Below are positions 1 through 64,000 of a stretch of 64,000 bases of DNA, piece by piece. The number at the start of each line of letters is the position of its first letter. Position 1 is the stretch's first letter. The notes beneath the pieces are model-generated. The model made no database searches and was not told where the DNA came from. It saw only the letters and a list, made by a program, of their open reading frames with translations. Made by a program: the position numbers and the translations under genes. Origin of the DNA: Symbiobacterium sp. GTDB lineage: Bacteria; Bacillota; Sulfobacillia; UBA995; UBA9673. Location of the stretch: NCBI GenBank assembly GCA_020725405.1, contig DYFB01000093.1, positions 3,183 through 67,182 of the forward strand, read 5' to 3'.

Positions 1-1609
1 AGTCTGGCCTTTCAACTACATGTCCTGGGGTCTGGATACGGGCCTCATCCCCGAGAGCGATCCCGGCGAGTGGGACTTCATCTCCACCAACGCGAACGTG
101 ACCCGGGCCCAGATGGCCGCGCTGACCTACAACGCGCTGTTCCTCCACTGCGGGTTCGAGCCGGCCTCGACCCCGGCCCAGTGGGTTGATCCGGCCCATC
201 CGTACTACACCCGGGCCCCCCTCGCCGACGACTTCATGGTCTACGGGCAGCTCCTGTCCTACGACCTGGCGGCGAAAACCGTGACCCTCGCTCCGGGCGG
301 GGCCCTCGACCTCGCCGACCGCCTCATCATCGGCGGCGATAGCCTGGACAGCTTCCTCCTCCGGGACGTGTTTGCGGTTCTCCGGGCGGGCAAGGTCGTC
401 TACATCGGCTCCGAGACCCCCGGCACGACCGTTCGGGGGACGTTCGCCTCCTGGGTCGGGCCGGTGGCCCCCGAGGGATACACCTACATCGAGCTCCAGG
501 GCGGCCAGCGCGTGCGCTACACCGGGGCGACCCTCATCAGCCGGAACAACGAACCGGCCCAGCCGTGCCCGGTGGTCCTCAACGCCGGGTCGAACCTCAC
601 CATCACCGTCGAGAACGGGGTGGCGACCTACGTCCGCTCCTTCTACGAGGACTACCCGAACCTGGTCGTGACCGACGTCGACGTCTTCGCCGCGCCGGCC
701 CCCGGCGGGCACATCGGCAATGTGACCCTTGGTACCAACGGAGGAGCCGTCCTGTTTAAGGTCTACGCCGACACGGTCATCAAGCTGAACGGGCTGCCCT
801 CCAGCCTGGCCGACCTCCGGGATTACGACATCGTCTACGTCGCCTCCATCGCCGAGCTCGGGGTGGGAGCCCTGGAGATAAGCGCGATGCGCGACCAGGT
901 CTCGGGTGAGGTGAAGGAAGCTCCGGCCAAGTCGTGGACGAGCCCGACCGACTACGAAGTCATCGTCACGGTGGAAGTCCGCCCGGGCGTGACCCGGGAC
1001 CTCACGATGGACCCCCTGATCAAGGACTTCGTCTTCGCCCACGCGGGGGTCGGGGAAACCTGGTACTTCTGCCTCAACCGGAGCGGGCTCGCCCGGTACG
1101 CTGACGAGGTGCCCGGGCCGCCGCCGGAAGTGCTGGTGGCCAAGCTGACCCAGTTCCAGGACCGGGCGGCGCCGAACAAGGACATCCTCTCCCTCGACGA
1201 CCACGGAGTCGCCAAGCAGTTCCCGACGACCATCGACCCGGTGCTGGTTAACCCCTACATCGGCTACGTCTGCTTCGTCCTCATCGTGGACGGGGAGGCG
1301 GTCGACTTCGATCCGGTCGACCACATCGACGCCTACTGGCAGGTCCTCAGCGTCGACCGGACGGCGAGGACGATGACCATCCGGATTCTGGGCGGTAGTG
1401 AGGTCAGGTTCATCAACAACCCGAACCTCGCCGTCTACCAGTGGAACAACGCCGTCTCCGGTGGTTGGAAGATCGCCGGGCACATCGGCTGGAGCGGGCT
1501 GTCGGTCGGTGACTGGCTGGTCATCGACGACGAGACCCCGACCGTCTTCGTCCTCCGGATGTGGAACGGTGACCCGGAGCCGGCCGGATCGCCGGGTCCC
1601 GCCTGGTGA
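1..1609 (+). CDS. SLH-domain surface (S-layer-like) protein, paralog A; 5' end lies upstream of the window
   Basis: The reading frame is open from nt 2 (VWPFNYMSWGLDTGLIPE...) and matches the third SLH repeat (VWPMNYLTWAYENGLIDP...TRAQMAFLTYNAL) of the two downstream paralogs. The C-terminal region is colinear with them (VATYV..F.ED motifs). Confidence 0.8.
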   Translation, partial: VWPFNYMSWGLDTGLIPESDPGEWDFISTNANVTRAQMAALTYNALFLHCGFEPASTPAQWVDPAHPYYTRAPLADDFMVYGQLLSYDLAAKTVTLAPGGALDLADRLIIGGDSLDSFLLRDVFAVLRAGKVVYIGSETPGTTVRGTFASWVGPVAPEGYTYIELQGGQRVRYTGATLISRNNEPAQPCPVVLNAGSNLTITVENGVATYVRSFYEDYPNLVVTDVDVFAAPAPGGHIGNVTLGTNGGAVLFKVYADTVIKLNGLPSSLADLRDYDIVYVASIAELGVGALEISAMRDQVSGEVKEAPAKSWTSPTDYEVIVTVEVRPGVTRDLTMDPLIKDFVFAHAGVGETWYFCLNRSGLARYADEVPGPPPEVLVAKLTQFQDRAAPNKDILSLDDHGVAKQFPTTIDPVLVNPYIGYVCFVLIVDGEAVDFDPVDHIDAYWQVLSVDRTARTMTIRILGGSEVRFINNPNLAVYQWNNAVSGGWKIAGHIGWSGLSVGDWLVIDDETPTVFVLRMWNGDPEPAGSPGPAW

Positions 1610-1641
1610 CGCCGGGAGTGTCTTGGAGCGCGGATGGCGGC

Positions 1642-1670
1642 GGGGGGCGGCACCTCGCGGTGCCCCCCCC
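1642..1670 (+). terminator. GC-rich hairpin downstream of paralog A (gggggg-c-ggcacc / tcgc loop / ggtgcc-cccccc); no clear U-tract
   Basis: Inverted repeat read directly from the sequence. It sits 33 nt after the stop codon. Confidence 0.4.
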
Positions 1671-1862
1671 CGCTCCGGGCCGCCGATATGCTGTAGCGCA
1701 TTACTTGGTTGCGCAACTCGCTTAATAGAAACCGGGGGCCCGCTGCCTGGATAGACAGGAAGATGCCGGCCTGGTGTCGATTACCTTAGAACGTAGGTAT
1801 GCTGTACTATACCCACCCCCATAACTGGACGACATCCGGCGCAGGAAAGGAGGTGGTAACGA

Positions 1863-4043
1863 ATGCGCAAGCTTCTAGTCTCCGCACTGGTTCTGGCGAT
1901 GGTCACCTCCTTCGCGGGGATGGCCTTCGCCGCCTCCACGACCAGGCTTCACGTCTTCTCGGACGTGACCAACGAGCAGCAGGCCTACTACCTCAACTTC
2001 CTCGGCTCGCTCGGCTACTTCCGGGGGGATACGGGTCCCGGCGGTCCGGCGCGGCCCAACGACACGCTGACCCGGGCCGAGTTCGCCGTGGTCGTGGTGC
2101 GGATGCTGGGCAAGGAGGGGCTGGCCACGATGATGGCCGGCTTCACGCCGCCCTTCAGCGACGCCGCGACCATCCCGGGCTGGGCGGTCGGAGCCATCAA
2201 CGTCCTGGTGAACCTGGATATCCTCCGGGGTAACCCGGACGGGACGCTCCGTCCGAACGACTCGGTGACGGGGGCCGAGGCCATCGCGATGCTGACGCGG
2301 GCCCTGCAGAACGACAAGGCGGTCTCCGGCGTGTGGCCGATGAACTATCTCACCTGGGCTTACGAGAACGGTCTCATCGACCCGCTCGCCGACATCACCT
2401 CCTGGAAGTTCATCGCCCCGATCGGTCCGATCACGCGGGCCCAGATGGCGTTCCTGACCTACAACGCCCTCTGGATCGAGCGCGGTTGGAACCCGGCCGC
2501 GACGCCGGCGCCTGACTTCACCCTGCCCTCGCTCATCGACTCCATCGCCGCTCGGGGCATCGTGGAGGGCTATGACCTGGCCAACTCCAAGGTGACGATC
2601 GACGGGTTCGCGGTCGACCTCGCCTCGGTGGTCACCCTCTACGGCGGGGCCAACCTCGACGCCTTCCTCTATCGCGCGGTGATGGTGGCCTTCGACACGA
2701 CCGACAAGGTGGTCTGGCTCGGCACCGATCCGGGCGCCGTCGTGACCGGGGTCTTCGAGGCCTGGGTTGAGGACACGACGACCACGCCCAGCAAGTGGTA
2801 CATCGAGCTCACCGACGGCCGGAAGGTCCAGTTCGTGCCGGATACCGGCGGAACCGGGACCACCAAGTTCCGGGTGAACGGCGGCGCGCTCCTGACCTAC
2901 AAGGGCGCCGACCCGGGTGGTGTTGAGGACCTTGACGTCGCCAACGCCAGCCTGACGATCGTCCTCGATGACAGCAACGTGGCGACCTACGTCACGGTGT
3001 TCAAGGAGGACTTCGCGGTCTGCTACGTCACGGGCAAGACGACCGAGACCGACCCGGCGACTCCGCTCCTCGGGACGGTGACGCTGGCCGGGGACGTCCC
3101 GGGCACCCTCAACGTGACGACTGCCACGAAGTTCACCGGGGCCGTCGCGAGCTTCGCCGACCTCAAGGCCGGCGACCTCGTCTACGTCGCCTCGGTGGGC
3201 ATGGCCAGGAGCGACGCCTACGCCATCGACACGGTGAAGAACTCGCGCCAGGGCATCATCGACGAGGTCTGGACGGGCTATCCGAGCGGGACCGTGACGG
3301 TCGAGTTCAAGACCGGCTCCCCGGTCGTGCTGTCGGGTGTTGGCGGCGCGACGTACTACGGCGACACGGTGTCCAACGCCAACAAGGACCAGGAGTGGGT
3401 CTTCTGGCTCGATCGTGCCGGCAAGGCCGTTCTCGGTAACCGCGTGGCCGGAGCCGTGGCCCAGTATCCGCTGGTGAAGATCATCGGGTACGAGGACCGG
3501 ACGAAGGACCGCATCACGGTGCAGGACTACACCGGTGCGACCTTCACCTTCACGGTGGGCTCGGGCGACTGGACCTCCCCCGATGCTGGCACCTGTGAGG
3601 TCTTCGACTCGACCTACATCGGTCTGGCCGGTGAGCTTCGCATCGCCGGCCGTGCCGAGGCCGAGAGCAAGACCTCGGGTTCGGACATCGCCATCGGCGA
3701 CGTCATCGGCTGGACGCCCATAACCACGACTAACTACTGGGGCATCTGGGAGATCTACGCCGTCAACACGGCCACCGGCGAGCTGACCATCGGCAACTCC
3801 GGGAGCTACTACTACTTCAAGAACCCGCAGGCGCTCGTCTACGAGTTCGCCTACGGCTCGCCGTACGAGAAGTGCGGCGCGCGTGTCGGGATGGCGGGCC
3901 TCAAGGTGGGCGACATCCTCAGCGTGTTCAAGTTCGATCCGACCGGAGCCGCTGTCGAGGAGCTCTACCTGCTCCTGAAGTTCGTCGACCGCGATAAGGA
4001 CGGCGACATCTGGAACAACGTCGAGCCCTACGTCGCGCCCTAG
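1863..4043 (+). CDS. SLH-domain surface (S-layer-like) protein, paralog B (726 aa)
   Basis: Signal peptide MRKLLVSALVLAMVTSFAGMAFA. Three SLH repeats (FSDVTNEQQAYYLNFLGSLGYFRGD..TRAEFAVVVVRML; FSDAATIPGWAVGAINVLVNLDILRGNPDG; VWPMNYLTWAYENGLID..ITRAQMAFLTYNAL). Strong SD aggaaaggagg 8 nt before the ATG. Confidence 0.85.
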   Translation: MRKLLVSALVLAMVTSFAGMAFAASTTRLHVFSDVTNEQQAYYLNFLGSLGYFRGDTGPGGPARPNDTLTRAEFAVVVVRMLGKEGLATMMAGFTPPFSDAATIPGWAVGAINVLVNLDILRGNPDGTLRPNDSVTGAEAIAMLTRALQNDKAVSGVWPMNYLTWAYENGLIDPLADITSWKFIAPIGPITRAQMAFLTYNALWIERGWNPAATPAPDFTLPSLIDSIAARGIVEGYDLANSKVTIDGFAVDLASVVTLYGGANLDAFLYRAVMVAFDTTDKVVWLGTDPGAVVTGVFEAWVEDTTTTPSKWYIELTDGRKVQFVPDTGGTGTTKFRVNGGALLTYKGADPGGVEDLDVANASLTIVLDDSNVATYVTVFKEDFAVCYVTGKTTETDPATPLLGTVTLAGDVPGTLNVTTATKFTGAVASFADLKAGDLVYVASVGMARSDAYAIDTVKNSRQGIIDEVWTGYPSGTVTVEFKTGSPVVLSGVGGATYYGDTVSNANKDQEWVFWLDRAGKAVLGNRVAGAVAQYPLVKIIGYEDRTKDRITVQDYTGATFTFTVGSGDWTSPDAGTCEVFDSTYIGLAGELRIAGRAEAESKTSGSDIAIGDVIGWTPITTTNYWGIWEIYAVNTATGELTIGNSGSYYYFKNPQALVYEFAYGSPYEKCGARVGMAGLKVGDILSVFKFDPTGAAVEELYLLLKFVDRDKDGDIWNNVEPYVAP

Positions 4044-4072
4044 TCGCCCGTGGTAGTGGCGCAGCTAAGAAC

Positions 4073-4103
4073 GCGAGGAGGCACCCCCCGGGTGCCTCCT
4101 CGC
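4073..4103 (+). terminator. Perfect 13-bp GC-rich hairpin (gcgaggaggcacc / ccccg / ggtgcctcctcgc) after paralog B
   Basis: Perfect inverted repeat 30 nt after the stop. Weak T-run (tgcttga) follows. Confidence 0.5.
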
Positions 4104-4320
4104 TGCTTGACCAGGCCGGCATCAGCGTTGCGGGCCAGGGAAGCCCTCAGGGGCCGACGGCTGTTCGGCCGGGCGACGGTCCCCGCTTCACCTGCAGGTC
4201 TGCGCAACCGGCTAAGGAGTTCCCCTCCCGTCTCAGGTAGAATCTAGGAACTCCCTCCGTAGACTGGCTGTGAAGCCCTCCCCCGCGGGGAGGAACAACC
4301 AGTTGAAGGAGGTGAAAAGA

Positions 4321-6531
4321 GTGCGCAAGCTAGCGCTGGCCCTCGCCTTGACTATCGCCCTCGCGGCGGCGGCCCCGGCCATGGCCGCGACGAGTGTCCG
4401 GACCAACGTCTTCTCCGATGTCCCCAACGCGGAGCAGGCCTTCTATCTCAACTTCCTCGGGTCCCTCGGCTACTTCCGGGGGGATACCGGACCCGGGGGG
4501 CCGGCCCGCCCCGGTGACACCATCACCCGGGCCGAGTACGCCGTCGTGGTCGTCCGGATGCTCGGCAAGGAGGGCCTGGCCAACCTGCTCGTCGGGTTCA
4601 CCCCGCCCTTCGCCGACGCGGCGGCCATCCCGTCCTGGGCCCTCGGGGCGGTGAACGCCCTCGTCAACCTCGATGTTCTCCGCGGCGGGACGGACGGGCT
4701 TCTCCGCCCGAACAGCCCGGTCACCGGGGCCGAGGCCGTGGCCATGCTCACGCGGGCTCTGCAGAACGACAAGGCCGTGACCGGGGTCTGGCCGATGAAC
4801 TACCTCGCCTGGGCCTTCGACAACGGGCTCATCGACCCGCTTGCCGACGTGACCTCGTGGAAGCTCGTCATGGCCGACGTTCCCATCACGCGGGCCCAGA
4901 TGGCCTTCCTCACCTACAACGCCCTGTTCATTCCGAGGGCCTGGAATCCGAACCTGAAGCCGCCAGACTTCACCCTGCCCTCGCTGGCCGCGGCCTTCGC
5001 CGACACGGACATCCTGACCTCGCACAGCCTGGCCACGTCCAAGGCCACTTTCGCCGGGTACGAGGACCTCGTCGATCTCGCTCCGGTCGTCACCCTTTAC
5101 GGAGGGGCGACCCTCGACGCCTTCCTCTACCGCTCGGTGCGCCTCGCCTTCCGGGACGGGCGGGTCGTCTGGCTCGGGGCCGACCCCGGGGCGGTCGTCA
5201 TCGGGGTCTTCAAGGCCTGGCTCAGGGACCAGGCCACGGGCAAGTGGTACATCGTCCTATCCGATGACCGCAAGGTGGAGTTCGTTCCCCAGACCGGCGG
5301 CACCACCCGCTTCCGGGTCAACGGGGGCGAGCCGCTGACCTACGGCCCCGGCGGCGGCGTGCAGGAGCTCGACCTCGCCGGGGCGAGCCTGACCATCGTC
5401 CTTGACAACCGGAACGTGGCGACCTACGTCACCGCCTTCAAGGAGGATCTCGCCGTCTGCTACGTCAACGGGTCGCCGGTGCCGGATACGGTGGCGACCG
5501 ACGACGTCGTCGGTCGTCTCAACCTGGCCGGAGACCGGACGGCGACCGGTCTCGTCGTCACCACTTCCACCATCTTGACCGGAGCCGCGACCGGCTTCGC
5601 CGGCCTTGCCGACGGGGACCTCGTCTACGTCGCCTCGGTGGGCATGGCCGGGACCGAAGCCTACGCCATCGACGTCGTCAAGGTCACCCGGCGCGGGGTC
5701 ATCGACGAGGTGACGACCACCTATCCGGGGGAGACACGGACCGTCGAGTTCACCTCGGGGTCCCCGGTCGTCCTGGCCGGCCCCGGCGGCGCGGGCTACT
5801 GGGGTGACCCGGTCTCCAACGCCAACAAGGACGAGGAGTGGACCTTCCGCCTCGACCGCTCCGGGAAGGCCCGGCTCGGCCAGAGGGTCGCCGGGCCCCT
5901 CCCCCAGTACCCGCTGGTGAAGATCGTCGGGTGGCAGGACCGGACCAAGGACCGCATCACCGTCGAGGACCACGCCGGGAACACGTTCACCCTGAACGTG
6001 GGCAAGGGCTCGTGGGTCGGAAGCTCCGTCCACGAGTGCTACATCTTCAGCCGGGACGACATCGGCACCGCCGGAGAGCTCCTCGTCGCCGGCAGCGCCG
6101 AGGCCAGGAACAAGACCTCGGGCTCGGATATCGAGGTCGGCGACGTCATCGGCTTCAGGCCCTTCACTCTGTCCGACGACCGTCGCTGGCCGCCGAGCGC
6201 GTTCGTCTTCGAAATCTATCACATCAATACGGCCACCGGGGAAATGACCCTGGGCAGCGGCAGGTACTTCCAGTACCTCGTCAACCCCCGCCCGCTCGTC
6301 TACCGGTTCACCTACGACGAGGAATACGTCGGGGACGGCTGGCTCTGGCCGCTCGCCGACCTCGTGGGTCTCGGGGGCCTGAAGGCGGGCGACACGGTTG
6401 GCGCCGTCCTTTTCGACCCGACCGGACCGGCTCCCGAGCTGTACTACCTCTTCCTCCTCTTCTGGGACAACGACAGTCCACCGGACGGACTGGGTGAGGA
6501 CGACGTCGTGTGGCCCGACCGGGACGACTAG
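4321..6531 (+). CDS. SLH-domain surface (S-layer-like) protein, paralog C (about 736 aa)
   Basis: I placed the start at the GTG 7 nt after SD gaaggagg (VRKLALALALTIALAAAAPAMA). This aligns with paralog B MRKLLVSALV. The ORF-track start at 4270 lacks an SD. Three SLH repeats. The 5' region has about 85% DNA identity with paralog B. Confidence 0.85.
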   Translation: MRKLALALALTIALAAAAPAMAATSVRTNVFSDVPNAEQAFYLNFLGSLGYFRGDTGPGGPARPGDTITRAEYAVVVVRMLGKEGLANLLVGFTPPFADAAAIPSWALGAVNALVNLDVLRGGTDGLLRPNSPVTGAEAVAMLTRALQNDKAVTGVWPMNYLAWAFDNGLIDPLADVTSWKLVMADVPITRAQMAFLTYNALFIPRAWNPNLKPPDFTLPSLAAAFADTDILTSHSLATSKATFAGYEDLVDLAPVVTLYGGATLDAFLYRSVRLAFRDGRVVWLGADPGAVVIGVFKAWLRDQATGKWYIVLSDDRKVEFVPQTGGTTRFRVNGGEPLTYGPGGGVQELDLAGASLTIVLDNRNVATYVTAFKEDLAVCYVNGSPVPDTVATDDVVGRLNLAGDRTATGLVVTTSTILTGAATGFAGLADGDLVYVASVGMAGTEAYAIDVVKVTRRGVIDEVTTTYPGETRTVEFTSGSPVVLAGPGGAGYWGDPVSNANKDEEWTFRLDRSGKARLGQRVAGPLPQYPLVKIVGWQDRTKDRITVEDHAGNTFTLNVGKGSWVGSSVHECYIFSRDDIGTAGELLVAGSAEARNKTSGSDIEVGDVIGFRPFTLSDDRRWPPSAFVFEIYHINTATGEMTLGSGRYFQYLVNPRPLVYRFTYDEEYVGDGWLWPLADLVGLGGLKAGDTVGAVLFDPTGPAPELYYLFLLFWDNDSPPDGLGEDDVVWPDRDD

Positions 6532-6557
6532 AACGCCGGACGGGCCAGGAGGAGAGC

Positions 6558-6587
6558 GGCGGGAGGCACCTCCGCGCGCCTCCCGCC
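6558..6587 (+). terminator. GC-rich hairpin (ggcgggaggc / 10-nt loop / gcctcccgcc) after paralog C
   Basis: Perfect 10-bp inverted repeat 27 nt after the stop. Confidence 0.4.
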
Positions 6588-6709
6588 GTTCTCGCTCCGG
6601 CCGGCCCCCCCAATCTCTTCCGCCCGCCCGGGCGACATAACCCGGCAGGAGGCGCGCTCGCCGGGGCGAAAGAAGCTCAGTTACTAAGAGCTTCCGATCG
6701 ACCCTGGAG

Positions 6710-9139
6710 GTGTCTATTCTGCCATCCCGGAAGACAGCGGTCGGGGACGGCCTGCGGGCCGCGGCCGCTCTGCTCGTCGTCCTGCTCGTTCTCTGGCCTC
6801 TTTTCGCCCTGGGGCTCTACGACCCCGTGCCCCAGTTCTTCGCCTTCTGGCATGCCGCTCTAGTCCTCGGGCTGGTTTTCATCCTCGCCCTGAGGGAGGA
6901 CCGACCCTTCGTGCTGACCGGCCCCCGGGCGGCCGTGGCGGCCCTCTGGCTCGTTTACGTTCTTTCCACCTTCGTGGCCTCGGTCCCCCGGGCCGCGGTG
7001 CAGGAGGTCATCAAGTACGGCCTGTACGGGGTCGTCTTCCTCTCGGTCTCCGAGCTCGTGCGCTCGACCACGCGGGCGGACGACCTCGCTCCTGAGCCCG
7101 CCTCCGCCCTGCGCCGGCTGGTTTCCCCGCCGGGGCTGGTCCTCGGGGTCTGGGGCGCCGCCGTCATCCTTTCCGTGGCCAGTCTTCTCGCGGCCAGCGG
7201 GGTTCTGCCCTTCGACGTCGTCCGGGCCGGGCGTCTCTACACCTTTCTCCAGTACCCGAACTCGGCCGGCTCGCTGGTCGGGGCCGCCTTCCTGACCGGG
7301 CTCGGCCTCAGGCGGGTCTGGAACGGCCGGGGCCGGGTCGTCGACGCCCTGCTCGCCGCGGGTCAGTGGGCCCTTCTTGTCGTCTTCCTCCTCACGGCCT
7401 CCCGCGGGGCCTGGCTGGTCATGCCCGTGGCCCTGGTCGTGACTTTCTTCCTCTGGCCGCCGGGACGCCGGCTGGCCGCGGTCGGCGACATGGCCGCGAC
7501 GGGCCTCGTGGCCGTCGCGGCCGCGCCTCTTCTCTCCGGAGCCTTCGGCCGGCCGCTCGCCGGCGTCGCGCTCGTCCTCGGCGGCCTGGGCGTGGCCGTC
7601 GCCGCCGGCTGGGTGGCCCGCCGCTTCGCGGCCCTCCCCGCCCGGCGCCAGGCGGCGGTCGTCCTGGGAGTGCTCGTCCTCGTCGGCGGCCTCGGGGCGG
7701 GTCTCCTCGCCACCGGGAACCTGCCGGCGGTCCTGGCCGAGCGGCTGACAAACCTCGACCTTTCCCAGCGGTCGGCCTGGGAGCGGCTGGTCTGGGCAAA
7801 GGACGCGTTCGAGATAGTCAAGGACCACCCCCTCCTCGGCGTCGGGGGCGGGGGCTGGGGCTCGCGCTACTACCAGTACCAGAGCTACGGCTACTTCACC
7901 CGGGAGATACACAACGACTTCATGGACATCTGGGTCGAGACGGGGACGGTCGGGCTCGCCGCTTTCCTCGCCCTCATCGGCGCGTCGGCCTACGTGACCT
8001 GGCGGCTGGCCAGGGCGCGACGTGGGCCGGACCCGGAGGGGTCCGCTCTGGTGGCCGCCCTCGGCGGGGCCTGGGTCATGCTCGTCGTCCACAGCGCTCT
8101 CGACTTCAACCTCGCTCTCGGCTGCGTCGGCATCTACCTCTGGGCCACGTTCGGCACGGTCGACGGCCTGTGGGCGGCCGAGGTCTCCCCCGAGGCCCCC
8201 AGGAGCCGGCCGGCCAGGCGCCGGCGCGGCGCCGACCGTTCCGAGGTAGCGGCGGCCGTCCTCTGGCCGCGCCTGGGCGTGACCATCGTCGTCGCCGCCC
8301 TGGCCCTCCTCTCTCTCAGCCTCTATGGCGGCGCCGCGGCCCGGAGCCAAGCCGGCCGGCTGTTTATGGAGCTTAAGCTGGAGGCCAGCTACGCGGCGTT
8401 CGAGCGGGCGACGAACCTGGACCCCTGGTCGCCCCAGCTCCGGATGGACCGGGCCAGCGCCAGTGAGAAGATGTTCAACGCCACCGGCGATTACGTCTTC
8501 ATCCAGGATGCCCGGAGCCAGATGGAGGCGGCCATCCGCCTCGACCGGTACCACCCGAACCATCACGCTCTCTACGGCTCCTTCGCCCTCCGCTACGGGG
8601 GGATAGAGGTGGCCGTGCAGGCCCTGGAGGAGTCCCTGAGACTCCATCCTTTCGAGCCTAAGCGCTACGAGCAGGTGGCCGAGGTCCACTTCCTGCTCGG
8701 CCGGCACTACCTCACCGGCGGCCAGCGCGACCTCGCTCGCCGCCACCTGGAGCAGTCGGTCGCGGTTCTCGACCGCCTTGCGGCGCAGGCGGCGAAGGTC
8801 CCGGATTATGTCCCCGACCTCCTGAGGCTCCCGGCCCTGACGCCGACCGTGGCCCTCCACACCGGTCAGTCCCTCTCCCTTCTCGGCCGGTGGGACGAGG
8901 CCGCGGACCTCCTGCGCTTCGCCCATGAGACCCAGCTCATGCGCCAGGCCCGCGAGACCGAGGAGTCGGTCCGGGTCAGGAAGATGGAGGCGGCGCTGTG
9001 GCTCGGCCTCGTGGAGGAACGCCGCGGGAACGACGAGGAGGCCCGGACCTACCTGGCCGAGGCCCGGGAGGCCCTCCCCCTGATGGGGGTCATCGTCGAC
9101 CAGCTCCGCCCGCTTCTGGGCCAGGCCGGGACCCCTTAG
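6710..9139 (+). CDS. O-antigen ligase / Wzy_C-family polytopic membrane protein fused to a C-terminal TPR-like domain (candidate O-oligosaccharyltransferase or polymerase)
   Basis: Many TM helices. Wzy_C hallmarks FLTASRGAWLVMPVALV and HNDFMDIWVETGTVGLAAFLALI. The C-terminal ~300 aa are soluble helical repeats (LKLEASYAAFERATNLDPW..., YEQVAEVHFLLGRHY...). Confidence 0.8.
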   Translation: MSILPSRKTAVGDGLRAAAALLVVLLVLWPLFALGLYDPVPQFFAFWHAALVLGLVFILALREDRPFVLTGPRAAVAALWLVYVLSTFVASVPRAAVQEVIKYGLYGVVFLSVSELVRSTTRADDLAPEPASALRRLVSPPGLVLGVWGAAVILSVASLLAASGVLPFDVVRAGRLYTFLQYPNSAGSLVGAAFLTGLGLRRVWNGRGRVVDALLAAGQWALLVVFLLTASRGAWLVMPVALVVTFFLWPPGRRLAAVGDMAATGLVAVAAAPLLSGAFGRPLAGVALVLGGLGVAVAAGWVARRFAALPARRQAAVVLGVLVLVGGLGAGLLATGNLPAVLAERLTNLDLSQRSAWERLVWAKDAFEIVKDHPLLGVGGGGWGSRYYQYQSYGYFTREIHNDFMDIWVETGTVGLAAFLALIGASAYVTWRLARARRGPDPEGSALVAALGGAWVMLVVHSALDFNLALGCVGIYLWATFGTVDGLWAAEVSPEAPRSRPARRRRGADRSEVAAAVLWPRLGVTIVVAALALLSLSLYGGAAARSQAGRLFMELKLEASYAAFERATNLDPWSPQLRMDRASASEKMFNATGDYVFIQDARSQMEAAIRLDRYHPNHHALYGSFALRYGGIEVAVQALEESLRLHPFEPKRYEQVAEVHFLLGRHYLTGGQRDLARRHLEQSVAVLDRLAAQAAKVPDYVPDLLRLPALTPTVALHTGQSLSLLGRWDEAADLLRFAHETQLMRQARETEESVRVRKMEAALWLGLVEERRGNDEEARTYLAEAREALPLMGVIVDQLRPLLGQAGTP

Positions 9140-9195
9140 AGGGCCCGGCAGCGGCGGACCTGAGGTCGGCCGCGTAGGAAGGAGACAGGAGAACC

Positions 9196-10866
9196 ATGCT
9201 TTCCATCGTCGATCTTGTCCCCCACCGACTCGCGGCGGTCCGCCGGCGGTTCACGGCGCGCGCCCTGGCCGCTCTCTTGGTCGTGTCGCTTGCCCTGGCC
9301 CTGCTCGGGACGGCCGCCCTAGGAGCCGGACGGACCGACCGTCCGGCCGCAGGGGTCGACCTTGCCGGCTGGGCCGTTCTCGACGCGGCCCCCGGATGGT
9401 CTCTGGCCTCGGCCGGCGAGACGGCCGGCGGCGCGGCCGGCCCCGTGCCGCCCGCGCTCCCACCGGCCGCCACGGAGGCCGCGAGGGGCCTCCTCACCGA
9501 GGCCTTCGACCTCATCTCCGCGTACTCCCTCCGGACTCCTGACCCCGATGCCCTGGCCAAGGCGGCCATCGAGGGGATGCTCCGCTCCCTCGGGGACCGC
9601 CAGGCCTCCTACTACACGCCCTCCGACTTCGCCCGCTTCATGGCCGAGGTCTCGGGCCGCTACGGGGGTATAGGGGCGAGAGTGGCCATCGAGAATGGCG
9701 CCGTAGTCATCGTCAACACCATCCCGGGGAGCCCGGCCGAGCGGGTCGGGCTTCTCCCCGGCGACACCATCCTGGCCGTGGACGGCCGGAAGACCCAGGG
9801 CCTGGCCCTCGAGGCCGTGGCCGATCTCATCCGCGGGGACCCGGGGACGACGGTGATCCTGACCATCGCCCGTCTCGGCCTCGGCGTCATCCTGGTCGAG
9901 GTGGTCCGGGACGTCATCGAGCTCATCTCGGTCGAGAGCGGGATGCTCGACGACCGGGTGGGCTACATGCGCATCCTGTCCTTCGACGACAACACCGGCC
10001 GGGAGGTTCGGGCCGCCCTGGCCGCCCTGACCGCGGCCGGCATGGAAGGGCTCGTCCTGGACCTGCGCGACAACCCCGGGGGCTACCTCGGGGAGGTCCT
10101 GGCGGTGGCCGAGAACTTCGTTCCCGTCGGGAACCCCGTGGTCTACGTCGACCGCGGGGCTCGGGGCCTCCAGGCCCTTCGCTCCTATGGCTGGGCTCTC
10201 GACCCCATGGGACCCCTTCCCGAGCCGGTCCACCCCCAGTGGCCGGGGCCGACGGTGGTCCTCGTCAACGGCCGGTCAGCGAGCGGGGCGGAGATTCTCG
10301 CCGGAGCCCTGCAGGACTGGAACCTCGCCGTCCTCGTCGGGAGCCAGACCTACGGCAAGGGGTCCGTCCAGACGATCTTCGAGCTCAACAACCACGGCGG
10401 GCTCAGGATTACCACGGCCTGCTACACCTCGGCTCGGGGCCGGGCTATCGAGGGGGTGGGCCTGACCCCTGACGTGATCGTGGAGGAGCCCCCGCCGCCG
10501 GAGCCGATCTTCCAGCTCATCCTTCTCCCCACCCGGTGGACCTACCGGGTGGGGCACGCGGGGAGCGACGTCCTCCTCCTCCAGGCCCGGCTGAGGCAGC
10601 TCGGCTATGATGCGGGACCGGAGGACGGCGTTTTCGGAAAGGAGACCGAGGCCGCGCTCAAGGCCTTCGAGCGCCGGGCCGGGCTCGTCGTTGACGGCGT
10701 CGCCGACCCCGCCACGTGCCGGGCCCTCAACACCGCGCGGCTCCAGGACCATCCGGGCGGGGAGAGCGCGAGCCCGCCCGGGACTCCGGGAGGGGCCCCG
10801 CCGGCCGACCCCGTGCTCGATAGGGGTCTCGAGGTCCTCCGCGGCCTCCTCGGCGGCGGCTCGTAG
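9196..10866 (+). CDS. ctpA: Carboxyl-terminal processing protease (S41 family) with PDZ and a C-terminal peptidoglycan-binding domain
   Basis: PDZ region IPGSPAERVGLLPGDTILAVDG. S41 catalytic region NGRSASGAEILAGALQD..GSQTYGKGSVQT. PG_binding_1-like LLLQARLRQLGYDAGPEDGVFGKETEAALKAFE. SD aggaaggag upstream. Confidence 0.9.
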   Translation: MLSIVDLVPHRLAAVRRRFTARALAALLVVSLALALLGTAALGAGRTDRPAAGVDLAGWAVLDAAPGWSLASAGETAGGAAGPVPPALPPAATEAARGLLTEAFDLISAYSLRTPDPDALAKAAIEGMLRSLGDRQASYYTPSDFARFMAEVSGRYGGIGARVAIENGAVVIVNTIPGSPAERVGLLPGDTILAVDGRKTQGLALEAVADLIRGDPGTTVILTIARLGLGVILVEVVRDVIELISVESGMLDDRVGYMRILSFDDNTGREVRAALAALTAAGMEGLVLDLRDNPGGYLGEVLAVAENFVPVGNPVVYVDRGARGLQALRSYGWALDPMGPLPEPVHPQWPGPTVVLVNGRSASGAEILAGALQDWNLAVLVGSQTYGKGSVQTIFELNNHGGLRITTACYTSARGRAIEGVGLTPDVIVEEPPPPEPIFQLILLPTRWTYRVGHAGSDVLLLQARLRQLGYDAGPEDGVFGKETEAALKAFERRAGLVVDGVADPATCRALNTARLQDHPGGESASPPGTPGGAPPADPVLDRGLEVLRGLLGGGS

Positions 10867-10889
10867 GGCCCGAGCCGGGGGGAGGAACT

Positions 10890-12125
10890 GTGGCCGGACC
10901 ATCTGAGCGGCTCGCCGTCCTGACCGTCGTGGCCAACCGGTCGTACGGGGGAGCTGAGCGGCACATCGTCGACCTCTCGGGCGAGCTCGTCGCACGGGGA
11001 CACCGGGTGGGGTGCCTTTTCCCGAGCTCCACGGGCATAGGCGCCATTCTCGACCCCGGGGTGGAGCCCTTCGAAGTGCGTGAGCTCCGGCCTCCTTATC
11101 GCTTCACGGCCGAGTTCCCCAAGGTCATCCGGGCCTTCGGTCCGGACGTCGTCCACCTCCACAGCCCGAGGGCGACCTTCCTGGGCCGGCTGGTCCTCGG
11201 GGCCCTCCCCCGCCGAGCGGGGCGGCCGGCTATCGTCTCCACTGCCCACGGTTGGATACCACGGCGCCTGGCCCTTCGGCCCCTCTACGAGGCGGCCTAC
11301 CTCCTCACGGCCCGCCTCGACGACGTGACCATCGCCGTCTCGCGCGATACGGCCCGGCGCTTCGGACGCTGGGCTCCGCGCCTCAGGACGGTTCCGAACG
11401 GGATAACCCGCGGGGCCGCACTCGGTGAGTACACGGCCTCGCCCGAACGGGGAGTGGTGCGCCTGGGCTTCGTCGGGCGCATCACTCAGGAGAAGGGCTT
11501 TCCTATGGCCCTCGCCGCGTGGGCGGCGGCCCGGGATATCCTGGCGGTCGGAGCCGCGGCCGCTCGTCCCCGGGGCGGGGCGGGTGGCGGCGGATCGCTC
11601 GATGTGGAGCTCCACGTCTATGGTGACGGGCCGCTCTACCGGCAGGCCCGCCGGGCGGCGGCCCGGCTGGCCCGGAGGGGCGCCGGGCGGCGCCACGGCC
11701 GCCCGGTGGCGGCGAGCGGCGGCGTGCACTTCCACGGGTGGGTTCCCCCGGCCGAAATGCCGCGCGTCCTGTCCGGCCTGACGGCGCTCCTCCTCACCTC
11801 TCGCGAGGAGGGTTTGCCCTACGTGGCTCTCGAAGCCATGACCGCCGGCTGCCCGGTGATAGCCACCGCGGTCGGAGGCCTCCCGGAGCTCATCGAGGAC
11901 GGGCGGACGGGCTGGCTCATCCCTCCCGGCGACGCGGAGCGTGCGGCCGAGCTCATCGTCACCCTGGCCACTCGCCCGGACCTCGCCGGGAAGGTCAGGC
12001 GGGCGGCCTGGGAGCGGACGAGGGCTTACTCGGTAGAGGCCATGGTGGACGGAGTCGAAGAGGCCTACCGTCTGGCTCTCCGGCGGCGAGAGGAGGTGCC
12101 GCACAATCAGCGCGGCGCGTCCTGA
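10890..12125 (+). CDS. Glycosyltransferase family 4 (GT-B, retaining)
   Basis: C-terminal GT4 motif EGLPYVALEAMTAGCPVIATAVGGLPELIEDGRTGWLIPPGD. SD gggaggaa before the GTG. Confidence 0.85.
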   Translation: MAGPSERLAVLTVVANRSYGGAERHIVDLSGELVARGHRVGCLFPSSTGIGAILDPGVEPFEVRELRPPYRFTAEFPKVIRAFGPDVVHLHSPRATFLGRLVLGALPRRAGRPAIVSTAHGWIPRRLALRPLYEAAYLLTARLDDVTIAVSRDTARRFGRWAPRLRTVPNGITRGAALGEYTASPERGVVRLGFVGRITQEKGFPMALAAWAAARDILAVGAAAARPRGGAGGGGSLDVELHVYGDGPLYRQARRAAARLARRGAGRRHGRPVAASGGVHFHGWVPPAEMPRVLSGLTALLLTSREEGLPYVALEAMTAGCPVIATAVGGLPELIEDGRTGWLIPPGDAERAAELIVTLATRPDLAGKVRRAAWERTRAYSVEAMVDGVEEAYRLALRRREEVPHNQRGAS

Positions 12126-12210
12126 CGGCTCGAACACTGCGGCAACCGGGGCCCGGCCGGGGCGCCCGGGCCGAGGCCGCCAGGCCAGGGGCTGGCAGGG
12201 GCTCTTCCTC

Positions 12211-13650
12211 TTGGCCGTGGCCCTGGGCGATCTCGCCACCATCCACGCGGGCTTCCTCACCGCCTTCGTCCTTCGGTTCCACGGGACCCTCCCGGTGGCG
12301 AACTTCAAGGCCTACCTGCGCTCGGCCCCGGGCCTGACCCTTCTGGCCCTGGTCCTCCTCCTCTCCTACGGCCTTTACGACCTCCGCCCCCGGAGCTGGA
12401 GAACGGCGGCCTCCGGCGTGGTTGCGGCCGTCACTCTGCTCACGGCTTTCGGCATGGCCCTGAGCTTCGTCCTCCGGGCCTTCGCCGTCCCGCGAAGCGT
12501 CTTCCTCCTGGCTTGGGTGCTCAACATCCTGCTCCTCCTGGCCTGGCGCAACGGGGTCTGGCGGCTGGCCGTCCGGTCCTGGGGCCCCGAGGGGGCGGTG
12601 GTCGTCGGCCCGGCCGGCGAGGCCGAGGAGTTCGCCCAGAGGTTCTCCGCACCGCGGCGGACCGGCTACCAGGTGACGGCCGTGACCCTGACCGAGAGTC
12701 GGGAGGGACCCCTCCCGTGGTTCCCGGACGCAGCGGCCGCCCTGGATGAGGACGAAGGGGTCGGTCGGCCGGTCGACGCGGCCGGTTTCAGGGCGAGCGG
12801 CGGCCTCCCCGTCTATCCCCTGGCCGCCCTGCCCGCCCTCCTCCGCGGAGAGGCTGGAGGGCCGCCACCTGACGTCCTGGTCGTCACCCCGTCGACGGCC
12901 GGAGAGGACAAGGCCAGGGTCGCCGCGCTGGCCGCGCTCGCCGGGGCCAGACTCCTCATCGTCCCGAGCTACCGCGACCTTCTCGTCCTTGACACGAGGA
13001 TGACGCAGATAGACGACACCCTGGCCTTCGAGGTCGGGCCTTCCGGGATCCCGGCCCACCTTGCCTGGGCCAAGCGCCTGATGGATATCGGCTTCGCCCT
13101 CGCCGGTCTCGCTCTGACCCTTCCCCTCTATCCCCTGGTGGCCGCGGCGGTGGCGCTCTCCTCGCCCGGACCGGTCTTCTACCGCCAGGCGCGGGTGGGT
13201 CTCGGGGGCCGCGTCTACACGATGTGGAAGTTCCGGACCATGGTGGCCGACGCCGAGGCCGCGACAGGCGCGGTCCTGGCCAAGGCCGATGACCCCCGGG
13301 TCACCCCGGTCGGCCGGGTGCTCCGTCGGTTCCGCCTCGATGAGCTCCCGCAGCTCCTGAACGTCCTGGCCGGATCCATGTCCGTCGTCGGGCCCCGACC
13401 CGAGCGCCCGGAGTTCGCCCGGGAGTACGCCCGGATGGTGCCCTATTACGAACACCGGCATCATCTAAAGCCCGGCCTTACCGGGCTCGCCCAGCTCTCG
13501 GTCAGGTACGACACTCCGGTCGAGGAGAAGCTGCGCTACGACCTCCTCTACGCTAAACGCTACTCCCTGCTCCTCGACCTCAGGATAATCTTCTTGACGG
13601 CCAAGGTTGTCCTCATGGGGGAGGAGGCCCATTGGACTCCGGAGAGCTAG
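12211..13650 (+). CDS. Undecaprenyl-phosphate hexose-1-phosphate transferase (WbaP/WsaP-like priming polyprenyl glycosylphosphotransferase)
   Basis: N-terminal TM block. Bac_transf catalytic domain FYRQARVGLGGRVYTMWKFRTMVADAE...RVLRRFRLDELPQLLNVLAGSMSVVGPRPERPEF. Confidence 0.9.
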   Translation: MAVALGDLATIHAGFLTAFVLRFHGTLPVANFKAYLRSAPGLTLLALVLLLSYGLYDLRPRSWRTAASGVVAAVTLLTAFGMALSFVLRAFAVPRSVFLLAWVLNILLLLAWRNGVWRLAVRSWGPEGAVVVGPAGEAEEFAQRFSAPRRTGYQVTAVTLTESREGPLPWFPDAAAALDEDEGVGRPVDAAGFRASGGLPVYPLAALPALLRGEAGGPPPDVLVVTPSTAGEDKARVAALAALAGARLLIVPSYRDLLVLDTRMTQIDDTLAFEVGPSGIPAHLAWAKRLMDIGFALAGLALTLPLYPLVAAAVALSSPGPVFYRQARVGLGGRVYTMWKFRTMVADAEAATGAVLAKADDPRVTPVGRVLRRFRLDELPQLLNVLAGSMSVVGPRPERPEFAREYARMVPYYEHRHHLKPGLTGLAQLSVRYDTPVEEKLRYDLLYAKRYSLLLDLRIIFLTAKVVLMGEEAHWTPES

Positions 13651-15212
13651 CGGTCCTTCCCGAAGATGGAGATAAGCGAGCCGGTCCGGGGAGAGACCGG
13701 GGTCCTGCCCCCGGTACCTCTGTCTACATTCTCGTCACCGCTCCGGCGGCCCTCGCCTATCTCCTGCCGTGGGAACTCCTACCTCCGGAGGCCCACGCCG
13801 CGCTCCTGGCGGCCACAGCCGGTCTGACGCTGCTCCTTGCCGGACGCGACCTCGCTCTGGCTTTCTACCATGCTTTTCTCTGGTCCGGCCTCGTCTCGGT
13901 CGAGCCGGCCCCGGTCGACGTCATCTGGATCGTTCTCGGGCTCCACATGCTGCTCAGCCCGGGCTCGCGGCGGTGCCTGGCGCGAGGCTGGCGGACCCCG
14001 CTGGCCGGTCTTACCCTCGGCCTCGGGGTGATCGGCTTCGCTTCCGTGCCCGGGGCCGCCGACACCGGCCGGGCTCTCTTCTTCCAGGGGGTCACCTTCT
14101 ACCTCTCCTTGGTCGCGGTGTGGTTCATGGCCTCGTTCCGGGCGGCCGACCTGCGAAGGGCAGCCATTCTGGGCTGGGCGGGAGCGGCCCTCTTGGGAGG
14201 CCTCACCGGCATCGCCGGCTCGCTGGGTGGGGGCGACTACCGTACGGCCTTCTACCTCTACGACCGCCTCAAGGCGACGTTCAAGGACCCCAACTGCTTC
14301 GCGAGCTTCACGGCCTTCCCGTTGCTCCTTGCCCTCTACGAGGAGGTTTTCGCCGGCCGGCGGGTGAGCGCCACCGACGGGCCCGCCCGGCCCACCCCGG
14401 AAAGGCCCGTTTTCGGCCGCTGGGCGACACCCCTCGGCGCGGTCTGGCTCGCCGCCATCGGAGTGGCCATGTCCCGGGGCACCTGGCTCGGCCTTGTGCC
14501 CGCCGGGGCGGCCGGGCTTCTCGTTCAAGTCCGACCGCCAGGAATTGACCGGGGCCCCCGGGACGGGCCCGCGGAGGGGGCGGCGAAGGCCGGCAAGGCC
14601 TCCGGGCGGGGCGAGATCCCCCGCCGGGCGATCCGGCTCCTCACCGCGCTCCTTGTCAGCCTCCTCATCCTAGGCGTTGCCGGGGTCGCCCCGGCCATCC
14701 TCCAGCGCCTCGAGCTTAAGCCCTACGACGCCAAGCGCTGGAGCGGACAGGCCCAGGGCCTCGCCCTGTGGGTTGAGCGGCTGGCGGATCTGGAGGGCGA
14801 ACCTTTCACGGGCATCGGACCGGGGCACTACGAGGTGCGCTTTCGCTATGCCGCCCACAACATCTTTCTCCGGGCGGCCCTCGAGACGGGTACGGTCGCT
14901 CTCCTCCTTCTCCTCGGTCTCTACGCGGTGGCCCTGAGCCGGGTCGGACAGGTAATCCGGGGCGCGGTGGCCGGCTCCGCCGGAAAGGCCGCCTGGACCG
15001 ACGGGTCCGCCCCGGCCGAGCGACCCCTGGCCACGGCCGTCTTCGCCTATCTAGTGTTCACCGCGCTCTACGGCCTGGTCATCGATACTCTTCACTGGCG
15101 CCATCTCTGGATGGCCCTGGGCCTGGCCGGCTCCCTCGCCGCGGAGGGCGGCCCGGGCTGCGCGTCGAAAGCGGTGGGGGCTTCGGGGGAAGGGGGAGAC
15201 CATGACGAGTAG
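13632..15212 (+). CDS. Second O-antigen ligase / Wzy_C-family membrane protein (candidate glycan polymerase or ligase)
   Basis: Polytopic. Motifs GVAMSRGTWLGLVPAG and YAAHNIFLRAALETGTVALLLLLGLYAVAL. The start overlaps the end of the priming transferase. Confidence 0.7.
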   Translation: MDSGELAVLPEDGDKRAGPGRDRGPAPGTSVYILVTAPAALAYLLPWELLPPEAHAALLAATAGLTLLLAGRDLALAFYHAFLWSGLVSVEPAPVDVIWIVLGLHMLLSPGSRRCLARGWRTPLAGLTLGLGVIGFASVPGAADTGRALFFQGVTFYLSLVAVWFMASFRAADLRRAAILGWAGAALLGGLTGIAGSLGGGDYRTAFYLYDRLKATFKDPNCFASFTAFPLLLALYEEVFAGRRVSATDGPARPTPERPVFGRWATPLGAVWLAAIGVAMSRGTWLGLVPAGAAGLLVQVRPPGIDRGPRDGPAEGAAKAGKASGRGEIPRRAIRLLTALLVSLLILGVAGVAPAILQRLELKPYDAKRWSGQAQGLALWVERLADLEGEPFTGIGPGHYEVRFRYAAHNIFLRAALETGTVALLLLLGLYAVALSRVGQVIRGAVAGSAGKAAWTDGSAPAERPLATAVFAYLVFTALYGLVIDTLHWRHLWMALGLAGSLAAEGGPGCASKAVGASGEGGDHDE

Positions 15213-16122
15213 ACAGCGCCGCGCCATCGTGACCGGCGGCAAGGGCTTCATCGGCTCGCACCTCGTCGACCGCCTCGAGACCGAGGGCTGGCGGGTCCTG
15301 GTCATCGATAACCGCCTCGGGGAGCCTGAAAACGACGTGACGTCCGTGGCGGCCCAGAGGGCCGCGGCGGCCTTCCGGCCCGATCTGCTGGTCCACGCCG
15401 CCGCCCAGACGAAGGTCCTCTCCAGCATCCTCGACCCGGCCCGGGACGCCGAGTCCAACGTGATCGGAACTATCCGCATGCTCGAGGCGGCCCGGGAGGC
15501 GGGGTCCACCCGGTTCATCTTTCTCTCCTCGGCCGCCGTCTACGGAAACCCGGTCCGCCTTCCGGTCGGCGAGGACCACCCGCGCGGCCCGCTCTGCCCC
15601 TACGGGCTAAGCAAGCTCGCGGCCATGACCTATGTCGACCACTACCGGGTCCACCGGAATCTTCCGGCCGTGACCCTCATTCCGGCTAACGTCTACGGAC
15701 CTCGCCAGGAGACCGGCACCGACGGAGCGGTGGTCAGCTCGTTCATGTCGAGCGTGATCCGTGGCGACCCGCTTCCGGTCGAGGGTGACGGCGGGCAGAC
15801 GCGCGACTTCGTCTACATCGGGGACCTCGTCGAGGCCGTTTGGCTCGCCTGGCTGCGCCTCGATGCCGACCCGACCGGCTTGGAGTCCTGCCTCAATATC
15901 GGCACGGGCCTGGAGACGTCCATCTCCGACCTCGCCGCTCTGGTCGAGGAAGTGGCCGGGCGGAAGACCGGGCGGGTCGAGCGGCCGGCCCGGCCCGGCG
16001 ACATCCGCCGAAGCTGTCTTGCCGGGGAACTCGCTCGCCGGTCCCTCGGCTGGTCGCCGCGCCTGGACCTGCGGGCCGGCCTCGAGCTCACGTTCAACTG
16101 GTGGTCGCACCTCTCGGCCTGA
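15202..16122 (+). CDS. NAD-dependent nucleotide-sugar epimerase/dehydratase (short-chain dehydrogenase/reductase fold)
   Basis: N-terminal Rossmann motif IVTGGKGFIGSHLVDRL. Has the YxxxK region. SD gggggag before the ATG, which overlaps the previous stop. Confidence 0.85.
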   Translation: MTSRQRRAIVTGGKGFIGSHLVDRLETEGWRVLVIDNRLGEPENDVTSVAAQRAAAAFRPDLLVHAAAQTKVLSSILDPARDAESNVIGTIRMLEAAREAGSTRFIFLSSAAVYGNPVRLPVGEDHPRGPLCPYGLSKLAAMTYVDHYRVHRNLPAVTLIPANVYGPRQETGTDGAVVSSFMSSVIRGDPLPVEGDGGQTRDFVYIGDLVEAVWLAWLRLDADPTGLESCLNIGTGLETSISDLAALVEEVAGRKTGRVERPARPGDIRRSCLAGELARRSLGWSPRLDLRAGLELTFNWWSHLSA

Positions 16123-16194
16123 CGACCCGGCCGCGCTCGCTTCACCAGACCTACACCGGAGGAGTTCGCTCCGGACGCGCCGAATAATCGGCCC

Positions 16195-17538
16195 ATGTTC
16201 TCACCGGCGCTCCGGCGCACGATCCTCGTCTCCGCCGTCATCGTCCTGTCCGCGGCCGTCCTCCTGGCGGGATGCCCTCTGCGCCTCGCCCGGCCCGGGG
16301 TCACCATCATCCTCTGGGATGGGCCCCGCTGGGCCGACGAGTCGGGCAATCGCTACCACTGGGTCCAGAGGAAGATAGCCGAGTTCGAGTCGAGGCACCC
16401 GTTCGTCGAGGTCGTCTTCGTCCCCGTCGAGTGGTGGAACCTACGAGAGATGCTCGATGCGGCCAAGGAGGCCGGGCGGCTCCCCGACCTTGCCCCCTTC
16501 GATCTCAGCGCCGGAGGCATCAGCCTGGCCGAAGTGGAGGAGGGGCTTCTCGAGCCGGTCGAAGGGGTCATCGCCCGGCCCGGCGACCTCTCCGAGCAGG
16601 CCCTGGCGGCCTACGCCTACGGCGACCACCTCTGGGGCTTCCCGCTGAGCATGACCGGTCACGCCCTCCTCCTGAACCTCGACCTCTTCGCCGAGCGCGG
16701 GGTCGAGCCGCCGCCCGACGGGCGGTGGACCTGGGCTGAGTTCACCGAGACCTGCCGCCGGCTGACCTTCGACCGGGACGGCGACAAGGCGACCGACGTC
16801 TGGGGCTTCGCGGCCTACGTCCTGCCGGGCTACTACGAGATCTGGCCGTTCCTCTACGCGGCCGGCGCCAGGCCGCTATCGAGCGACCTCGAGACCTTCA
16901 CCTTCGACACGGAGGCCTCGCTCTCGGCCCTTCGAAAGCTGGTGGACCTCGTCTTCGCCCACAAGGCGGCCCATCCGATGACCGGAAGCGCGGCTGTGCG
17001 CAGCGTCTTCCAGCTCTTCGCCGACGTCGAGCGCCAGGAAGTGGCCATCGAGCCCTGGTCAGCCTGGGCCATTGACTACCTGTACTCGGAGGAGGGGACC
17101 ATCAAGAACTTCGCCGTGGCCGACTACCCCTACGACGGGCCAGGGTCGCCGGTGGGCGTGGGAGGTACAGCCGGTTTTGTCGTCTTCCGCCAGGACGATG
17201 CCCACAAACGGAACCTTGTCGTGTCTCTCGCCAACTACCTGACCGACACCGTCGCCCAGTACGAGCTGGCCCGCGGCTACCGGGTCTTCCCCGCCCGGCG
17301 GAGCGCCCTCGACCTCGATCCCTTCGGCGGTGACCCGGTCTACCGCCGGGCCGCCGAAATCGCTTTCCGCTCCGAGAGCCTGCCCAGGCATCCCCGCTGG
17401 CCGGAGATTGAACGGGTCATCCAGAAGGAACTCCAGCTCGCCCTCCTCGGCATCAAGACTCCGGAGAAAGCTCTCGAGGACGCCCGGGCCGCAGTCGAGC
17501 CTCTTCTGCCCCTTCTCGACTCCCCGCCGGGGGACTAG
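16195..17538 (+). CDS. Extracellular solute-binding protein, ABC sugar-type (family 1), lipoprotein-like; no cognate permeases nearby
   Basis: Signal/lipobox ...LLAGCP. SBP_bac_1-like N-terminus ILWDGPRW...VEVVFVPVEWWNLREMLDAAKEAGRLPDLA. Confidence 0.75.
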   Translation: MFSPALRRTILVSAVIVLSAAVLLAGCPLRLARPGVTIILWDGPRWADESGNRYHWVQRKIAEFESRHPFVEVVFVPVEWWNLREMLDAAKEAGRLPDLAPFDLSAGGISLAEVEEGLLEPVEGVIARPGDLSEQALAAYAYGDHLWGFPLSMTGHALLLNLDLFAERGVEPPPDGRWTWAEFTETCRRLTFDRDGDKATDVWGFAAYVLPGYYEIWPFLYAAGARPLSSDLETFTFDTEASLSALRKLVDLVFAHKAAHPMTGSAAVRSVFQLFADVERQEVAIEPWSAWAIDYLYSEEGTIKNFAVADYPYDGPGSPVGVGGTAGFVVFRQDDAHKRNLVVSLANYLTDTVAQYELARGYRVFPARRSALDLDPFGGDPVYRRAAEIAFRSESLPRHPRWPEIERVIQKELQLALLGIKTPEKALEDARAAVEPLLPLLDSPPGD

Positions 17539-18980
17539 AGGTCGGGCATCTCCAGACCGCTCTCCGCCCGGAGGCGGCCGAGGACCGAGCTCACCTCGCC
17601 CTTGAGCCGTTCGAGGCCCTCCTCGGTCGTCGCTTCACACCTGACGACCAGGGCCGGTTGGGTGTTCGACGCCCTGACCAGCACCCAGCCCTCAGGGAAG
17701 AGGACCCGGGCGCCGTCCACGGCGATGACCTCCCGGCCAGCCCGGGTGAAATGCTCCCTGACCTTGTCGACGACGTCGAATTTCGTCTCGTCCGGGCAGT
17801 CAACCCGAATCTCGGGGGTCGAGAAGTAGCGGGGGCGGTCGGCGAGGAGAGTCGATAGCGGCTCGTCGGCGGAGGCGAGGATACGGAGAAGCCGGGCCCC
17901 GGCGTAGATGGCGTCGTCGAAGCCGTAGTACTCGTCGGCGAAGAAGAGGTGGCCGGACATCTCCCCGGCGAAGAGCGCTCCGAGCTCTCGCATCTTGGCC
18001 TTGATGAGGGAGTGGCCGGTGCGGTAGAAGAGCGGATCCCCGCCCAGGCGGCGGACCTCGTCGACCAGGGCCTGTGAACACTTGACCTCGATGATGGCCC
18101 TGGCCCCCGGGTGCCGGGGCAGGATCTCCCGCCAGAAGAGAATCATCAGAACATCGCCCCAGAGAATCTCGCCCGCGTCGTCGACGACCCCGAGCCGGTC
18201 GGCGTCGCCGTCGAAGGCCAGGCCGACGTCGGCCCGCCTCTCGCGGACCACTCGTCTCAGCTCAGACAGGTTCTCCGGCTTGACCGGGTCGGGCCAGTGT
18301 CCCGGGAAATCGGCGTCAAGCTCGCACCACAGGGGCACGATCTCACAGCCGAGGTCCCGGTAGAGGGCCGGGGCGACGACCGAGGCGGCGCCGCTGCCGC
18401 AATCGACGGCGACCCGCAGAGGCCGTTCGCGGCGGGCCAGGCGGACGCGCTCCCGGATGTCGGCGGCATAGTCCGGGAGGGGGTCCAGCCGGTGATGAGC
18501 CTCGATGTCCTCCGGCCCGCCGGCCCCGGCGTTTTCCGGGGAGGGCCCCCGCCTCTTCTCGAGAGCGGCCGCGCGCCGACCTATCTCCCGGATGTCCTCG
18601 CCGTAGAGTGTCCCTGGCCCGAAGGCGAGCTTGAACCCGTTATAGGCCGCCTCGTTGTGACTCCCCGTGACCATGACCCCGGGGTCGAGGTTGTAGCGGA
18701 CGCGGGCGAAGTAGAAGACGGGGGTAGGAACGACGCCGAGGTCGGTGACCTCCCAGCCGGACTCGCGGAAGCCGCGGGCGATCCCGGCGGCGAGCTCCGG
18801 CGAGGACCGCCGGTTGTCGCGCCCGAGGACCATCCGCCGGGGTGCCGTGGCCGGTAGTCGCTCCTCGAGCCACCCGGCGAAGGCCCGGGCGATGAGCCGG
18901 GCCGTACCGCTCGTGAGCTCCGTTCCAGCCCTGCCTCTGATGTCGTACTCCCGGAAGATTCCGGGAGAGATCTCGGTCAC
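17535..18980 (-). CDS. Phosphomannomutase/phosphoglucomutase
   Basis: Active-site loop VMVTGSHNEAAYNGFKL. Overall PGM/PMM four-domain colinearity. I chose the start at the GTG supported by SD ggggagg (VTEISPGIFREYDIRG). The longer ORF-track N-terminus lacks an SD. Confidence 0.9.
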   Translation of the reverse strand: MTEISPGIFREYDIRGRAGTELTSGTARLIARAFAGWLEERLPATAPRRMVLGRDNRRSSPELAAGIARGFRESGWEVTDLGVVPTPVFYFARVRYNLDPGVMVTGSHNEAAYNGFKLAFGPGTLYGEDIREIGRRAAALEKRRGPSPENAGAGGPEDIEAHHRLDPLPDYAADIRERVRLARRERPLRVAVDCGSGAASVVAPALYRDLGCEIVPLWCELDADFPGHWPDPVKPENLSELRRVVRERRADVGLAFDGDADRLGVVDDAGEILWGDVLMILFWREILPRHPGARAIIEVKCSQALVDEVRRLGGDPLFYRTGHSLIKAKMRELGALFAGEMSGHLFFADEYYGFDDAIYAGARLLRILASADEPLSTLLADRPRYFSTPEIRVDCPDETKFDVVDKVREHFTRAGREVIAVDGARVLFPEGWVLVRASNTQPALVVRCEATTEEGLERLKGEVSSVLGRLRAESGLEMPDL

Positions 18981-19139
18981 GGGCGTTGACCTCCCCTGTG
19001 GGCCGGCCGGGAGGACGGCCCGCGCCGCGCACGGCCGGGCCGGACCTGACCCGCGCCTATAATGCCCCCTGACCTGCGGCGAGAACACGGGCCCTGCCCG
19101 GACCCGGGTCCGCACCACCCGGCCGTCGGCCTGAAGGAA

Positions 19140-20057
19140 TTAGGGGCGGGGTGTGTCGGAGGAGACGGCCGCCTGGCGCAGGCTCTCGTCCGATGCTTCG
19201 ACTAGGCCGGCGAGATAGGCCGCAAAAGCCGGCCGGATGTCCGGGCGCTTGAGGGCGAACTCCACGTTTGCCTGGAGATAGCCGACCTTATCGCCCACGT
19301 CGTAGCGCCGGCCCTGGAGTTCGCAGGCGAAAACCGGAACCGACGTGTTGAGAACCCTCAGGGCGTCGGTGAGCTGGATCTCTCCGTTCCTCCCGGGTGG
19401 CAGATCAATCAGGACATCGAAAATTGCGGCGTGAAGGAGATACCGGCCGACGATGGCCCAGAGTGACGGGGCCTCGTCGGCCTTCGGCTTCTCGACCAGG
19501 TCAAGAACGCGGAAAAGCCCCTTGGCGCTGGGGCCGGGTTTGACCGAGCCGTAGCGCTCTATCTCCTCCCGGGAGACCTTCCTCACCGCCACGAAGTTGC
19601 CCTCGAACTCGCTTGCCAGGCGCATCATCTGGCCAATGGCCGGGGGATCGGCGTCGAAGATCTCATCTCCTAAAAGGACGGCGAAGGGCTCGCCACCTAC
19701 GTGACGCCGTGCCTGCAGGATGGCGTGGCCCAGGCCGAGAGGCTCCTTCTGCCGGATGAAGTGTATGTCAGCGAGGTCGTGAATGCGACGCAGGGTCCCC
19801 AGGAGGTCCGGCCGCTTCGTGCGCCCGAGAAACTGCTCGAGCTCCAGCGACCGGTCAAAGTGGTCCTCGATAGCTCTCTTGCCGCGTCCGGTAATAATGA
19901 GGATATCCTCTATCCCAGCGGAAACGGCCTCTTCCACCACGAGCTGGATGATCGGAATGTCGACAATGGGAAGCATCTCCTTGGGCTGGGCCTTGGTCGC
20001 CGGCAGAAAGCGTGTGCCCAGGCCCGCCGCCGGAATGACGGCCTTGCGGAGGCGCAC
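19140..20057 (-). CDS. galU: UTP-glucose-1-phosphate uridylyltransferase
   Basis: MRLRKAVIPAAGLGTRFLPATKAQPKEMLPIVDIPIIQLVVEEA is a textbook GalU N-terminus. Confidence 0.9.
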   Translation of the reverse strand: MRLRKAVIPAAGLGTRFLPATKAQPKEMLPIVDIPIIQLVVEEAVSAGIEDILIITGRGKRAIEDHFDRSLELEQFLGRTKRPDLLGTLRRIHDLADIHFIRQKEPLGLGHAILQARRHVGGEPFAVLLGDEIFDADPPAIGQMMRLASEFEGNFVAVRKVSREEIERYGSVKPGPSAKGLFRVLDLVEKPKADEAPSLWAIVGRYLLHAAIFDVLIDLPPGRNGEIQLTDALRVLNTSVPVFACELQGRRYDVGDKVGYLQANVEFALKRPDIRPAFAAYLAGLVEASDESLRQAAVSSDTPRP

Positions 20058-20223
20058 TGCCTTTCCCTCCCTGGGATAATTCGGACATCAAAGCACTGGC
20101 AATACTTACACTTCTCGACCCGGAACACCTTCTTCCGTCACCGTCAGGGCCACGGGCTGTCTCTTTCGGCAGGGACAACCAGACCGGCTGTCGAAAGGGG
20201 CCAGCGAACTGAGGGGTGCTGCT

Positions 20224-21399
20224 TTGAGAATCGGCCTGGCGGTGGGTAAGCCGTTCGGCGGCCTGGGAGCCACGGACCTTCTTGAGTATTCCCTCGCTCT
20301 CGTTGCCCTTGGCCACGAGGTAGTTGTGGCCTGCCCGAGCTCGGCGGTGGACTCGGCCAGGCTCCCCGCGGGGCTGAGCATCCTGGCCGCCGGGATGGCG
20401 ATCTCCGGCAAGAAGAACCCGATCCCCTCCACCGTGCTGGCCTGCCGCCTCGCAGGCCTGCTGCGGACGGCAGGCGGCGATCTGGACGTCCTCCACGAAC
20501 CGGCTTTCCCGGAGTTTGGCTTCCGCCTGGCCCCGCTCGTGCGGGTGCCCTCCGTTCTTGACGTCCGGACCCTACCTGTGAGCTCCGCCGTGGCCCAGCG
20601 GCTGGGAGCGGCGATCCTGCGGGTGCAGCGGAGGCTCTACACCCGGACAGCCGTCATTGATCGGGCTCTCTCACTCACGATCTTCGGTGGATCGTATCCG
20701 GAATTCCCGCTTCCGATCAACACGGATCGCTTCCGCCCGGGCCGGAACGAGCAACTCCGGAACCAGCTCGGGGTCGGGCCACAAGACCTCCTGGGCGTTT
20801 ACGTCGGCTCCATGGCGCCGGTGCGCGGCCTTCCCGTGCTCCTTCAGGCTATCCGGACGGCTACTCGCGAGGGGGCCGACTTCAGATTCCTCTTGGTCGG
20901 GGGGGGCAGGGCGGACCTCCAAGCCCTGGCCGTCGAGGTGGACCGCCTGGGATTGGGCGACAGAGTCCGGTTGGAGGGCTACGTGGATTACGATAAGGTT
21001 CCGGGCTACCTCCAGGCGGCGGACTTCGCTGTCGCCTACGTTCCCCGCCGACCGCAGTTCGAGAGCCAGCCGCCCATAAAGACTCTCGAGTACCTGGCCG
21101 CGGGTCTCCCGACCGTGGCCACGAACACCTCCGGCAATCTTCGTTTCATTCATGACGGGGTTAACGGCCTGGTGAGCGAAGATCGGCCTCAAGCCCTGGG
21201 CGAGGCGCTAGCCCGGGTGGTCAAGGACCCGGAGCTCAGGGCGAGGCTCAGCTCTAACGCGCGGGCATCAGTGATGGAATGGGACGCAAAGCGAGTGGCG
21301 GCCGATCGTCTGGTGCCCGTCTACCGCGAGGCTATCGCTTCGTTCAGGAAGACGGCGCCGCAACCCTCTTCAGGAGCTGCCAGGCAAAGAGGACCATGA
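20224..21399 (+). CDS. Glycosyltransferase family 4
   Basis: GT4 C-terminal motif EYLAAGLPTVATNTSGNLRFIHDGVNGLV. TTG start after gagggg. Confidence 0.85.
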   Translation: MRIGLAVGKPFGGLGATDLLEYSLALVALGHEVVVACPSSAVDSARLPAGLSILAAGMAISGKKNPIPSTVLACRLAGLLRTAGGDLDVLHEPAFPEFGFRLAPLVRVPSVLDVRTLPVSSAVAQRLGAAILRVQRRLYTRTAVIDRALSLTIFGGSYPEFPLPINTDRFRPGRNEQLRNQLGVGPQDLLGVYVGSMAPVRGLPVLLQAIRTATREGADFRFLLVGGGRADLQALAVEVDRLGLGDRVRLEGYVDYDKVPGYLQAADFAVAYVPRRPQFESQPPIKTLEYLAAGLPTVATNTSGNLRFIHDGVNGLVSEDRPQALGEALARVVKDPELRARLSSNARASVMEWDAKRVAADRLVPVYREAIASFRKTAPQPSSGAARQRGP

Positions 21400-22168
21400 A
21401 CCGCGGATTGTGTATGAGGTAGCGTCGCCAGAGGCGTCTGGGTTCGGTAAGGAGCCGAAAGAGCCACTCGAGCCCGCTCTCCCGCATCCATCTTGGCGCC
21501 TGAGGCTTGGATCCGGTCAGGAAGTCTAAGGCTGCACCCACCCCGAGCATGACGGCGGAGATGCTACCCACGTGGGCCGCCATCCACCGTTCCTGCTTCG
21601 GGCAACCTAACCCGACGAACAGGATTCGGGCGCCGGAAGACTGGATTCTCTCGACGAGGTCGCCGTCCTCTTGGGCCGTCAGCGGTCGGAAAGGAGGGCT
21701 TTCAGCGAAGGCGATAGTGAGGCCGGGGAAGCGGTGAGAGAGAGTTGTCACCAACCGCTCGAGCACCTGTGGGTGCCCGCCGTAGAGGCCTATAGGCACC
21801 CCGTCCGCGGCGGCGAGGTCGCAGACAGCCAGGACGAGTTCAGGGCCGTAAACCCGGGTGGCATGGCCTACTCCCAGGCATCTCAGGGCCCATACCAGGG
21901 GCATACCGTCCGGGGTCACCAATTCGGCTTTATTGACGATTTCCCGGAAGTCCCGGCTATCCACGGCTTCCATAACCATATGGACGTTGGCGACGCAGAT
22001 GTAGCGGGACTCGTGCCGTCCGGCCAGCGACAGGACCTCACGGGCGGTCGCGGAGTAGCTGGTTGCGTCAACCCGCGTTCCCAGGACGTAGCGAGAGGAG
22101 ACCGGTTCGCGTCCCGGCTGGAGTTGTCCGTCTGGCCCGAACCTCGACTCTTTTGGGGCTGCGCTCAT
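21344..22168 (-). CDS. WecG/TagA/CpsF-family glycosyltransferase (GT26)
   Basis: ILFVGLGCPKQERWMAAH and LEWLFRLLTEPRRLWRRYLIHNPRFMVL are GT26 signatures. Its 3' end overlaps the convergent GT4 by 56 nt. Confidence 0.85.
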   Translation of the reverse strand: MSAAPKESRFGPDGQLQPGREPVSSRYVLGTRVDATSYSATAREVLSLAGRHESRYICVANVHMVMEAVDSRDFREIVNKAELVTPDGMPLVWALRCLGVGHATRVYGPELVLAVCDLAAADGVPIGLYGGHPQVLERLVTTLSHRFPGLTIAFAESPPFRPLTAQEDGDLVERIQSSGARILFVGLGCPKQERWMAAHVGSISAVMLGVGAALDFLTGSKPQAPRWMRESGLEWLFRLLTEPRRLWRRYLIHNPRFMVLFAWQLLKRVAAPSS

Positions 22169-22229
22169 GGCTGTTCCTCTCTTAGAAACCGAAGTGCGGT
22201 CATTCTGGGTGATGGAGACAGGCGGCGCG

Positions 22230-23228
22230 TCAGGAGTCCCTCTTCCTGTTGTTGCGCTCCCTCGACCGTCTTACCGCAAGATCGTAGATGTCTTGCAGCG
22301 TCTCGTAGTTCTGCTCGGCGCCGTACTTGGCCAGAAACCGCAGGCGCGCCGTCTTCCCCATCTCAGCGACATCGGCGGGGTGCGAGAAGACCCATCGAAC
22401 CCTATCGGCGAGGTCTTCTGAGTCTCCCGGTTCACAGAGGAGACCAGTCACGCCGTCCTCCACTATCTCGGCCATGGCCCCCAATCGGCTGGCAACGACA
22501 GGCAACCCTGCGGCGAAGGCCTCTACGAGAACCCTGAGGAAGGTCTCATACCAAACGGAAGGCGCGATAAGGTTCTTCGCCTCTTTCATCAGGGACTGGA
22601 CTTGCAGGGGCGTGACGGGTCCCAGGAGATGGACGGCCGGCCTTCCGGCCCTCCATTCCCGCAGCCTCCCCTCCAGCGGGCCGGTTCCGGCTATCTTGAG
22701 GGGAACCCTCGCCCCCAGCTTGTCCCACGCCCTCATCAAAGTCTCCAGCCGCTTCTCCGGCGATAGACGACCGACAAAGAGGGCAAACCCCCCTCCACGG
22801 ACCCCGGGACCCGGGTCCGGATGCACGAAGTTCGGCTTGACGACGATCCGATCCGGCGGGAGCCCTCCAGCGACAAATTTGCCCCTCCCGTGCTCCGTCA
22901 GAGCTATGTAGACATCGATCATCCTGGTCCACGTGCCGAAAAGAGGATGCACGGCGACCATACCAGCAGCCACGGCCGTGGCCGCTCCGCTCTCCCGGTA
23001 GCAGCGATGCAGCAGGGCCGGCCAAGCAACAGACCGGCCCACGCAGTCCTCGCAGGGTCGATACTGCCTGAGAAGCATAGCTCCGGGGCAGAGAAGGCGG
23101 AAGTTGTGGAGAGTCTGCACTACCGCCACCCCTGCTTCGCGGCACGCGTAGTAGGCCGACGGCGAGATGAGGGGAAAGGTGTAAACACAGTGGTTCCCTT
23201 TTCGGTTGACACGAGCACCCGAGGACAA
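22230..23228 (-). CDS. Glycosyltransferase family 4, apparently N-terminally truncated (possible pseudogene)
   Basis: C-terminal motif FAAGLPVVASRLGAMAEIVEDGVTGLLCEPGD and mid-domain HNFRLLCPGAML..PCEDC. The only start is a TTG with no SD. The frame is closed upstream. About 40-60 aa of the usual GT4 N-terminus are missing. Confidence 0.6.
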   Translation of the reverse strand: MSSGARVNRKGNHCVYTFPLISPSAYYACREAGVAVVQTLHNFRLLCPGAMLLRQYRPCEDCVGRSVAWPALLHRCYRESGAATAVAAGMVAVHPLFGTWTRMIDVYIALTEHGRGKFVAGGLPPDRIVVKPNFVHPDPGPGVRGGGFALFVGRLSPEKRLETLMRAWDKLGARVPLKIAGTGPLEGRLREWRAGRPAVHLLGPVTPLQVQSLMKEAKNLIAPSVWYETFLRVLVEAFAAGLPVVASRLGAMAEIVEDGVTGLLCEPGDSEDLADRVRWVFSHPADVAEMGKTARLRFLAKYGAEQNYETLQDIYDLAVRRSRERNNRKRDS

Positions 23229-23460
23229 GGACCGCCTGAAAACTCGCGAGGATCTCCGTCCTGAATTCGCGCAGCCGATCAGCTCGGTAGGCCCCGAAAA
23301 GGTATAGCAGAAGGAGCAAGGCGGCGGTGTAAACGGGGAGGACCCACTCCGGCCCCACCCGGAAGAGCTCGCGCCTGGGTAGCCACACCTCCCCGTACCT
23401 CAGGTAGGCCCCGAGAATCCAGGCCAGGAGGGCTGCGCCTGCGTCTATGGCGGCGGTCAT
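23196..23460 (-). pseudogene. 5' fragment of a second WbaP-like priming phosphotransferase (N-terminal TM region only), out of frame with and running into the truncated GT4
   Basis: MTAAIDAGAALLAWILGAYLRYGEVWLPRRELFRVGPEWVLPVYTAALLLLLYLFGAYRADRLREFRTEILASFQAVLVL is colinear with the N-terminus of the 12211 gene (MAVALGDLATIHAGFLTAFVLRFHG..LLALVLLLSYGLYDLRPRSW). The frame then degenerates into junk. No Bac_transf domain follows. Confidence 0.5.
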
Positions 23461-23605
23461 GGAGCGGTAGAGCATCAGGCTTGAACGAAAGGACACGTCT
23501 TCGCGGGGCTCCCGGATAGCGGAATCGCCTGGACTCGTCACATCCCTATGGGACAATAGCTCTTTCGGCAAGGCTCGCGGGAAGTCCTCCCAAATCGACC
23601 GGTCC

Positions 23606-24883
23606 TTACTTCCTCCGACCGGTCTCCGTTTGGGATTTCGACCCAAGCCGACAAACCAGCGGAAGGCCCAGCGCCGCAGCAAGCATTGCGGCGTAGCGCA
23701 TGTCCCAGAGGGTAAAGTCGACCAGGCCCTGCACAAGAAAGCCGGCCAGAGCCGCGGCCACTCCCGCCGCGATGGGCTGCGTCCGCGCGAGCCCTCTCAC
23801 CTCTCTCACAAGCGCGAGAGCCAACATGGCAGCCGCCAGGCAGCCGGCGAGCCCCAATCCGGCTAGAAGCTCGAGATAGAGGCTGTGACTGTGGTACACG
23901 GTCAGGCCCAGCGTCTCCTGCAGGACCCCTCCCGGGTTCATATACCCTACGCCCATCCCTGGCCTTGCGGTGAAGAGGTCTATCGCGCCGCGCCATACGG
24001 CCAGACGGAAGCTGTTGGTGGCGTAGCTGGGGTCGAGGAAGCGCCCGATGGGCCGACCGGCAAGCGTAAGGACGAAGGCAAGGGGCACGGACAGAGCCAG
24101 AGCAAGACCGACCGCCACGTACCGCGCGCGAGGACCCAGACGAGCGCCCCCGAGAAGCCAGGCGAGAACCACGGTTACGGCCACGAGGGAAAGAAAGGCT
24201 CCCCGCGATCCGGTCATCCCGATGGCCGCAAACCCCAGGACGACCGTGCCGGCGCAGGAAGCGATGCGCGCCCAGCCCCGCGTGATGGACCATAGCAGGC
24301 CGACCGTGACCGCCACGGCGAGAGATATCGACGCTCCAAGGACGGCATCGTGACCAAAAGGGGCTGCGACCCGGACGACGCCGATGCAGTACTGCCAGTA
24401 CGTGAGGGTTAGAATGCTCGCGAGGCTCACGGCGACCATGCCGCCGAACGTTCGGATGTCGCTCTCGTTATCCAGAGAGGCCAGAGTCAGGCAGAAGAAC
24501 CCGAATCCAAGGGCCAGCTCGGCCACCTTCCTCAGGCCATACCAGGCCTCTGGCGCACTTACTAGTGATGCGAACGCGACGGCGACGAATACCGCGTACC
24601 ACAAAAGGACACTTCGGCCTCGCTCCCGAAGGCGCCGCAGGCGGCCGGTTACCAGCGCGGTCAAAAGCAGAAGAGGAACGATAACGACGGTTGAGGAGAG
24701 GGGTAACCCCTCCCCCCTGAGGGCGAAGGTCGCCCGCCACTCCAAGGGGGACAGGAAGAAGGCGATACCCGTAGCCAGGGCTGGTCGCTTTGTGTAGAGC
24801 AGGGCCAGTCCGAGGGCTGCCACCCCGGCCGTTATAAGAAACGACCCGGGTGAAGCCTCAATAGGCAAAAGCGTTGGATCCAA
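23606..24883 (-). CDS. Third O-antigen ligase / Wzy_C-family membrane protein
   Basis: Motifs GMTGSRGAFLSLVAVTVV, NSFRLAVWRGAIDLF and HSHSLYLELLAGLGLAG. About 10-12 TM helices. Confidence 0.8.
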   Translation of the reverse strand: MDPTLLPIEASPGSFLITAGVAALGLALLYTKRPALATGIAFFLSPLEWRATFALRGEGLPLSSTVVIVPLLLLTALVTGRLRRLRERGRSVLLWYAVFVAVAFASLVSAPEAWYGLRKVAELALGFGFFCLTLASLDNESDIRTFGGMVAVSLASILTLTYWQYCIGVVRVAAPFGHDAVLGASISLAVAVTVGLLWSITRGWARIASCAGTVVLGFAAIGMTGSRGAFLSLVAVTVVLAWLLGGARLGPRARYVAVGLALALSVPLAFVLTLAGRPIGRFLDPSYATNSFRLAVWRGAIDLFTARPGMGVGYMNPGGVLQETLGLTVYHSHSLYLELLAGLGLAGCLAAAMLALALVREVRGLARTQPIAAGVAAALAGFLVQGLVDFTLWDMRYAAMLAAALGLPLVCRLGSKSQTETGRRK

Positions 24884-25124
24884 CGCTCACCCACCGTCCC
24901 GGCGGTGCGAACTCCCCTGGCCTGGAGACAATGCAACAGCGGGTAGTTCAGCGGATGGCGGAGACATCCTGCCTCAGGGGCCGGATCTTGGTTCCGGCCG
25001 GCTCATACGGAGGAACCCCGGAGGTGTCCGCGAAACTTGTCGGCGATCTCTCCGCTGACTACCTACCGCTCCTGGCTTTCCTCGCCGGGCAGCTCCTGCC
25101 GGGACGGTGAGGAGGAAAGGCTAG

Positions 25125-26171
25125 ATGCCGAAGGCGCTCATCACCGGGATAACCGGTCAAGACGGCTCCTATTTGGCCGAGTTGCTCTTGAGTAAGGGTT
25201 ATGAAGTTCACGGGATAATCCGCCGCGCCTCCATCTTCAACACGGAGCGGATTGACCACCTCTACGTGGACCCCCACGAGCCGCAAGCCCGGCTGTTCCT
25301 GCACTACGGGGACCTGACCGAAGCGACCGTCCTTCGGCGCATCCTCGAGCGCGTTCAGCCCGACGAGGTTTACCATCTTGGGGCGCAGTCCCACGTCAAG
25401 GTCTCCTTCGAGGAGCCGGAGTATACCGGGGACGTGGTGGCCCTGGGAACCCTGAGGCTGCTGGAGTCGCTTCGCGACTACTCCGCTCGAACGGAACGCC
25501 CGGTGCGGATATATCAGGCCGGTTCGTCGGAGATGTTCGGCAGTTCTCCTCCGCCGCAGAACGAAAGGACGCCCTTTCACCCGCGAAGTCCTTACGCCGC
25601 AAGCAAGGTCGCCGCTTACTGGTACGCCGTGAACTACCGCGAAGCATACGGGATGTTCATCTCGAACGGCATCCTCTTCAACCATGAGTCGCCTCGCCGG
25701 GGGGAGACCTTTGTCACCCGCAAGATCACCAGAGCGGCGACCCGGATCAAGCTCGGGCTGCAGGAGAAGCTCTACCTCGGCAACCTCGAGGCCAGGCGGG
25801 ACTGGGGGTTCGCCGGGGACTTCGTCGAAGCGATGTGGCTGATGCTCCAGCAGCCGGAGCCCGACGACTTTGTAATCGCCACGGGAGAGTCCCATTCGGT
25901 GCGCGAGTTCGTCGAGGCCGCCTTCTCCCGGCTCGATCTCGACTGGCAACGACATGTGGAGATCGACCCCCGGTACCTGCGACCGGCCGAAGTGGACTAC
26001 TTGCAGGGGGACGCAACCAAGGCCGCAGCCGTTCTCGCCTGGCGGCCGAGGGTCACCTTCGAAGGACTGGTCGAGATGATGGTTGAGCATGACCTCGAGC
26101 TCGCCCGACAAGAGCTCACTCTGCGTAATGCCGGCCATCGCTCCACCCAGCGAGGGGCGGTCACCAGGTGA
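25125..26171 (+). CDS. gmd: GDP-mannose 4,6-dehydratase
   Basis: [34 protein letters not shown] and full-length GMD colinearity. SD ggaggaaagg. Confidence 0.95.
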
Positions 26172-27181
26172 AGCGCGATGGAAACGCCCCCCGACACCAG
26201 ACCATCGGGCTTGAGGACAAGGTCTATATAGCTGGACACCGCGGGCTCGTGGGTTCGGCGCTGACCCGGCGTCTCACCCGGGAAGGGTTCAAGAACCTTA
26301 TCCTCCGAACGAGACAAGAGCTGGACCTTGCCGACCAAAGGGCCGTGGACGCCTTCTTCCGGAAGGAGCGCCCTGATTACGTCTTCCTGGCCGCGGCCAG
26401 GGTGGGAGGGATCCTGGCTAACCACACTCGACCGGCCGAATTCATTATGGAAAATTTGGCCATAGCGGTTAACGTCATTGGCGCCGCCCACCGCTCCGAA
26501 GTGAAGAAGCTCCTCTTTCTCGGCAGCTCGTGCATCTACCCCAGGCACTGCCCCCAGCCGATAAAGGAGGACTACCTTCTGACCGGGTCACTGGAGCCCA
26601 CCAACGAGCCCTACGCGGTGGCCAAGATTGCGGGCATCCATCTCTGCCAGGCGTACAACCGGCAGTACGGTACCCGCTACATATGCGCGATGCCGGCCAA
26701 CCTCTACGGCCCCGGCGACAACTTCGATCTCGAGACGAGCCACGTCCTGCCCGCGCTCATCCGCCGGTTCCATGAAGCCAAGACGGCAGGAGCGGCCGCC
26801 GTGACCGTGTGGGGAACCGGAACCCCCCGCCGCGAGTTCCTCCATGTGGATGACCTTGCCGACGCCTGTCTCTTCCTCATGAGGGAGTACGACGACCCGG
26901 CGATTATCAACGTGGGCGTGGGCGAGGACCTCTCCATCCGGGAGCTCGCCGAGCTGGTTGCCGAGGTGGTGGGCTATCAGGGCCGCCTCGTCTTCGATCC
27001 TTCGAAGCCTGACGGGACGCCCCGCAAACTCCTCGACGTCTCCCGACTGAGCCGGCTTGGCTGGAGAGCGAGCATCCCGCTCAGGGAGGGCATCGAGCAG
27101 ACCTATCGCTGGTACCTGGCCAATTTCGCCGGTCACGCGCCCCATTCGGCCGGTAGCCGTGAGGATACGGTGAAAGGCTAG
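26168..27181 (+). CDS. fcl: GDP-L-fucose synthase (GDP-4-keto-6-deoxy-D-mannose 3,5-epimerase/4-reductase)
   Basis: [19 protein letters not shown]...[16 protein letters not shown]. Start overlaps the gmd stop. Confidence 0.95.
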
Positions 27182-27208
27182 CCGTGGGGTGGATTGGGGG
27201 AGTCGGAG

Positions 27209-28501
27209 ATGCCTGCAGCCGGAAAGGGGATCGGAGCCTTCAAGCCCCCCGGCCTCGCGGCCGAGGGTGAACGTCGCATCGCCTGGGCCTGGGCCGACAT
27301 GCCGGTCCTGAGGTCGATAAGGGAGGCCTGGGCGCGGACGCGACCCCTCGCCGGACTCCGGGTGGGGGCTTGTCTCCACGTCACCACCGAGACGGCCAAC
27401 CTCGTCCTGACCCTCAAGGAAGGCGGCGCCGAGGTCGCCCTCTGCGCCTCCAACCCCCTCAGCACCCAGGACGACGTGGCCGCCGCCCTGAGCCTGTCCC
27501 ACGGCATCCCGACCTACGCCGTGCGCGGCGAGGACCGGGAGAGCTATTACCGCCACATCGCAGCCGTCCTGGCCACGGCTCCCGACTTCACCCTGGACGA
27601 CGGGGCCGATCTCGTGACAACCCTCCACCAGGAGCGCCCCGAGCTCATCGCTGCTGGCCCCGGCGCTCCCGGAGTCCGGGCCGGCACAGAGGAGACGACC
27701 ACGGGGGTCATCCGTCTCCGGGCCATGGCCGCCGACGGGGCCCTCCGCTACCCGATCGTCGCCGTCAACGACGCCCGGACCAAGCACTGGTTCGACAACC
27801 GCTACGGGACCGGCCAGTCCACCATCGACGGCCTCCTCCGGGCCACCAACCGCCTTATCGCCGGGTCGGTCTTCGTCGTCGCCGGTTACGGCTGGGTGGG
27901 CCGCGGTATCGCCGCCCGGGCCCAGGGGATGGGCGCCCGCGTCTACGTGGTCGAGGCCGACCCCCTGCGGGCCCTTGAGGCGGCCATGGACGGCTTCCAC
28001 GTCACGGACATGGAAGGGGCCGCGCCCGTGGGCGACTTCTTCGTGACCGCCACCGGGAACGTGAGCGTCATCGACGTCCCGCACTTCGAGAAGATGAAGG
28101 ACGGGGCCGTCCTGGCCAACGCCGGGCACTTCAACGTGGAGATAAACCTCCAGGGCCTGGCCGGCCTGGCCGAGGAGGTGCGGGAGGTCCGCCGCGAGGT
28201 TAGGGAATACCGGCTCCCGGGCGGCCGCCGCCTCTACCTCGTCGCCGAGGGTCGTCTGGTGAACCTGGCTGCGGCCGAGGGGCACCCGGCCGCCGTCATG
28301 GACCTGAGTTTCGCCAACCAGGCCCTGGTCCTCGAGTGGCTGGCCGCGGGAGCGACCCTCGCTCCCGGCGTCCACGCGGTCCCGGAGGAGATCGACCGCC
28401 GCGTGGCCGAGCTCAAGCTGGCCAGCCTGGGAATGAGGGTCCAGCGCCTGAGCGACCGCCAGAAGGAGTACCTCGCGGGCTGGCAGGAAGGAACGGAGTA
28501 G
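27209..28501 (+). CDS. ahcY: Adenosylhomocysteinase (S-adenosyl-L-homocysteine hydrolase)
   Basis: GIPTYAVRGEDRESYY, NAD-binding VVAGYGWVGRGIA and NAGHFNVEI. ATG start 6 nt after gggggag (MPAAGK...). Confidence 0.95.
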   Translation: MPAAGKGIGAFKPPGLAAEGERRIAWAWADMPVLRSIREAWARTRPLAGLRVGACLHVTTETANLVLTLKEGGAEVALCASNPLSTQDDVAAALSLSHGIPTYAVRGEDRESYYRHIAAVLATAPDFTLDDGADLVTTLHQERPELIAAGPGAPGVRAGTEETTTGVIRLRAMAADGALRYPIVAVNDARTKHWFDNRYGTGQSTIDGLLRATNRLIAGSVFVVAGYGWVGRGIAARAQGMGARVYVVEADPLRALEAAMDGFHVTDMEGAAPVGDFFVTATGNVSVIDVPHFEKMKDGAVLANAGHFNVEINLQGLAGLAEEVREVRREVREYRLPGGRRLYLVAEGRLVNLAAAEGHPAAVMDLSFANQALVLEWLAAGATLAPGVHAVPEEIDRRVAELKLASLGMRVQRLSDRQKEYLAGWQEGTE

Positions 28502-28554
28502 AGGGCGAACGCGCCGGGCGGAACCTGACTCCGCGCCGGAACGGAGCCGCGACA

Positions 28555-29019
28555 GTGCTCGATTTCGCCAAGGCCCTGCCGCCCGAGCTGCACGTGCTCA
28601 TCGTGGCCGCCATACCCGTCATCGAGCTCCGGGGGGCCATCCCCCTCGGCCTGCATCTGGGCCTACCTCCGCTCGAGGCCCTGGGTCTGGCCTGGGCCGG
28701 CACGCTCGCCCCGATACCGCTTCTCTATCACCTACTCCTCCCGGGAGTCGCTCTCCTCAAGCGGACCCGGCTGCTAAGGCGCGTCACCGTGGCCTACGTC
28801 ACCCGCTCCGAGAGACAGAGCCTCCGCATCAAGAGGTACGGCCTACCCGGCCTGATCCTGTTCGTGTCCATCCCCTTTCCGGTGACAGGGGCCTGGACCG
28901 GCTGTCTCATCGCTCTCCTCCTCGGCTACTCCCTCCGGAAGACCATGTTCGCTATCGGCGTCGGCAGCCTCGTCGCCGGGGTTATCGTGACCGGGCTCGC
29001 GCGCCTGGCTGTCGGCTGA
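28555..29019 (+). CDS. Small polytopic membrane protein (COG2426 / small multidrug-export-like family)
   Basis: VLDFAKALPPELHVLIVAAIPVIELRGAIPLGL... with 4-5 TM segments. The ORF-track N-terminus at 28336 overlaps ahcY in another frame, so I rejected it and chose the in-frame GTG at 28555. Confidence 0.55.
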   Translation: MLDFAKALPPELHVLIVAAIPVIELRGAIPLGLHLGLPPLEALGLAWAGTLAPIPLLYHLLLPGVALLKRTRLLRRVTVAYVTRSERQSLRIKRYGLPGLILFVSIPFPVTGAWTGCLIALLLGYSLRKTMFAIGVGSLVAGVIVTGLARLAVG

Positions 29020-29073
29020 GGCGGGGACCGGCGGGCGGCCCGCCCGCCCCGGGGCCGCCTGACCCACCAGGCG

Positions 29074-29141
29074 TCCCGGCACGGAGGAGATCCCGGCGCG
29101 GAGGAGGTCCCGGCGCGGAGGAGGTCCCGGCGCGGAGGAGA
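29074..29141. repeat. Perfect-to-near-perfect 17-bp tandem repeat x4 (tcccggcGcggaggagR), intergenic, carrying four SD-like GGAGG cores
   Basis: Read directly from the sequence: tcccggcacggaggaga / tcccggcgcggaggagg / tcccggcgcggaggagg / tcccggcgcggaggaga. Confidence 0.9.
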
Positions 29142-29240
29142 TGGGAGGGATGGGCAAGAAGTCTGTCGCCCAGGCGGGCGCCGGCTGCGCCCACCAAGCT
29201 ACCTGCATCCGGAGGGATTGCCATTCCTGTTCCCGTAATC

Positions 29241-30605
29241 GTGCGGCGCCTCTGGAGAAGAGCCGTACCGGGCCTCCTGCGGCCGGCGGCCGTGCTCGGC
29301 CTCGTCGTCGTCTTCGTGCTTCTCGCGGCCTTTGGCGTCCGCGGGTGCCATCCGCCCCGCGACCCGGCCGATTCCGGGAGCGCCTACACCCCTCCCGAGG
29401 GTCCGAGCGGGCCGACCTCCTTCCGCGGGGGTCCGGGACCCGAATCGGAGCTCGATCCCCTGAACATCTCCGTGGTGATGACCGACCGCATCTTCCAGGA
29501 GACCTACGAGGGGACGGTCGTCGCCCGGCTCGCGCCGGACGGGCGCTCCTTTATCCTGAGCAGCACGTTCCAGCGCGGCGGCCGGAAGTACTACGGGTTC
29601 CAGGTCTGCGACCTCCGGGGGGAAGTGCTCTGGGAGCACGTCTTCCCTGTCTCCGCCTACCGGCGGGCTGATGCTTTCTACCTCGCGGGCGGGCGGTACA
29701 TCGGAGCCGTAGCCTGCGACTACGACCAGGAAGGTGAAGTGCAGATACGGGCGGCCGACGGCCAGTTGGTTTTCACCCGGCCGATAGTCGGTTGGACGAT
29801 GCCGGTCATGTCCGCCCGGGGGTCGTGGCTGGCTCTCTTCAACCAGCAGCGAAACACCCTCAGCGTGTTCGGGCCGCCGAGATTCGAAACCGCCTGGAGC
29901 CTGAAGCTGGGGGAGGGGGCCCACGGCTTCTTCCTCGAGGACGGTCCCCGGTTCCTCCTCATCGAGAGCGGTCGGGCCAGGCTCTTCGGCGCCGGCGGCC
30001 AGGTTCTGTGGTCGGTGGCCATCCCCGGGGGTGGCTACTGGCGGGCCCTGGCCTCGCCGGACGGCCGGTATGTGGCGGCCACGACCGAGGACCCCGACAG
30101 CGCCGTCTACCTCTACTCGGCGGAGGACGGGAGCCTGGTGTGGAGCCAGTCCCTGGTCACGGGGGGCCACAAGAGCCTCGCCTTCTCACCCGACGGGGCT
30201 TCTCTCGTCGTCTACGACATCGGCCAGCACGCGGCCATCTACATGCTCGACGCCGCCGGCGGGAACATCGTCTGGCGCTTCTACCTCACGGCCTACGGCC
30301 GGACCGGCTCGATGATAACCGTTAAGGACCTGCAGTTCACTCCGGACGGCCGCTACATCGTCGCCGACATTGTCGAGTCGACCCTTGACGACCGCACCTA
30401 CGTGATGTACCATTATCTCCTCGCCCTGGCTCCGGACGGGCACGCCCTGTGGATAACCCCGCTGGGCTCGCAGGTGGACGTGGAGATGAACGCGGTCGCC
30501 GGGCTCCTCCTCATCATGACGAACAACGTCACCGACGGCTACGGGCTTATCCGGAACACCCTGACCCTGGTGACCTTCCTCGAGGACCTCACCTCGCCGC
30601 AGTGA
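29241..30605 (+). CDS. Membrane-anchored PQQ/BamB-like beta-propeller repeat protein
   Basis: N-terminal TM VLGLVVVFVLLAAF. Repeated blades with G-x-hydrophobic-W cores (GEVLWEHVF, GQLVFTRPI, GQVLWSVAI, GSLVWSQSL, GNIVWRFYL, GHALWITPL). Confidence 0.7.
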   Translation: MRRLWRRAVPGLLRPAAVLGLVVVFVLLAAFGVRGCHPPRDPADSGSAYTPPEGPSGPTSFRGGPGPESELDPLNISVVMTDRIFQETYEGTVVARLAPDGRSFILSSTFQRGGRKYYGFQVCDLRGEVLWEHVFPVSAYRRADAFYLAGGRYIGAVACDYDQEGEVQIRAADGQLVFTRPIVGWTMPVMSARGSWLALFNQQRNTLSVFGPPRFETAWSLKLGEGAHGFFLEDGPRFLLIESGRARLFGAGGQVLWSVAIPGGGYWRALASPDGRYVAATTEDPDSAVYLYSAEDGSLVWSQSLVTGGHKSLAFSPDGASLVVYDIGQHAAIYMLDAAGGNIVWRFYLTAYGRTGSMITVKDLQFTPDGRYIVADIVESTLDDRTYVMYHYLLALAPDGHALWITPLGSQVDVEMNAVAGLLLIMTNNVTDGYGLIRNTLTLVTFLEDLTSPQ

Positions 30606-30784
30606 GCCGGCGCTCTGATTGGGCCGGCCGGCGGCAAGCGGTCGGCGCGGGCGTTCGGCGCGGCGGACCGGCAAATCCTCCGCGACAAGGGTTGCACCCG
30701 CGGGCGTCGAACTCCACCAGCAGCGGAGCTCTGGCATATGGCTTTCCGGGACGGGTTCCGCTGGCTGTCGGGAGTCCCTGAGGA

Positions 30785-32773
30785 GTGCTTGAAGGAGCCA
30801 TGACCACCTCCCGCCGCCGGGGCCGCATCCTTCCCCCGTCGACCGTCCTCCAGAACCGCTACCGCATCCTCCGCCTGCACGACCAGGGCGGCTCAGCAAC
30901 CGTGTACCTCGCCGAGCGTCTCGGGGTGGATGAGAGCGTGCCCCTGGCCGTCAAGGAGCTCAACCCGGACGCGTTCAGCCTGGCCGAGTTCAAGAACGAA
31001 GTCAACGTCCTTTACTCGCTGAACCACCCCAACCTCCCCAAGGTCTATGACTTCTTCGAGCAGGACGGGAAGCACTACCTCGTCATGGACTTCGTGCGGG
31101 GTAAGACCCTCAAGCAGATGGTTCTCGAGGGCGGCGCTCTCGGCGAGGACGAGGCCCTGGACTACGCCCTCCAGATATGCGACATCATGACCTACCTCCA
31201 CCGGCGGGCCGAGCGCCGGATCATCCATCGAGACCTCAAGCCGTCGAACCTGATGCTGACTCACGCCGGCCAGGTGAAGCTCCTCGACTTCGGCATCGCC
31301 CGGGTGCCCGACAGCCGGCTCCCGGGCAATCTGCTCCACGCCTACACCGAGGACTACGCCTCCCCCGAGCAGAAGGAGAACCGGCCGACCGACCAGAGGA
31401 GCGATATCTACAGCTTCGGGGTGACCCTCCGCAGCCTTCTCGAGGGAAGGCTGCCGGGCGTCGATGAGGAGGCGCCCGCGGAGGACCTCTCCCCGCCCCG
31501 GCGCAGGCCCAGGGTGTCGCGGGAGATGAGGCGGATACTCGGACGCTGTCTCCGACCCGACCCCGCCGAGCGCTATCAGAGCTTTGAGGAGCTCGCCCGC
31601 GACCTCCGCTCCTACCGGCAGGCCCGGCGGACCAGAACGGCCCGCCGCCTCGGCTTCGCCGCCGCCGCTCTCGGGGTCGCCAGCCTTCTCTTCCTGGCGA
31701 AGGTCCTCTTCGGCCCCTCCCTCTACCCCATCCTGGGGCCCGAGCGCCTGCAGGTCGGGGTCGGGACGGCCCTGCAGGTCGGCCTCCCGGCCGGATGGGA
31801 AGGCAGCCTCGACGGTATCGTCTGGGACATCATCGACACCCAGGCTCCGGGCCAACCGCGCGAGGTCCAGAGGGGCCGGTACTGTTCATTCGTCTCGACC
31901 GATCTCGGCGTGTTCCAGGTCCAGGCCTACCTCGAAACGAACGGCCGCCGCCGGCTCCTGTCCACGGTGAAGAGGATAGAGGTCTACCCGGCCCTGAGCG
32001 TGCCGCACGAGGTTCTGGTGGGGCAGCGCTTCACTCTCTCCTCGCCCGGGGCGACGGCGGGGGGCGGCCGGGAGTACACCTGGCAGTGGACCATCCGCGG
32101 CCCGATTGAGGGCGCCGACGCCGCCTCGGCCCCGGTGGTGCTCCAGAAGTCCACGACCGAGCCGCGGCTGCGGGCGGAGATGGCGGTGGAGGGGACCTAC
32201 GCGGTGTGGCTGAGCGTCAACGTCAAGGCTCCCGGGGGCCTGGAAGTCTCGACCGCCGCGCCGGCGAAGACGCTGGCCGCGGTCACCCGGCTCGTCGTCG
32301 ACCCCAGCCGCGTCATCAGCCGCAACCCGAGCTTCGAGGAGCAGTACGGCGGCCAGCCGACCGACTGGGTCCTCGTCTATACCGCGCAGCTCACCTACGA
32401 CAAGACGATTGGCCGAACCGGCTCACGCTCCATCCGTTTCACCCCGAAGGCGGGTTCGCCCACTCCCTACGCCGTCCAGCTCCTCCCCCTCGAAGACGGG
32501 CGCTCCTACCGCGCTACCGTCTGGGTCAGGGGCGAGAACGTGGCCGACGGCGGGCGCATCTCCCTCGAGGCCCGCTTCCGGTCGCCCGTCGACGAGACCT
32601 ACGTTCTCAGCGACGAGACGGTGACCGTCGACTGGAGCGGGACTTTCGACTGGCGGCAGATGGCCGTCCACTTCTTCGTTCCCTCCGGAAGCGGCGTCAC
32701 CCTCGAGCTGTACCTGAGGTTCAGCGGCAGCGGGTCCGTCTGGTTCGACGACTGCGTGGTCGAGAAGCTCTGA
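30785..32773 (+). CDS. Transmembrane Hanks-type Ser/Thr protein kinase with an extracellular Ig-like plus carbohydrate-binding-module-like (CBM4/9-type) sensor region
   Basis: Kinase subdomains LAVKEL (Lys), HRDLKPSNLML, DFGIA, ASPEQ. Single TM GFAAAALGVASLLFLAKVLF. C-terminal domain SRNPSFEEQYGGQPTDWVLV...GSRSIRFTP...YRATVWVRGEN...GSVWFDDCVV resembles CBM_4_9 sugar-binding modules. Confidence 0.85.
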   Translation: MLEGAMTTSRRRGRILPPSTVLQNRYRILRLHDQGGSATVYLAERLGVDESVPLAVKELNPDAFSLAEFKNEVNVLYSLNHPNLPKVYDFFEQDGKHYLVMDFVRGKTLKQMVLEGGALGEDEALDYALQICDIMTYLHRRAERRIIHRDLKPSNLMLTHAGQVKLLDFGIARVPDSRLPGNLLHAYTEDYASPEQKENRPTDQRSDIYSFGVTLRSLLEGRLPGVDEEAPAEDLSPPRRRPRVSREMRRILGRCLRPDPAERYQSFEELARDLRSYRQARRTRTARRLGFAAAALGVASLLFLAKVLFGPSLYPILGPERLQVGVGTALQVGLPAGWEGSLDGIVWDIIDTQAPGQPREVQRGRYCSFVSTDLGVFQVQAYLETNGRRRLLSTVKRIEVYPALSVPHEVLVGQRFTLSSPGATAGGGREYTWQWTIRGPIEGADAASAPVVLQKSTTEPRLRAEMAVEGTYAVWLSVNVKAPGGLEVSTAAPAKTLAAVTRLVVDPSRVISRNPSFEEQYGGQPTDWVLVYTAQLTYDKTIGRTGSRSIRFTPKAGSPTPYAVQLLPLEDGRSYRATVWVRGENVADGGRISLEARFRSPVDETYVLSDETVTVDWSGTFDWRQMAVHFFVPSGSGVTLELYLRFSGSGSVWFDDCVVEKL

Positions 32774-32787
32774 GCTGACGACACGAT

Positions 32788-35700
32788 ATGAGCCATTCGG
32801 CAAAGGAAGGCCCCCCCCGCGGCGCGAAGAATACGGCTCACCTCTGGAGGAGCTCCGCCTTGCTCTCCGACCTCGGCCGCACAGCGAGAAGGCTCGGCTC
32901 GGCGAGACGGGTGGTCCGGGCGGCCCTGGCCGCTCTGGTCGCCGCCGGTCTCCTCCTCCCCTGCCTGCCCGCACCCCGACCGCTCCTGGCGGCGCCGCCG
33001 GCGACACCGCCCGGTGCGGCCTCGACGTCGTACGCCGATATCGACGGCCACTGGGCGCGCCCGGAGATAGAGGCCCTGCGGGCCCGTGGAGCCCTCCCCC
33101 CCTCGGGGGAGTTTTTCCGGCCCGACGAGCCGGTGACCCGCGGCGAATTCCTGGCCGACCTCGTCCGGGCCCTGGGTTACGGTCCCGAAGCGGCTGAGCT
33201 CGGCGATCACCCGCCGCCGTTCAGCGACGCCGGGGCCGGCGAGACCATCACTGGGCACCTGAGCGCCGGGGTCGAGCACGGTCTCGTCCGCGGCTACCCT
33301 GACGGGACCTTCCGGGCCGACTGGGAGATAACCCGGGCCGAGATCTCGACCATCCTCGTCCGCCTGAGCGGCCTTGCGCCGGACGCTCCCGGACTGGCCG
33401 CCCTGCCCTTTACCGACCGTTCCGACGTTCCGTCTTGGGCGGCGGGCTACATCGCCGTGGCCTACCAGCGGGGCATGGTCCGGGGGTACCCGGACGGCTC
33501 CTTCCGGCCTGAGAGCGGGGCTACCCGAGCCGAGGCCGCCTGCCTCATCTACCGCGCCGTCCGGCTGAGCGGCCGGCTGTTCGACCTTACCGGCCTGGTG
33601 CGCGAGGGCCCCGGAAGCGGGGACAGTCTCGCCGTGGACCTCTGGCCCGCGGGAACGCCCGGAAGCTACGTCGAAGAGGACGGGACTCTTGTCGTCCCCC
33701 TTCCGGATTCCCTCGGCCCCTCCCCGCCCGGGCCGACCGTCCGCGTCAGGATTTCATCGTCTTGCGTGACCTACCGCGATGGTCGACCGGCCGTCCTCTC
33801 CGCGGTGCGCCCGTTCGACGAGGTCGCCCTCATCCTCGACGAGACCGGGGCCGTCGCCTTCATCGAGGCCCTGCGCCCTGACGGTGTCGGTCTGGTCACC
33901 GGAGTCGGGCCCGGGCTCGCCTGGGTCGCTCTCACTTCCCTGGGCGGTGACGGGCCGGAGCGGGTCTTCGCCATCCTGCCCTGGGCGCCGGTCCTCCCTG
34001 CGGGGGCGGGGGGGCGTGCGCCGGTCCTGGGTGACCTGGTCTACTTCATCCTCGACAGCGCGAGCGGCGCCATTCGGGCTCTGGCCCTCATCGGTCCGGT
34101 CGCCGGGGCTTCCGCCGGCCCGGCCGCCGGATTCTCCGCCGACCCGGCCGCCGGGGCGTTCACCGGCCCGGCCGCCGGATTCTCCGCCGACCCGGCCGCC
34201 GGGGCGTTCACCGGCCCGGCCGCGACGACCGGCCCGGACGTCACCACGAGCGAGGTCATCGACCCGGCGGCCGCCCCGCCCCCGCTTCTGACGCCCGCGG
34301 CGGCCATGGCCCTGAGCGCCGCGGCCGTGAACGCCCCCGCGCTCAGGACCCTTACCGGGGCGAGCGGGCGGGGAGTAACCATCGCCATCGTGGACACCGG
34401 AGTGGACGTGAGTCACCCCGACCTCGCTATGACCAGCGCGTGGGAGCGGAAGATCGTCGACTGGCGCGACTTCAGCGGTGAGGGGGACGTGTCGACGACG
34501 AGGATATCGACGGCCGACGCGGTCGGGATTATCCAGACGGACCTCGGGCCGGCCAAGGTCACCGGCATCGTCTCCCAGAGCGGCTTCTACCACTCCGGGG
34601 TCTTCTCCGAAAGCCAGCTTCAACCGGGTGGGCCTCTCGGCGGGGACCTCGACCGGAACGGGCGGACCGGTGACCGCTTCCTGGTGGTCGCCGTCGACCG
34701 ACGCCTCTCCGGCGTCTACGACACCGTCTACGTGGACACCAACCGCAATCTCGACCTCACGGACGAGGTCCCCCTGCGCCCCTACCGCGATACGGCCCTC
34801 GTGGCCTGGTTCGGCGACGCGGGCCGACCGCGGTCCGAACGCTGCTCCTTCGTCCTGGCTGACATCCGCTCCGACGGCAACCGCGTGACCCTCGGCTTCG
34901 ACGGGAACGGTCACGGGACGCACGTCGCCGCCATCTCTTCGGCCTACGGCTCCTACCGCGGCGGGCTCGACGGTCTCGCCCCGGGCACCCGCGTCATGGC
35001 CCTGAAGGCCCTCCGCTCCTCAGGCGACGGGACCTGGGGGGACATCGTCCGGGCCGTCAGCTACGCGGCCCAGAAGGGGGCCGAGATCATCGTCCTCAGC
35101 GTGGCCAACCTCTCGCACGGGGGAGACCTATCCGCGGAGACGGCGGCCATCGCCGCCGTGGCCGCGCGCTACGGCGTGCTGATCGTCTCGGCCGCTGGCA
35201 ACACGGGGCCGGGCGTGGGCACCGCCCGGGGGCTCGGCGCGTCCCCCGGCATTCTTACCGTCGGGGCCGCGCTGGACCAGGCTATGTGGCAGGCATACTT
35301 CGGCTACGCCGTGGAGGGGCGGACCGTCTGGCCGTTCAGCGCCGTGGGGCCGCGCCCCGACCTTTCCGGAGGCCCGGATGTCCTCGCTCCGGGCTGCGCC
35401 CTCTCGGCCGCGCCACTGTGGCTCGAGCCTCCCGGCTACGTCCAGTCCGAGGGGACGAGCATGGCCGCGCCCCATGTCGCCGGAGTGGCCGCCCTGCTCC
35501 TCGAGGCCCTGCGGCAGACCGGCCGGCCTGCTCCGGTGAGTCTTGTGAGTCTTGTCGAGGAGGCCATCCTGGCCGGAGCCCGGCCTCTGGAGGGCTACTC
35601 CTTCGTCGAGCAGGGGCGGGGGGCGGTCGACGCTCTCCGCTCCTGGGAGTGGCTGGCCGGACCGGCGGCGGCGACCGGGAGCGGTGCGGCGCCGCGCCCC

Positions 35701-37440
35701 CGCGGAACCCTCGGCCTCACCCCGAAGGGCGTCTACGACCGCGACGGATCGTCCGCCAGGGTTCTCGCTGAACTCACGGCGAGAGCCCCGGGCCTGCCGG
35801 CCTGGCTTGACCTCTCCGCCGCGGAGCCGTGGGTCGTCGCGGAAAGGCCGAAGCTCGCCCTACCGGTGGGACTCCCTCGCTCCGTAGGGCTGTCCCTCCG
35901 ACCGGACGGGGAAGGCCTCCACTCCACCTTGCTGGTCGGGTCGCAGGGTTTGGCCGAACTCGTTTCCCTGCCGGTGACGGTGGTCGTTCCCGTGGAGTTC
36001 TCCGCCGCTTCCGGCTGGCGGATCTCCGAGGAGGGGGTCCTCGGCCCAGCCCGCCTGGACCGGTGCTTCTTCCGGGTGCCCCCGGGGGCGAGCGCCCTCG
36101 AGGTTTCCTTCGGTGTCGCCGACGCCGGCGGCGGGAACCACGCCGGTCGGGTCCGGCTCTTCCTCTACGGGCCGGACAGCCACCTGGCGGCGGCCACGGG
36201 CTACGTGGGCCAGGGGACCTCCGACGGCTTCGCCTCTCTGGTCCTCGAGGAACCGGCCGCGGGCGTCTGGGAGGCCGTAGTCTACAGCTCCGCAGCCTTG
36301 TCGGCCTTCGGGCTGGACGATTCGCACTACTGGCTTGAGGCGGCTCTATCGGGGGTCGTCTATGACCTTTCCGGCGCCGGGTGGGAGGTGACCGTCGCGT
36401 CCCCGAGCGTGAGCCGGGTCCGGGCCGACCTGCCTCTCGTCAACATCGGAGACGCCTTCGAGGTCGCCCTCGAGGGTTTCGGTCTCTGGCCGCGCGCCTG
36501 GGACCCCCGGCCCGAAGCGGTCACTCTCGGCTCCGGGGAGACCCTGCTCCGGGTACTCCCGCCCCTGGAGGGGCGCTCCGGGCTCCTCCGGGTTCAGCTC
36601 TGCAACGTCCACGCTGAAGCCTGGGATGAGTCCGAGCCCCCGCCGGATCTCGACCTGACCGTCTTCCAGCGCACCGACACGGGCTGGCGGGAGTTCGCCA
36701 GGTCGTCCGCACCTGGTGTCCGCCAGGAAATTGTTGAAATCGTCGACCCGCCGGGGGGTGAGTACGCCGTCCAGGTAACGGCCTCCGGTGGAGCCGGGTG
36801 GGTTTCCTTCGAGCTCAGGTCCCAGTGGCTCCCGGCCGGCGGTCAGGTTACACCGGTGGTTTCGGAGCTGATCCTCCCCGCCGGAGCCCGCCGGCCTGTG
36901 GCCGTGGTTGTCAGCGTACCGACCGGTGAGGGGGCCCGCCTCGGAGCCCTGAGGCTGAGGGACCGCACCGGCAGTTTCGACCTCCGGGGCGGCCTTTCGG
37001 ACACCGTCAGTCTGCTGCCTCTTACGGTCAGACGCACCGCCCAGTCCATCCGGGTCGTTCTCTCCCAGACCTCGCTCGAGCCGGGCCCGAACCTCCTGAC
37101 CTTCCGGGTCCTGACCGCAGACGGGGTGCCGGTCGCCCGCTTCGCCCTGGAAACCGGGGGTCGTCGCTACGAGGCTGCCGGCGGTTTCGTGACGGTGCCC
37201 TGGCCGGCGGCGGACGAGCCCGGACCGGCCAGGGTCTGGGTGCGAACTGTCCTTCCGGATGGGACAGGGTCGGGGTGGCTGTTTCACCTGCCGGTGGTGT
37301 TAACCCAGCCGGGAGAGCGGGGGTCCCGGCCCCTGGGGCCGGGGGCCCCGGCCTGGCTTGAAGCCGAGGGTTTCCGGCCCCCGGAGCTGGACGAGCTCAG
37401 GGAGCTTTTCGACACGGCCCTCGCGGGAGGGGTCTCCTGA
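32788..37440 (+). CDS. SLH-domain-anchored subtilisin-like serine protease (S8 family), 1550 aa, multidomain
   Basis: Signal peptide. Three SLH repeats (YADIDGHWARPEIEALRARGAL..., FSDAGAGETITGHLSAGVEHGLVRGYPDG, FTDRSDVPSWAAGYIAVAYQRGMVRGYPDG). S8 triad VTIAIVDTGVDVSHPDL (D), GNGHGTHVAAI (H), GTSMAAPHVAGVAALL (S). Long C-terminal beta-rich domains. Confidence 0.9.
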   Translation: MSHSAKEGPPRGAKNTAHLWRSSALLSDLGRTARRLGSARRVVRAALAALVAAGLLLPCLPAPRPLLAAPPATPPGAASTSYADIDGHWARPEIEALRARGALPPSGEFFRPDEPVTRGEFLADLVRALGYGPEAAELGDHPPPFSDAGAGETITGHLSAGVEHGLVRGYPDGTFRADWEITRAEISTILVRLSGLAPDAPGLAALPFTDRSDVPSWAAGYIAVAYQRGMVRGYPDGSFRPESGATRAEAACLIYRAVRLSGRLFDLTGLVREGPGSGDSLAVDLWPAGTPGSYVEEDGTLVVPLPDSLGPSPPGPTVRVRISSSCVTYRDGRPAVLSAVRPFDEVALILDETGAVAFIEALRPDGVGLVTGVGPGLAWVALTSLGGDGPERVFAILPWAPVLPAGAGGRAPVLGDLVYFILDSASGAIRALALIGPVAGASAGPAAGFSADPAAGAFTGPAAGFSADPAAGAFTGPAATTGPDVTTSEVIDPAAAPPPLLTPAAAMALSAAAVNAPALRTLTGASGRGVTIAIVDTGVDVSHPDLAMTSAWERKIVDWRDFSGEGDVSTTRISTADAVGIIQTDLGPAKVTGIVSQSGFYHSGVFSESQLQPGGPLGGDLDRNGRTGDRFLVVAVDRRLSGVYDTVYVDTNRNLDLTDEVPLRPYRDTALVAWFGDAGRPRSERCSFVLADIRSDGNRVTLGFDGNGHGTHVAAISSAYGSYRGGLDGLAPGTRVMALKALRSSGDGTWGDIVRAVSYAAQKGAEIIVLSVANLSHGGDLSAETAAIAAVAARYGVLIVSAAGNTGPGVGTARGLGASPGILTVGAALDQAMWQAYFGYAVEGRTVWPFSAVGPRPDLSGGPDVLAPGCALSAAPLWLEPPGYVQSEGTSMAAPHVAGVAALLLEALRQTGRPAPVSLVSLVEEAILAGARPLEGYSFVEQGRGAVDALRSWEWLAGPAAATGSGAAPRPRGTLGLTPKGVYDRDGSSARVLAELTARAPGLPAWLDLSAAEPWVVAERPKLALPVGLPRSVGLSLRPDGEGLHSTLLVGSQGLAELVSLPVTVVVPVEFSAASGWRISEEGVLGPARLDRCFFRVPPGASALEVSFGVADAGGGNHAGRVRLFLYGPDSHLAAATGYVGQGTSDGFASLVLEEPAAGVWEAVVYSSAALSAFGLDDSHYWLEAALSGVVYDLSGAGWEVTVASPSVSRVRADLPLVNIGDAFEVALEGFGLWPRAWDPRPEAVTLGSGETLLRVLPPLEGRSGLLRVQLCNVHAEAWDESEPPPDLDLTVFQRTDTGWREFARSSAPGVRQEIVEIVDPPGGEYAVQVTASGGAGWVSFELRSQWLPAGGQVTPVVSELILPAGARRPVAVVVSVPTGEGARLGALRLRDRTGSFDLRGGLSDTVSLLPLTVRRTAQSIRVVLSQTSLEPGPNLLTFRVLTADGVPVARFALETGGRRYEAAGGFVTVPWPAADEPGPARVWVRTVLPDGTGSGWLFHLPVVLTQPGERGSRPLGPGAPAWLEAEGFRPPELDELRELFDTALAGGVS
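34115..34210 (+). repeat. Perfect 48-bp in-frame tandem duplication inside the S8 protease gene (encodes AGFSADPAAGAFTGPA x2, with partial third copies on both sides)
   Basis: Identical 48-mers at 34115-34162 and 34163-34210. Confidence 0.9.
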
Positions 37441-37823
37441 TGCCGCAGGCTGTCGCAACTCGCAAGGAGAGGATACTTGTCGTCGACGACGAAGAGAGCA
37501 TGCGGGAGCTGCTCCTGGCCCTGTTCCGCAAGAACGGGTACCAGACCGCCGCCGCCCGGAACGCCGCTGAGGCCCTCGCCCTGGCCGCGGAGATGGACCC
37601 GACCGTGGCCGTCATCGACGGTCACCTGCCCGGCGGAGGGGGCGTCGCTTTCATCCGGAAGTTCCGGGGTAGCTTTCCCGAGATACGGACCGTCTTGATG
37701 ACCGCCTACGACAGTCCGGAGCTGCTCGAGGCTGCTTCCCCGGCCGGGGCCGGGGCGTGGGTCCGGAAACCCTTCGACCTGCTTGAGCTACTCGACAAAG
37801 TGGAGAGCCTCTGCCGGATCTGA
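37440..37823 (+). CDS. Stand-alone response-regulator receiver domain (CheY-like), translationally coupled to the subtilase
   Basis: RILVVDDEESMRELL...TVAVIDGHLPG (acceptor Asp)...VLMTAY...WVRKPF. All receiver motifs are intact. ATG overlaps the subtilase stop as TGATG. No output domain. Confidence 0.85.
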   Translation: MPQAVATRKERILVVDDEESMRELLLALFRKNGYQTAAARNAAEALALAAEMDPTVAVIDGHLPGGGGVAFIRKFRGSFPEIRTVLMTAYDSPELLEAASPAGAGAWVRKPFDLLELLDKVESLCRI

Positions 37824-37863
37824 CCGCTCCCGAACCTTGTCCCGCACGGAGGTAAGACCCAGA

Positions 37864-40089
37864 GTGGAAGGCTTCATAGCCGCCGCCTGTCAGACAGCCG
37901 CCACGGCCGAGCCGGCCGAGGCCGTCCTCAAGGCCGCCGCGGCCGGGGCCCGCCTGGTGGTCCTTCCGGCCCGGGTTCTGGAGAGGTCCTGGAGCCCGCG
38001 CTCCGGCTCTCGCCCGGCCGGGCCCTCCCGGCCCGGCCCGGGTCGGCGGTCGGAGCCCCGACCCCTACCTGGGCGCGAAGAGCTCCTCTCCCGCGCGGCC
38101 GACCTCGCCCGGCGCGCCGGGTGCTATCTTGCCCCCGGCACGGTGGTCGTTCCGCCGTCCGGCGGAGGCCCGGCTTCCCCGGTGGCCTGGCTGTTCTCCC
38201 CGACGGGCGAGCTCCTGGGTGAGCAGGTCGCTACGCACCTGACCCGGGAGGAGGAGGCTGCCGGGGCGGTCCCGGCTGACGAGCTCAGGGTCTTCGACGT
38301 CGACGGGGTCGGCGTGGGTCTCCTCGTCGGCCTCGACGTCTGGGTGCCGGAGGTCAGCCGCATTCTCGCCCTGGAAGGCGCCGTCGTCCTCCTCGCCCAC
38401 CTCGCCCTGCCCGCGCCCTACTCCGAGGCCCGGCAGCTCGCGGGAGTCTGGCAGGAGGTGCAGCAGAACCAGGTCTTCGGCGTCGAGGCCTGCCTCGTGG
38501 GGTCCCGGGACGGGACCACGTACGCCGGTCGCAGCGCCGTGACCGCCCCCTGCGAGATGACTCCCGGCGAGAGCGGCTTCGTGGTCCGGGCTCCCTCCCC
38601 GGAAACCGCGGTGACCCTGCTCGGGGCCATCGACCTCGCGGCCAGGCGGCGGGTCATCGAGAGTTACGACATCTTCGCCGAGCTCAACGTCGGTCTCTAC
38701 CGGCGGGTCTTCCCACAGGTCTACCTGGCCGCCCGCGAGGCCGGAGCCGCCGGGCCCCCCACCGAGCTGGCCGCCGGGCCTCCCACCGAGCCGACCGCCG
38801 GGCCTCCCACCGAGCCGGCCGGCAGGGACCGGGGCGCAGCGGGACAGCCTCCGGGCGACCGGCGTCCGAGGAGGCGTCCGGGGAAAGGACCGGAGAACCT
38901 CGGGTTCAAGGAGCGGCTCTTCCGGCGCTATCTCACCTTCGTCTCCCGTCCGCGCGTAGTCCGGCGAGCGGTCGCCGCTCTCCGGCTCACGCCTCACCCG
39001 AAGCGGCGGAAGAAAGGCCGGTGGTGGACGGAGCCCGGCCTCGGACGGCCCCGCGCGACCTCCAGGGGGGGCGCCGCTGCCGGCGAGCCCCGGCCGCCGC
39101 GGACGGTGCGGGTCGCGGCCATCCAGCTGGAGTCCTTCTACGCGAGGAACGTCACGGACTACGTCCTCCGTCTCGGAGAACGGTTCCGCGAGGCCGTCGC
39201 CGAGGGGGCCGACCTCGTTGCTTTCCCCGAGTACGTTACCCAACCCCTCATCGGGCTCATCCCCGGGGTCGCGCCGCTGGAGGGGGCGGAGAAGGGCCGC
39301 GACCGGAGCCAGGCCAACCCGGGACCGGACAAGGCCGCGGTGGCCCTGGCCGACGTCACCCGGTTCATGGAGCCCATCTTGAGGAACGTCTACTTCACCT
39401 TGTTCGCGGCCCTGGCCGCCGCGGCGCGGGTCTACGTTCTGGCCGGCGCGACCCCGATGCCCGGGGCCGGCGGCAAGGTCTACAACGTGAGCCACCTCTT
39501 CGGACCGGACGGAAGGCTCATCGGAGCCCAGCCGAAGGTGCACCTCTTCCCCCGGGAGCGGACGGAGGGGCTCTCGCCGGGGGAGGACCTCACGGTCTTC
39601 GAGACGGCCGTCGGGCGGCTGAGCCTGCCGGTGTGCATGGACGCCACCTACTTCGAGACCTACCGACTGGCCGCTCTCCTCGGAGCCGAGATGCTCGGCG
39701 CCCCCGTAGCCAACGCCGAGCCCTACAACTGCTGGAAGCTCCTTCGCGGAGCCTGGCCGCGGGTCCAGGAGACCCCGGTCTACGCCGTGCAGTCGACCCT
39801 CGTCGGCGAGTTCCTCGGCCAGGAGCTCAGCGGGAGGGCGGCCGTCTTCGCCCCGCACGAGCTCACTCCGGCGGGCGACGGGGTCCTGGCTTCGTCGGCC
39901 CAGCCCACCGGCCCCGGGCTGGCCGTGGCCGACCTCGATCTTGACGCTCTCGCCCGCTTCCGCGAGGAGCACCCGGTCTTCCCGCGGCTCAACCTCGCCC
40001 TCATCCGGCGCTACCTGCCCCGGATCTACGAGGACTTCGCCCGGCGGCGGGCGGCTTCCGACCAGGGCCAAGAGGAGTCCCGCCCGTGA
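37864..40089 (+). CDS. Tandem carbon-nitrogen hydrolase (nitrilase-superfamily) protein. N-terminal domain catalytically degenerate, C-terminal domain intact
   Basis: Domain 2: VRVAAIQLE...LVAFPEY (Glu)...SLPVCMDATYFE (Cys). Domain 1 aligns (FIAAACQ...ARLVVLP...VGLLVGLDVWVPEV) but has Gly where the Cys should be. Low-complexity linker. Start chosen at the GTG after SD ggagg. The ORF-track TTG at 37783 overlaps the receiver gene. Confidence 0.7.
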   Translation: MEGFIAAACQTAATAEPAEAVLKAAAAGARLVVLPARVLERSWSPRSGSRPAGPSRPGPGRRSEPRPLPGREELLSRAADLARRAGCYLAPGTVVVPPSGGGPASPVAWLFSPTGELLGEQVATHLTREEEAAGAVPADELRVFDVDGVGVGLLVGLDVWVPEVSRILALEGAVVLLAHLALPAPYSEARQLAGVWQEVQQNQVFGVEACLVGSRDGTTYAGRSAVTAPCEMTPGESGFVVRAPSPETAVTLLGAIDLAARRRVIESYDIFAELNVGLYRRVFPQVYLAAREAGAAGPPTELAAGPPTEPTAGPPTEPAGRDRGAAGQPPGDRRPRRRPGKGPENLGFKERLFRRYLTFVSRPRVVRRAVAALRLTPHPKRRKKGRWWTEPGLGRPRATSRGGAAAGEPRPPRTVRVAAIQLESFYARNVTDYVLRLGERFREAVAEGADLVAFPEYVTQPLIGLIPGVAPLEGAEKGRDRSQANPGPDKAAVALADVTRFMEPILRNVYFTLFAALAAAARVYVLAGATPMPGAGGKVYNVSHLFGPDGRLIGAQPKVHLFPRERTEGLSPGEDLTVFETAVGRLSLPVCMDATYFETYRLAALLGAEMLGAPVANAEPYNCWKLLRGAWPRVQETPVYAVQSTLVGEFLGQELSGRAAVFAPHELTPAGDGVLASSAQPTGPGLAVADLDLDALARFREEHPVFPRLNLALIRRYLPRIYEDFARRRAASDQGQEESRP
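38749..38820 (+). repeat. 24-bp in-frame tandem repeat x3 in the CN-hydrolase interdomain linker (encodes AGPPTE[LP][AT])
   Basis: gccgggccYcccaccgagcYgRcc x3, read directly from the sequence. Confidence 0.85.
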
Positions 40090-42092
40090 AGCGGCTGACG
40101 GTCCCTGAGGAGATGGACTTCGCCCGCCGCCTCTACCCGACCGGGAACCATTTCGTCTCACTCCCCGTTGTCGAGGCCGCCGATGCTTCCGTGGACCGGG
40201 TGGGCGTCCTCCATATGGGAGCGGCCGGCCTCGTGGAGTTCGGCGGGCCCCAGGCCGAGCTCGGGGCCGAGACCCTCCCGGCCCTGGAGCCGCTTATCAG
40301 ACCCTTCATCCTGATCGGCGGTCGGACGTCCGGTCCGGGCCGCGGCGCCACGGCGAGCCCATCCTGGCGGCGCCTCTGGGATTGGGTCCCGGCCTTTGAG
40401 TGGCGTGACGAGCCCAGCGGACTTGTCCTCAAGGGGACGCTGCTTGCCCCTGTCTGGGCGGCCCGCGAGGGTCTCCAGTCGCACAAGGGGTTCGTCTACG
40501 TCCTGGAGGTCTCCGGCCCGGCCGCCGGCGGCGCGCCGCCTGAGGACCTCCGACTCGGCCTCACCCTGACGTGGGGGGACCTTCTGGAGACCGTCTACAC
40601 CTCAAGACGCCTCCCCGCCGCTCTGAGCGTCAGGCGGGACCGCTGGACCGGCGGTCCGGTGCTCGAACCCCGCGCGGGCTCAGGGGCCGGCCCGGCGGCC
40701 CTGGCTGTCTCCTTCTCCGTCCCGGGCGAGGACGTGGAGTGGACGGCCCGGACCGACGAGGCCGGAGTCATCCGGGTGGAGATGACCGCGCGCCCGCGGG
40801 GAGGAGCGGCAGCCTTCTACTTCGGCCTCAACCGGGAGGGGGACGGGGCCCGGACGGTTGCCGTCGACCTCGCCCGCCACGGCTGGGAGAGCCTTCTCCG
40901 GGCCACGGGGGCCGCCCTCGCTCCCCTGCGGCGGCCGGTGGCCGGGGAGGACCGCTTGGGAGCCGCCGGCGAAGAATCGAGAGTCCTGGGCGGCCGGCTG
41001 AACCTGAACCTCCTCTTTAACTACTTCTTCGCCGCCGGGCGAACCATCGATACCGAGGAGCTCGTCCTGGTCACCAGCCGGAGCCCGCTGTACTACGTCA
41101 GCGCGGCCTTCTGGGCAAGGGACGCCCTGCTCTGGAGCCTCCCCGGCCTCCTTCTTGTCGACCCCGGCCTGGCCGAGGAAGCTCTGGGCGAGGCCTTCGG
41201 CCGCTACTTCCGTCACGCCGGCATCCACTCGCTCTACATGGACGGAACCCTCCTCTACCCGGGATTCGAGCTGGACGAGCTCGCCGCCTACCCCATCGCC
41301 CTCTGGCGCTACGTCCGGTCGACGGGGGACGTCGCCATCCTGGGACGGCGGGGTCTCGGGCCGAAGCTTCGGCGGATTCTCGACCTCATGGAGGAACAGG
41401 CCCATCCGGACCCGAATATCCACTTGTACCGGACGTTCCTCCTGCCCTCGGACGACCCGGCCACTCATCCCTACGTGACCTACGACAACGTCATGGCCTG
41501 GCGCGCCTTGCTCTGCGCGGCCGACCTTCTGGAGTGGGCGGAGGGCCGGGACGGGGCGGAGCTGAGAGACCGGGCGGAGAGGGTCAGGGCTTCCGTCTAC
41601 CGCCACCTTGTGGTCGACGGCCCGGGAGGCCCGGTCTTCGCTTGGTCGGCCGACCTGGAGGGCGGGGTGGAGCTGGGCGACGAGCCCCCGGGAAGCCTGG
41701 AGCTCCTGCCGTACTACGGCTTCTGCTCGCGGGAGGATGAGGTCTGGCGCCGGACGGTCGGGTGGATCCACTCGCGGGAGAACCCCTACCGCTACCTCGA
41801 CGTCCCGTTCCCGGGGGTGGGGTGCCCGCACTCGCCCCATCCGTTCGTCATGAGCTTATTCAACGCTCTCCTGGGGGGTCTTCCCGAGAGGATCGCCGAG
41901 GCCCGGTCGGTGCTGCTCAAGGCTCCGCTGGATACCGGGCTCGCCTGCGAGGCCTTCGACCGCCGGACCGGGGAGGTTAAGACGGGAGCGGCCTTCGCCA
42001 CGTGCGCGGGGTTCCTGGCCTACGCCATGCACCGGGTTTTCGGGCGGCCGGCGCATGGAGAATACAGGAATGGTCCCGGGTTTGTGGAATAG
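40086..42092 (+). CDS. Hypothetical 668-aa protein, putative six-hairpin (alpha/alpha)6 glycosidase-like; family not assignable from sequence alone
   Basis: Central block LNLNLLFNYFFAAGRTIDTEELVLVTSRSPLYYVSAAFWARDALLWSLPGLLLVDPGLAEEALGEAF is reminiscent of GH63/GH125/GH15-type barrels. The GTG start overlaps the upstream stop. Confidence 0.4.
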   Translation: MKRLTVPEEMDFARRLYPTGNHFVSLPVVEAADASVDRVGVLHMGAAGLVEFGGPQAELGAETLPALEPLIRPFILIGGRTSGPGRGATASPSWRRLWDWVPAFEWRDEPSGLVLKGTLLAPVWAAREGLQSHKGFVYVLEVSGPAAGGAPPEDLRLGLTLTWGDLLETVYTSRRLPAALSVRRDRWTGGPVLEPRAGSGAGPAALAVSFSVPGEDVEWTARTDEAGVIRVEMTARPRGGAAAFYFGLNREGDGARTVAVDLARHGWESLLRATGAALAPLRRPVAGEDRLGAAGEESRVLGGRLNLNLLFNYFFAAGRTIDTEELVLVTSRSPLYYVSAAFWARDALLWSLPGLLLVDPGLAEEALGEAFGRYFRHAGIHSLYMDGTLLYPGFELDELAAYPIALWRYVRSTGDVAILGRRGLGPKLRRILDLMEEQAHPDPNIHLYRTFLLPSDDPATHPYVTYDNVMAWRALLCAADLLEWAEGRDGAELRDRAERVRASVYRHLVVDGPGGPVFAWSADLEGGVELGDEPPGSLELLPYYGFCSREDEVWRRTVGWIHSRENPYRYLDVPFPGVGCPHSPHPFVMSLFNALLGGLPERIAEARSVLLKAPLDTGLACEAFDRRTGEVKTGAAFATCAGFLAYAMHRVFGRPAHGEYRNGPGFVE

Positions 42093-42180
42093 GGACCTCG
42101 ATGGAGACCGCGGAGACACGGACTGCGGAGTGGAGAACCGGGGCGGGGGCAGGATACGGCAGACCTGAAGGAGGTCCAGG

Positions 42181-42831
42181 TTGAGGCTCTTCCTCGATAC
42201 AGCCAACATCGACGAGATCCGCGAAGCTGTCAGCTGGGGAGTCATTTCCGGGGTGACGACCAACCCCACCCTGGTAGCCAAGGAGCAGGGCCGGAGCTTC
42301 AGCGACATCGTCTCTGAGATCACCGCCATAGTTCCGGGACCCGTCAGTGTCGAGGCCGTCAGCCTGGACGCCGCGGCCATGATCGAGGAGGCCCGCCGCC
42401 TGTCGGCCATGGCCGGCAACGTCGTCGTTAAGATACCCATGACGCCCGAAGGGCTCAAGGCGGTGAAGGTCCTGGCCGGCGAGGGCGTGCGGACCAACGT
42501 CACCCTTGTCTTCTCGGCCAACCAGGCCCTGCTGGCCGCCCTGGCCGGGGCGACCTATGTCAGCCCGTTCGTCGGGCGCCTTGACGACATCGGACACGAG
42601 GGCCTCGAGGTCGTGCGGGATACCGCGGACATCTTCCAGCTCCACGCGCTCGAGACCGAGATCATCGCCGCGAGCATCCGCCACCCGCTGCACGTGATGG
42701 ACGCGGCTAAGGCCGGGGCCGACATCGCCACCGTGCCGATGAAGGTGCTCAGGGCTATGGCCGCCCACCCGCTGACCGACCGCGGGGTGGAGATGTTCCT
42801 CGCCGACTGGGCGAAAGTGAAGAAAGGGTAG
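42181..42831 (+). CDS. tal: Transaldolase / fructose-6-phosphate aldolase (short TalC/FSA subfamily)
   Basis: [35 protein letters not shown] and Schiff-base Lys region VVVKIP. SD gaaggagg before the TTG. Confidence 0.9.
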
Positions 42832-43032
42832 CCGGGGCTGACCCCGGAGTTATAGCCGGTCGTCCCCCGGACTATGCTAGTACAGCCGGGTTACCCCGTT
42901 GTAACCTTCCGTTGTCGACAGGGTCAGCACGAACGTCAGGACATGTCATCCAGCTTCCAACCGGGACTCATCCCCTGTTGTCTTCCGTTTACCGCACGGC
43001 GCCTGTGACGCTAGAGGACGAGGTGACTAAGG

Positions 43033-44289
43033 TTGAACATCGCCCAGCTTGAGTCCAAGACCCTGAAGGAGCTCTACCAGTTGGCCCGGGATCTCGAGCT
43101 CAACGGGTACTCGGAGATGAACAAGAAGGAGCTCATCTTCGAGATTCTCAAGGCCAACATCGAGAAGGAGGGCTCCATCTTCGCCGAAGGCGTTCTGGAG
43201 ATCATGCCGGAGGGGTTCGGCTTTCTCCGGCCTATCGGCTACCTTCCCAGCCGCCAGGACGTTTACGTCTCGCCCTCGCAGATACGGCGCTTTTGCCTGA
43301 AGACGGGAGACTACGTCTCGGGGCAGGTCCGCCCGCCGAAGGAGTCCGAGCGGTACTACGCCCTCCTGCGGGTGGAGGCCATCAACGAGGAGAACCCGGA
43401 TGTCGCCAAGGACCGGGTGGCCTTCGAGGCCCTGACCCCGGTCTTCCCGGACGAGCGGCTGACCCTCGAGACGACCCGGAACGAGATCTCGACGAGGCTC
43501 ATCGACCTCATCGCCCCCATCGGGCGGGGCCAGCGCGGCCTCATCGTCTCGCCTCCCAAGGCCGGCAAGACGGTCCTCTTGAAGCAGATAGCCAACGCCA
43601 TCATGGCCAACGCCCCGGCCGTCCACCTCATCGTCCTCCTGGTCGACGAGCGACCGGAAGAGGTGACCGACATGGAGCGGTCGGTCACCGGTGAGGTCGT
43701 GAGCTCGACCTTCGACGAGCTCCCCGAGAACCACATCAAGGTCGCCGACATGGTTCTCGAGCGGGCCAAGCGCCTCGTCGAGCACCGGAAGGACGTCGTC
43801 ATTCTCCTTGACAGCCTGACCCGGCTCGCGCGGGCTCACAACCTTGTCGTCCCGCCGAGCGGCCGGACCCTGTCCGGAGGCATTGACCCCGCGGCCCTGC
43901 ACAAGCCGCGCCGGTTCTTCGCGGCGGCCCGGAACATCGAGGAGGGCGGGAGCCTGACGATCATCGCCACCTGCCTCATCGACACGGGCAGCCGGATGGA
44001 CGATATCATCTACGAGGAGTTCAAGGGCACCGGCAATCTCGAGATCCACCTTGACCGCCAGCTTTCCGAGAGACGCATCTTTCCGGCCATTGACGTGAAG
44101 CGGTCCGGGACCCGCAAGGAGGAGCTGCTCCTCAGCCCGGAGGAGCTCGAGATGACCTACGCCCTCCGCCGGGCCCTCAACGCTCTCGGGAACCAGGAGG
44201 CGGCCGAGATTCTCATCGACCGCCTGAAGAAGACGAAGTCCAACGAGGAGTTCCTCAGGATGGTCCTCAAGGGGCTGCAGATGACCTGA
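43033..44289 (+). CDS. rho: Transcription termination factor Rho
   Basis: N-terminal [43 protein letters not shown]-binding and RecA-like domains ([15 protein letters not shown]). Long leader of about 200 nt. Confidence 0.95.
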
Positions 44290-44510
44290 CCCGGAAAGTC
44301 CCGGCCTCTCCCCCGGCCCGCGGCTCGGCTTTCCGGGGCCACGGGCGACCCGGGAGTTCCGGCCGGAGACAACCGTTTATGCACAATAGCGAGGCGTCGT
44401 GTGGGGTCCACGCGGCGCCTCGCCGCATCCCGGGGGATGAAAAGGACGACCGCATACCAGAATAACTACCGGACCGGGAACTGAGCATAATCTAGTAAGG
44501 GAGGTACCCC

Positions 44511-45602
44511 ATGGGTTCCTGGGAACGATTAGGGAGGACAGTGGGCCTCCTGGTTCTCGTGGCGACCCTGTCGGCGGCGTCCGCGGGCGGGGGTCTCCTG
44601 CTTACTCCCTTGGAACCAGGTGGGTTACCTGAGTCACCCGTCGCCGGGCTGGCCGGCCAGGGCGACGCGGTGACCACCCAGCCCGCCCCACAGGACCCGC
44701 AAGACCACCAGCCAGACGCAAGACCCCCGAACCCCACCGACGGGACTGTCTCGTCCCACCTCCCGCAGGGGGGAGGTTCCGCCGGAGAGTCGTCCGCCGT
44801 CGCCGACCCCCGGGTCGAGGCCGTCCCGGGGGCCGCGGCGCCGACCCCCGCGACGCTTGAGCCGACGGCTCGCGTTGTGACCCACATCGTGGCCCGCGGC
44901 GAGACCCTCTCCGGTATCGCCGCCGCCTATGGGGTGAGCGTCGCCACGGTGGCCTGGGCCTCGGGGCTGTCCGACCCCAACCGCATCCTTCCCGGGCAGA
45001 AGCTCGAGTTCCCCACGGTCGACGGGGTCATCCACCGCGTGGCTCGCGGGGACACGCTGTTTGACATCGCCCGTCTCTACCAGGTGGACGTGATGAGCAT
45101 CGTCAGGGCCAACGGCGTCTCCGACCCCGACACCCTGTACCCGGGTCAGGTCCTGGTCGTCCCCGGCGCGACGCCGAGAGCGGCCGCGACCGTTTCCGGC
45201 GGGCCATCGGTCACGACCGCCGCCGCCTCGTCATCGGGCTTCATCTGGCCGCTGCGCGGGGCGGTCACCTCGTATTTCGGCCCCCGCTGGGGCGGGTTCC
45301 ACACCGGCATCGACATCGCCGGGTCCTACGGGGCGACGATCCGGGCCGCCCGGAGCGGCCGGGTCACCTTCGCCGGCTATTACGGGAACTACGGCCGCAC
45401 GGTCATCATCGACCACGGGGGCGGCCTGAGCACCCTCTACTCGCACGCCTCGAAGCTTCTGGTCACCGCCGGCCAGGATGTCGCCCAGGGGCAGGCGATA
45501 GCCCAGGTCGGCTCGAGCGGCAACTCGACAGGGCCACATCTTCACTTCGAGGTCAGGGTCAACGGCCAGCCCAAGAACCCCATGAACTACCTCAAGAACT
45601 GA
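44511..45602 (+). CDS. Secreted LysM-repeat M23 (LytM-type) peptidoglycan endopeptidase
   Basis: Three LysM repeats ([19 protein letters not shown]..., [19 protein letters not shown]...). M23 motifs HTGIDIAG and [12 protein letters not shown]. -10-like CATAAT and SD aagggagg upstream. Confidence 0.85.
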
Positions 45603-45648
45603 CCCCATCCGGGTCCGGAACCCTTCTCCCTCTGCCGCTCGCGCTCGC

Positions 45649-45678
45649 TTGGACACCGGGCGGGGCCCGTGCTATAAT
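45649..45678 (+). promoter_or_regulatory. Sigma-A-like promoter: TTGGAC - 18 nt - TGcTATAAT (extended -10)
   Basis: Read from the sequence upstream of rpmE. It shares the 11-mer cgtgctataat with the site at 50581. Confidence 0.5.
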
Positions 45679-45798
45679 CAGTGTTGCTTTGCCCGAGGCG
45701 CTCGGCGCTCCGCCCGCGGTGTTCGGCCCGACGCCGCCCGAGCCCTCAGGCGGTCCCGGCCGGCGGCCGGGGTACTCCTGTCGGAGAAGGTGCCGGAC

Positions 45799-46134
45799 GT
45801 GAAGAAGGACATTCATCCCCAGTACTACCCTGACGCCAAGATCGTCTGCTCCTGCGGCACGGTCTACGAGGTGGGCTCGACCAAGCGGAACCTCAAGGTC
45901 GAGGTATGCTCGAAGTGCCACCCCTTCTACACCGGCCAGCGCCGGATAGTCGACACCGGCGGCCGGGTGGAGAGGTTCATCAAGAAGTACAATTGGGGTC
46001 AGGAGCAGCCGGTCGAGAAGAAGAAGGGCCTCAAGGTCAAGAAGGGCGCCGAAGAGGTCAAGGAAATCCTCGAGGAGCTGGAGACGGCCGAAGAGAAGAA
46101 GGCCCATCCAGAGAAGAAGGTCCAGCCGAAGTAG
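45799..46134 (+). CDS. rpmE: 50S ribosomal protein L31 with a Lys/Glu-rich C-terminal extension
   Basis: [60 protein letters not shown] (Zn-ribbon CxxC..CxxC form). I chose the GTG start. The ORF-track N-terminus in the same frame lies upstream of the core. Confidence 0.9.
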
Positions 46135-46190
46135 CCCGGGCCGCACGTCTACCGCCGGGCCGGCTACCTCTCGGCCGCGCCCGCTTGAAG

Positions 46191-46218
46191 GAGACACCGC
46201 GCGAGCCCGCCGAAGCCG
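46191..46218 (+). terminator. Perfect 12-bp hairpin gcgagcccgccg-aagc-cggcgggctcgc after rpmE
   Basis: Perfect inverted repeat about 55 nt after the stop. Followed by tccgtctcccc (no U-run). Confidence 0.45.
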
Positions 46219-46486
46219 GCGGGCTCGCTCCGTCTCCCCGGGGAGGGGCGAAGAAGGAATCCGTCCGGAGAGAACAAAGACTCTTACGCCCGCGAAGCGG
46301 CATTCCAGTTAGCGGGTACAGAGACATCTGTCCCTAGGCCCTTGGTGGGGGGTGGTCGGTCCCGGGCACGCCGAAGGGACGAAGCTCTAAGCGGGGAAGA
46401 CCCACGGGCGAGTTTGGTTGGGCCGCCGAGGCGGGTCCCCACGCTCGCCCGCACGTCTGGTCAGCCCCAGGAAGGAGGTAGTGACT

Positions 46487-47326
46487 TTGAGTAAGCGGAC
46501 ACGGTTCGTTATCGCTCTCGTTCTTGCCGCGGTCCTGACTCTCTCTGTCGTCGCCGTGGCCGGCTGCACGAGAGACGTCCTCGCGAGCGTGACCAAGAAG
46601 GGCGTCATCCGGGTGGGAACCTCAGCCGACTACCCGCCGTTCGAGTTCGTTGACGACCAGGGCAACTACGCCGGCTTCGATGTCGACCTCATGGAGGCCA
46701 TCGCCGGACGGCTTGGCGTCGCCGTCGAGTGGCACGACATGGACTTCAACCTCCTGCTCGCGGCCCTGAAGAAGCGCCGGATCGACGCGGTCATCGCCTG
46801 CATGGACGCCACCGAGGAGAGGGCGAAGGAAGCGCTCTTCACCATCCCCTATCTCGTGGCCCCGGACGCCATCCTGGTCAAGAAGGGCAGCACCCTCGTC
46901 ATCACCGACCTCGTCACCGATCTGCCCGGCCTGAAGGTCGGCGTCCAGACCGGAACCGTCCACTACGACTGGATCAAGGACAATCTCATCGACCCCGGGT
47001 TGATGCCCGAGACCAACCTCAGCCAGTACCCGCGGGCGGACATGGCCGTCCTTGACCTTGTCGCCGGGCGCCTGGACTGCGTCTTCATGGACGAGAGCGC
47101 CGCCATCGGTTTCACGCAGACTCACGACGTCGAGAAAGCCCTCTCGGTCGACCTGGAGGGCGCTCCGGCTATCGCCGTGGCCCTGAAGCAGGAGCCCCTC
47201 CTGGAGAAGCTAAACGAGATCATCCAGCAGCTCGAGGCTGAGGGCGTCATCGACCAGCTCGCCCAGAAGTGGTCCGTCGGAGCCTATGCCCAGCCTGAAG
47301 CTGAGGACGAGGAAGCCGGAGACTAG
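46487..47326 (+). CDS. Polar amino-acid ABC transporter substrate-binding lipoprotein (family 3)
   Basis: Lipobox VVAVAGC. GVIRVGTSADYPPFEFVDDQGNYAGFDVDLMEAIAGRLGV. TTG 8 nt after GGAGG. Confidence 0.85.
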   Translation: MSKRTRFVIALVLAAVLTLSVVAVAGCTRDVLASVTKKGVIRVGTSADYPPFEFVDDQGNYAGFDVDLMEAIAGRLGVAVEWHDMDFNLLLAALKKRRIDAVIACMDATEERAKEALFTIPYLVAPDAILVKKGSTLVITDLVTDLPGLKVGVQTGTVHYDWIKDNLIDPGLMPETNLSQYPRADMAVLDLVAGRLDCVFMDESAAIGFTQTHDVEKALSVDLEGAPAIAVALKQEPLLEKLNEIIQQLEAEGVIDQLAQKWSVGAYAQPEAEDEEAGD

Positions 47327-47455
47327 GAATCCGGCGGCTAGGAGCCGGAGGTAGTAGCGAGTCGCAGCGGTGGGGCCGGGACCCGGCTCGCGTGGTCTTT
47401 CGGATGGTCCCGGCCCCGCTGTCTGTGATGGAACGCCCGGGACCGAAGCCTTAAA

Positions 47456-48100
47456 GTGGACTACTTCATCCGCTGCCTGAAGTTCATCCTCCCGGCGGCC
47501 GAGGTGACGATTCTCGTCACCGTCGCTTCCCTCGCCCTGGGGGTGCTCTTCGGGCTCCTTCTTGCCGTGGCCAGGATCTACGGCCGCCCCGGCGTCCGCC
47601 TGGCCGCCGCTCTATACAGCCGCGTGGTGCGCAGCCTGCCCTCGCTGGTGATGATCTTCATTGTCTTTTTCACCATGGTCTCCGTCGTCCCGGGGGCCAG
47701 CCCGCTGGTCATGGCCGTCGTGGCCCTGGGGGCCTGCACGACAGCCTACCAGTCCGAGATATTCCGCGGGGCCATCCAGTCCCTCGGCTCGGGCCAGATG
47801 CTGGCCGCGCGCTCGCTCGGAATGTCGCGGGCCGCCGCCATCCGCTTCGTCATCATCCCGCAGGCCCTGAGGCTCGCCATCCCGGCCTGGTCCAACGAGG
47901 CCGCCATCGTCCTCAAGGACTCGTCCCTGGCCTCGGCCGTCGGGACGGTGGAGCTCCTGCGCCGCAGCCAGCACATCGCGGCGGCCAACCACCACTACCT
48001 GCCGGCCTATCTCGCCTGCGCGCTCATCTACTTCTGTCTCACGTTCCTGACCAACCGCGTCCTCGACGCGGCCGAGAAGCGCTTCAGGCTGCGAACGTAG
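47456..48100 (+). CDS. Amino-acid ABC transporter permease (His/Glu/Gln/Arg/opine family)
   Basis: EAA-loop region [42 protein letters not shown]. Confidence 0.85.
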
Positions 48101-48119
48101 GAGGGAGCCCCCGACAGCC

Positions 48120-48902
48120 ATGGTCGAGCCGATTTTGAAGGTAGAGGACATCCACAAGGCCTACGGCAAGACCGAGGTTCTCCGGGGCGTGTCTCTCCAT
48201 GTTCTTCCCGGAGAGGTTATCGTCATCATCGGTCCCAGCGGAACGGGGAAGAGCACCCTCCTCAGGTGCATCAACCTCCTCACCCCGCCCGACAAGGGAC
48301 GGGTCTGGCTCGAGGGTGTCGAGGTTACCGATAAGGCCACGGACATCAACAAGGTCCGCGAGCGTATCGGGATGGTCTTCCAGGACTTCAACCTCTTCAA
48401 CCATCTGACCGCCCTGCAGAACGTGAGGCTCGCCCTGATTAAGGTCAAGGGGATGCCGGTGAAGGAAGCTACGGACAAGGCCATGATGGAGCTCGAGAAG
48501 GTCGGGCTCGGCGACAAGGCCGACAACTACCCGGCCGAGCTGTCCGGAGGCCAGAAGCAGCGGGTGGCCATCGCCCGCTCCCTGGCGATGGAGCCCAAGG
48601 TCATGCTTTTCGACGAGCCGACATCGGCTCTCGACCCGGAGCTCATCGGCGAGGTCCTCGAGGTCATGCAGAACCTGGCCGAGGAGGGCATGACCATGCT
48701 CATCGTCAGCCACGAGATGGGCTTCGCCCGCGAGGTTGCCGACCGCATCATCTTCCTCGAAGGCGGGGTCGTCGTCGAGGACGGGCCGCCCGAGCAGCTC
48801 TTCACCAAGCCCCAGCACCCGCGCACGCGCGAGTTCCTCCACAAGCTAACCGAGCTCTATGGGGAGCACGCCGAATCGCGTACGAGGAGGCGGCGCCGGT
48901 GA
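48120..48902 (+). CDS. Amino-acid ABC transporter ATP-binding protein
   Basis: Walker [10 protein letters not shown]. Signature [17 protein letters not shown]. Walker [12 protein letters not shown]. Confidence 0.9.
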
Positions 48903-49591
48903 CCTTCGTTCGCGACCTCGTCTTCATGTGGGAGATACTGCCAGAGCTCCTCAAGGGCCTGGTGGTCACTTTCCAGCTGACGACCCTGGCCCTCGTGACC
49001 GGAGTCATCCTCGCCGTGCCGGTGGCCCTGGTCCGGAAGTACACCCGGGGTCCGCTCAATTGGCTGGCCACGGCCTACGTCGAGATCTTCCGCGGGACGC
49101 CGCTCCTCGTCCAGCTTTTCGTCGTCTACTACGGCCTTCCCGAGCTGGGCATCGTCTTCGACCGCTTCACGGCCGCCTGGGCGGCCCTCTTCCTCAACTC
49201 CGCCGCCTACCAGTCCGAGTACATCCGGGGCGCCATCGGGGCGGTCAGCGAGGGCCAGCTCATCGCCGCCCGGGCCCTGGGGATGAAGCCCCTGGCCGCC
49301 TTCAGGTGGGTGGTGATGCCCCAGGCCCTACGGCTGGCCCTGCCGGCCTGGTCCAACGAGGTCGCCTACATGGTCAAGTACGTCTCGGTCGTCTACCTGA
49401 TAGGAGCCATGGAGCTCTTCACCCGGGGGCAGATCATCATCAGCCGGACCCTCAAGGTCGTGCCGGTCCTCCTTGAGGTGGCCGCCATCTACATCATCGT
49501 CGTCGTGGCTATCACCCGGGTGATGGACTACGTGGAGCACCGGTTCAGCATACCCGGGCTGGAGACCTCGGGAATGAGGAGAGAGTTTTGA
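48899..49591 (+). CDS. Amino-acid ABC transporter permease, second subunit
   Basis: [41 protein letters not shown]. Overlaps the ATPase stop. Confidence 0.85.
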
Positions 49592-50577
49592 GGCCGGGCC
49601 GGGCGGGCGCCCCCGACACCCCGACCTACGGCGGACAGGCCGTCATCGAGGGGGTCATGATGCGGGGACCCGAGGGCTACTGCGTGGCCGTGAGGCGCCC
49701 GGGCGGCGAGATTGTCACCCGCTACCGACCCTGCCCCCGTCCCTCCCGGCGCCGCGGCTTTCTCGGCTGGCCTTTCGTCCGGGGACTGGCCGCCCTGGTC
49801 GACGCCTTGTCCGTCGGCATCGAGAGCCTGCTCTATTCGGCCGAAGAGGTCAGCGGCGAGGGGGAGAAGCTGACCCGGACCGAGAGCGCCCTCACCGTCG
49901 TTATCTCGCTGGCCCTCTCCGTCGGGCTCTTCATGATCCTTCCGACGGTGGCCGCCGGCCCCCTGGTGTGGCTGGGAGCCTCGCCGGCGCTGGTCAACCT
50001 GGCTGAGGGTCTCGTCCGCCTCGCCATCCTGGTGGCCTACGTCCGGATCATCGCCTTCATGCCGGACATCCGCCGGGTCTACCAGTACCACGGGGCCGAG
50101 CACAAGATCCTCAACGCCTACGAGGCCACGGGGAGTCTCAGCCCGGCCGACGCCGCCTCTTTCAGCACGTCCCACGCACGGTGCGGGACGAGCTTCCTGC
50201 TCTTCGTCGTTCTGGTCAGTATCGTCCTCTTCTCCTTCCTGGGTTGGCCGAACGTCTGGGCGAGGATAGCCTGGCGGCTCGGCCTCCTCCCGGTGATCGC
50301 CGGGGTCGCCTACGAACTCATCCAGCTAGGGGCGAGGTCGCGCTCCCCGCTGATCCGCGTCCTGGTCGCGCCCGGGCTGTGGCTCCAATCCCTGACGACC
50401 CGGCCTCCCGATACCGACCAGCTCGAGGTGGCCTCGGCCGCTCTGGCCGGGGTTCTCAGCGCGGGGCCGGGTGGGAGCGAAAGACCCGAGGGAGACGCTG
50501 CCGGGCCGGCCGCGGAGGACGCGCCAGGGGCGGCCGCTCGGCAGGCGTCCGCCGGGCCCGCGTTGAAGGGCCGATAG
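49588..50577 (+). CDS. DUF1385 (YqhQ-like) family membrane-associated protein
   Basis: YGGQAVIEGVMMRG...YHGAEHKILNAYEA are DUF1385 hallmarks. Its position just upstream of prfA is typical for Firmicutes. Confidence 0.8.
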   Translation: MRPGRAGAPDTPTYGGQAVIEGVMMRGPEGYCVAVRRPGGEIVTRYRPCPRPSRRRGFLGWPFVRGLAALVDALSVGIESLLYSAEEVSGEGEKLTRTESALTVVISLALSVGLFMILPTVAAGPLVWLGASPALVNLAEGLVRLAILVAYVRIIAFMPDIRRVYQYHGAEHKILNAYEATGSLSPADAASFSTSHARCGTSFLLFVVLVSIVLFSFLGWPNVWARIAWRLGLLPVIAGVAYELIQLGARSRSPLIRVLVAPGLWLQSLTTRPPDTDQLEVASAALAGVLSAGPGGSERPEGDAAGPAAEDAPGAAARQASAGPALKGR

Positions 50578-50591
50578 GCGCGTGCTATAAT
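50563..50591 (+). promoter_or_regulatory. Sigma-A-like promoter: TTGAAG - 17 nt - TGcTATAAT (extended -10) upstream of prfA, overlapping the DUF1385 3' end
   Basis: Read from the sequence. 11-mer cgtgctataat identical to the rpmE site. Confidence 0.5.
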
Positions 50592-50715
50592 TGCCTGGCG
50601 GCAGCCAGGCCCCGTTTTGGACGGCCCAGGCTCCCGCGACCCGCGCCGGGCTGGGACCGAGCCGGCCGGATGCGAGCGGCCCCCGACTGACGGGGGCCGT
50701 TGGTGGTGATAAGGC

Positions 50716-51783
50716 GTGTTCGACAAGCTCAAGGACATCGAAACCAGGTACGAGGGGCTCGTCGAGAGACTCGCTGACCCCAAGGTCCTGGCCGACCAGA
50801 GCCAGTGGCGGACCGCGAGCAAGGAGTGCGCCCGCCTCGAGCCCATTGTCGTGACCTACCGCGAGTGGCGGAAGGTCGGCGCGGAGCTCAGCGGGGCCCG
50901 GGAGATGGCCGAGCAGGAGGACGACCCCGAGCTCCGCGACCTGGCCGAAGCTGAGGCCAGGCAGTTGCGGGAACGAAAGGAGGAGCTCGAGCAGCGCCTG
51001 AAGGTGCTCCTGCTCCCCCGGGACCCGAATGACGACAAGAGCGTCGTGGTCGAGATACGGGCGGGCACGGGGGGAGAGGAAGCGGCCCTCTTCGCCGCGG
51101 ACCTCTTCCGGGCCTACTCCCGCTACGCCGAACGCAAGGGCTGGCGCACCGAGCTGGTGAGTTCCACACCTACCGACATCGGCGGCTTTAAAGAGGTCAT
51201 CTTTGTGGTCGAGGGTGAGGGCGCCTACAGCCGGCTGAAGTACGAGAGCGGCGTCCACCGGGTCCAGCGGGTCCCGGAGACCGAGGCCGGGGGCCGCATC
51301 CACACCTCGACGGCCACGGTCGCCGTCCTGCCTGAGGCCGAGGAAGTGGAGATAGAGATAGACCCCGAAGACATCCAGATCGACGTGTTCTGCGCCGGCG
51401 GTCCCGGCGGCCAGCACGTGAACAAGACCGAGTCGGCCGTCCGTATCACCCATCTCCCGACAGGCATCGTTGCCACCTGCCAGGACGAGAAGTCCCAGCA
51501 CAAGAACAGGGAGAAGGCCATGAGGGTCCTGCGGGCCCGGGTGCTGGCCCGGGCAGAGGAGGAGCAGCGGGAGGAGCTCGCCCAGCAGAGGCGGGCCCAG
51601 GTCGGGACCGGCGACCGCAGCGAGCGCATCCGGACCTACAACTTCCCGCAGACCCGGGTCACCGACCACCGCATCGGCCTCACCCTGCATAGGCTCGAAG
51701 AGGTGCTCGACGGGGACCTCGACGAGATCATCGACGCCCTCGCCACCTCGGCGCAGGCCGAGGCCCTGCGCCGGGCGGAGTGA
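50716..51783 (+). CDS. prfA: Peptide chain release factor 1
   Basis: PxT/GGQ region [42 protein letters not shown]. Confidence 0.95.
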
Positions 51784-52826
51784 CGCTCGTGCCAGCGGCG
51801 CCGGACGAGGGGGCGAGGCTGGGGCGGAGCGCGGGGGAGGCCCTGCGGCGAGCGGCCGAGCTTCTGAGAGCGGCCGGCTGCGGGACGCCCCGCCTCGACG
51901 CCGAGGTGCTTCTCGCCCACGTCACCGGGCGCTCCCGCGAGTCCCTTCTCGCCCGCCCCGAAGGGGCCCTGACCGCCGGCGAGGACCTGGCCTACGAGGA
52001 AGCCGTGGTTCGCCGTGCCGGAGGGTGGCCCCTGGCCTACATCACCGGACGGCGCGAGTTCTTCTCCCTCGACCTTGAGGTCGGTCCCGGCGTCCTCATC
52101 CCCCGCCCGGAGACAGAACTCCTGGTGGAAGTCGCGGTCGCCCTGGCCTCCCCTCCGGTTGCCCGCTCGGGGCCCGGGCTGGTCCTGGCCGACATCGGCA
52201 CCGGTTCGGGGGCCGTCGCCGTGGCCCTGGCCAGCCTCCTTCCCGGGGTCGTCATCTACGCCACCGACACCTCCGAGGCGGCGCTCGAGGTGGCGGAGAG
52301 GAACGTCAAGCGCCTCGGGCTCGGAGGCCGGGTCCGCCTCCGGCGGGGCGACCTCCTCGACGCTCTGCCCGTCCCTGTCGACGGCGTTGTGGCCAATCTG
52401 CCCTACGTGGCTGACCCGGATTGGGAGGGCCTGCCTCGGGAGGTGCGCGACTTCGAGCCGCCCGGAAGCCTTCGGGGCGGGCCGGACGGGCTTGACCTCT
52501 TCCGGCGCCTGGCCGCCGGCCTCCCCGCTTACCTTCTCCCGGGAGGCTTCGTCTGCCTCGAGGTCGGTCCGGGCCAGGCCGGGCCTGTGGCCCGCCTGCT
52601 CCTCGAGACCGGCGTCTTCGAAACCGTCGCCCGACACCTCGACCTCGCCGGGCACGAGCGGGTGGTCAGCGCGCGGTCCGGGGAGTCCGCCGCGCGATCC
52701 GGAGGGTGCGCCACGCGGTCCGGGGCCCCCGCCACGCGGTCCGGGGCCCCCGCCATGCGGTCCGGGGCCCCCGCCATGCGGTCCGGGGCCCCCGCCATGC
52801 GGTCCGGGGCCCCCGGGCGTTATTGA
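51780..52826 (+). CDS. prmC: Release-factor glutamine N5-methyltransferase (HemK/PrmC) with a C-terminal heptad-repeat tail
   Basis: SAM motif [14 protein letters not shown] and NPPY-type motif VVANLPYV. The C-terminus ends in RSGAPA[TM] repeats. Confidence 0.9.
52714..52815 (+). repeat. 21-bp in-frame tandem repeat x about 5 (Ycgcggtccggggcccccgcca) at the prmC 3' end
   Basis: Read directly from the sequence. Encodes (R/M)SGAPA(T/M) heptads. Confidence 0.9.
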
Positions 52827-52956
52827 CTCCGGAGCGTGGACACAATAGGCTGAAGAGGAAACCCGAGCCAGGATGACCGGGCGCCGGGCGGATGACCAGC
52901 AACGCCTGAAGACGGGGGAGCGCGCCCCGAGACGCGCGGCCCGAGAGCGGTACCCG

Positions 52957-54687
52957 ATGAAGCAGAGGACCACCGTCGTCAAGACCGACCCGCACCACCC
53001 GGACCCGGGCGACATCCGGGAGGCTGCCCTGTGCCTGCGAAGGGGGGGCCTGGTCGCCTTCCCGACCGAGACGGTCTACGGCCTGGGGGCCGACGCGACT
53101 AACGGGAAGGCCGTGGCGGCCGTTTTTGAGGTCAAGGGGCGGCCGCCGGACAACCCTCTCATCGTCCACGTCGCCTCCCTGGAGGACGCCCGGGCTCTGG
53201 TGACCGGAGTGGGGGAGGCGGCCACCGCCCTGATGGAGGCCTTCTGGCCGGGTCCCCTGAGCCTCGTCCTGCCCCGCTCGGACCTCGTGGTGCCGGCCGT
53301 ATCCTGCGGCCTTGACACGGTGGCTATACGCATGCCGGCTCATCCGGTGGCCCTGGAGCTTCTCCGCCAGGCCGGGGTCCCCGTGGCGGCCCCGAGCGCC
53401 AACGTCAGCGGACGCCCCAGCCCCACCCGGGCCGAGCACGTTCTGGCCGACCTCGGGGGACGGGTTGACTTCGTGCTCGACGGAGGACCTTGTCCGGTCG
53501 GCGTGGAGTCGACGGTCCTCGACCTCACCGGCCCGGTTCCGGTCCTCCTCCGGCCCGGAGGCGTCACTGTCGAGGACCTCCGGAAGGTCGTCGGCGAGGT
53601 CCTGGTCACCCCGCGGGGCGAGCCGCCCGTCGCCCGCTCGCCGGGCCTTCGCTACCGGCACTACGCGCCCCGGGCGTTTCTCCATCTGGTGCTTCCCGGG
53701 GCCGAAGGCCCGGGCAGCCGGCGCGTGGCCGAGGTCGTCGCCCGAGCCGCGGCCGCCGAGGCCGCGGCGGGGAGGACGGTAGGCGTGGCCTGCACGCGCG
53801 AGACGGCAGGCTTTCTCGAGAGCCTCAGGGCGGGGACGCCGGGTCTGGACGGCCCGCGGGGGATGGTCATCCGCACGTGGGGGTCGCGGGACACGGCCAG
53901 CGACACCGCCGCCCGGCTCTTCGCCGTTCTCCGGGAACTCGACCGGCACGACGTCGACGTCATCCTGGCCGAGGGTCTCTCTCCCGCCGGGCTCGGCCTG
54001 GCCGTCAACGACCGCCTTCTGCGGGCGGCCCGCGCGGTCACCGGTCCGGTCGAGGAAGCGGAGGCGGAGGAGACCCGGCCCGAAATCATCCTCCTCGTCT
54101 GCAGCGGCAACACCTGCCGGAGCCCGATGGCGATGGTCCTCCTCGCCGACCGCCTGCGCCGCCTTGGGGCCGGGGATCGCTTCCGCGTCGAGTCGGCCGG
54201 GACGAGCACGGTCGAAGGCCTCCCGGCCTCGCCCGAGGCTGTCCGGCTGATGGCCGAGAAGGGGCTTGACCTCTCCGGGCACCGCTCGCGGCTGCTGACG
54301 GAGGACTTGGTCGCCCGGGCCCGGCTCATCCTGATGATGACCCGCCGCCACCGGGAGATGGTCCTCGAAGACCACCCCGGCGCGGCCGACCGGGTCTTCA
54401 CGGTAAAGGGCTACGCCGGGACGGCCGGGACCGCCGAGGAGGAAGACGTAGAGGATCCCATCGGGAGGGGTCCTCGGGCCTACCGCCGGGCCGCCGAGGA
54501 GCTGGAGAGGGCTTCGGAGATCATCGCCGAACGCTTACTCGACCCGCTGGACTTCCGTCACCTTCTGGGTGAAGAGCACGGAGAGAGCGGGACCGACGTT
54601 CAGAACGGGATCGACGCTGGGGAATCGACCGCTCGCCGCGGCTCTGGCACCGGTGGGCCGGACGAAGCAGAGGGGGGCGCGGGTTGA
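52957..54687 (+). CDS. Fusion protein: L-threonylcarbamoyladenylate synthase (Sua5/YwlC, YrdC + Sua5 domains) fused to a low-molecular-weight protein phosphatase (YwlE-like)
   Basis: YrdC: LVAFPTETVYGLGADATN..FEVKGRPPDNPLIVHV. Sua5 domain: RYRHYAP. C-terminal LMW-PTP: IILLVCSGNTCRSPMA (CX5R P-loop)...DPIGRG. ATG at 52957 (MKQRTTVV) is preferred over the SD-less upstream start. Confidence 0.85.
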   Translation: MKQRTTVVKTDPHHPDPGDIREAALCLRRGGLVAFPTETVYGLGADATNGKAVAAVFEVKGRPPDNPLIVHVASLEDARALVTGVGEAATALMEAFWPGPLSLVLPRSDLVVPAVSCGLDTVAIRMPAHPVALELLRQAGVPVAAPSANVSGRPSPTRAEHVLADLGGRVDFVLDGGPCPVGVESTVLDLTGPVPVLLRPGGVTVEDLRKVVGEVLVTPRGEPPVARSPGLRYRHYAPRAFLHLVLPGAEGPGSRRVAEVVARAAAAEAAAGRTVGVACTRETAGFLESLRAGTPGLDGPRGMVIRTWGSRDTASDTAARLFAVLRELDRHDVDVILAEGLSPAGLGLAVNDRLLRAARAVTGPVEEAEAEETRPEIILLVCSGNTCRSPMAMVLLADRLRRLGAGDRFRVESAGTSTVEGLPASPEAVRLMAEKGLDLSGHRSRLLTEDLVARARLILMMTRRHREMVLEDHPGAADRVFTVKGYAGTAGTAEEEDVEDPIGRGPRAYRRAAEELERASEIIAERLLDPLDFRHLLGEEHGESGTDVQNGIDAGESTARRGSGTGGPDEAEGGAG

Positions 54688-55175
54688 GGATATCCGTCGG
54701 GTCCGACCACGCCGGCTTCTTACTGAAGAAAGAGCTCGTCTCCGTTCTGACCGGGCTCGGTCACGTCGTCTTCGACCTGGGCTGCTTCTCGACCGACAGT
54801 GTGGACTACCCCGGCATCGCCGCGGGCGTAGCCCGGGCCGTGGCCGCCGGGACCGCCGACCGCGGGGTCATCATCTGCGGCACGGGCATCGGTTCCTGCA
54901 TCGTGGCCAACAAGATCCCCGGGGTCCGGGCGGCCCTGTGCCATGACCTGTATTCGGCCCGGGTGACCCGGGAGCACAACGACAGCAACGTTCTCTGTCT
55001 CGGCGCCCGGGTCATCGGCCCCGACCTCGCCGTCGAGATCCTGAAAGTCTGGCTCGCGACCGCCTTCACCGGGGCCGAGCGGCACGGACGCCGGGTGGGC
55101 CAGATCGCCGACATAGAGGCCGAGTACTGCAAGGGCCGGCCCCAAGCCCCGCCTGAGCCGGGGGGCGGCCGGTGA
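54684..55175 (+). CDS. rpiB: Ribose-5-phosphate isomerase B
   Basis: [19 protein letters not shown]...[17 protein letters not shown]. Confidence 0.9.
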
Positions 55176-55624
55176 GCGAGCGTCCGACCTGGGACCAGTA
55201 TTTCATGGAGATAGCCCGGACCGTGGCCAGTCGGTCGACCTGTCTCCGGCGCTCGGTGGGGGCCGTCCTCGTCCGCGACAAGCGCATCCTGGCCACCGGG
55301 TACAACGGGGCCCCGACGGGCCTCGCCCACTGCCGGGAGGTGGGGTGCCTTCGAACCATTCAGGGCGTTCCAGCCGGCGAGCGGCACGAGATATGCCGGG
55401 GCTCTCACGCCGAGCAGAACGTCCTGGTCCAAGCGGCCCGCTATGGCATAGCCGTTGAGGGGGCCACTCTCTACTGCACCAACGAACCGTGCTCGATTTG
55501 CACGAAATTACTCATAAACGCGGGGATAATCGAACTTGTCTATGAAAGTGAGTATCCTGACTTTCTGGCGAGAGCGTTGCGGACCGAGGCCGGCTTGAGG
55601 AGCCGGTTCATCCCCACAAAGTGA
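55172..55624 (+). CDS. dCMP deaminase (ComEB-like cytidine/deoxycytidylate deaminase)
   Basis: Zinc motifs HAEQNVL and [14 protein letters not shown]. Confidence 0.85.
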
Positions 55625-55686
55625 CAGCTCGCCAATGACCCTATTCGGCATCCGACTTACCATAAAGGCCCGGCGGTGGGGTCGTT

Positions 55687-55715
55687 TTGACAATAGGGAG
55701 CAGAAGGTGTAGCAT
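55687..55715 (+). promoter_or_regulatory. Sigma-A-like promoter TTGACA - 17 nt - TAGCAT upstream of tagO
   Basis: Consensus -35 and 17-nt spacer read from the sequence, about 160 nt upstream of the tagO start. Confidence 0.5.
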
Positions 55716-55875
55716 TGGCCGGAGCGAAATCCATTACCGCTTTTTCCGTCGTCAGGTCGGTGCGGCGTAGCTTGATCTTCAGGGCGCGGCGTGGCTGTCC
55801 CGGTCGCCTGGCCGTCGCGGCGCCGGGCCTGTCGGCGCCCGGACCACCCGGCTCGGCTTGCAGGGAGGACCCGAA

Positions 55876-56922
55876 GTGCCGCTTTGGCTGCTTGTTCTTC
55901 TGATGTCCTTCGCCCTGGCCTACCTTCTCACTCCGGTGGTGAAGACCCTGGCCCTCCGGGTGGGCGCGGTGGCCAAGCCGGGCGACCGCAGCGTCCACAC
56001 GCATCCCACGCCTCATCTCGGGGGTCTAGCCATCTACGTCGCCTTCGCCGCCACCGTCGTCCTCGTCAGCGGCTGGCCCGAGGCCGGCACGCTCGCCATC
56101 CTCGGCTGCGGCTTCCTGGTCGTCCTCCTCGGCGCGCTGGACGATTTCCATGAGCTGTCCCCGCAGAGCAAGTTCCTCGGTCAGGTGGTGATGGCCAGCC
56201 TCCTGGTGGGTCTCGGGGTTCGCATCCACTTCATCACCAACCCCTTCGGGGGAGGAGTGCTCTACCTCGGGGACTGGAGCTTCCCGCTGAGCGTCATCTG
56301 GGTGGTGGCGGTCATGAACGTCGTGAACCTCTCGGACGGGCTCGACGGTCTCGCCGCCGGCATCTCAACCATCGCCGCCCTGGCCGCTCTGTTCGTCGCC
56401 ACCCGGATGGGCTTCGAGACGATCGTCGTCCTGACGGCCGCCCTGGCCGGGAGCGCTCTCGGGTTCCTCCCGCACAACTTCAACCCGGCCAAGATATTCA
56501 TGGGTGACGCCGGAGCCATGTTCCTCGGCTTCGTCCTCGCGGCCGTAGCCATGCAGGGTGCCCTCAAGCAGACCACGGCCGTGGCTCTCCTCGTCCCTAC
56601 CGTGGCCCTCGGTCTGCCGATAGCGGACACCGCCCTCTCCATCTACCGCCGGATTCGGGCGGGCCGGTCCATAGGGCAGGCCGACAAGGGCCATCTCCAC
56701 CACCGCCTCCTGGCCCTGGGACTGACGCAGAAGCAGGCCGTCCTCCTGATGTGGGCCGTCAGCGCTTGGCTCGGCGTGAGCGCTGTCCTCCTCTCGGAGA
56801 TGAGCACGACTCTCGGCCTTGTCCTGGCGATGGCCCTCGGGGCCCTCGGTCTCCTGGCCTTCGTCGCGGCGGTGGCGGCCGGGGCCCTCCCATGGCAGCA
56901 GGGTAGGAACCTGCCCAAATGA
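55876..56922 (+). CDS. tagO: UDP-GlcNAc:undecaprenyl-phosphate GlcNAc-1-phosphate transferase (TagO/WecA, MraY family)
   Basis: NVVNLSDGLDGLAAGISTIAALAALF and FMGDAGAMFLGF. I preferred the GTG after SD gggagga over the ORF-track TTG at 55858. Confidence 0.9.
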   Translation: MPLWLLVLLMSFALAYLLTPVVKTLALRVGAVAKPGDRSVHTHPTPHLGGLAIYVAFAATVVLVSGWPEAGTLAILGCGFLVVLLGALDDFHELSPQSKFLGQVVMASLLVGLGVRIHFITNPFGGGVLYLGDWSFPLSVIWVVAVMNVVNLSDGLDGLAAGISTIAALAALFVATRMGFETIVVLTAALAGSALGFLPHNFNPAKIFMGDAGAMFLGFVLAAVAMQGALKQTTAVALLVPTVALGLPIADTALSIYRRIRAGRSIGQADKGHLHHRLLALGLTQKQAVLLMWAVSAWLGVSAVLLSEMSTTLGLVLAMALGALGLLAFVAAVAAGALPWQQGRNLPK

Positions 56923-58121
56923 GCTCCGCGTCGGGGAGTCCTGGCGGCCGCGGGACGCCCGCCCGACCGCTCCGAGTCATGGCTGTCTTCGGCACCCGTC
57001 CGGAGGCCATCAAGATGGCTCCGGTTGTCCGCTGCCTGAGGGAGGACCCCCGGTCCTTCGAGGTCAGGGTCACCGCGACCGCACAGCACCGCGAGATGCT
57101 CGATCAGGTGCTCAGGCACTTCGAGCTTACGGCCGACCACGACCTCAACATCATGACCCCCCGACAGAGACTGACCCGGATCACGACGGCCATACTCGAG
57201 GGCCTCGAGGAGGTCCTCGCCGCGGAGCGGCCCGACATCGTCCTCGTCCACGGCGACGCGACGACGGCGTTCGCGGGGAGCCTGGCCGCTTTCTATGCTC
57301 AGATCCCCATCGGGCACGTCGAGGCCGGACTGCGCACCTACGCGAAGTACTCACCCTGGCCCGAGGAGATGAACCGCCGTCTGGCCGGCCTCCTCGCCGA
57401 CGTGCATTTCGCCCCGACGCCCGTCGCCCGGGCGAACCTTGTCCGGGAAGGGGTGCCGGCGGAGAGGGTCTACGTCACGGGCAACACCGTCATCGACGCT
57501 CTCCTGTGGACGGTGCGTGGGGACTACCGCTTCTCCGACCCCCGCCTCGCCCGAGAGGCCGAGAGGGAGGGCGACGGCCCGCTCATCCTGGTGGAGTGTC
57601 ACCGGCGCGAGAACTGGGGCGAGCCCATGCGCCGCATCTACCGGGCGCTCCGGCGCTTCCTGGCCGAAGAGCCCTCCGCGCGGCTCCTGGTTTCGGCCCA
57701 TCTCAACCCGGAGAGCGGGGAGGTGGCCCGTCAGGAGCTGGAGGGCCTCGAAAACGTCCTTCTGTTTTCGCCTCTGGCCTATCCGGAGTGGGTCAACCTG
57801 ATGGCCCGCTGCCACCTCATCCTGACTGACTCGGGGGGGCTCCAGGAGGAAGCGCCGTCGCTCGGCCGGCCCCTCCTTCTCGCCAGGGACAACACCGAGC
57901 GTCCCGAGGCCGTTGAGGCCGGCACGGTCATGGTCGTCGGCACGGGGGAAGAGGCCATCGTCTCCGCACTCCGCCGCCTCGTCCGCGACCGGGAGGCCTA
58001 CGCGCGGATGGCCGCGGCCCGGAACCCTTTCGGCGACGGGCGGGCCTCGGAGCGAATCGCGCGGGCCCTGCTCCACCACTTCGGGCGCGGGCCGAGGCCG
58101 GACGATTTCACCGGGGAATGA
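56919..58121 (+). CDS. mnaA: UDP-N-acetylglucosamine 2-epimerase (non-hydrolysing)
   Basis: AVFGTRPEAIKMAPVVRCL...DIVLVHGDATTAFAGSLAAFYAQIPIGHVEAGLRT. The start is uncertain, since an in-frame ATG (MAVFGTRPE) lies about 60 nt downstream. Confidence 0.9.
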   Translation: MSSASGSPGGRGTPARPLRVMAVFGTRPEAIKMAPVVRCLREDPRSFEVRVTATAQHREMLDQVLRHFELTADHDLNIMTPRQRLTRITTAILEGLEEVLAAERPDIVLVHGDATTAFAGSLAAFYAQIPIGHVEAGLRTYAKYSPWPEEMNRRLAGLLADVHFAPTPVARANLVREGVPAERVYVTGNTVIDALLWTVRGDYRFSDPRLAREAEREGDGPLILVECHRRENWGEPMRRIYRALRRFLAEEPSARLLVSAHLNPESGEVARQELEGLENVLLFSPLAYPEWVNLMARCHLILTDSGGLQEEAPSLGRPLLLARDNTERPEAVEAGTVMVVGTGEEAIVSALRRLVRDREAYARMAAARNPFGDGRASERIARALLHHFGRGPRPDDFTGE

Positions 58122-58151
58122 TACCGACAAACGACGTCTGGAGTCCACGCG

Positions 58152-59471
58152 ATGAAGCTTATCATCAAAGGTAGGCGCCCCCTCAGCGGGCGGGTCAGGG
58201 TGCACGGCAGCAAGAACGCCGTCCTGCCCATCATCGCCGCCTCGCTTCTCGTCGACGGCGAGACGGTCATCACCCAGGTCCCGCACCTCGAGGACGTCCA
58301 CACGGCCGTCGAGGTCATGGCCAGCCTGGGGGTCGACGCGCGCCTGCGCGGCTCGACCCTCACCCTGCGGCCGGAGGGGCTGTCGAGCTTCGAAGCCCCC
58401 TACGACTACGTCCGGCGGATGAGGGCCTCCTTCCTGGTCACCGGGCCCCTCCTCGCCCGTCTCGGACGCGCCCGCATCTCGCTTCCCGGCGGCTGCGCCA
58501 TCGGCTCGCGCCCCATAGACCTCCACCTGAAGGGGCTCGAGGCCCTCGGGGCCCGGATCCGTGTGGGTCACGGCTACATCGAGGCCAGCGCCGCCGAGAG
58601 ACTGACGGGTAGCCGTGTCTACCTCGACTATCCCAGCGTCGGGGCCACCGAGCACCTCATGATGGCCTCCTGCCTGGCCGAGGGGACGACGGTCATCGAG
58701 AACGCCGCCGAAGAGCCCGAGATAGTGGACCTCGCCAACTACCTCAACGCCGCCGGGGCTTCCATCTACGGGGCGGGCACCAAGGTCATCCGGATCGAGG
58801 GCGTCCGAGCCCTGAAAGGCGTCAGACACCAGGTCATCCCGGACCGCATCGAGGCTGGCACCTACATGGTCGCGGCGGCCATCACCGGCGGCTACGTCGA
58901 GATCGAGGGCGTGGTGCCCGACCACCTGACGGCCGTGAGCGCCAAGCTCCGGGAGATGGGCGTGGACGTCGTGGAGGACGAGAACTCCATTCTGGTCAAC
59001 GCCTCCCGCCGCCGCCTGAAGGCGGTCAACATCAAGACCATGCCCTACCCCGGCTTCCCGACCGACATGCAGGCCCCGTTCATGGCCCTCCTGGCCGTGG
59101 CCGAGGGCACCGGGGTCGTGACCGAGACGGTCTTCGAGAACCGGCTCATCCACGTGGTCGAGATGGTCCGGATGGGAGCCGACATCCAGGTCGACGGCCG
59201 CGTGGCTACCGTCCAGGGGAGGCGGTCCCTGTACGGAGCCCCGGTGACAGCGACCGATCTTCGCGGCGGCGCCGCCCTCGTGCTCGCCGGCCTCGGGGCC
59301 GTCGGGGTCACGGAGGTCAGCGGCGTAGAGCACATCGACCGGGGCTACGACTCGCTCGACGCGAACCTGCGGCGGCTCGGGGCCAGCGTCCGCCGGGTCC
59401 GGCCCAGGGAGACCGCCGACGGGCGGCTGGCCGCCGGAACAACCGGCGGCCTGGCCGGGGGCCGGCATTAG
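58152..59471 (+). CDS. murA: UDP-N-acetylglucosamine 1-carboxyvinyltransferase
   Basis: [33 protein letters not shown]...[15 protein letters not shown] (active-site Cys). Confidence 0.95.
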
Positions 59472-59520
59472 AGCTCCGACGGGTTCATAGGATTAAGAGC
59501 CCGGCCGGGGAGAGAGGATC

Positions 59521-60522
59521 TTGCGCCGCGTACTCGTCGTTTTCGTCCTCGGGCTGTTCTTCGTCCTCGTTCTCCTGCCCGCCATCATCGTCCGGGGGTG
59601 CCGCTACGAAGACACGTCGAACCGGGGAGGTCACCCCGCCTCGCCGGTCGTCCGCGTCCTCCTCCACCGCACCGGCGAGGTCATCGCCCTGCCGCTGGAG
59701 GAGTACGTCGTCGGCGTCGTGGCGGCTGAGATGCCCGCCTCCTTCGGCCTCGAGGCCCTGAAGGCCCAGGCGGTCATCGCCCGGACCTTCGCCGTGGCCA
59801 GAATGAAGGTCTTCGGCGGTCAGGGCGTGCCCGGCCGGTCGGACGCCGACGTGACCACCGACATCTGGGCGGGCGGCCAGTCCTGGATGAGCAAGGCTGA
59901 GGCCCGGAAGGCCTGGGGCTTTTTCTCTTTCTACGGCCGGTGGGCGCGGATGGAGGAGGCCGCGCGGGTCACGGAGGGACTCATCCTCACCGCCGACGGC
60001 GTCCCCATCGAGGCCGTCTACCACTCGACCTGCGGCGGCGCCACCGAGAACAGCGAGGACGTCTGGCAGGAGGCTCTTCCCTACCTCAGGGGCGTGACCT
60101 GCGACTGGTGCGCCCATTCGCCCTGGATGCGCCGGGAGACCGAGGTGTCCGTCACAGGCATCGAGCAGGCCTTCGGGTTGGGATCGGGGGTCCTGGCCGC
60201 CTTCGCCGGACAGGGACGGCCCTCTCTCGAGATCGTCGACCAGACTCCTTCCGGCCGGGCGAGGACGGTGAAGGTTGGGACGACCCTCGTCCGCGGTCTC
60301 GAGTTCCGGAGGGCCCTCGGGCTGCCGTCGGCCCGCTTTACGTTCACCGTCTCCGGTTCGACGGTGAGGTTCATCAACTCGGGCTACGGTCACGGCGTGG
60401 GGCTCTGCCAGTACGGCGCCGACGGGATGGCCCGGGCCGGGAAGGACTTCCGGGAGATACTCGCCTTCTACTACACCGGTACGGAGGTCGAGGCCCTGCC
60501 CTGGGCCGGCACGGAGAACTGA
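59521..60522 (+). CDS. spoIID: Stage II sporulation protein D (lytic transglycosylase)
   Basis: RVLLHRTGEVIALPLEEYVVGVVAAEMPASFGLEALKAQAVIARTFA...HSTCGGATENSEDVW. SD ggggagag before the TTG. Confidence 0.9.
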   Translation: MRRVLVVFVLGLFFVLVLLPAIIVRGCRYEDTSNRGGHPASPVVRVLLHRTGEVIALPLEEYVVGVVAAEMPASFGLEALKAQAVIARTFAVARMKVFGGQGVPGRSDADVTTDIWAGGQSWMSKAEARKAWGFFSFYGRWARMEEAARVTEGLILTADGVPIEAVYHSTCGGATENSEDVWQEALPYLRGVTCDWCAHSPWMRRETEVSVTGIEQAFGLGSGVLAAFAGQGRPSLEIVDQTPSGRARTVKVGTTLVRGLEFRRALGLPSARFTFTVSGSTVRFINSGYGHGVGLCQYGADGMARAGKDFREILAFYYTGTEVEALPWAGTEN

Positions 60523-60540
60523 GCGACGCCGGTCGACCGG

Positions 60541-60641
60541 ACGCCCCACCCCGGGTCCCCTCCCACGCCCCACCCCGGGTCCCCTCCCACGCCCCACCCC
60601 GGGTCCCCTCCGACGCCCCACCCCGGGTCCCCTCCCACGCC
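60541..60641. repeat. Intergenic 24-bp tandem repeat x4.2 (acgccccaccccgggtcccctccS)
   Basis: Read directly from the sequence. One G variant in copy 3. Overlapping ORFs on the minus strand are repeat artefacts. Confidence 0.9.
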
Positions 60642-60697
60642 TTGCCCTGGTATACCCTCCCACCCCCTGGACACACTAGCTTCGGAGGGGTGGTCCA

Positions 60698-61876
60698 TTG
60701 GACGCCAGCGATTCCCGCAAGCGGCACACCTACCGGGTCAGCCGACGCTCGGAGGCCGCCCCCGGCCGGGAGGTTGGCTCCGGCCGGGAGGCCCATCCCG
60801 TCCGGGCGGTCGGCCCCGTCCGGGAGTGCCCGCCCAGGCGCGAGAGGCGCGCCGGAAACGGGCGGGCCCGTCGGGCTCGGGGACGCGGGCGGTCAAGACA
60901 CGCCCGGAAGGGTGAGACCCTCGCGGGCGTCTTTCTCCGGGCGGCGCTCCACGGTCTTCGGGACCGGGTCAACCGCCTTCACGTGGCCGCCGGGTCGCTC
61001 GGGCGGACCGGGCTCACCGGGCTCCGGGCCCGGGCGGGTCGGTACTCCGCCCACCTCACCGCACTCGCCGGCGTTGTCATCGTCATCCTGAGCGTCTACC
61101 TCATCCAGCAGGGCTTCCTTGTGCCGTCCTCCTTCGATCACCGCGCCGGCGCGCCGGTCCCGGCGTCCGGGGAGACGGCCGGACCGCCCTCGGGCGCGGC
61201 CGGTGGGACGGCTGGCGGGCAGGACGGCGTTTCGGGCGGTGCGTCAGAAGAGCCGGGAGTGGCCGCGACGGGCGACGCGGGCGGCGGCCCGACCGACGGT
61301 GCGAGCAGCGGGTCGTCCGGCGCCGCCGCGACGGCTCCGGGCCCCGGGACGGAGCCAGAGCCGACCGGCTCCGCGGGACAGGCGGGACAGGGCGATGGAC
61401 AGGGAGAGACCCGGATGGTCGTCGACCTCGAGGACGGGAGCTCGACCGTCGTCGGGCCCCTGTCCCGCGGGGACTGCCTGCGCGGGCTGGTCCGGCCGGC
61501 CGCTGGCGACGTCGTCCGGGGTTTCGGGTTCTACGAGTCGCCTCTCCTCCTCGGGTGGCGCTACCACCCCGGCGTGGACATCAGGACGGCGGTCGGAGCG
61601 GCGGTCCACGCGGCCCAGGCGGGGATGGTGACCGACGTCCGGCGCTCCGCGTCCGAGGCCTGGCGGGTGGAAATCGCCCACGGCTTCGGGGTGGTGACCG
61701 TGTACGCTCACCTCGGGGCGATCGAAGTCAGGGCCGGCGACGAGATCCGGCGCGGCCAGCGCATCGGAACCGTGGGGCTGCCCGGCGACTACGAGTACGA
61801 CCTCGGGCCGCACCTCCACTACGAGATACGGGTGGACGGGCAGGCCATCGAGCCCGACCCGTATCTCGGAGGCTGA
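60698..61876 (+). CDS. Membrane-anchored M23/LytM-domain peptidase in the spoIID-spoIIID interval (SpoIIQ-like candidate)
   Basis: Single TM LTALAGVVIVILSVYLI. Low-complexity linker. LytM domain with intact HxxxD (YHPGVDIRT) and HxH (GPHLHYEIRV). Confidence 0.7.
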   Translation: MDASDSRKRHTYRVSRRSEAAPGREVGSGREAHPVRAVGPVRECPPRRERRAGNGRARRARGRGRSRHARKGETLAGVFLRAALHGLRDRVNRLHVAAGSLGRTGLTGLRARAGRYSAHLTALAGVVIVILSVYLIQQGFLVPSSFDHRAGAPVPASGETAGPPSGAAGGTAGGQDGVSGGASEEPGVAATGDAGGGPTDGASSGSSGAAATAPGPGTEPEPTGSAGQAGQGDGQGETRMVVDLEDGSSTVVGPLSRGDCLRGLVRPAAGDVVRGFGFYESPLLLGWRYHPGVDIRTAVGAAVHAAQAGMVTDVRRSASEAWRVEIAHGFGVVTVYAHLGAIEVRAGDEIRRGQRIGTVGLPGDYEYDLGPHLHYEIRVDGQAIEPDPYLGG

Positions 61877-61961
61877 ACCTGCGGGCCGGAGGGCGCGACA
61901 TTTTTGGCCTCCCGGGCGGCATATAGTTCACCAGCCGCCGCCTGAAGGGGGGCCTCTCGGG

Positions 61962-62219
61962 TTGAAGGACTATATCCGGAACCGGGTCCTCGAAGTCGCC
62001 CACTACATCCAGGACAACTCGGCTACGGTGAGGGACGCCGCGCAGCGCTTCAATGTCTCCAAGAGCACCATCCACAAGGACATCACGGAGAGGCTTCAAC
62101 GCATCAACCCCGCCCTGGCCCAGGCCGTCGACCAGATTCTCCAGAAGAACAAGGCGGAGCGCCATATCCGGGGCGGGCACGCGACCCGGCTGAAATACCG
62201 GGCCCTGGGCACGGGCTGA
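61962..62219 (+). CDS. spoIIID: Stage III sporulation protein D (mother-cell transcription factor)
   Basis: KDYIRNRVLEVAHYIQDNSATVRDAAQRFNVSKSTIHKDITERLQRINPALAQAVDQIL is near-identical in pattern to Bacillus and Clostridium SpoIIID. Confidence 0.9.
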   Translation: MKDYIRNRVLEVAHYIQDNSATVRDAAQRFNVSKSTIHKDITERLQRINPALAQAVDQILQKNKAERHIRGGHATRLKYRALGTG

Positions 62220-62300
62220 CTGACAGGGTCCCGCCTCCAGCGGACCCCCCGACCTGGAGGGAATGAGTGCCCCCGAGCGAACTATCGGGGAAGGCGGTCA

Positions 62301-63374
62301 GTGTCGCCAGGTGCGGGGGACTTCCTCGTGTTCGGACTTGTCAACGACATCGGCATAGACCTGGGCACGGCGACGTGCCTTGTCTACGTCAAGGGCAAGG
62401 GCGTCGTCCTCAACGAGCCGTCCGTCGTAGCCCTCGAGCAGGAAACCTCGCGCATCGTGGCCATCGGCGAAGAGGCCCGGAGGATGCTCGGGCGCACCCC
62501 CGGCAACATCGTCGCCGTCAAACCCCTCCGCGACGGGGTCATCGCCGACTTCGACCTCACCGAGAAGATGCTCAAGTACTTCATCGCCAAGGTCTGCGGC
62601 CGCCGCATGCTCCTTCACCCCCGCATCGCCGTGGGCGTCCCCTCCGGCATCACCTCGGTCGAGCGCCGGGCCGTCATCGACGCCTGCATGCAGGCCGGAG
62701 CCCGCCGGTGCTACCTCATCGAGGAACCCCTGGCCGCGGCCATCGGCGCGGGCATCGACTTCAGCCAGCCATCCGGGGCCATGGTCGTCGACGTGGGTGG
62801 AGGGACCACCGACGTGGCCGTCCTGTCCATGGGTCAGGTGGTCGTCAGCCGGTCGGTGCGCGTGGCCGGCAACGAGTGCGACGAGGCCATCAGCCGCTAC
62901 GTCCGGACCGAGTTCGGCATCGTCATCGGCGAGCGGACGGCCGAGGAGATCAAGATCGAGGTCGGGACGGCCTGGCCGCGCTCGGTCAGGCGGACCCTCG
63001 AGGTCCGCGGCCGCGATCTGGCCACCGGCCTCCCGCGAACCGTCTCCATCACGTCCGGCCAGGCTCACACGGCCATCAAGGAGACCCTCGAGACCATGCT
63101 CTCGGCCATCCGGGCCGTTCTCGAGCAGACACCGCCGGAGCTGGCCGCCGATATCATGGATAAGGGGATAGTCCTCACCGGTGGCGGGGCCCTCCTGCAC
63201 GGCCTCGACCGCTACTTCTCCCACGGGACCGGAGTGGCCGTGAACCTGGTGGAGGACCCCGTAACCTGCGTTGTCCGGGGAACCGGACTCGCCCTGGAGA
63301 GCCTGGGGTCCGGTTCGGGGCGGATATCGCCGTTCTGGTCGGGCCAGTCGACCATCGGCGGCTCCATGCCCTGA
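62301..63374 (+). CDS. mbl: Rod-shape-determining actin homologue MreB/Mbl
   Basis: DIGIDLGTATCLVYVKGKGVVLNEPSVVA...VVVDVGGGTTDVAVLS. Alternative in-frame GTG at 62328 (VFGLVNDIGIDLGT). Confidence 0.9.
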   Translation: MSPGAGDFLVFGLVNDIGIDLGTATCLVYVKGKGVVLNEPSVVALEQETSRIVAIGEEARRMLGRTPGNIVAVKPLRDGVIADFDLTEKMLKYFIAKVCGRRMLLHPRIAVGVPSGITSVERRAVIDACMQAGARRCYLIEEPLAAAIGAGIDFSQPSGAMVVDVGGGTTDVAVLSMGQVVVSRSVRVAGNECDEAISRYVRTEFGIVIGERTAEEIKIEVGTAWPRSVRRTLEVRGRDLATGLPRTVSITSGQAHTAIKETLETMLSAIRAVLEQTPPELAADIMDKGIVLTGGGALLHGLDRYFSHGTGVAVNLVEDPVTCVVRGTGLALESLGSGSGRISPFWSGQSTIGGSMP

Positions 63375-63443
63375 CGGTCGCCCTGAAACGCCGCCGGCGC
63401 GACGACTGCCGGGCCCCCGAGGAGGTCGTCCCGGGGCGGGCGG

Positions 63444-63472
63444 TTGACAGAGGCGGGACCTTCGCATAGACT
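63444..63472 (+). promoter_or_regulatory. Sigma-A-like promoter TTGACA - 17 nt - TAGACT driving the SAM riboswitch
   Basis: Read from the sequence, about 40 nt upstream of riboswitch P1. Confidence 0.55.
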
Positions 63473-63509
63473 AGGCATCGGTACGGCGGGACCTGACAAC
63501 CGAATAGCA

Positions 63510-63623
63510 CGCTCATCAAGAGCAGGTGGAGGGACGGGCCCGATGAAACCCGGCAACCGGCCCACGGGGGAAGCCCCCGGGGCACGGTGCTAACTCCCGC
63601 AGGGCCCATCCTGAGAGATGAGA
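63510..63623 (+). ncRNA. SAM-I (S-box) riboswitch
   Basis: gCTCATCAAGAGcaGGTGGAGGGAcgGGCCCGATGAAACCCGGCAACCgg...GGTGCtAAcTCCcGCAgg...ctGAGAGATGAGa matches the S-box consensus core. P1 is closed by CTCATC / GATGAG. Confidence 0.85.
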
Positions 63624-63628
63624 ACCGC

Positions 63629-63668
63629 AGGCCTCATCCAGCGATGGACGAGGCCTTTCGCGTTTTCC
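63629..63668 (+). terminator. Riboswitch expression-platform terminator: ggcctcatcca / gcga / tggacgaggcc followed by tttcgcgttttcc
   Basis: 11-bp stem with one A-C mismatch and a T-rich tail. The 5' arm (ctcatc) can pair instead with P1 3' gatgag (antiterminator logic). Confidence 0.7.
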
Positions 63669-63696
63669 CTGGCGAACGAGAGGGGCGAGGCCTGAA

Positions 63697-64000
63697 GTGA
63701 CGGAAGCGGTACGGACACCGTTCCGACCGGCTCTGGCCACGACCGGTGTGGGGAGTTTGCCCCACCTCGCACCGGGGGAAGGGGTCGAGGACGTCCTCGC
63801 CCACTGCCCGGAGTACCCCTACTGGCCGCAGCTCCCCCGGCTGTCGGCGCGGGAGGACATGTACCGCCAGTTCTCGGCGGGTCTGCCCGGGCTCAGGGTG
63901 AGCGTCCGGCCGCCGGCGCGGGACGGGCCGGAAGCGCGGGAGACCGCTGAGGGTGAGGCCCGCCTCGAGTGGCGGCGGGACGAGTGTGTTCCCGCCGAGC
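63697..64000 (+). CDS. Cobalamin-independent methionine synthase-like protein (MetE C-terminal-domain family, short form), 5' part; runs off the window
   Basis: GTG 7 nt after SD agaggggcgagg. N-terminus VTEAVRTPFRPALATTGVGSLPH resembles the TT(V/I)GS(F/L)P start of MetE-type domains. Its position behind a SAM riboswitch supports a methionine-pathway role. Confidence 0.45.
   Translation, partial: MTEAVRTPFRPALATTGVGSLPHLAPGEGVEDVLAHCPEYPYWPQLPRLSAREDMYRQFSAGLPGLRVSVRPPARDGPEARETAEGEARLEWRRDECVPAE

What the first reader, a model, noticed from the sequence alone, without database searches (positions are those of the whole stretch)
6710..27181. Surface-glycan (probably S-layer glycosylation) locus immediately downstream of the SLH genes, with three Wzy_C proteins and no recognisable flippase or ABC exporter
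The block holds three O-antigen-ligase-family proteins (one fused to TPR), three GT4s, one GT26, a WbaP-like priming transferase, an epimerase, PMM, GalU, Gmd and Fcl. Gmd and Fcl imply a fucose-containing glycan. GalU and PMM supply hexose-1-phosphates. Its position right after the S-layer-like genes mirrors the slg loci of Geobacillus and Paenibacillus, where an O-antigen-ligase-like O-OTase (WsaB) transfers the glycan to the S-layer protein. There are more ligase-family genes than expected, and no Wzx or Wzm/Wzt gene lies in the 20 kb.
Basis: inference. Interest (0 to 1): 0.6.

Follow-up and report, generated by a model that had tools for sequence, protein, structure and literature searches.

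The report
S-layer protein glycosylation locus, composite
Next to three tandem cell-surface (SLH) protein genes, an uncultured high-GC Firmicute carries a gene set that most likely attaches sugars to those proteins; it resembles known S-layer glycosylation loci but has no sugar exporter gene nearby and includes a partly decayed, horizontally acquired block.

Summary
The gene content is as described. There are three WaaL/Wzy-fold membrane proteins, a WbaP/WcaJ-type priming transferase, GT4s, a GT26, an epimerase, PGM/PMM, GalU, Gmd and Fcl. No Wzx/MurJ or ABC-2 exporter lies anywhere in the 64 kb.

The 20 kb is not one unit.
1. **Conserved core.** SLH genes, Wzy_C-TPR, GT4, priming transferase and epimerase recur in four related metagenomic contigs, where SLH genes alternate with up to three Wzy_C-TPR paralogues. 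The Wzy_C-TPR protein aligns full-length with Paenibacillus proteins in ABC-dependent slg-type clusters, the WsfB architecture. Its TPR domain is predicted to face outward.
2. **Inserted gene.** The 526-aa Wzy_C gene is specific to this lineage. Its distant relatives lie in Wzx/Wzy/Wzc clusters, so it is probably a polymerase.
3. **Island.** Bases 19.1–27.2 kb have lower GC and are missing from one relative. The island holds a near-orphan Wzy_C, a remnant of its own priming transferase and a 5'-truncated GT4.

The best reading is O-glycosylation of SLH proteins with the flippase encoded elsewhere. Of 80 wider-family loci, 39 have an ABC-2 permease and 5 a MurJ-like flippase within 10 kb. None of the five close-clade loci does. 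This is a new variant of a known kind, of moderate interest and with no experimental test yet.

The parts
20..1609 (+). 3' part of SLH paralogue a. The full gene is 705 aa on contig L001, with a signal peptide and an SLH trimer. Candidate acceptor protein.
   Evidence: It is 36-39% identical to paralogues b and c.
1863..4043 (+). SLH paralogue b, 726 aa, with a signal peptide and an N-terminal SLH region. Candidate acceptor protein.
   Evidence: Pfam SLH 61.2 bits. It is 62% identical to paralogue c.
4270..6531 (+). SLH paralogue c, 753 aa. Candidate acceptor protein.
   Evidence: Pfam SLH 51.8 bits.
6710..9139 (+). WsfB-like Wzy_C-TPR membrane protein, 809 aa. Proposed O-oligosaccharyltransferase acting on SLH proteins.
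   Evidence: Wzy_C 56.1 bits plus TPR. AF2 model pLDDT 88.7. WaaL 7tpg_B is the only membrane-protein match. The TPR domain is placed outside by one extra TM helix after an Arg-rich loop. Full-length homology to a Paenibacillus slg-cluster protein. Synteny with SLH genes is conserved.
9196..10866 (+). C-terminal processing protease (S41 + PDZ + PG_binding_1). It is a conserved neighbour whose role in the system is unknown.
   Evidence: Orthologues at 42-44% identity occur in L082, L084 and L087.
10890..12125 (+). GT4 glycosyltransferase (core). It would add the second sugar.
   Evidence: Orthologues at 48-51% identity lie directly after Wzy_C-TPR in all close relatives.
12211..13650 (+). Polyprenyl-phosphate hexose-1-phosphate transferase (WbaP/WcaJ type). 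It is the initiating enzyme.
   Evidence: Bac_transf 216.6 bits. TIGR03025 381.6 bits, above the cut-off. Orthologues at 59-63% identity.
13632..15212 (+). Divergent Wzy_C/WaaL-fold protein, 526 aa, inserted between the priming transferase and the epimerase. Probably a Wzy-type polymerase.
   Evidence: It is absent from the close relatives. Its distant homologues lie in Wzx/Wzy/Wzc clusters.
15202..16122 (+). NAD-dependent sugar epimerase (GalE-like), part of the core.
   Evidence: Orthologues at 50-57% identity.
16195..17538 (+). Orphan solute-binding lipoprotein (SBP_bac_1/8). It is a conserved neighbour of unknown role.
   Evidence: Orthologues at 67-69% identity in L082, L084 and L087.
17535..19118 (-). 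Phosphoglucomutase/phosphomannomutase.
   Evidence: It is 66% identical to its counterpart in L084.
19140..20057 (-). GalU. It is the first gene of the lower-GC island.
   Evidence: TIGR01099 342.9 bits. GC3 is 0.78, against 0.88-0.92 in the flanking genes.
20224..21399 (+). GT4 glycosyltransferase (island), intact.
21344..22168 (-). GT26 (WecG/TagA/CpsF family) glycosyltransferase (island).
   Evidence: NCBIfam EpsA-type 152.5 bits, TarA 110.3 bits, both below cut-off.
22230..23200 (-). GT4 (island) that lacks about 70-80 N-terminal residues. Probably a pseudogene.
   Evidence: Only profile positions 79-157 of the N-domain match. The mechanical TTG start lies inside the transferase remnant, in another frame.
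23218..23475 (-). Remnant (about 86 codons) of the island's own priming transferase. The catalytic domain is deleted.
   Evidence: 60-71% identity to the N-terminus of the L089 transferase, E 3e-41 and 1.5e-44.
23606..24883 (-). Near-orphan Wzy_C protein, 425 aa (island). Polymerase or ligase of the acquired cluster.
   Evidence: Wzy_C 60.6 bits. Only 3 representatives reach E<=1e-30 among 1.84 billion. The 76% homologue lies beside a transposase-like ORF and an intact transferase on L089.
25125..26171 (+). GDP-mannose 4,6-dehydratase (Gmd).
   Evidence: TIGR01472 529.4 bits.
26168..27181 (+). GDP-L-fucose synthase (Fcl).
   Evidence: NF047922 511.6 bits.
32779..37440 (+). SLH x3 + subtilase (S8), 1553 aa. 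A further SLH-anchored protein and possible acceptor.
   Evidence: A similar SLH-S8 gene lies upstream of Wzz and Wzy_C-TPR in L088.
55771..58121 (+). TagO/WecA-like GlcNAc-1-P transferase and UDP-GlcNAc 2-epimerase (MnaA). Linkage-unit genes relevant to the rival SCWP reading.

Best explanation
The conserved core is a protein O-glycosylation system for SLH-anchored surface (S-layer-type) proteins. It comprises 6710-9139, 10890-13650 and 15202-16122, together with the three upstream SLH genes.

Proposed steps:
1. The WbaP/WcaJ-type transferase puts a hexose-1-phosphate on undecaprenyl phosphate.
2. The core GT4 adds a second sugar. UDP-Glc and UDP-Gal come from PGM/PMM, GalU and the epimerase.
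3. A flippase encoded outside the window moves the lipid-linked glycan to the outer face.
4. In this lineage the inserted Wzy-type protein (13632-15212) probably polymerises it there.
5. The WsfB-like Wzy_C-TPR protein transfers it to Ser, Thr or Tyr of the secreted SLH proteins. Its extracytoplasmic TPR solenoid would hold the protein substrate.

The lower-GC block at 19.1-27.2 kb is a horizontally acquired fragment of a second Wzy-type cluster. It has lost its own priming transferase and the 5' end of one GT4. At most it modifies or extends the glycan, for example with fucose, through the core transferase.

**Shown here:** gene identities, folds, synteny, the island's composition shift and its decay.
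**Inferred:** the acceptor, the order of steps, polymerisation and the location of the flippase.
For: **Family and architecture.** Wzy_C plus TPR. The model is confident and has a WaaL-like membrane domain. Full-length homology at E 5e-42 to a Paenibacillus protein. That protein lies divergent to Wzm, PMT_2, GT2s and Wzt, with GalU downstream. WsfB of P. alvei has the same Wzy_C plus TPR architecture, and wsfB, galE and galU are separate transcripts there (PMC2943079).

**Topology.** Three helices follow the catalytic loop. Then come an Arg-rich loop (6 K/R in 16 residues) and an extra TM helix, which puts the TPR domain outside.

**Synteny.** Wzy_C-TPR, GT4, transferase and (in three of the four contigs) epimerase are conserved in L082, L084, L085 and L087, at 41-63% identity overall. 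SLH genes alternate there with up to three Wzy_C-TPR paralogues. In 80 distant loci, 9 of 66 have an SLH gene directly upstream and 3 of 70 directly downstream. These 12 account for 12 of the 18 SLH ORFs in all flanks.

**No peptidoglycan-ligation genes.** No LCP ligase, CsaB or Wzz occurs in the window.

**Polymerase reading of 13632-15212.** It has the WaaL/Wzy fold. Its homologues sit in Wzx/Wzy/Wzc clusters.

**Island status.** GC is 0.64-0.65 against about 0.70, and GC3 is 0.72-0.80 against 0.88-0.92. The island is not present after PMM in L084. It contains a transferase remnant and a truncated GT4. The closest Wzy3 homologue lies next to a transposase-like ORF on a 61%-GC contig from the same metagenome.
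Against: - No experiment shows that these SLH proteins are glycosylated.
- Sequence alone cannot separate Wzy_C-family ligases, polymerases and protein O-transferases.
- I could not compare directly with the WsfB or WsaB sequences. I compared only with Paenibacillus homologues in slg-type clusters.
- In the Symbiobacteriia MAG L088 the homologue follows a Wzz gene, which suits a polymerase.
- No flippase was found, so the pathway as drawn is incomplete in the available sequence.
- The GT26 together with TagO and MnaA at 55.8-58.1 kb would also fit a cell-wall polymer.
- The S41 protease and SBP are conserved in the locus and the model does not explain them.
Confidence: 0.55

Rival explanations
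1. The locus makes a secondary cell-wall polymer (the ligand of the SLH domains) or another wall-linked polysaccharide. On this reading the Wzy_C proteins are polymerases and ligases for a lipid-linked polymer, and the polymer ends up on peptidoglycan, not on protein.
For: - SLH proteins need a wall polymer, and a position next to SLH genes would make sense for it.
- A GT26 (TagA family) lies in the block. TagO-like and MnaA genes lie at 55.8-58.1 kb.
- A peptidoglycan-binding S41 protease is a conserved neighbour.
- From my own knowledge, untested here: Wzy_C-family proteins (WpaA and WpaB) are implicated in Bacillus anthracis SCWP synthesis.
- L088 has Wzz next to the homologue.
Against: - No CsaB pyruvyltransferase and no LCP ligase occur anywhere in the 64 kb.
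- The GT26 lies in the acquired, partly decayed island that is not present after PMM in L084. An essential anchor polymer should not depend on such an island.
- The GT26 scores higher against EpsA-type than TarA-type models.
- The priming enzyme of the core is a hexose-1-P transferase, not TagO.
- Paenibacillus homologues of the Wzy_C-TPR protein sit in slg-type clusters. P. alvei SCWP papers assign SCWP synthesis to other enzymes (CsaB, MnaA; titles and abstracts listed).
Confidence: 0.2
2. It is a conventional Wzx/Wzy-dependent exopolysaccharide or capsule cluster that happens to lie beside SLH genes. One Wzy_C would be the polymerase and the others accessory or redundant. Wzx and the chain-length regulator would be encoded elsewhere.
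For: - A priming transferase, GT4s, a GT26 and Wzy-type proteins are the standard parts list.
- Homologues of 13632-15212 lie in canonical Wzx/Wzy/Wzc EPS clusters.
- The L089 cluster around the Wzy3 homologue looks like an EPS cluster.
Against: - It does not explain the conserved interleaving of SLH genes with Wzy_C-TPR paralogues.
- It does not explain the outward-facing TPR domain.
- No Wzx, Wzz/Wzc, Wza or LCP gene lies in the 64 kb.
- In close relatives the core has only one GT4 and one transferase, which is very little for an EPS repeat unit.
Confidence: 0.15
3. The system is largely a relic. The island is decaying, the flippase is missing, and the core is no longer functional in this organism.
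For: A transferase remnant and a truncated GT4 are present. No exporter is found in the window.
Against: - All core genes are intact with high GC3 (0.81-0.90) and overlapping or tightly spaced reading frames.
- The core is conserved at 41-63% identity in four other contigs, which implies purifying selection.
- The 11 kb of the 75-kb source contig outside the window, and the rest of the genome, were not seen.
Confidence: 0.07

Closest known systems
P. alvei CCM 2051T slg locus and its O-oligosaccharyltransferase WsfB
   Same: - A Wzy_C domain with a C-terminal TPR.
- Full-length homology to Paenibacillus proteins of slg-type clusters: 24% identity, E 5e-42.
- GalU and an epimerase are associated.
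- A Gal/Glc-1-P type priming transferase.
- The target class is SLH-anchored surface proteins (PMC2943079).
   Different: - The P. alvei and Paenibacillus clusters carry Wzm/Wzt and build the chain in the cytoplasm. Here there is no ABC transporter, and Wzy-type genes are present instead.
- Here the transferase gene is directly downstream of the SLH genes and occurs as paralogue arrays in relatives.
- Identity is low, and the WsfB sequence itself was not available for comparison.
G. stearothermophilus NRS 2004/3a slg cluster (WsaB with separate TPR protein WsaA)
   Same: A Wzy_C-family predicted O-transferase working with a TPR module, a WsaP-type priming transferase, and an S-layer protein as target.
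   Different: - TPR is a separate protein there and is fused here.
- That cluster is ABC-transporter dependent and rhamnose-based.
- No sequence comparison was made here.
C. difficile Ox247 (SLCT-11) S-layer glycosylation locus
   Same: A glycosylation locus inserted next to the S-layer gene, with an initiating transferase, several GTs and a 'protein ligase' (PMC6254364).
   Different: It contains an ABC transporter and a rhamnose pathway. The S-layer there is anchored by CWB2 domains, not SLH (CWB2 anchoring is from my own knowledge).
WaaL O-antigen ligase (PDB 7tpg)
   Same: It is the best solved-structure match for the membrane domains of both modelled proteins. TM-scores normalised to the target are 0.57 and 0.62. 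The family-invariant Arg and His positions lie in and around the large outer loop.
   Different: WaaL transfers to lipid A-core in Gram-negative bacteria and has no TPR. Identity is 16-17%.
Wzx/Wzy/Wzc-dependent EPS clusters
   Same: The two non-TPR Wzy_C proteins, the priming transferase and the GT4s match this parts list. Distant homologues of 13632-15212 sit in such clusters.
   Different: Wzx, Wzc/Wzz and any outer export or ligation component are missing from the 64 kb.

Membership tests
Wzy_C (PF04932) / WaaL-fold membrane proteins | Pfam Wzy_C match above the gathering score | tested here: met
   6710-9139 scores 56.1 bits and 23606-24883(-) scores 60.6 bits, against a cut-off of 31.7.
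Wzy_C (PF04932) / WaaL-fold membrane proteins | The same criterion applied to 13632-15212 | tested here: inconclusive
   It scores 24.1 bits, below the 31.7 cut-off. However, all 19 homologues carry Wzy_C. hhalign to the Wzy_C-TPR family gives 98.75% probability. The best PDB match of the model is WaaL, E 1.3e-5. Membership is therefore accepted at superfamily level.
WsfB-type S-layer O-oligosaccharyltransferase | Wzy_C membrane domain fused to a C-terminal TPR domain | tested here: met
   The architecture is described for WsfB in PMC2943079.
WsfB-type S-layer O-oligosaccharyltransferase | Homology to the transferase of slg-type clusters | tested here: met
   24% identity over residues 24-799, E 5e-42, to L037:9911-12367. 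That gene's neighbours are Wzm, PMT_2, GT2s, Wzt and GalU. The WsfB sequence itself was not available.
WsfB-type S-layer O-oligosaccharyltransferase | Genomic association with the S-layer or SLH target gene | tested here: met
WsfB-type S-layer O-oligosaccharyltransferase | Transfers a lipid-linked glycan to Tyr, Ser or Thr of the S-layer protein | not testable with these tools
   This needs genetics or biochemistry.
ABC-transporter-dependent slg cluster (G. stearothermophilus, P. alvei, C. difficile type) | Wzm/Wzt exporter in the cluster | tested here: not met
   The only ABC_tran hit (48051-48902) sits with an SBP_bac_3/BPD_transp_1 importer set, and no gene hits ABC2_membrane. An ABC-2 HMM finds 39 of 80 distant loci but nothing in the window or the close-clade loci.
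Wzx/Wzy-dependent pathway | Priming phosphoglycosyltransferase plus a Wzy-type polymerase candidate | tested here: met
Wzx/Wzy-dependent pathway | MOP-family flippase (Wzx or MurJ-like) and a chain-length regulator | tested here: not met
   Neither occurs in the 64 kb. The rest of the genome was not available.
SCWP biosynthesis locus (SLH ligand) | CsaB pyruvyltransferase, an LCP ligase, and TagO/TagA/MnaA linkage-unit enzymes acting together | tested here: not met
   No PS_pyruv_trans or LytR_cpsA_psr hit occurs in the window. TagO-like and MnaA genes are present but lie 30 kb away. The only GT26 lies in the acquired island.

The most novel reading that the evidence does not exclude
In this uncultured high-GC Bacillota clade, SLH surface-protein paralogues have co-diversified with dedicated WsfB-like transferase paralogues as interleaved gene arrays. 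On this reading each transferase serves its own SLH protein. The clade has also dispensed with any cluster-encoded exporter, so the lipid-linked glycan would be flipped by a housekeeping flippase or by a translocation route not yet recognised. If so, this would be the first S-layer glycosylation route in Gram-positive bacteria that is not ABC-transporter dependent, and one with protein-specific transferases.
Probability: 0.12. Interest if true: 0.7.

Novelty: new variant of a known kind. Interest (0 to 1): 0.4.

Why it matters
The three characterised Firmicute S-layer glycosylation loci considered here (Geobacillus, Paenibacillus, C. difficile SLCT-11) use an ABC transporter.

If confirmed, this clade would show three new things:
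- an S-layer O-glycosylation system built around a minimal core of transferase, GT4 and WsfB-like enzyme;
- Wzy-type polymerisation added in one lineage;
- arrays of transferase paralogues paired with SLH paralogues.

That would widen the known design space of bacterial protein O-glycosylation. It would also supply thermophile-type, TPR-bearing O-transferases for glycoengineering. The partly decayed island is a small, clear example of how such loci are remodelled by horizontal transfer and deletion.

Tried and rejected
- **Promoter and terminator scans** of 1-33 kb were at chance level.
- **Sequence searches of the three Wzy_C proteins against PDB** gave nothing. The profile search was swamped by TPR hits. 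Fold searches were needed instead.
- **Exact-sequence look-ups** did not recover the 75-kb source contig. I therefore could not read beyond the window except for 1.7 kb upstream (L001), and I obtained no taxon name. The placement as 'Bacillota related to Symbiobacteriia-type lineages' rests on two things: the housekeeping and sporulation gene content (SpoIID, MreB) and gene order from rho to murA in the window, whose fit to Bacillota is judged from my own knowledge, and the names of distant hits.
- **The primary WsfB paper** (Zarschler 2010, PMC4397588) is not held. My statement that wsfB knock-outs abolish SpaA glycosylation is from memory only.
- **A correction to my own recall.** I first remembered C. 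difficile SLCT-11 as Wzx-dependent. The paper shows it is ABC-dependent.
- **Is 13632-15212 a disguised flippase?** Rejected, because it has the WaaL/SEDS-like fold and not a MOP or ABC fold.
- **Is the GT26 TagA?** Unresolved. It scores below cut-off for both EpsA-type and TarA-type models.
- **Pseudogene search.** Blastx of all intergenic gaps found only the transferase remnant and no exporter remnant.

Full report
**Observation.** The window is about 70% GC, so I called genes by third-position GC and then scanned them against Pfam and NCBIfam.
- Three Wzy_C-type membrane proteins: 6710-9139 with a C-terminal TPR, 13632-15212, and 23606-24883(-).
- A WbaP/WcaJ-type priming transferase (12211-13650; TIGR03025 381.6 bits).
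- GT4 genes at 10890-12125, 20224-21399 and 22230-23228(-).
- A GT26 at 21344-22168(-) and an SDR epimerase at 15202-16122.
- A PGM/PMM at 17535-19118(-), GalU at 19140-20057(-), Gmd at 25125-26171 and Fcl at 26168-27181. GalU, Gmd and Fcl score above the curated cut-offs.

The middle Wzy_C scores only 24.1 bits against a cut-off of 31.7. Other evidence supports it. All 19 of its distant homologues carry the domain. Its family aligns to the first family with 98.75% hhalign probability. The best solved-structure match of its AF2 model (pLDDT 77.8) is the WaaL ligase 7tpg_B, followed by SEDS proteins. It is therefore not a disguised flippase.

Upstream lie three tandem SLH paralogues of 705, 726 and 753 aa with signal peptides. 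Paralogues b and c are 62% identical, and paralogue a is 36-39% identical to them.

No gene in the whole 64 kb hits a MOP flippase, an ABC-2 permease, Wzz, an LCP ligase or CsaB. HMMs seeded from verified MurJ-like and ABC-2 ORFs also find nothing in any window ORF.

**The 20 kb is composite.** The Wzy_C-TPR protein has 25 metagenomic homologues at 38-50% identity. I retrieved contexts for four of them (L082, L084, L085, L087).

These contexts share a core: SLH genes, then Wzy_C-TPR, GT4 (381-413 aa), priming transferase, epimerase (in three of the four; L084 has none between the transferase and the S41 gene), usually another SLH gene, the S41 protease, the binding protein and PGM/PMM. In these relatives the SLH genes alternate with one to three Wzy_C-TPR paralogues. 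L085, for example, reads SLH, Wzy, Wzy, SLH, Wzy, GT4, transferase, epimerase, SLH.

Three things set the window apart.
1. The S41 gene sits between Wzy_C-TPR and GT4.
2. The 526-aa Wzy_C gene is inserted between the transferase and the epimerase, with overlapping stop and start codons. None of the relatives has it.
3. After PGM/PMM comes a block running from GalU to Fcl. Its GC is 0.64-0.65 and its GC3 is 0.72-0.80, against 0.88-0.92 in the flanking genes. L084 has a deacetylase and a GH3 gene at that position instead.

**The island is partly decayed.** On the minus strand at 23218-23475 lie the first ~86 codons of a priming transferase. They are 60-71% identical to the N-terminus of an intact transferase on contig L089 (E 3e-41 and 1.5e-44). 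The catalytic domain is gone.

The remnant abuts the third GT4. That GT4 matches only positions 79-157 of the N-domain profile and has no start codon of its own. A single deletion most simply explains both truncations.

The island's Wzy_C is almost an orphan. Only three representatives out of 1.84 billion reach E<=1e-30. Its one close homologue (76% identity) lies on L089, a 61%-GC contig from the same metagenome. That homologue sits next to a transposase-like ORF, an intact transferase, Ugd, an epimerase, a GT4 and a further Wzy_C.

**What the Wzy_C-TPR protein is.** The AF2 model is confident (pLDDT 88.7, pTM 0.88). Its only membrane-protein match in the PDB is WaaL. The C-terminal 270 residues form a TPR solenoid resembling the TPR domains of OGT/SPY and AspH (substrate-binding, from my own knowledge) and of PilF.

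After the large conserved loop (residues 336-402, with invariant R359, D365, a G-G-G-W run and H401) come three helices. Next is an Arg-rich loop with 6 K/R in 16 residues, then one extra TM helix. By homology to WaaL and by the positive-inside rule, this places the TPR domain outside the cell.

A scan of one genome per species returned 80 loci. Many are from Paenibacillus, and others from Thermincola, Phosphitispora, Symbiobacterium and Dethiobacter.

The Paenibacillus protein in L037 aligns over residues 24-799 at 24% identity, E 5e-42. It shares the motif PLLGVGGGGW..Y.QYQ..Y..R.hHN. It sits divergent to Wzm, a PMT_2 enzyme, GT2s, Wzt and a methyltransferase, with GalU downstream. That is the ABC-dependent slg cluster type.

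The review PMC2943079 describes the P. alvei O-transferase WsfB as Wzy_C plus a C-terminal TPR. It also says wsfB, galE and galU are transcribed separately.

Using an SLH HMM built from the window, 9 of 66 distant loci have an SLH gene ending within 1.2 kb upstream on the same strand. Three of 70 have one directly downstream. Together these are 12 of the 18 SLH ORFs in 1.44 Mb of flanks. The link between SLH genes and this transferase family therefore extends well beyond the close clade.

**Export.** Across the 80 distant loci, 39 have an ABC-2 permease within 10 kb and five have a MurJ-family flippase.
- In L009 the flippase follows the Wzy_C-TPR gene after a short gap.
- In L029 the order is Wzy_C-TPR, epimerase, transferase, MurJ-like, GalU, PMM. 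This is the closest layout to the window.

In the window's clade, none of the five loci has either exporter. The missing exporter is therefore a feature of the clade. It is not an accident of this window's limits, at least within -8 and +55 kb here and within the retrieved flanks (up to 10 kb on each side) in the relatives.

**Roles of the other two Wzy_C proteins.** Distant homologues of 13632-15212 lie in canonical EPS clusters with Wzx, a Wzz-ParA kinase, a transferase and GT4s. This favours a polymerase role. Its tight integration in the core operon suggests that this lineage polymerises the core glycan. The island's Wzy_C is the polymerase or ligase of a cluster that has lost its own initiating enzyme.

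**Mechanism proposed.**
1. The transferase and the core GT4 build a short undecaprenyl-diphosphate-linked glycan from UDP-hexoses.
2. A flippase encoded elsewhere moves the glycan to the outer face.
3. The inserted Wzy-type protein may polymerise it.
4. The Wzy_C-TPR enzyme transfers it to the secreted SLH proteins, which its outward-facing TPR domain would bind.

Gene identities, folds, synteny and island decay are shown here. The acceptor, the order of steps, the polymerisation and the flippase are inferred.

**Rivals.**
- **A wall-polymer (SCWP) locus.** A GT26 is present, TagO and MnaA lie at 55.8-58.1 kb, and L088 has Wzz next to the homologue. Against it, CsaB and LCP are absent, the core is primed by a hexose-1-P transferase, and the GT26 lies in the dispensable island.
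- **A plain EPS cluster.** This does not explain the SLH/transferase arrays or the external TPR domain.
- **A relic.** This is unlikely for the core, whose genes are intact and conserved.

**Comparison and novelty.** The locus works like the slg loci of P. alvei, G. stearothermophilus and C. difficile SLCT-11, all of which are ABC-transporter dependent. It differs in having no exporter in the cluster, in carrying Wzy-type genes, and in the paralogue arrays seen in relatives. I file it as a new variant of a known kind. Interest is moderate, because the flippase may simply be encoded elsewhere and nothing has been tested experimentally.

Noticed in passing
window 23218-23475 (-) and 22230-23228 (-): A remnant of a priming transferase (about 86 N-terminal codons, 60-71% identical to the L089 transferase) is fused out of frame to a GT4 that lacks its first 70-80 residues. 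One deletion probably removed both.
   Followed up: yes
L082, L084, L085 (close relatives): SLH genes alternate with one to three Wzy_C-TPR paralogues (41-49% identical to the window protein). This suggests paired diversification of surface proteins and their putative transferases.
   Followed up: partly
window 9196-10866 and 16195-17538: An S41/PDZ/PG_binding_1 C-terminal processing protease and an orphan SBP_bac_1/8 lipoprotein with no permease or ATPase partner are conserved within the locus in relatives. The protease orthologues are 42-44% identical and the lipoprotein orthologues 67-69%. Their role is unexplained.
   Followed up: partly
L009 12284-13993; L029 10268-11884; L055 14777-16348: MurJ-family flippase genes lie inside or directly beside Wzy_C-TPR clusters in some distant Bacillota. 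PMT_2 GT-C proteins lie directly downstream in L023, L025 and L030.
   Followed up: partly
L089 162-1370 (-): A 402-aa ORF with no Pfam hit resembles, from my own reading of the sequence, an IS-type transposase. It lies next to the 76% homologue of the island Wzy_C, on a 61%-GC contig from the same metagenome as L001.
   Followed up: partly
window 32779-37440: A 1553-aa protein has three SLH domains and a subtilase domain. A similar gene lies upstream of Wzz and Wzy_C-TPR in the Symbiobacteriia MAG locus L088, which also carries NeuB-type nonulosonic acid genes.
   Followed up: no
window 37702-40089 and 39945-42092: Two large overlapping ORFs: a 795-aa protein with a C-terminal CN_hydrolase domain, and a 715-aa protein with a partial GH125 (alpha-mannosidase) match. 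Both have long N-terminal regions with no family match.
   Followed up: no
window 52849-54687: A Sua5/TsaC threonylcarbamoyl-AMP synthase is fused to a low-molecular-weight phosphatase domain in one 612-aa ORF.
   Followed up: no
window 63510-63624 (+): A SAM riboswitch (RF00162, 72.3 bits) lies downstream of the MreB gene, near the end of the window.
   Followed up: no
L001 80-1105: Upstream of the first SLH gene lies a 341-aa ORF with no signal peptide or SLH region. It is 27-29% identical to the C-terminal half of the SLH paralogues.
   Followed up: partly

What the first reader, a model, noticed from the sequence alone, without database searches (positions are those of the whole stretch)
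6710..9139. Wzy_C/O-antigen-ligase domain fused to a roughly 300-aa extracytoplasmic TPR-like domain
A protein-binding TPR module on a ligase-family enzyme fits an enzyme that recognises a protein acceptor (O-oligosaccharyltransferase) rather than lipid A-core. It is the first gene after the SLH paralogs and is followed by a CtpA protease with a PG-binding domain.
Basis: partly seen in the sequence, partly recalled or inferred. Interest (0 to 1): 0.55.

Follow-up and report, generated by a model that had tools for sequence, protein, structure and literature searches.

The report
S-layer-linked glycan ligase with TPR
This gene encodes a membrane enzyme of the O-antigen-ligase family with a protein-binding TPR domain on the outer face of the membrane. 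It most likely attaches sugars to the neighbouring S-layer proteins, a design already described in Paenibacillus and Neisseria, so it is a new member of a known kind.

Summary
Window 6710-9139 (+) encodes an 809-aa protein with a Wzy_C domain and a C-terminal TPR solenoid of about 269 aa, not 300.

The AlphaFold2 model is confident. Its membrane part has one significant structural match in the PDB, the WaaL O-antigen ligase. Charge bias and helix parity place the TPR on the same, extracytoplasmic side as the catalytic loop.

The fusion is not rare. The membrane-domain profile finds 1,079 protein clusters at E<=1e-30, and almost all top hits are 700-1,090 aa. A TPR profile hits 80 of 94 family ORFs across Bacillota, including many Paenibacillus.

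An SLH-protein gene lies immediately upstream on the same strand in 15 of 74 loci. In close relatives the gene heads an operon with a GT4 transferase and a WbaP-like initiating phosphotransferase.

A 2010 review already reports Wzy_C plus a C-terminal TPR in WsfB, the predicted Paenibacillus alvei S-layer O-oligosaccharyltransferase, and in PglL.

Best reading, at about 0.55: a WsfB-like transferase that puts a lipid-linked glycan onto SLH/S-layer proteins. Main rival: a polymerase or ligase for a wall glycopolymer. No biochemical evidence exists. This is a new member of a known kind, of modest interest.

The parts
6710..9139 (+). Gene for the 809-aa Wzy_C/TPR membrane enzyme (stop codon 9137-9139). 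The start may lie 2-3 codons downstream of the GTG at 6710.
   Evidence: ORF list and translation, GC3 0.91, Pfam, AF2 model with pLDDT 89.6.
6710..8329 (+). Polytopic membrane domain, aa 1-540, with about 15 TM helices and a WaaL-like fold.
   Evidence: AF2 helices. Foldseek against the PDB gives one significant hit, WaaL 7tpg_B, at E 2.7e-5 with TM-score 0.50/0.60.
7367..7969 (+). Pfam Wzy_C (O-antigen ligase) domain, aa 220-420.
   Evidence: PF04932, E 4.8e-15, 56.1 bits against a 31.7 cutoff.
7715..7915 (+). Large extracytoplasmic loop, aa 336-402. It carries the family-invariant residues R359, D365, G377/G379/G380/W383 (motif GVGGGGW at 377-383) and H401 (EIHND), and is the presumed catalytic loop.
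   Evidence: Invariant columns of the 28-sequence alignment. Equivalence to WaaL R288/H338 and PglL R298/H349 (PMC3643930) is inferred, not shown by residue-level superposition.
8186..8242 (+). Arg-rich cytoplasmic loop, aa 493-511 (SPEAPRSRPARRRRGADRS, 7 K+R).
   Evidence: Charge map and loop table; low pLDDT at 499-505.
8243..8329 (+). Extra last TM helix, aa 512-540, which carries the C-terminal domain out of the cytoplasm.
   Evidence: AF2 helix 508-553, mean hydropathy 1.66.
8330..9136 (+). Extracytoplasmic TPR-like solenoid, aa 541-809, with 12 helices at aa 557-802.
   Evidence: Pfam TPR_2/12/14, PDB profile hits to CTPR and OGT TPR, Foldseek TPR hits, family-wide conservation in 80 of 94 ORFs.
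20..1609 (+). C-terminal part of a third SLH paralog, cut off by the start of the window.
   Evidence: It begins inside the third SLH repeat (VTRAQMAALTYNAL...) and is 30-33% identical to SLH1/SLH2.
1863..4043 (+). SLH paralog 1: signal peptide, SLH repeats, then a Thr-rich domain of about 500 aa. Candidate acceptor or S-layer protein.
   Evidence: Pfam SLH E 9e-17; sequence.
4270..6531 (+). SLH paralog 2, 62% identical to paralog 1, immediately upstream of the enzyme gene.
   Evidence: Pfam SLH; BLASTP.
6548..6602 (+). Long GC-rich hairpin between SLH2 and the enzyme gene, possibly a terminator or attenuator.
   Evidence: RNA fold of 6529-6712 gives -100.5 kcal/mol, z -3.87. There is no T-run, so the terminator scan did not call it.
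9196..10866 (+). CtpA-like S41 protease with PDZ and PG_binding_1 domains.
   Evidence: Pfam. It is also in the cluster in L081 and L085 but not in the wider family.
10890..12125 (+). GT4 glycosyltransferase.
   Evidence: Pfam. In relatives it lies directly after the enzyme gene.
12211..13650 (+). WbaP/WsaP-like polyprenyl-phosphate hexose-1-phosphate transferase, the initiating enzyme.
   Evidence: Pfam Bac_transf E 2.4e-64; NCBIfam EPS_sugtrans 381.6 bits against a 295.55 cutoff.
13632..15212 (+). Second, divergent Wzy_C-like membrane protein of 526 aa without TPR; candidate Wzy polymerase.
   Evidence: Pfam Wzy_C 24.1 bits, below the cutoff. It shares the RL..PN, MSRGxWL and HN.FL..ETG motifs with the focal family.
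15202..16122 (+). NAD-dependent sugar epimerase/dehydratase.
   Evidence: Pfam; also present in the operon in L081 and L083.

Best explanation
The gene most likely encodes a WsfB-like O-oligosaccharyltransferase for SLH-anchored surface (S-layer) proteins.

Proposed pathway, with each step marked as shown or inferred:
- The WbaP-like phosphotransferase (12211-13650) starts a glycan on undecaprenyl phosphate. The GT4 enzyme(s) extend it, using sugars supplied by the epimerase and the GDP-mannose/6-deoxyhexose genes. These steps are inferred from family assignments.
- The lipid-linked glycan is flipped outward. No flippase was identified in the window.
- The glycan may be polymerised by the second Wzy_C-like protein. 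This is inferred.
- The WaaL-fold membrane domain of this enzyme then transfers it en bloc from Und-PP to hydroxyl side chains of the SLH proteins encoded just upstream, as they emerge from the Sec channel. It would use the extracytoplasmic loop bearing R359 and H401. This is inferred by analogy with WaaL, PglL and WsfB.
- The C-terminal TPR solenoid sits on the same outer face as the catalytic loop and holds the protein acceptor. Fold and topology are shown here by prediction; the binding role is inferred.
For: Fold and topology:
- Wzy_C plus TPR by Pfam.
- The TM domain's only significant PDB match is WaaL 7tpg_B (E 2.7e-5).
- The full-length AF2 model has pTM 0.88.
- The TPR is predicted outside the cytoplasm.

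Family:
- TM domain and TPR are co-conserved across Bacillota. The TPR profile hits 80 of 94 family ORFs. Top representative hits are almost all 700-1,090 aa.
- Family members are common in monoderm Paenibacillus, which argues against lipid A-core as the ancestral acceptor.

Context:
- An SLH gene lies immediately upstream on the same strand in 15 of 74 loci, and downstream in 3 of 78. Only 16 other SLH ORFs occur in about 1.3 Mb of flanks.
- In close relatives, 2-3 enzyme paralogs are interleaved with SLH paralogs, and one of them heads a GT4 / Bac_transf / epimerase operon.
- In many Paenibacillus loci a galU-like gene lies convergently just downstream. This recalls the galU/wsfB arrangement reported for P. 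alvei (PMC2943079).

Precedent:
- WsfB and PglL are reported as Wzy_C plus C-terminal TPR. WsaB lacks a TPR but has a TPR protein, WsaA, encoded next to it. S-layer glycan synthesis starts with the WbaP-like enzymes WsaP and WsfP (PMC2943079).
- PglL/TfpO-type transferase genes often sit next to the gene for their acceptor (PMC3643930).
- The pilin transferase TfpW has a periplasmic C-terminal TPR and lies just downstream of pilA (bioRxiv 10.1101/2020.04.19.049825).
Against: - There is no biochemical or genetic evidence for this protein or for any close relative. It is unknown whether the SLH proteins here are glycosylated.
- The PglL-specific Pfam models (PglL_A, Wzy_C_2) do not match even at E<10.
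- Most family loci, about 56 of 74, have no adjacent SLH gene.
- SLH adjacency fits equally well with a role in making the wall polymer that SLH domains bind.
- TPR domains also scaffold polysaccharide export and assembly, so a TPR does not prove a protein acceptor.
- No flippase was found in the window.
- Fold alone cannot separate Wzy, WaaL and O-OTase activities.
Confidence: 0.55

Rival explanations
1. It is a polymerase or ligase for a cell-wall glycopolymer, such as a secondary cell wall polymer or other wall polysaccharide. In this reading the Wzy_C domain joins Und-PP-linked repeat units or hands the chain to a linkage unit. The TPR domain acts as an extracytoplasmic scaffold for chain-length control, or as a dock for LCP ligases or peptidoglycan. 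The SLH genes are neighbours because SLH domains bind that polymer.
For: Wzy polymerases and the B. anthracis proteins WpaA and WpaB belong to the same Pfam clan as Wzy_C. WpaA/WpaB are proposed SCWP polymerases or ligases whose depletion disturbs S-layer assembly (PMC6030368). The window carries TagA, TagO-like and MnaA genes. In close relatives the gene heads a minimal GT4 / PGT / epimerase operon with no other Wzy_C-type polymerase. TPRs are known polysaccharide-export scaffolds (reference cited in PMC2943079).
Against: The window already has two other Wzy_C-type proteins without TPR. One overlaps the PGT gene and one sits next to TagA, so each is better placed to be a polymerase. The focal gene is linked to the Bac_transf (WbaP-like) pathway that starts S-layer glycans, not to the TagO/TagA genes, which lie 12 to 46 kb away. 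Having 2-3 enzyme paralogs interleaved with SLH paralogs but only one PGT/GT4 set is easier to explain by different acceptors than by different polymers. No Wzz/PCP or LCP gene was seen among the ORFs scanned.
Confidence: 0.27
2. It is a true WaaL-type ligase that transfers the glycan to a lipid acceptor. That acceptor would be lipid A-core if this uncultured Bacillota lineage is diderm, or a membrane glycolipid anchor if it is not. The TPR would contact an envelope partner.
For: The only significant structural match is WaaL. Taxonomy is unresolved: Rho matches above 90% come only from unnamed Firmicutes/Bacillota MAGs, so an outer membrane cannot be excluded. The organism has about 70% GC, as do some diderm Bacillota (own knowledge, not tested here).
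Against: Full-length family members with the same TPR are widespread in monoderm, LPS-free Paenibacillus, Thermincola and Symbiobacterium. No lipid A or outer-membrane biogenesis genes were seen among the window ORFs scanned. Sporulation (SpoIID) and SLH/S-layer-type genes are present. Known WaaL proteins are about 400 aa with 12 TM helices and no TPR (7tpg_B is 403 aa).
Confidence: 0.07
3. It is a general O-oligosaccharyltransferase that glycosylates many secreted proteins, as PglL does, rather than an enzyme dedicated to the SLH proteins. In this reading the SLH adjacency only reflects the most abundant substrate.
For: The architecture and arguments are the same as for the best explanation. 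Most family loci lack an adjacent SLH gene. PglL-type enzymes are promiscuous (PMC3643930).
Against: Interleaved enzyme and SLH paralogs in close relatives point to dedicated pairs. The PglL-specific HMMs are not matched.
Confidence: 0.1

Closest known systems
[quoted passage not shown]
   Same: It has a Wzy_C domain plus a C-terminal TPR. It belongs to an S-layer glycosylation system started by a WbaP-like phosphotransferase (WsfP). The acceptor is an SLH-anchored S-layer protein (PMC2943079). Many Paenibacillus genomes hold full-length homologs of the focal protein next to a galU-like gene.
   Different: Sequence homology to WsfB itself could not be tested. Identity to Paenibacillus family members is only 23-27%. 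Here the enzyme gene lies directly after the SLH genes, and in relatives it heads the GT4/PGT operon. In P. alvei, wsfB is reported as monocistronic. The acceptor residue (Tyr, Ser or Thr) is unknown.
PglL / TfpO (PilO) O-oligosaccharyltransferases of Neisseria, Acinetobacter and Pseudomonas
   Same: [quoted passage not shown] A TPR motif has been reported for PglL. Their genes are often adjacent to the acceptor gene, pilin (PMC3643930; PMC2943079).
   Different: The Pfam PglL_A and Wzy_C_2 models do not match the focal protein. The hosts are Gram-negative and the acceptor is pilin or a general set of proteins. The focal protein has about 15 TM helices.
WaaL O-antigen ligase (Cupriavidus metallidurans, PDB 7TPG)
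   Same: It is the only significant structural match of the membrane domain (E 2.7e-5, TM-score 0.50/0.60). It is in the same Pfam family.
   Different: WaaL is 403 aa, has no TPR, ends in the cytoplasm and transfers to lipid A-core. No sequence-level match was found even with a profile. The focal family is common in LPS-free Firmicutes.
TfpW (P. aeruginosa) and eukaryotic TMTC-type GT-C enzymes with TPR domains
   Same: The design is the same: a polytopic glycosyltransferase with a TPR domain on the non-cytoplasmic side. The tfpW gene lies immediately after the gene for its acceptor, pilA. The TMTC comparison rests on my own knowledge.
   Different: The catalytic fold is different (GT-C, ArnT-like, with a DDX motif), and they use monosaccharide lipid donors. 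This is an analogy, not homology.
WpaA/WpaB of Bacillus anthracis
   Same: They are membrane proteins of the same clan, in an SLH/S-layer organism, whose loss disturbs S-layer assembly (PMC6030368).
   Different: They belong to a different Pfam family (PF13425) and are proposed to act on the SCWP, not on protein. No TPR is mentioned for them in the source read.

Membership tests
Wzy_C / O-antigen ligase superfamily (Pfam PF04932) | Match to the family HMM above the curated cutoff | tested here: met
   56.1 bits against a 31.7 cutoff, E 4.8e-15, aa 220-420.
Wzy_C / O-antigen ligase superfamily (Pfam PF04932) | WaaL-like polytopic fold with a large extracytoplasmic loop bearing conserved Arg and His | tested here: met
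   Foldseek gives a single significant hit, WaaL 7tpg_B (E 2.7e-5, TM-score 0.50/0.60). R359 and H401 are invariant in loop 336-402. Residue-level equivalence to WaaL R288/H338 is inferred only.
TPR repeat domain | Tandem helical hairpins matching TPR profiles | tested here: met
   Pfam TPR_2/12/14; profile hits to CTPR at 1e-63 and OGT TPR at 7e-29; 12 helices at aa 557-802.
PglL-type O-oligosaccharyltransferases | Match to PglL_A (PF15864) and/or Wzy_C_2 (PF11846), the motifs flanking Wzy_C | tested here: not met
   Neither model is reported for aa 1-545 at E<=10 or for the full protein at E<=0.01. An H461-x3-D465 motif resembles PglL H400-x3-E404 but was not tested by alignment.
PglL-type O-oligosaccharyltransferases | Gene adjacent to a candidate acceptor-protein gene and not inside an LPS locus | tested here: met
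   An SLH gene is immediately upstream here and in 15 of 74 family loci. No LPS core genes were seen in the window ORFs scanned.
WsfB-type S-layer O-oligosaccharyltransferase (Paenibacillus alvei) | Wzy_C domain with a C-terminal TPR | tested here: met
   the feature is stated for WsfB in PMC2943079.
WsfB-type S-layer O-oligosaccharyltransferase (Paenibacillus alvei) | Association with a WbaP-like initiating phosphotransferase and an SLH-type S-layer protein | tested here: met
   The Bac_transf gene is at 12211-13650. It follows directly after enzyme and GT4 in L081, L083, L085 and L086. SLH genes lie upstream.
WsfB-type S-layer O-oligosaccharyltransferase (Paenibacillus alvei) | Sequence homology to WsfB itself | not testable with these tools
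   The WsfB sequence could not be obtained. A search seeded with a Paenibacillus family member listed many Paenibacillus species but no P. alvei or WsfB name among the best 120.
WsfB-type S-layer O-oligosaccharyltransferase (Paenibacillus alvei) | Loss of S-layer glycosylation when the gene is deleted, or transfer to protein in vitro | not testable with these tools
   This needs an experiment, and the organism is known only from metagenome assemblies.
WaaL lipid A-core O-antigen ligase | Host has LPS or an outer membrane, and the acceptor is lipid A-core | tested here: inconclusive
   The host lineage is unresolved. However, family members are widespread in monoderm Paenibacillus, Thermincola and Symbiobacterium, which argues against this acceptor for the family.
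Wzy O-antigen/EPS polymerase | Works with a Wzx flippase and a Wzz/PCP chain-length regulator in the same cluster | tested here: inconclusive
   No Wzx, MurJ-like or Wzz hit was found among the window ORFs scanned. A MurJ/Polysacc_synt_3 gene is present in L086. Not every small ORF was scanned.

The most novel reading that the evidence does not exclude
In this uncultured high-GC Bacillota lineage, S-layer (SLH) paralogs and Wzy_C/TPR transferase paralogs may form matched enzyme-substrate cassettes. Up to three of each are interleaved in one locus, sharing a single GT4/PGT glycan-building operon. The TPR solenoid would be the specificity module that pairs each transferase with its own S-layer variant. 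That would be a built-in system for switching or mixing differently glycosylated surface lattices.
Probability: 0.25. Interest if true: 0.5.

Novelty: new member of a known kind. Interest (0 to 1): 0.3.

Why it matters
If the assignment is right, this gives a compact, sequence-defined protein O-glycosylation module in an uncultured Bacillota lineage: acceptor SLH protein, TPR-bearing transferase, GT4, and initiating phosphotransferase.

It also shows that the WsfB-like Wzy_C+TPR design is a large, Firmicutes-wide family. The family has about 1,000 clusters at 50% identity and is often encoded right next to SLH proteins.

That would help annotators stop labelling these genes 'O-antigen ligase' in organisms that have no O-antigen. 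It also offers candidates for glyco-engineering of S-layers. It does not change current understanding of how such enzymes work.

Tried and rejected
- Sequence searches of the PDB. The single protein found nothing relevant. The full-length profile was swamped by TPR proteins. The TM-domain-only profile found no WaaL or PglL. Only structure comparison linked the domain to WaaL.
- Reaching WsfB. A search seeded with the Paenibacillus homolog P0031 returned hundreds of Paenibacillus 'O-antigen ligase family' proteins, but no P. alvei or WsfB label in the top 120. The primary WsfB papers (Zarschler 2010; Ristl 2012) are not held, and full-text searches for WsfB gave only the 2010 review.
- PglL-specific Pfam models and NCBIfam. 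There was no PglL_A or Wzy_C_2 match, and only sub-threshold IctB and PEP_O_lig_1 hits.
- Locating the window's own contig with the look-up of encoding contigs. It is not on record.
- Taxonomy through Rho. Hits above 90% identity are all unnamed Firmicutes/Bacillota MAGs, so monoderm versus diderm stays open.
- Co-evolution of SLH and enzyme paralogs across genomes. L081 and L083 are near-identical lineages and the SLH proteins are too diverged (25-45%), so no pairing signal emerged.
- Promoter and terminator consensus scan. It was uninformative at 70% GC. Folding showed the hairpins instead.
- The ORF at 22546-23736 (-), first taken as a possible flippase, is a spurious high-GC frame. The real gene there is a GT1 at 22230-23228 (-).
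- CtpA as a conserved partner was rejected for the family as a whole: 1 of 80 loci.
Full report
**Observation.** The ORF at window 6710-9139 (+) encodes 809 aa. Its codon-position GC profile (GC3 0.91) matches the other genes of this ~70% GC window.

Pfam finds Wzy_C (O-antigen ligase) at aa 220-420 with 56.1 bits against a 31.7 cutoff. It also finds TPR_2, TPR_12 and TPR_14 at aa 622-687 and 760-790. A profile of the protein and 27 homologs hits consensus TPR proteins at E 1e-63 and the TPR domain of O-GlcNAc transferase at 7e-29.

- Upstream are two complete SLH paralogs, 1863-4043 and 4270-6531, which are 62% identical. Each has a signal peptide, SLH repeats and a Thr-rich domain of about 500 aa.
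- The ORF at 20-1609 starts inside an SLH repeat. It is therefore the C-terminal part of a third paralog, cut by the window edge.
- Downstream is an S41 protease with PDZ and PG_binding_1 domains.

There are two small corrections.
- The extramembrane C-terminal part is 269 aa (541-809), not about 300.
- The GGAGG at 6705-6709 touches the GTG start, so the real start may lie a few codons later.

**Structure and topology.** AlphaFold2 with the 28-sequence alignment gives a confident model, with pLDDT 89.6 and pTM 0.88. It has about 15 membrane helices, a long loop at aa 336-402, and 12 C-terminal helices at aa 557-802 forming a TPR-like solenoid.

Foldseek with the full model is dominated by TPR proteins, and WaaL (7tpg_B) is the only membrane protein among the 50 best matches listed. 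A second model of aa 1-505 alone gives a single significant PDB match. That match is again WaaL, at E 2.7e-5 with TM-scores 0.50 and 0.60. Sequence searches of the PDB do not see this relation, even with profiles.

Two arguments place the TPR outside the cytoplasm.
- Charge bias: short loops on the proposed cytoplasmic side hold 23 K+R in 92 residues, against 4 in 40 on the other side.
- Local parity: the order is catalytic loop 336-402, TM, RLARARR, TM, TM, RSRPARRRR, TM 512-540, TPR. This does not depend on the count of N-terminal helices. It puts the TPR on the same side as the Wzy_C loop, which is periplasmic in WaaL and PglL.

No dedicated topology predictor was available.

**Family.**
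- Close full-length homologs (38-49% identity, 780-850 aa, all Wzy_C with or without detected TPR) come from metagenomes.
- A scan of one genome per species found 80 loci, nearly all labelled Bacillota/Firmicutes, plus two MAGs labelled Nitrospiraceae and Desulfovibrionaceae. They include Clostridia MAGs, Thermincola, Phosphitispora, Symbiobacterium, Dethiobacter and about 45 Paenibacillus species, at 23-34% identity over most of the length.
- A profile of the TPR part alone hits 80 of 94 family ORFs, including most Paenibacillus proteins.
- A profile of the TM domain alone finds 1,079 clusters at E<=1e-30 among 1.84 billion representatives. Almost all of the best 150 are 700-1,090 aa long.

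The fusion is therefore the normal state of a large family, not a rarity. Within the close family the TM domain is more conserved than the TPR, at 51% against 40% mean identity.

Invariant residues include R175, Y182, N184, S231-R232-G233, R254, R359, D365, G377/G379/G380/W383 (within the motif GVGGGGW at 377-383), H401 and H461/D465. The Arg and His in the big loop parallel the residues needed in E. coli WaaL (R288, H338) and conserved in PglL (R298, H349) (PMC3643930). That equivalence is inferred, not aligned. The PglL-specific Pfam models do not match.

**Gene context.**
- In 15 of 74 loci with enough upstream sequence, an SLH-protein gene lies immediately upstream on the same strand. In 3 of 78 it lies immediately downstream.
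- Only 16 other SLH ORFs occur in about 1.3 Mb of flanks, roughly 1% of genes.
- Four contigs carrying close metagenomic homologs (39-49% identity) show the pattern more sharply. One enzyme gene is followed directly by GT4, a Bac_transf (WbaP-like) phosphotransferase and often an epimerase. Further enzyme paralogs of 780-800 aa, all with the TPR, are interleaved with SLH paralogs.
- In the window, the CtpA-like gene is inserted between the enzyme gene and GT4. CtpA, a solute-binding protein and a phosphomannomutase recur in this lineage (L081, L085). CtpA is near the family gene in only 1 of 80 genome loci.
- Many Paenibacillus loci have a galU-like gene convergent just downstream.

**Other glycan genes in the window.**
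- A divergent 526-aa Wzy_C-like protein overlaps the phosphotransferase gene (13632-15212).
- A minus-strand, lower-GC block carries TagA, a GT1 and a 425-aa Wzy_C protein (21344-24883).
- There are GDP-mannose dehydratase and epimerase genes, and 34-36 kb further on, TagO-like, MnaA and MurA genes.

So at least two pathways are encoded: one started by a WbaP-like enzyme and one of the TagO/TagA type. The focal gene is linked to the first.

**Comparison with what is known.** A 2010 review of S-layer glycosylation makes four relevant statements (PMC2943079).
- The predicted S-layer O-oligosaccharyltransferases WsaB (Geobacillus) and WsfB (Paenibacillus alvei) contain Wzy_C.
- WsfB and PglL carry a C-terminal TPR motif.
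- WsaB lacks a TPR but has a 168-aa TPR protein, WsaA, encoded just upstream.
- These pathways start with the WbaP-like enzymes WsaP and WsfP.

PglL-type genes are adjacent to pilin genes in 21 of 31 cases (PMC3643930). The unrelated GT-C pilin transferase TfpW also has a periplasmic C-terminal TPR and lies just after pilA. The present gene fits it well.

**Interpretation.** The best-supported reading is a WsfB-like O-oligosaccharyltransferase that moves an Und-PP-linked glycan onto the adjacent SLH/S-layer proteins, with the outer-face TPR holding the acceptor. I put this at about 0.55.

What is shown by prediction and comparison:
- the fold;
- the topology;
- co-conservation of the two domains;
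- enrichment of SLH adjacency;
- linkage to a WbaP-like pathway.

What is inferred:
- the donor;
- the acceptor;
- the role of the TPR.

Rival readings:
- **Polymerase or ligase for a wall glycopolymer.** This is the main rival. Same-clan proteins WpaA and WpaB are proposed for this role in B. anthracis (PMC6030368). SLH adjacency would also fit, because SLH domains bind such polymers. Against it, the window has two better-placed TPR-less Wzy_C proteins, and several enzyme paralogs are interleaved with SLH paralogs around a single glycan-building operon.
- **True lipid A-core ligase.** This is unlikely for the family because members are common in monoderm, LPS-free genera. The host lineage itself is unresolved, since Rho matches above 90% are only unnamed MAGs.
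- **General, multi-substrate O-transferase.** This remains possible.

**Verdict.** Its own refutation tests were not met, but it is neither proven nor new. This is a new member of a known kind. The interest is modest, and lies mainly in the size of the family and the SLH/enzyme paralog arrays in this uncultured lineage.

Noticed in passing
window 4073-4103 and 6548-6602 (+): Each complete SLH gene is followed by a long GC-rich hairpin without a T-run. The one after SLH2 sits in a 184-nt stretch folding at -100.5 kcal/mol (z -3.9). They may be terminators, attenuators or mRNA stabilisers for highly expressed S-layer genes.
   Followed up: partly
L083 514-18011; L085 1-15058; L081 819-13587: In close metagenomic relatives, two or three paralogous Wzy_C/TPR genes (40-55% identical to one another) are interleaved with three or four SLH paralogs, around a single GT4 / Bac_transf / epimerase operon. 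A check for cross-genome pairing of enzyme and SLH paralogs gave no signal.
   Followed up: partly
window 21344-24883 (-): A minus-strand block of lower GC (about 64%, against about 70% elsewhere) encodes TagA/WecG, a GT1 transferase and a 425-aa Wzy_C protein without TPR. It may be a horizontally acquired wall-polymer (SCWP-type) module. The ORF at 22546-23736 in this block is a spurious frame.
   Followed up: partly
window 13632-15212 (+): A third, very divergent Wzy_C-like protein (526 aa, below the Pfam cutoff) overlaps the end of the phosphotransferase gene. It is absent from the equivalent operons of L081, L083, L085 and L086.
   Followed up: partly
window 52873-54687 (+): A single 604-aa ORF fuses a Sua5/YrdC threonylcarbamoyl-AMP synthase, including Sua5_C, to a low-molecular-weight phosphotyrosine phosphatase domain.
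   Followed up: no
window 32788-37440 (+): A 1,550-aa protein combines three SLH repeats with an S8 subtilase domain. It is a large wall-anchored protease, encoded next to a Ser/Thr kinase (30785-32773).
   Followed up: no
window 37440-40089 (+): A small response-regulator receiver protein (127 aa) overlaps the start of a 768-aa protein whose C-terminal half is a carbon-nitrogen hydrolase domain. The long N-terminal part has no Pfam match.
   Followed up: no
window 55858-60522 (+): A TagO/MraY-family GlcNAc-1-P transferase, UDP-GlcNAc 2-epimerase, MurA and SpoIID lie in a row, with MreB at 62301-63374. The SpoIID gene suggests the host is an endospore former, and the transferase and epimerase genes suggest it has a TagO/TagA-type linkage-unit pathway.
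   Followed up: no
Paenibacillus homologs P0045-P0163: Within Paenibacillus, and even within P. odorifer, family members are 50-78% identical to the query over only the first 26-66% of its length. Lengths range from 651 to 941 aa. The C-terminal region appears to vary between strains.
   Followed up: no
window 6705-6712: The Shine-Dalgarno-like GGAGG directly abuts the annotated GTG start of the focal gene. The true initiation codon may be a non-canonical codon a few positions downstream.
   Followed up: no

Follow-up and report, generated by a model that had tools for sequence, protein, structure and literature searches.

What is the structure on the minus strand of this locus, where the beginning of a membrane-protein-like gene runs out of frame into a glycosyltransferase gene that has lost its own beginning, and could either piece still specify an enzyme? 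The initial annotation, made from the window (that is, the whole stretch of 64,000 nucleotides that was analysed), proposed that a deletion had fused the 5' end of a second priming transferase (PGT) gene to internal sequence of a GT4 gene in a different frame. Comparison with three related loci (L003, L005 and L006) supports this proposal, a deletion being the simplest account of the joint. With a probability of roughly 85%, we read the joint as a deletion scar without function, located in a gene cluster for surface polysaccharide, as far as sequence comparison can tell. The features discussed below are as follows:

24883-23606, minus strand: intact Wzy_C gene (425 aa, O-antigen polymerase/ligase-like, PF04932 E 2e-16), directly upstream of the putative scar
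23605-23497, minus strand: Wzy-PGT intergenic spacer of 109 nt, corresponding to the original upstream region of the PGT gene that was lost
23496-23209, minus strand: PGT 5' remnant (TIGR03025-type), codons 1-96 plus 1 nt, counted from GTG
23208-23183, minus strand: junction filler of 26 nt, CAACCGAAAAGGGAACCACTGTGTTT, assignable to neither parent gene
23192-22230, minus strand: GT4 (GT-B) glycosyltransferase remnant without approximately the first 80 codons
22168-21344, minus strand: intact WecG/TagA-family glycosyltransferase (PF03808 E 2e-60, full profile coverage), 61 nt downstream of the GT4 remnant
23496-22546, minus strand: read-through frame from the PGT start, with 93 PGT residues and ~223 out-of-frame codons across the GT4 remnant
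12211-13650, plus strand: intact PGT, the only one in the window (Bac_transf E 2.4e-64; TIGR03025 381.6 bits, cut-off 295.55)
19140-27181: island of lower GC3 in which both flanks of the junction lie (NTP-transferase, GT4b, WecG, GT4 remnant, PGT fragment, Wzy, GMD and epimerase)

Identity and extent of the PGT fragment

The membrane-like frame reads VSFRSSLMLYRSMTAAIDAG...FRTEILASFQAVLVLG and then, in the three-frame translation, turns into sequence without homologs, in agreement with the earlier description of the frame beyond the transmembrane (TM) segment as junk. The segment itself, which had been placed at 23460-23196 with a length of 88 aa, does exist (scores far above chance), but its coordinates had to be revised: it starts at a GTG at 23496 instead of an ATG at 23460, and ends at 23209. 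All tblastn alignments of intact PGT orthologs begin at this GTG, and the corresponding N-terminus, VSFRSSLMLYRS, matches the MSFRSS, MAFRSS or MTFRFG of the relatives. PGT homology in the frame translation stops at ...AVLVLG, and alignment to the PGT genes of two related loci (L006 and L002) showed that PGT-derived DNA ends at 23209. Compared with these two genes, the fragment carries a 1-bp deletion, in that their GGGG run is short of one base at 23220-23218.

The fragment matched no Pfam and no NCBIfam family (NCBIfam searched up to E 10) and returned nothing in a word-indexed protein search; its relatives surfaced only when 1.84 billion representative proteins were searched exhaustively with phmmer, which gave four matches. 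Among them were P0125, a 170-aa relative with 71% identity to the fragment (E 3.3e-29), and P0126, an intact protein of 473 aa with CoA_binding_3 and Bac_transf domains, aligned over residues 10-94 (E 2.7e-8); the latter is a significant similarity to PGTs and leaves the original reading of the TM segment standing. When compared with the window by tblastn, the PGTs of L002 (gene 4) and L005 and protein P0126 gave E values of 1e-37, 3e-13 and 9e-14, respectively, and the fragment was 60% identical to the L002 PGT across 121 aa. Two TM helices and the start of a third were predicted in the fragment (hydropathy windows at residues 12-32 and 47-71, two hydrophobic 19-mers). The intact orthologs scored above the TIGR03025 cut-off and below those of WbaP (TIGR03022) and WcaJ (TIGR03023); thus, the term 'wbaP-like' used previously is appropriate at the superfamily level but not for WbaP itself. 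Taken together, the phmmer and tblastn matches, the TIGR03025-passing orthologs and the predicted TM helices indicate that the fragment is the 5' end of a PGT gene of the polytopic type.

It had also been suggested that the fragment was colinear with the N-terminus of the intact PGT at 12211, as a duplicate of that gene. No similarity could be observed between the two (BLASTP best E 0.92, hhalign probability 0.2%), and this part of the earlier interpretation had to be abandoned. Judging from its relatives, the fragment is the remnant of a second, distinct, Wzy-linked PGT lineage unlike the 12211 PGT, and an intact cognate PGT was not found anywhere in the 64-kb window. The CoA_binding_3 domain that P0126 and the L005 and L006 PGTs possess is absent from the fragment, and the catalytic Bac_transf domain is absent from both the fragment and the read-through ORF, the window's sole Bac_transf domain being that at 12211-13650. 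Consisting of the predicted TM1-TM2 only, without the catalytic domain, the PGT piece most probably cannot make a normal enzyme. Priming for any glycan still served by the locus would fall to the 12211 PGT, which could supply such activity.

The truncated GT4 gene

The longest ORF of the GT4 piece (23228-22230, 332 aa) starts at a TTG without a clear Shine-Dalgarno sequence, as had been noticed before. Its first 12-16 codons are not GT4; homology begins at H13/T17 (23192/23182), which corresponds to residue 79-83 of P0002, the closest full-length homolog (388 aa). At the protein level, P0002 residues 79-385 matched window positions 23192-22272 with 60.6% identity, and at the DNA level the homology to L005 started at 23182, that is, at P0002 codon 82. 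Thus, the N-terminal truncation recognized by the initial annotation is real, but the missing part amounts to ~80 aa and not ~50 aa. A homolog search in which 8000 candidates were scored gave 7899 with E <= 1e-10; when the best 120 of these 7899 were examined, nearly all of those below the exact match were full length (mostly 384-443 aa, 52-61% identity), and in their alignment the window sequence lacked everything ahead of the conserved HFHNTFPLISP block.

The C-terminal domain is kept (Glycos_transf_1 PF00534 E 4.5e-29, PF13692 E 6.5e-30), as are the EX7E motif (YETFLRVLVEAF) and four invariant Cys, and neither a stop nor a frameshift occurs through 316 codons. With regard to the N-terminal domain (PF13579), only profile positions 79-157 of 158 were matched, with 17.8 bits against a cut-off of 29.7. 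A PDB sequence search reached the C-terminal domain only; therefore, the N-terminal domain was mapped on the AlphaFold model of P0002 (pLDDT 88.7), in which residues 1-82 comprise β1 (2-9), α1, β2 (33-40), three helices and β3 (77-80). H7, Y10, G15, E16, E23 and L27, which are invariant, are all within the lost part. Since β1-β3 and the invariant GGE loop are missing, this remnant is predicted to be unable to yield a normal GT-B enzyme. It should be noted that we infer this loss of function from the missing N-terminal part and not from decay within the remnant. No trace of the lost part could be found in the 64 kb by tblastn with the N-terminal ~80 aa of 119 homologs, the matches being no better than chance (best E 0.01). 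Weak tblastn matches at 20317-20469 (minus strand) run antisense to the intact GT4b gene that contains them and were regarded as spurious.

Gene callers do not agree on where the GT4 piece starts: four codons are used, with products of 230, 243, 296 or 332 aa. In public gene calls the piece is listed as an ordinary CDS, and the PGT fragment is not among the genes listed for the contigs. The main practical value of the present analysis is a correction of the annotation, in which the GT4 piece is called an ordinary glycosyltransferase of 230-332 aa and the PGT fragment is left uncalled, together with the record that several glycan genes of the relatives have been lost here.

The junction

Relative to PGT, the GT4 piece is read in the +1 frame (23496-23228 = 268), and the open frame that contains the PGT read-through extends over 22546-23736 in the ORF list. 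The nearest upstream stop in the GT4 frame is at ~23405; above 23228, neither a start codon nor GT4 homology could be detected in this frame. No second copy of the filler (23208-23183) was present in the window or the fetched loci at <=6 mismatches, and no template for it was found. No repeat or mobile-element gene was found at the joint, and promoter, terminator and repeat scans around it gave no informative signal.

To date, the joint can be seen in four assemblies. A JGI contig (L001) spans it with one SNP relative to the window, an NCBI contig (L004, GCA_020052435.1) is identical across window positions 14591-27193 with the joint included, and a second NCBI contig (L007, GCA_020725165.1) has the same joint with three SNPs. 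The A>G change at 23330 is common to L001 and L007 and thus separates two haplotypes. As the junction is identical in four assemblies and two haplotypes, the joint is not an assembly error.

Related loci and the origin of the joint

To better understand how the joint arose, the gene order of the region was compared with that of related metagenomic loci. In three of them (L003, L005 and L006), Wzy is followed by an intact PGT. The order in L003 is Wzy_C, intact PGT (P0126), UDP-glucose dehydrogenase (UGDH) and epimerase, and that in L006 is Wzy, intact PGT of 465 aa, UGDH, epimerase, GT4, a second Wzy-like gene and a methyltransferase. By blastn, window 24876-23209 is colinear with L006 1623-3304 (74.8% identity), from Wzy through the spacer into PGT at approximately codon 89, and the Wzy proteins of the two loci (both 425 aa) share 76% aa identity. 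L005 carries, on one strand, GT4b, Wzy, PGT, a UGDH/epimerase fusion, GT4a, Wzy2, the GT4 gene of P0002, methyltransferases and a WecG homolog. Five genes of this cassette have homologs in the window island, the window WecG being 64.6% identical (aa) to the last gene of L005. The full-length P0002 gene lies ~6.5 kb downstream of PGT in the same orientation. Since a PGT-like fragment follows Wzy in the window and the co-oriented GT4 is ~6.5 kb downstream in L005, a single deletion suffices.

The composition of the region points in the same direction. GC3 in the island (19140-27181) is 0.74-0.80, and that of flanking genes is 0.88-0.91; on the two sides of the junction it is equal (0.75-0.80). 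Both parent genes thus appear to come from one compositional island.

On the basis of these data, the ancestral cassette would have contained Wzy, a complete TIGR03025-type PGT and, further downstream on the same strand, a GT4 of ~390 aa and the WecG-family transferase. One deletion by illegitimate recombination probably removed everything from PGT codon 97 to approximately GT4 codon 80, leaving the out-of-frame joint and the 26-nt filler. If the arrangement was similar to that of L005, ~6.5 kb would have been lost, comprising the rest of PGT, the gene for UDP-glucose dehydrogenase/epimerase, another GT4 and another Wzy-like gene; if the PGT and GT4 genes were adjacent, the minimum deletion would be ~1.4 kb. 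Both the parental arrangement and the size of the deletion are deduced from relatives at 45-76% aa identity. No relative that is >95% identical and has an undeleted locus was found, and no closer relative emerged from scans of genome contigs (with the Wzy protein and a Wzy alignment) or of metagenome contigs (with an alignment of PGT N-termini and a degenerate DNA pattern of 32 bases). Transcription from the retained upstream region of PGT probably still continues through the scar into WecG. Genes that the relatives possess and the island no longer has are those for a priming transferase, a sugar-nucleotide dehydrogenase/epimerase, one glycosyltransferase and a further polymerase-like protein; thus, the glycan made from the window locus probably differs from theirs.

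A further relative, L002, which is 95% identical to L006 on both flanks, holds a comparable structure. A PGT 5' fragment (82 codons) is followed by a badly decayed GT4 of the same subfamily, which is interrupted by frameshifts and a stop and has lost internal segments; a methyltransferase and then an intact PGT come after it. The decayed GT4 and the methyltransferase form a 1.2-kb insert that is absent from L006 and lies between direct repeats of 436 bp, each of which consists of the 3' tail of Wzy, the spacer and PGT codons 1-82. The dS between the two repeat copies is 0.19, and that of each copy relative to L006 is 0.09-0.10. Thus, in both the window and the L002 lineages (75% identical), a PGT 5' end is next to a truncated GT4 of one subfamily, with different breakpoints. 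This likeness could have arisen if the same pair of genes suffered deletion independently in each lineage, if one shared joint was later trimmed, or if a deletion allele passed between strains.

Age of the proposed deletion and selection

The initial annotation regarded the remodelling as recent. This applies only in relative terms: the deletion postdates the divergence from the closest sequenced relatives (75% nt identity), yet it is old enough for fixation in two haplotypes. For the PGT fragment and its intact L006 ortholog, dN/dS was 0.20 at a dS of 0.80, essentially equal to that of Wzy (0.22), which implies that nearly all of the divergence arose while the gene was still working, before the deletion. 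In a neutral simulation, which included substitutions only and did not count indels, the probability that a frame of 316 codons stays free of stops was 0.18, 0.06 and 0.02 at 0.1, 0.2 and 0.4 substitutions per site, respectively. Unless selection acts on the GT4 remnant, its open frame thus makes an age of less than ~0.2 neutral substitutions per site probable for the deletion. The open remnant frame together with the dN/dS of 0.2 suggests a fairly young deletion.

Few signals of decay could be observed. In the PGT fragment, they comprise the 1-bp deletion described above and a SNP in the population by which Y56, invariant in the alignment of PGT N-termini, is altered. The GT4 remnant had 6 deviations at 82 sites with >=95% conservation, and intact homologs of similar divergence had 1-9. 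An apparent relaxation of constraint (4 deviations versus a mean of 0.39) came from a comparison that was biased by the window sequence being an outlier, and after divergence matching there was no clear signal in either direction.

Alternative explanations

An assembly chimera or a sequencing frameshift, with intact genes in the real genome, might be considered given that the window probably comes from a metagenome-assembled genome and the G-run at 23220-23218 is one base short. Such an artefact is extremely improbable, because the same junction recurs in JGI and NCBI assemblies, including a second haplotype, and the ~360 PGT and ~80 GT4 codons, of which the window has no copy, could not be restored by any single indel. 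A single-base correction, which had been named as a possible way to recover one continuous ORF, would only merge the two frames into a chimera still without these ~360 aa of PGT and ~80 aa of GT4, and the suspected assembly frameshift finds no place in a sequence on which four assemblies agree. A more substantial alternative is that the joint resulted from insertional recombination or an exchange of cassettes. The homology arm would then have been the segment from the Wzy 3' tail through the spacer to the PGT 5' end, and the GT4-WecG side would have been imported, already truncated, from a different locus or strain. The arrangement of L002 is in favor of this possibility: its 1.2-kb insert is flanked by direct repeats of exactly that arm, it is missing from the 95% identical L006, and its repeats diverge more from each other than from L006, which looks like recombination between strains. 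In addition, the whole 8-kb window segment is a compositional island, and the strain break of L004 falls exactly at the island edge. However, the window has neither a second copy of the arm nor an intact cognate PGT in 64 kb, the composition is the same on the two sides of the joint, and L005 holds both parent genes co-oriented in one cassette, for which one deletion is enough. We thus consider exchange or insertion unlikely as the origin of the joint. The more general idea that the same segment is a recurrent recombination arm by which glycan-gene cassettes are swapped in this clade is derived from the joining of the arm to one GT4 subfamily in both the window and L002 and from the duplication of the arm around the L002 insert; it is more doubtful still.

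It might also be argued that the truncated GT4 is kept by selection and makes a product, either a C-terminal-domain protein from an internal start or a chimera of PGT TM1-TM2 and GT4 via a +1 frameshift. The 316 GT4-derived codons are open, with the EX7E motif and the four Cys kept; deviations at conserved sites are not clearly in excess; and a single shift would fuse the two frames, the GT4 frame being open up to ~23405 and +1 to that of PGT. Moreover, if the L002 junction were shared by descent, the window remnant would have stayed open far longer than neutrality predicts, which would count against the reading as a dead scar and would mean that selection has kept the truncated GT4 open for some function without its N-terminal half-domain. 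On the other hand, the N-terminal domain is without its GGE loop and three of its core β-strands, the TTG start has no clear Shine-Dalgarno sequence and the gene callers disagree on the start, no frameshift-prone motif could be identified, and in L002 the homologous remnant shows the kind of decay that dead DNA would undergo. A selected product is thus very unlikely, and we favor a single deletion that left a non-functional scar.

Comparison with known systems

Such a scar is of an ordinary kind, common in bacterial surface-polysaccharide loci, and needs no new mechanism; remnants like it are a routine by-product of recombination in surface-glycan loci. With regard to the parent families, the fragment shares the N-terminal TM region of the polytopic priming transferases of the TIGR03025/Bac_transf type (WbaP/WcaJ type) but lacks CoA_binding_3 and Bac_transf, and the GT4 remnant shares the C-terminal Glycos_transf_1 domain, the EX7E motif and the four Cys of the ~390-aa 'HFHNTFPLISP' GT4 subfamily (P0002-like) but lacks residues 1-~80.

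Fragments of glycan-synthesis genes inside an otherwise working cluster are also found in O-antigen and capsule clusters such as those of E. coli. In a review of E. coli O-antigens, gene remnants were reported in 9 gene clusters among 178 serogroups, and such anomalies were considered to be usually the result of a relatively recent genetic event (PMC7685785). In contrast with the E. coli remnants, the window joint has no IS element or repeat, its two genes are joined directly, and it occurs in an uncultured high-GC bacterium. Another similar case is that of the A. baumannii K loci, in which itrB2 is a redundant second initiating-transferase gene and a remnant of a past event (PMC3628348). As in that system, a second priming-transferase gene has been left over in the window while another initiating transferase would do the work; however, itrB2 is a redundant gene and not a fragment, whereas only 96 codons, without a catalytic domain, are left in the window.

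Composition and boundary of the glycan island

The rearrangement scar, in which the 5' fragment of a polyprenyl-phosphate glycosyl-1-phosphate transferase (PGT) gene is joined out of frame to a GT4 remnant, was found to lie within a larger region of distinct composition:

19140-27181, 8-kb compositional island (GC3): NTP-transferase, GT4b, WecG, scar, Wzy, GDP-mannose dehydratase and epimerase

GC3 was 0.74-0.80 in this island vs 0.88-0.91 in the genes flanking it, and this lower value suggests, from composition, that the island is a glycan cassette gained horizontally. Within it, WecG on the minus strand and GT4b on the plus strand converge, and their ORFs share 56 nt at the 3' ends (21344-21399). 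The L004 assembly (GCA_020052435.1), which carries the same scar junction, was identical to the window throughout 14591-27193; the AdoHcyase gene was 9% diverged between the two, and beyond this gene their sequences were unrelated. This discontinuity (window 27194-28501; L004 1-3288), located exactly at the island edge, is a strain-level recombination or an assembly break. A search of the whole window against Rfam identified a single match:

63510-63624, plus strand: SAM riboswitch (RF00162, 72.3 bits)

Related loci

Direct repeats could be observed in the related locus L002:

L002 933-1362 and 2596-3030: 436-bp direct repeats, 91% identity between copies

The repeat comprised the 3' tail of Wzy, the intergenic region and codons 1-82 of PGT, and the copies were separated by a 1.2-kb insert (a decayed GT4 and a methyltransferase) that was absent from L006, a locus 95% identical to L002. 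A second GT4 truncation in L006 (6914-8143, called as 251 aa) was ruled out: residues 5-411 of GT4a from locus L005 aligned by tblastn within one frame there, so the gene is full length and the short call a start-codon artefact.

PGT fragment and GT4 remnant

Two other assemblies with the scar, L001 and L007, had a common polymorphism at 23330 (A>G); in the frame of the PGT fragment it replaces Y56, which occupies an invariant column of the PGT N-terminal alignment, with C. The GT4 remnant (22230-23180) retained all four cysteines that were invariant in its subfamily alignment, corresponding to C113, C125, C128 and C142 of its full-length homolog P0002. In the AlphaFold model of P0002 the four-cysteine region fell in a low-confidence loop (residues 114-130), and these cysteines may form a metal-binding insertion.
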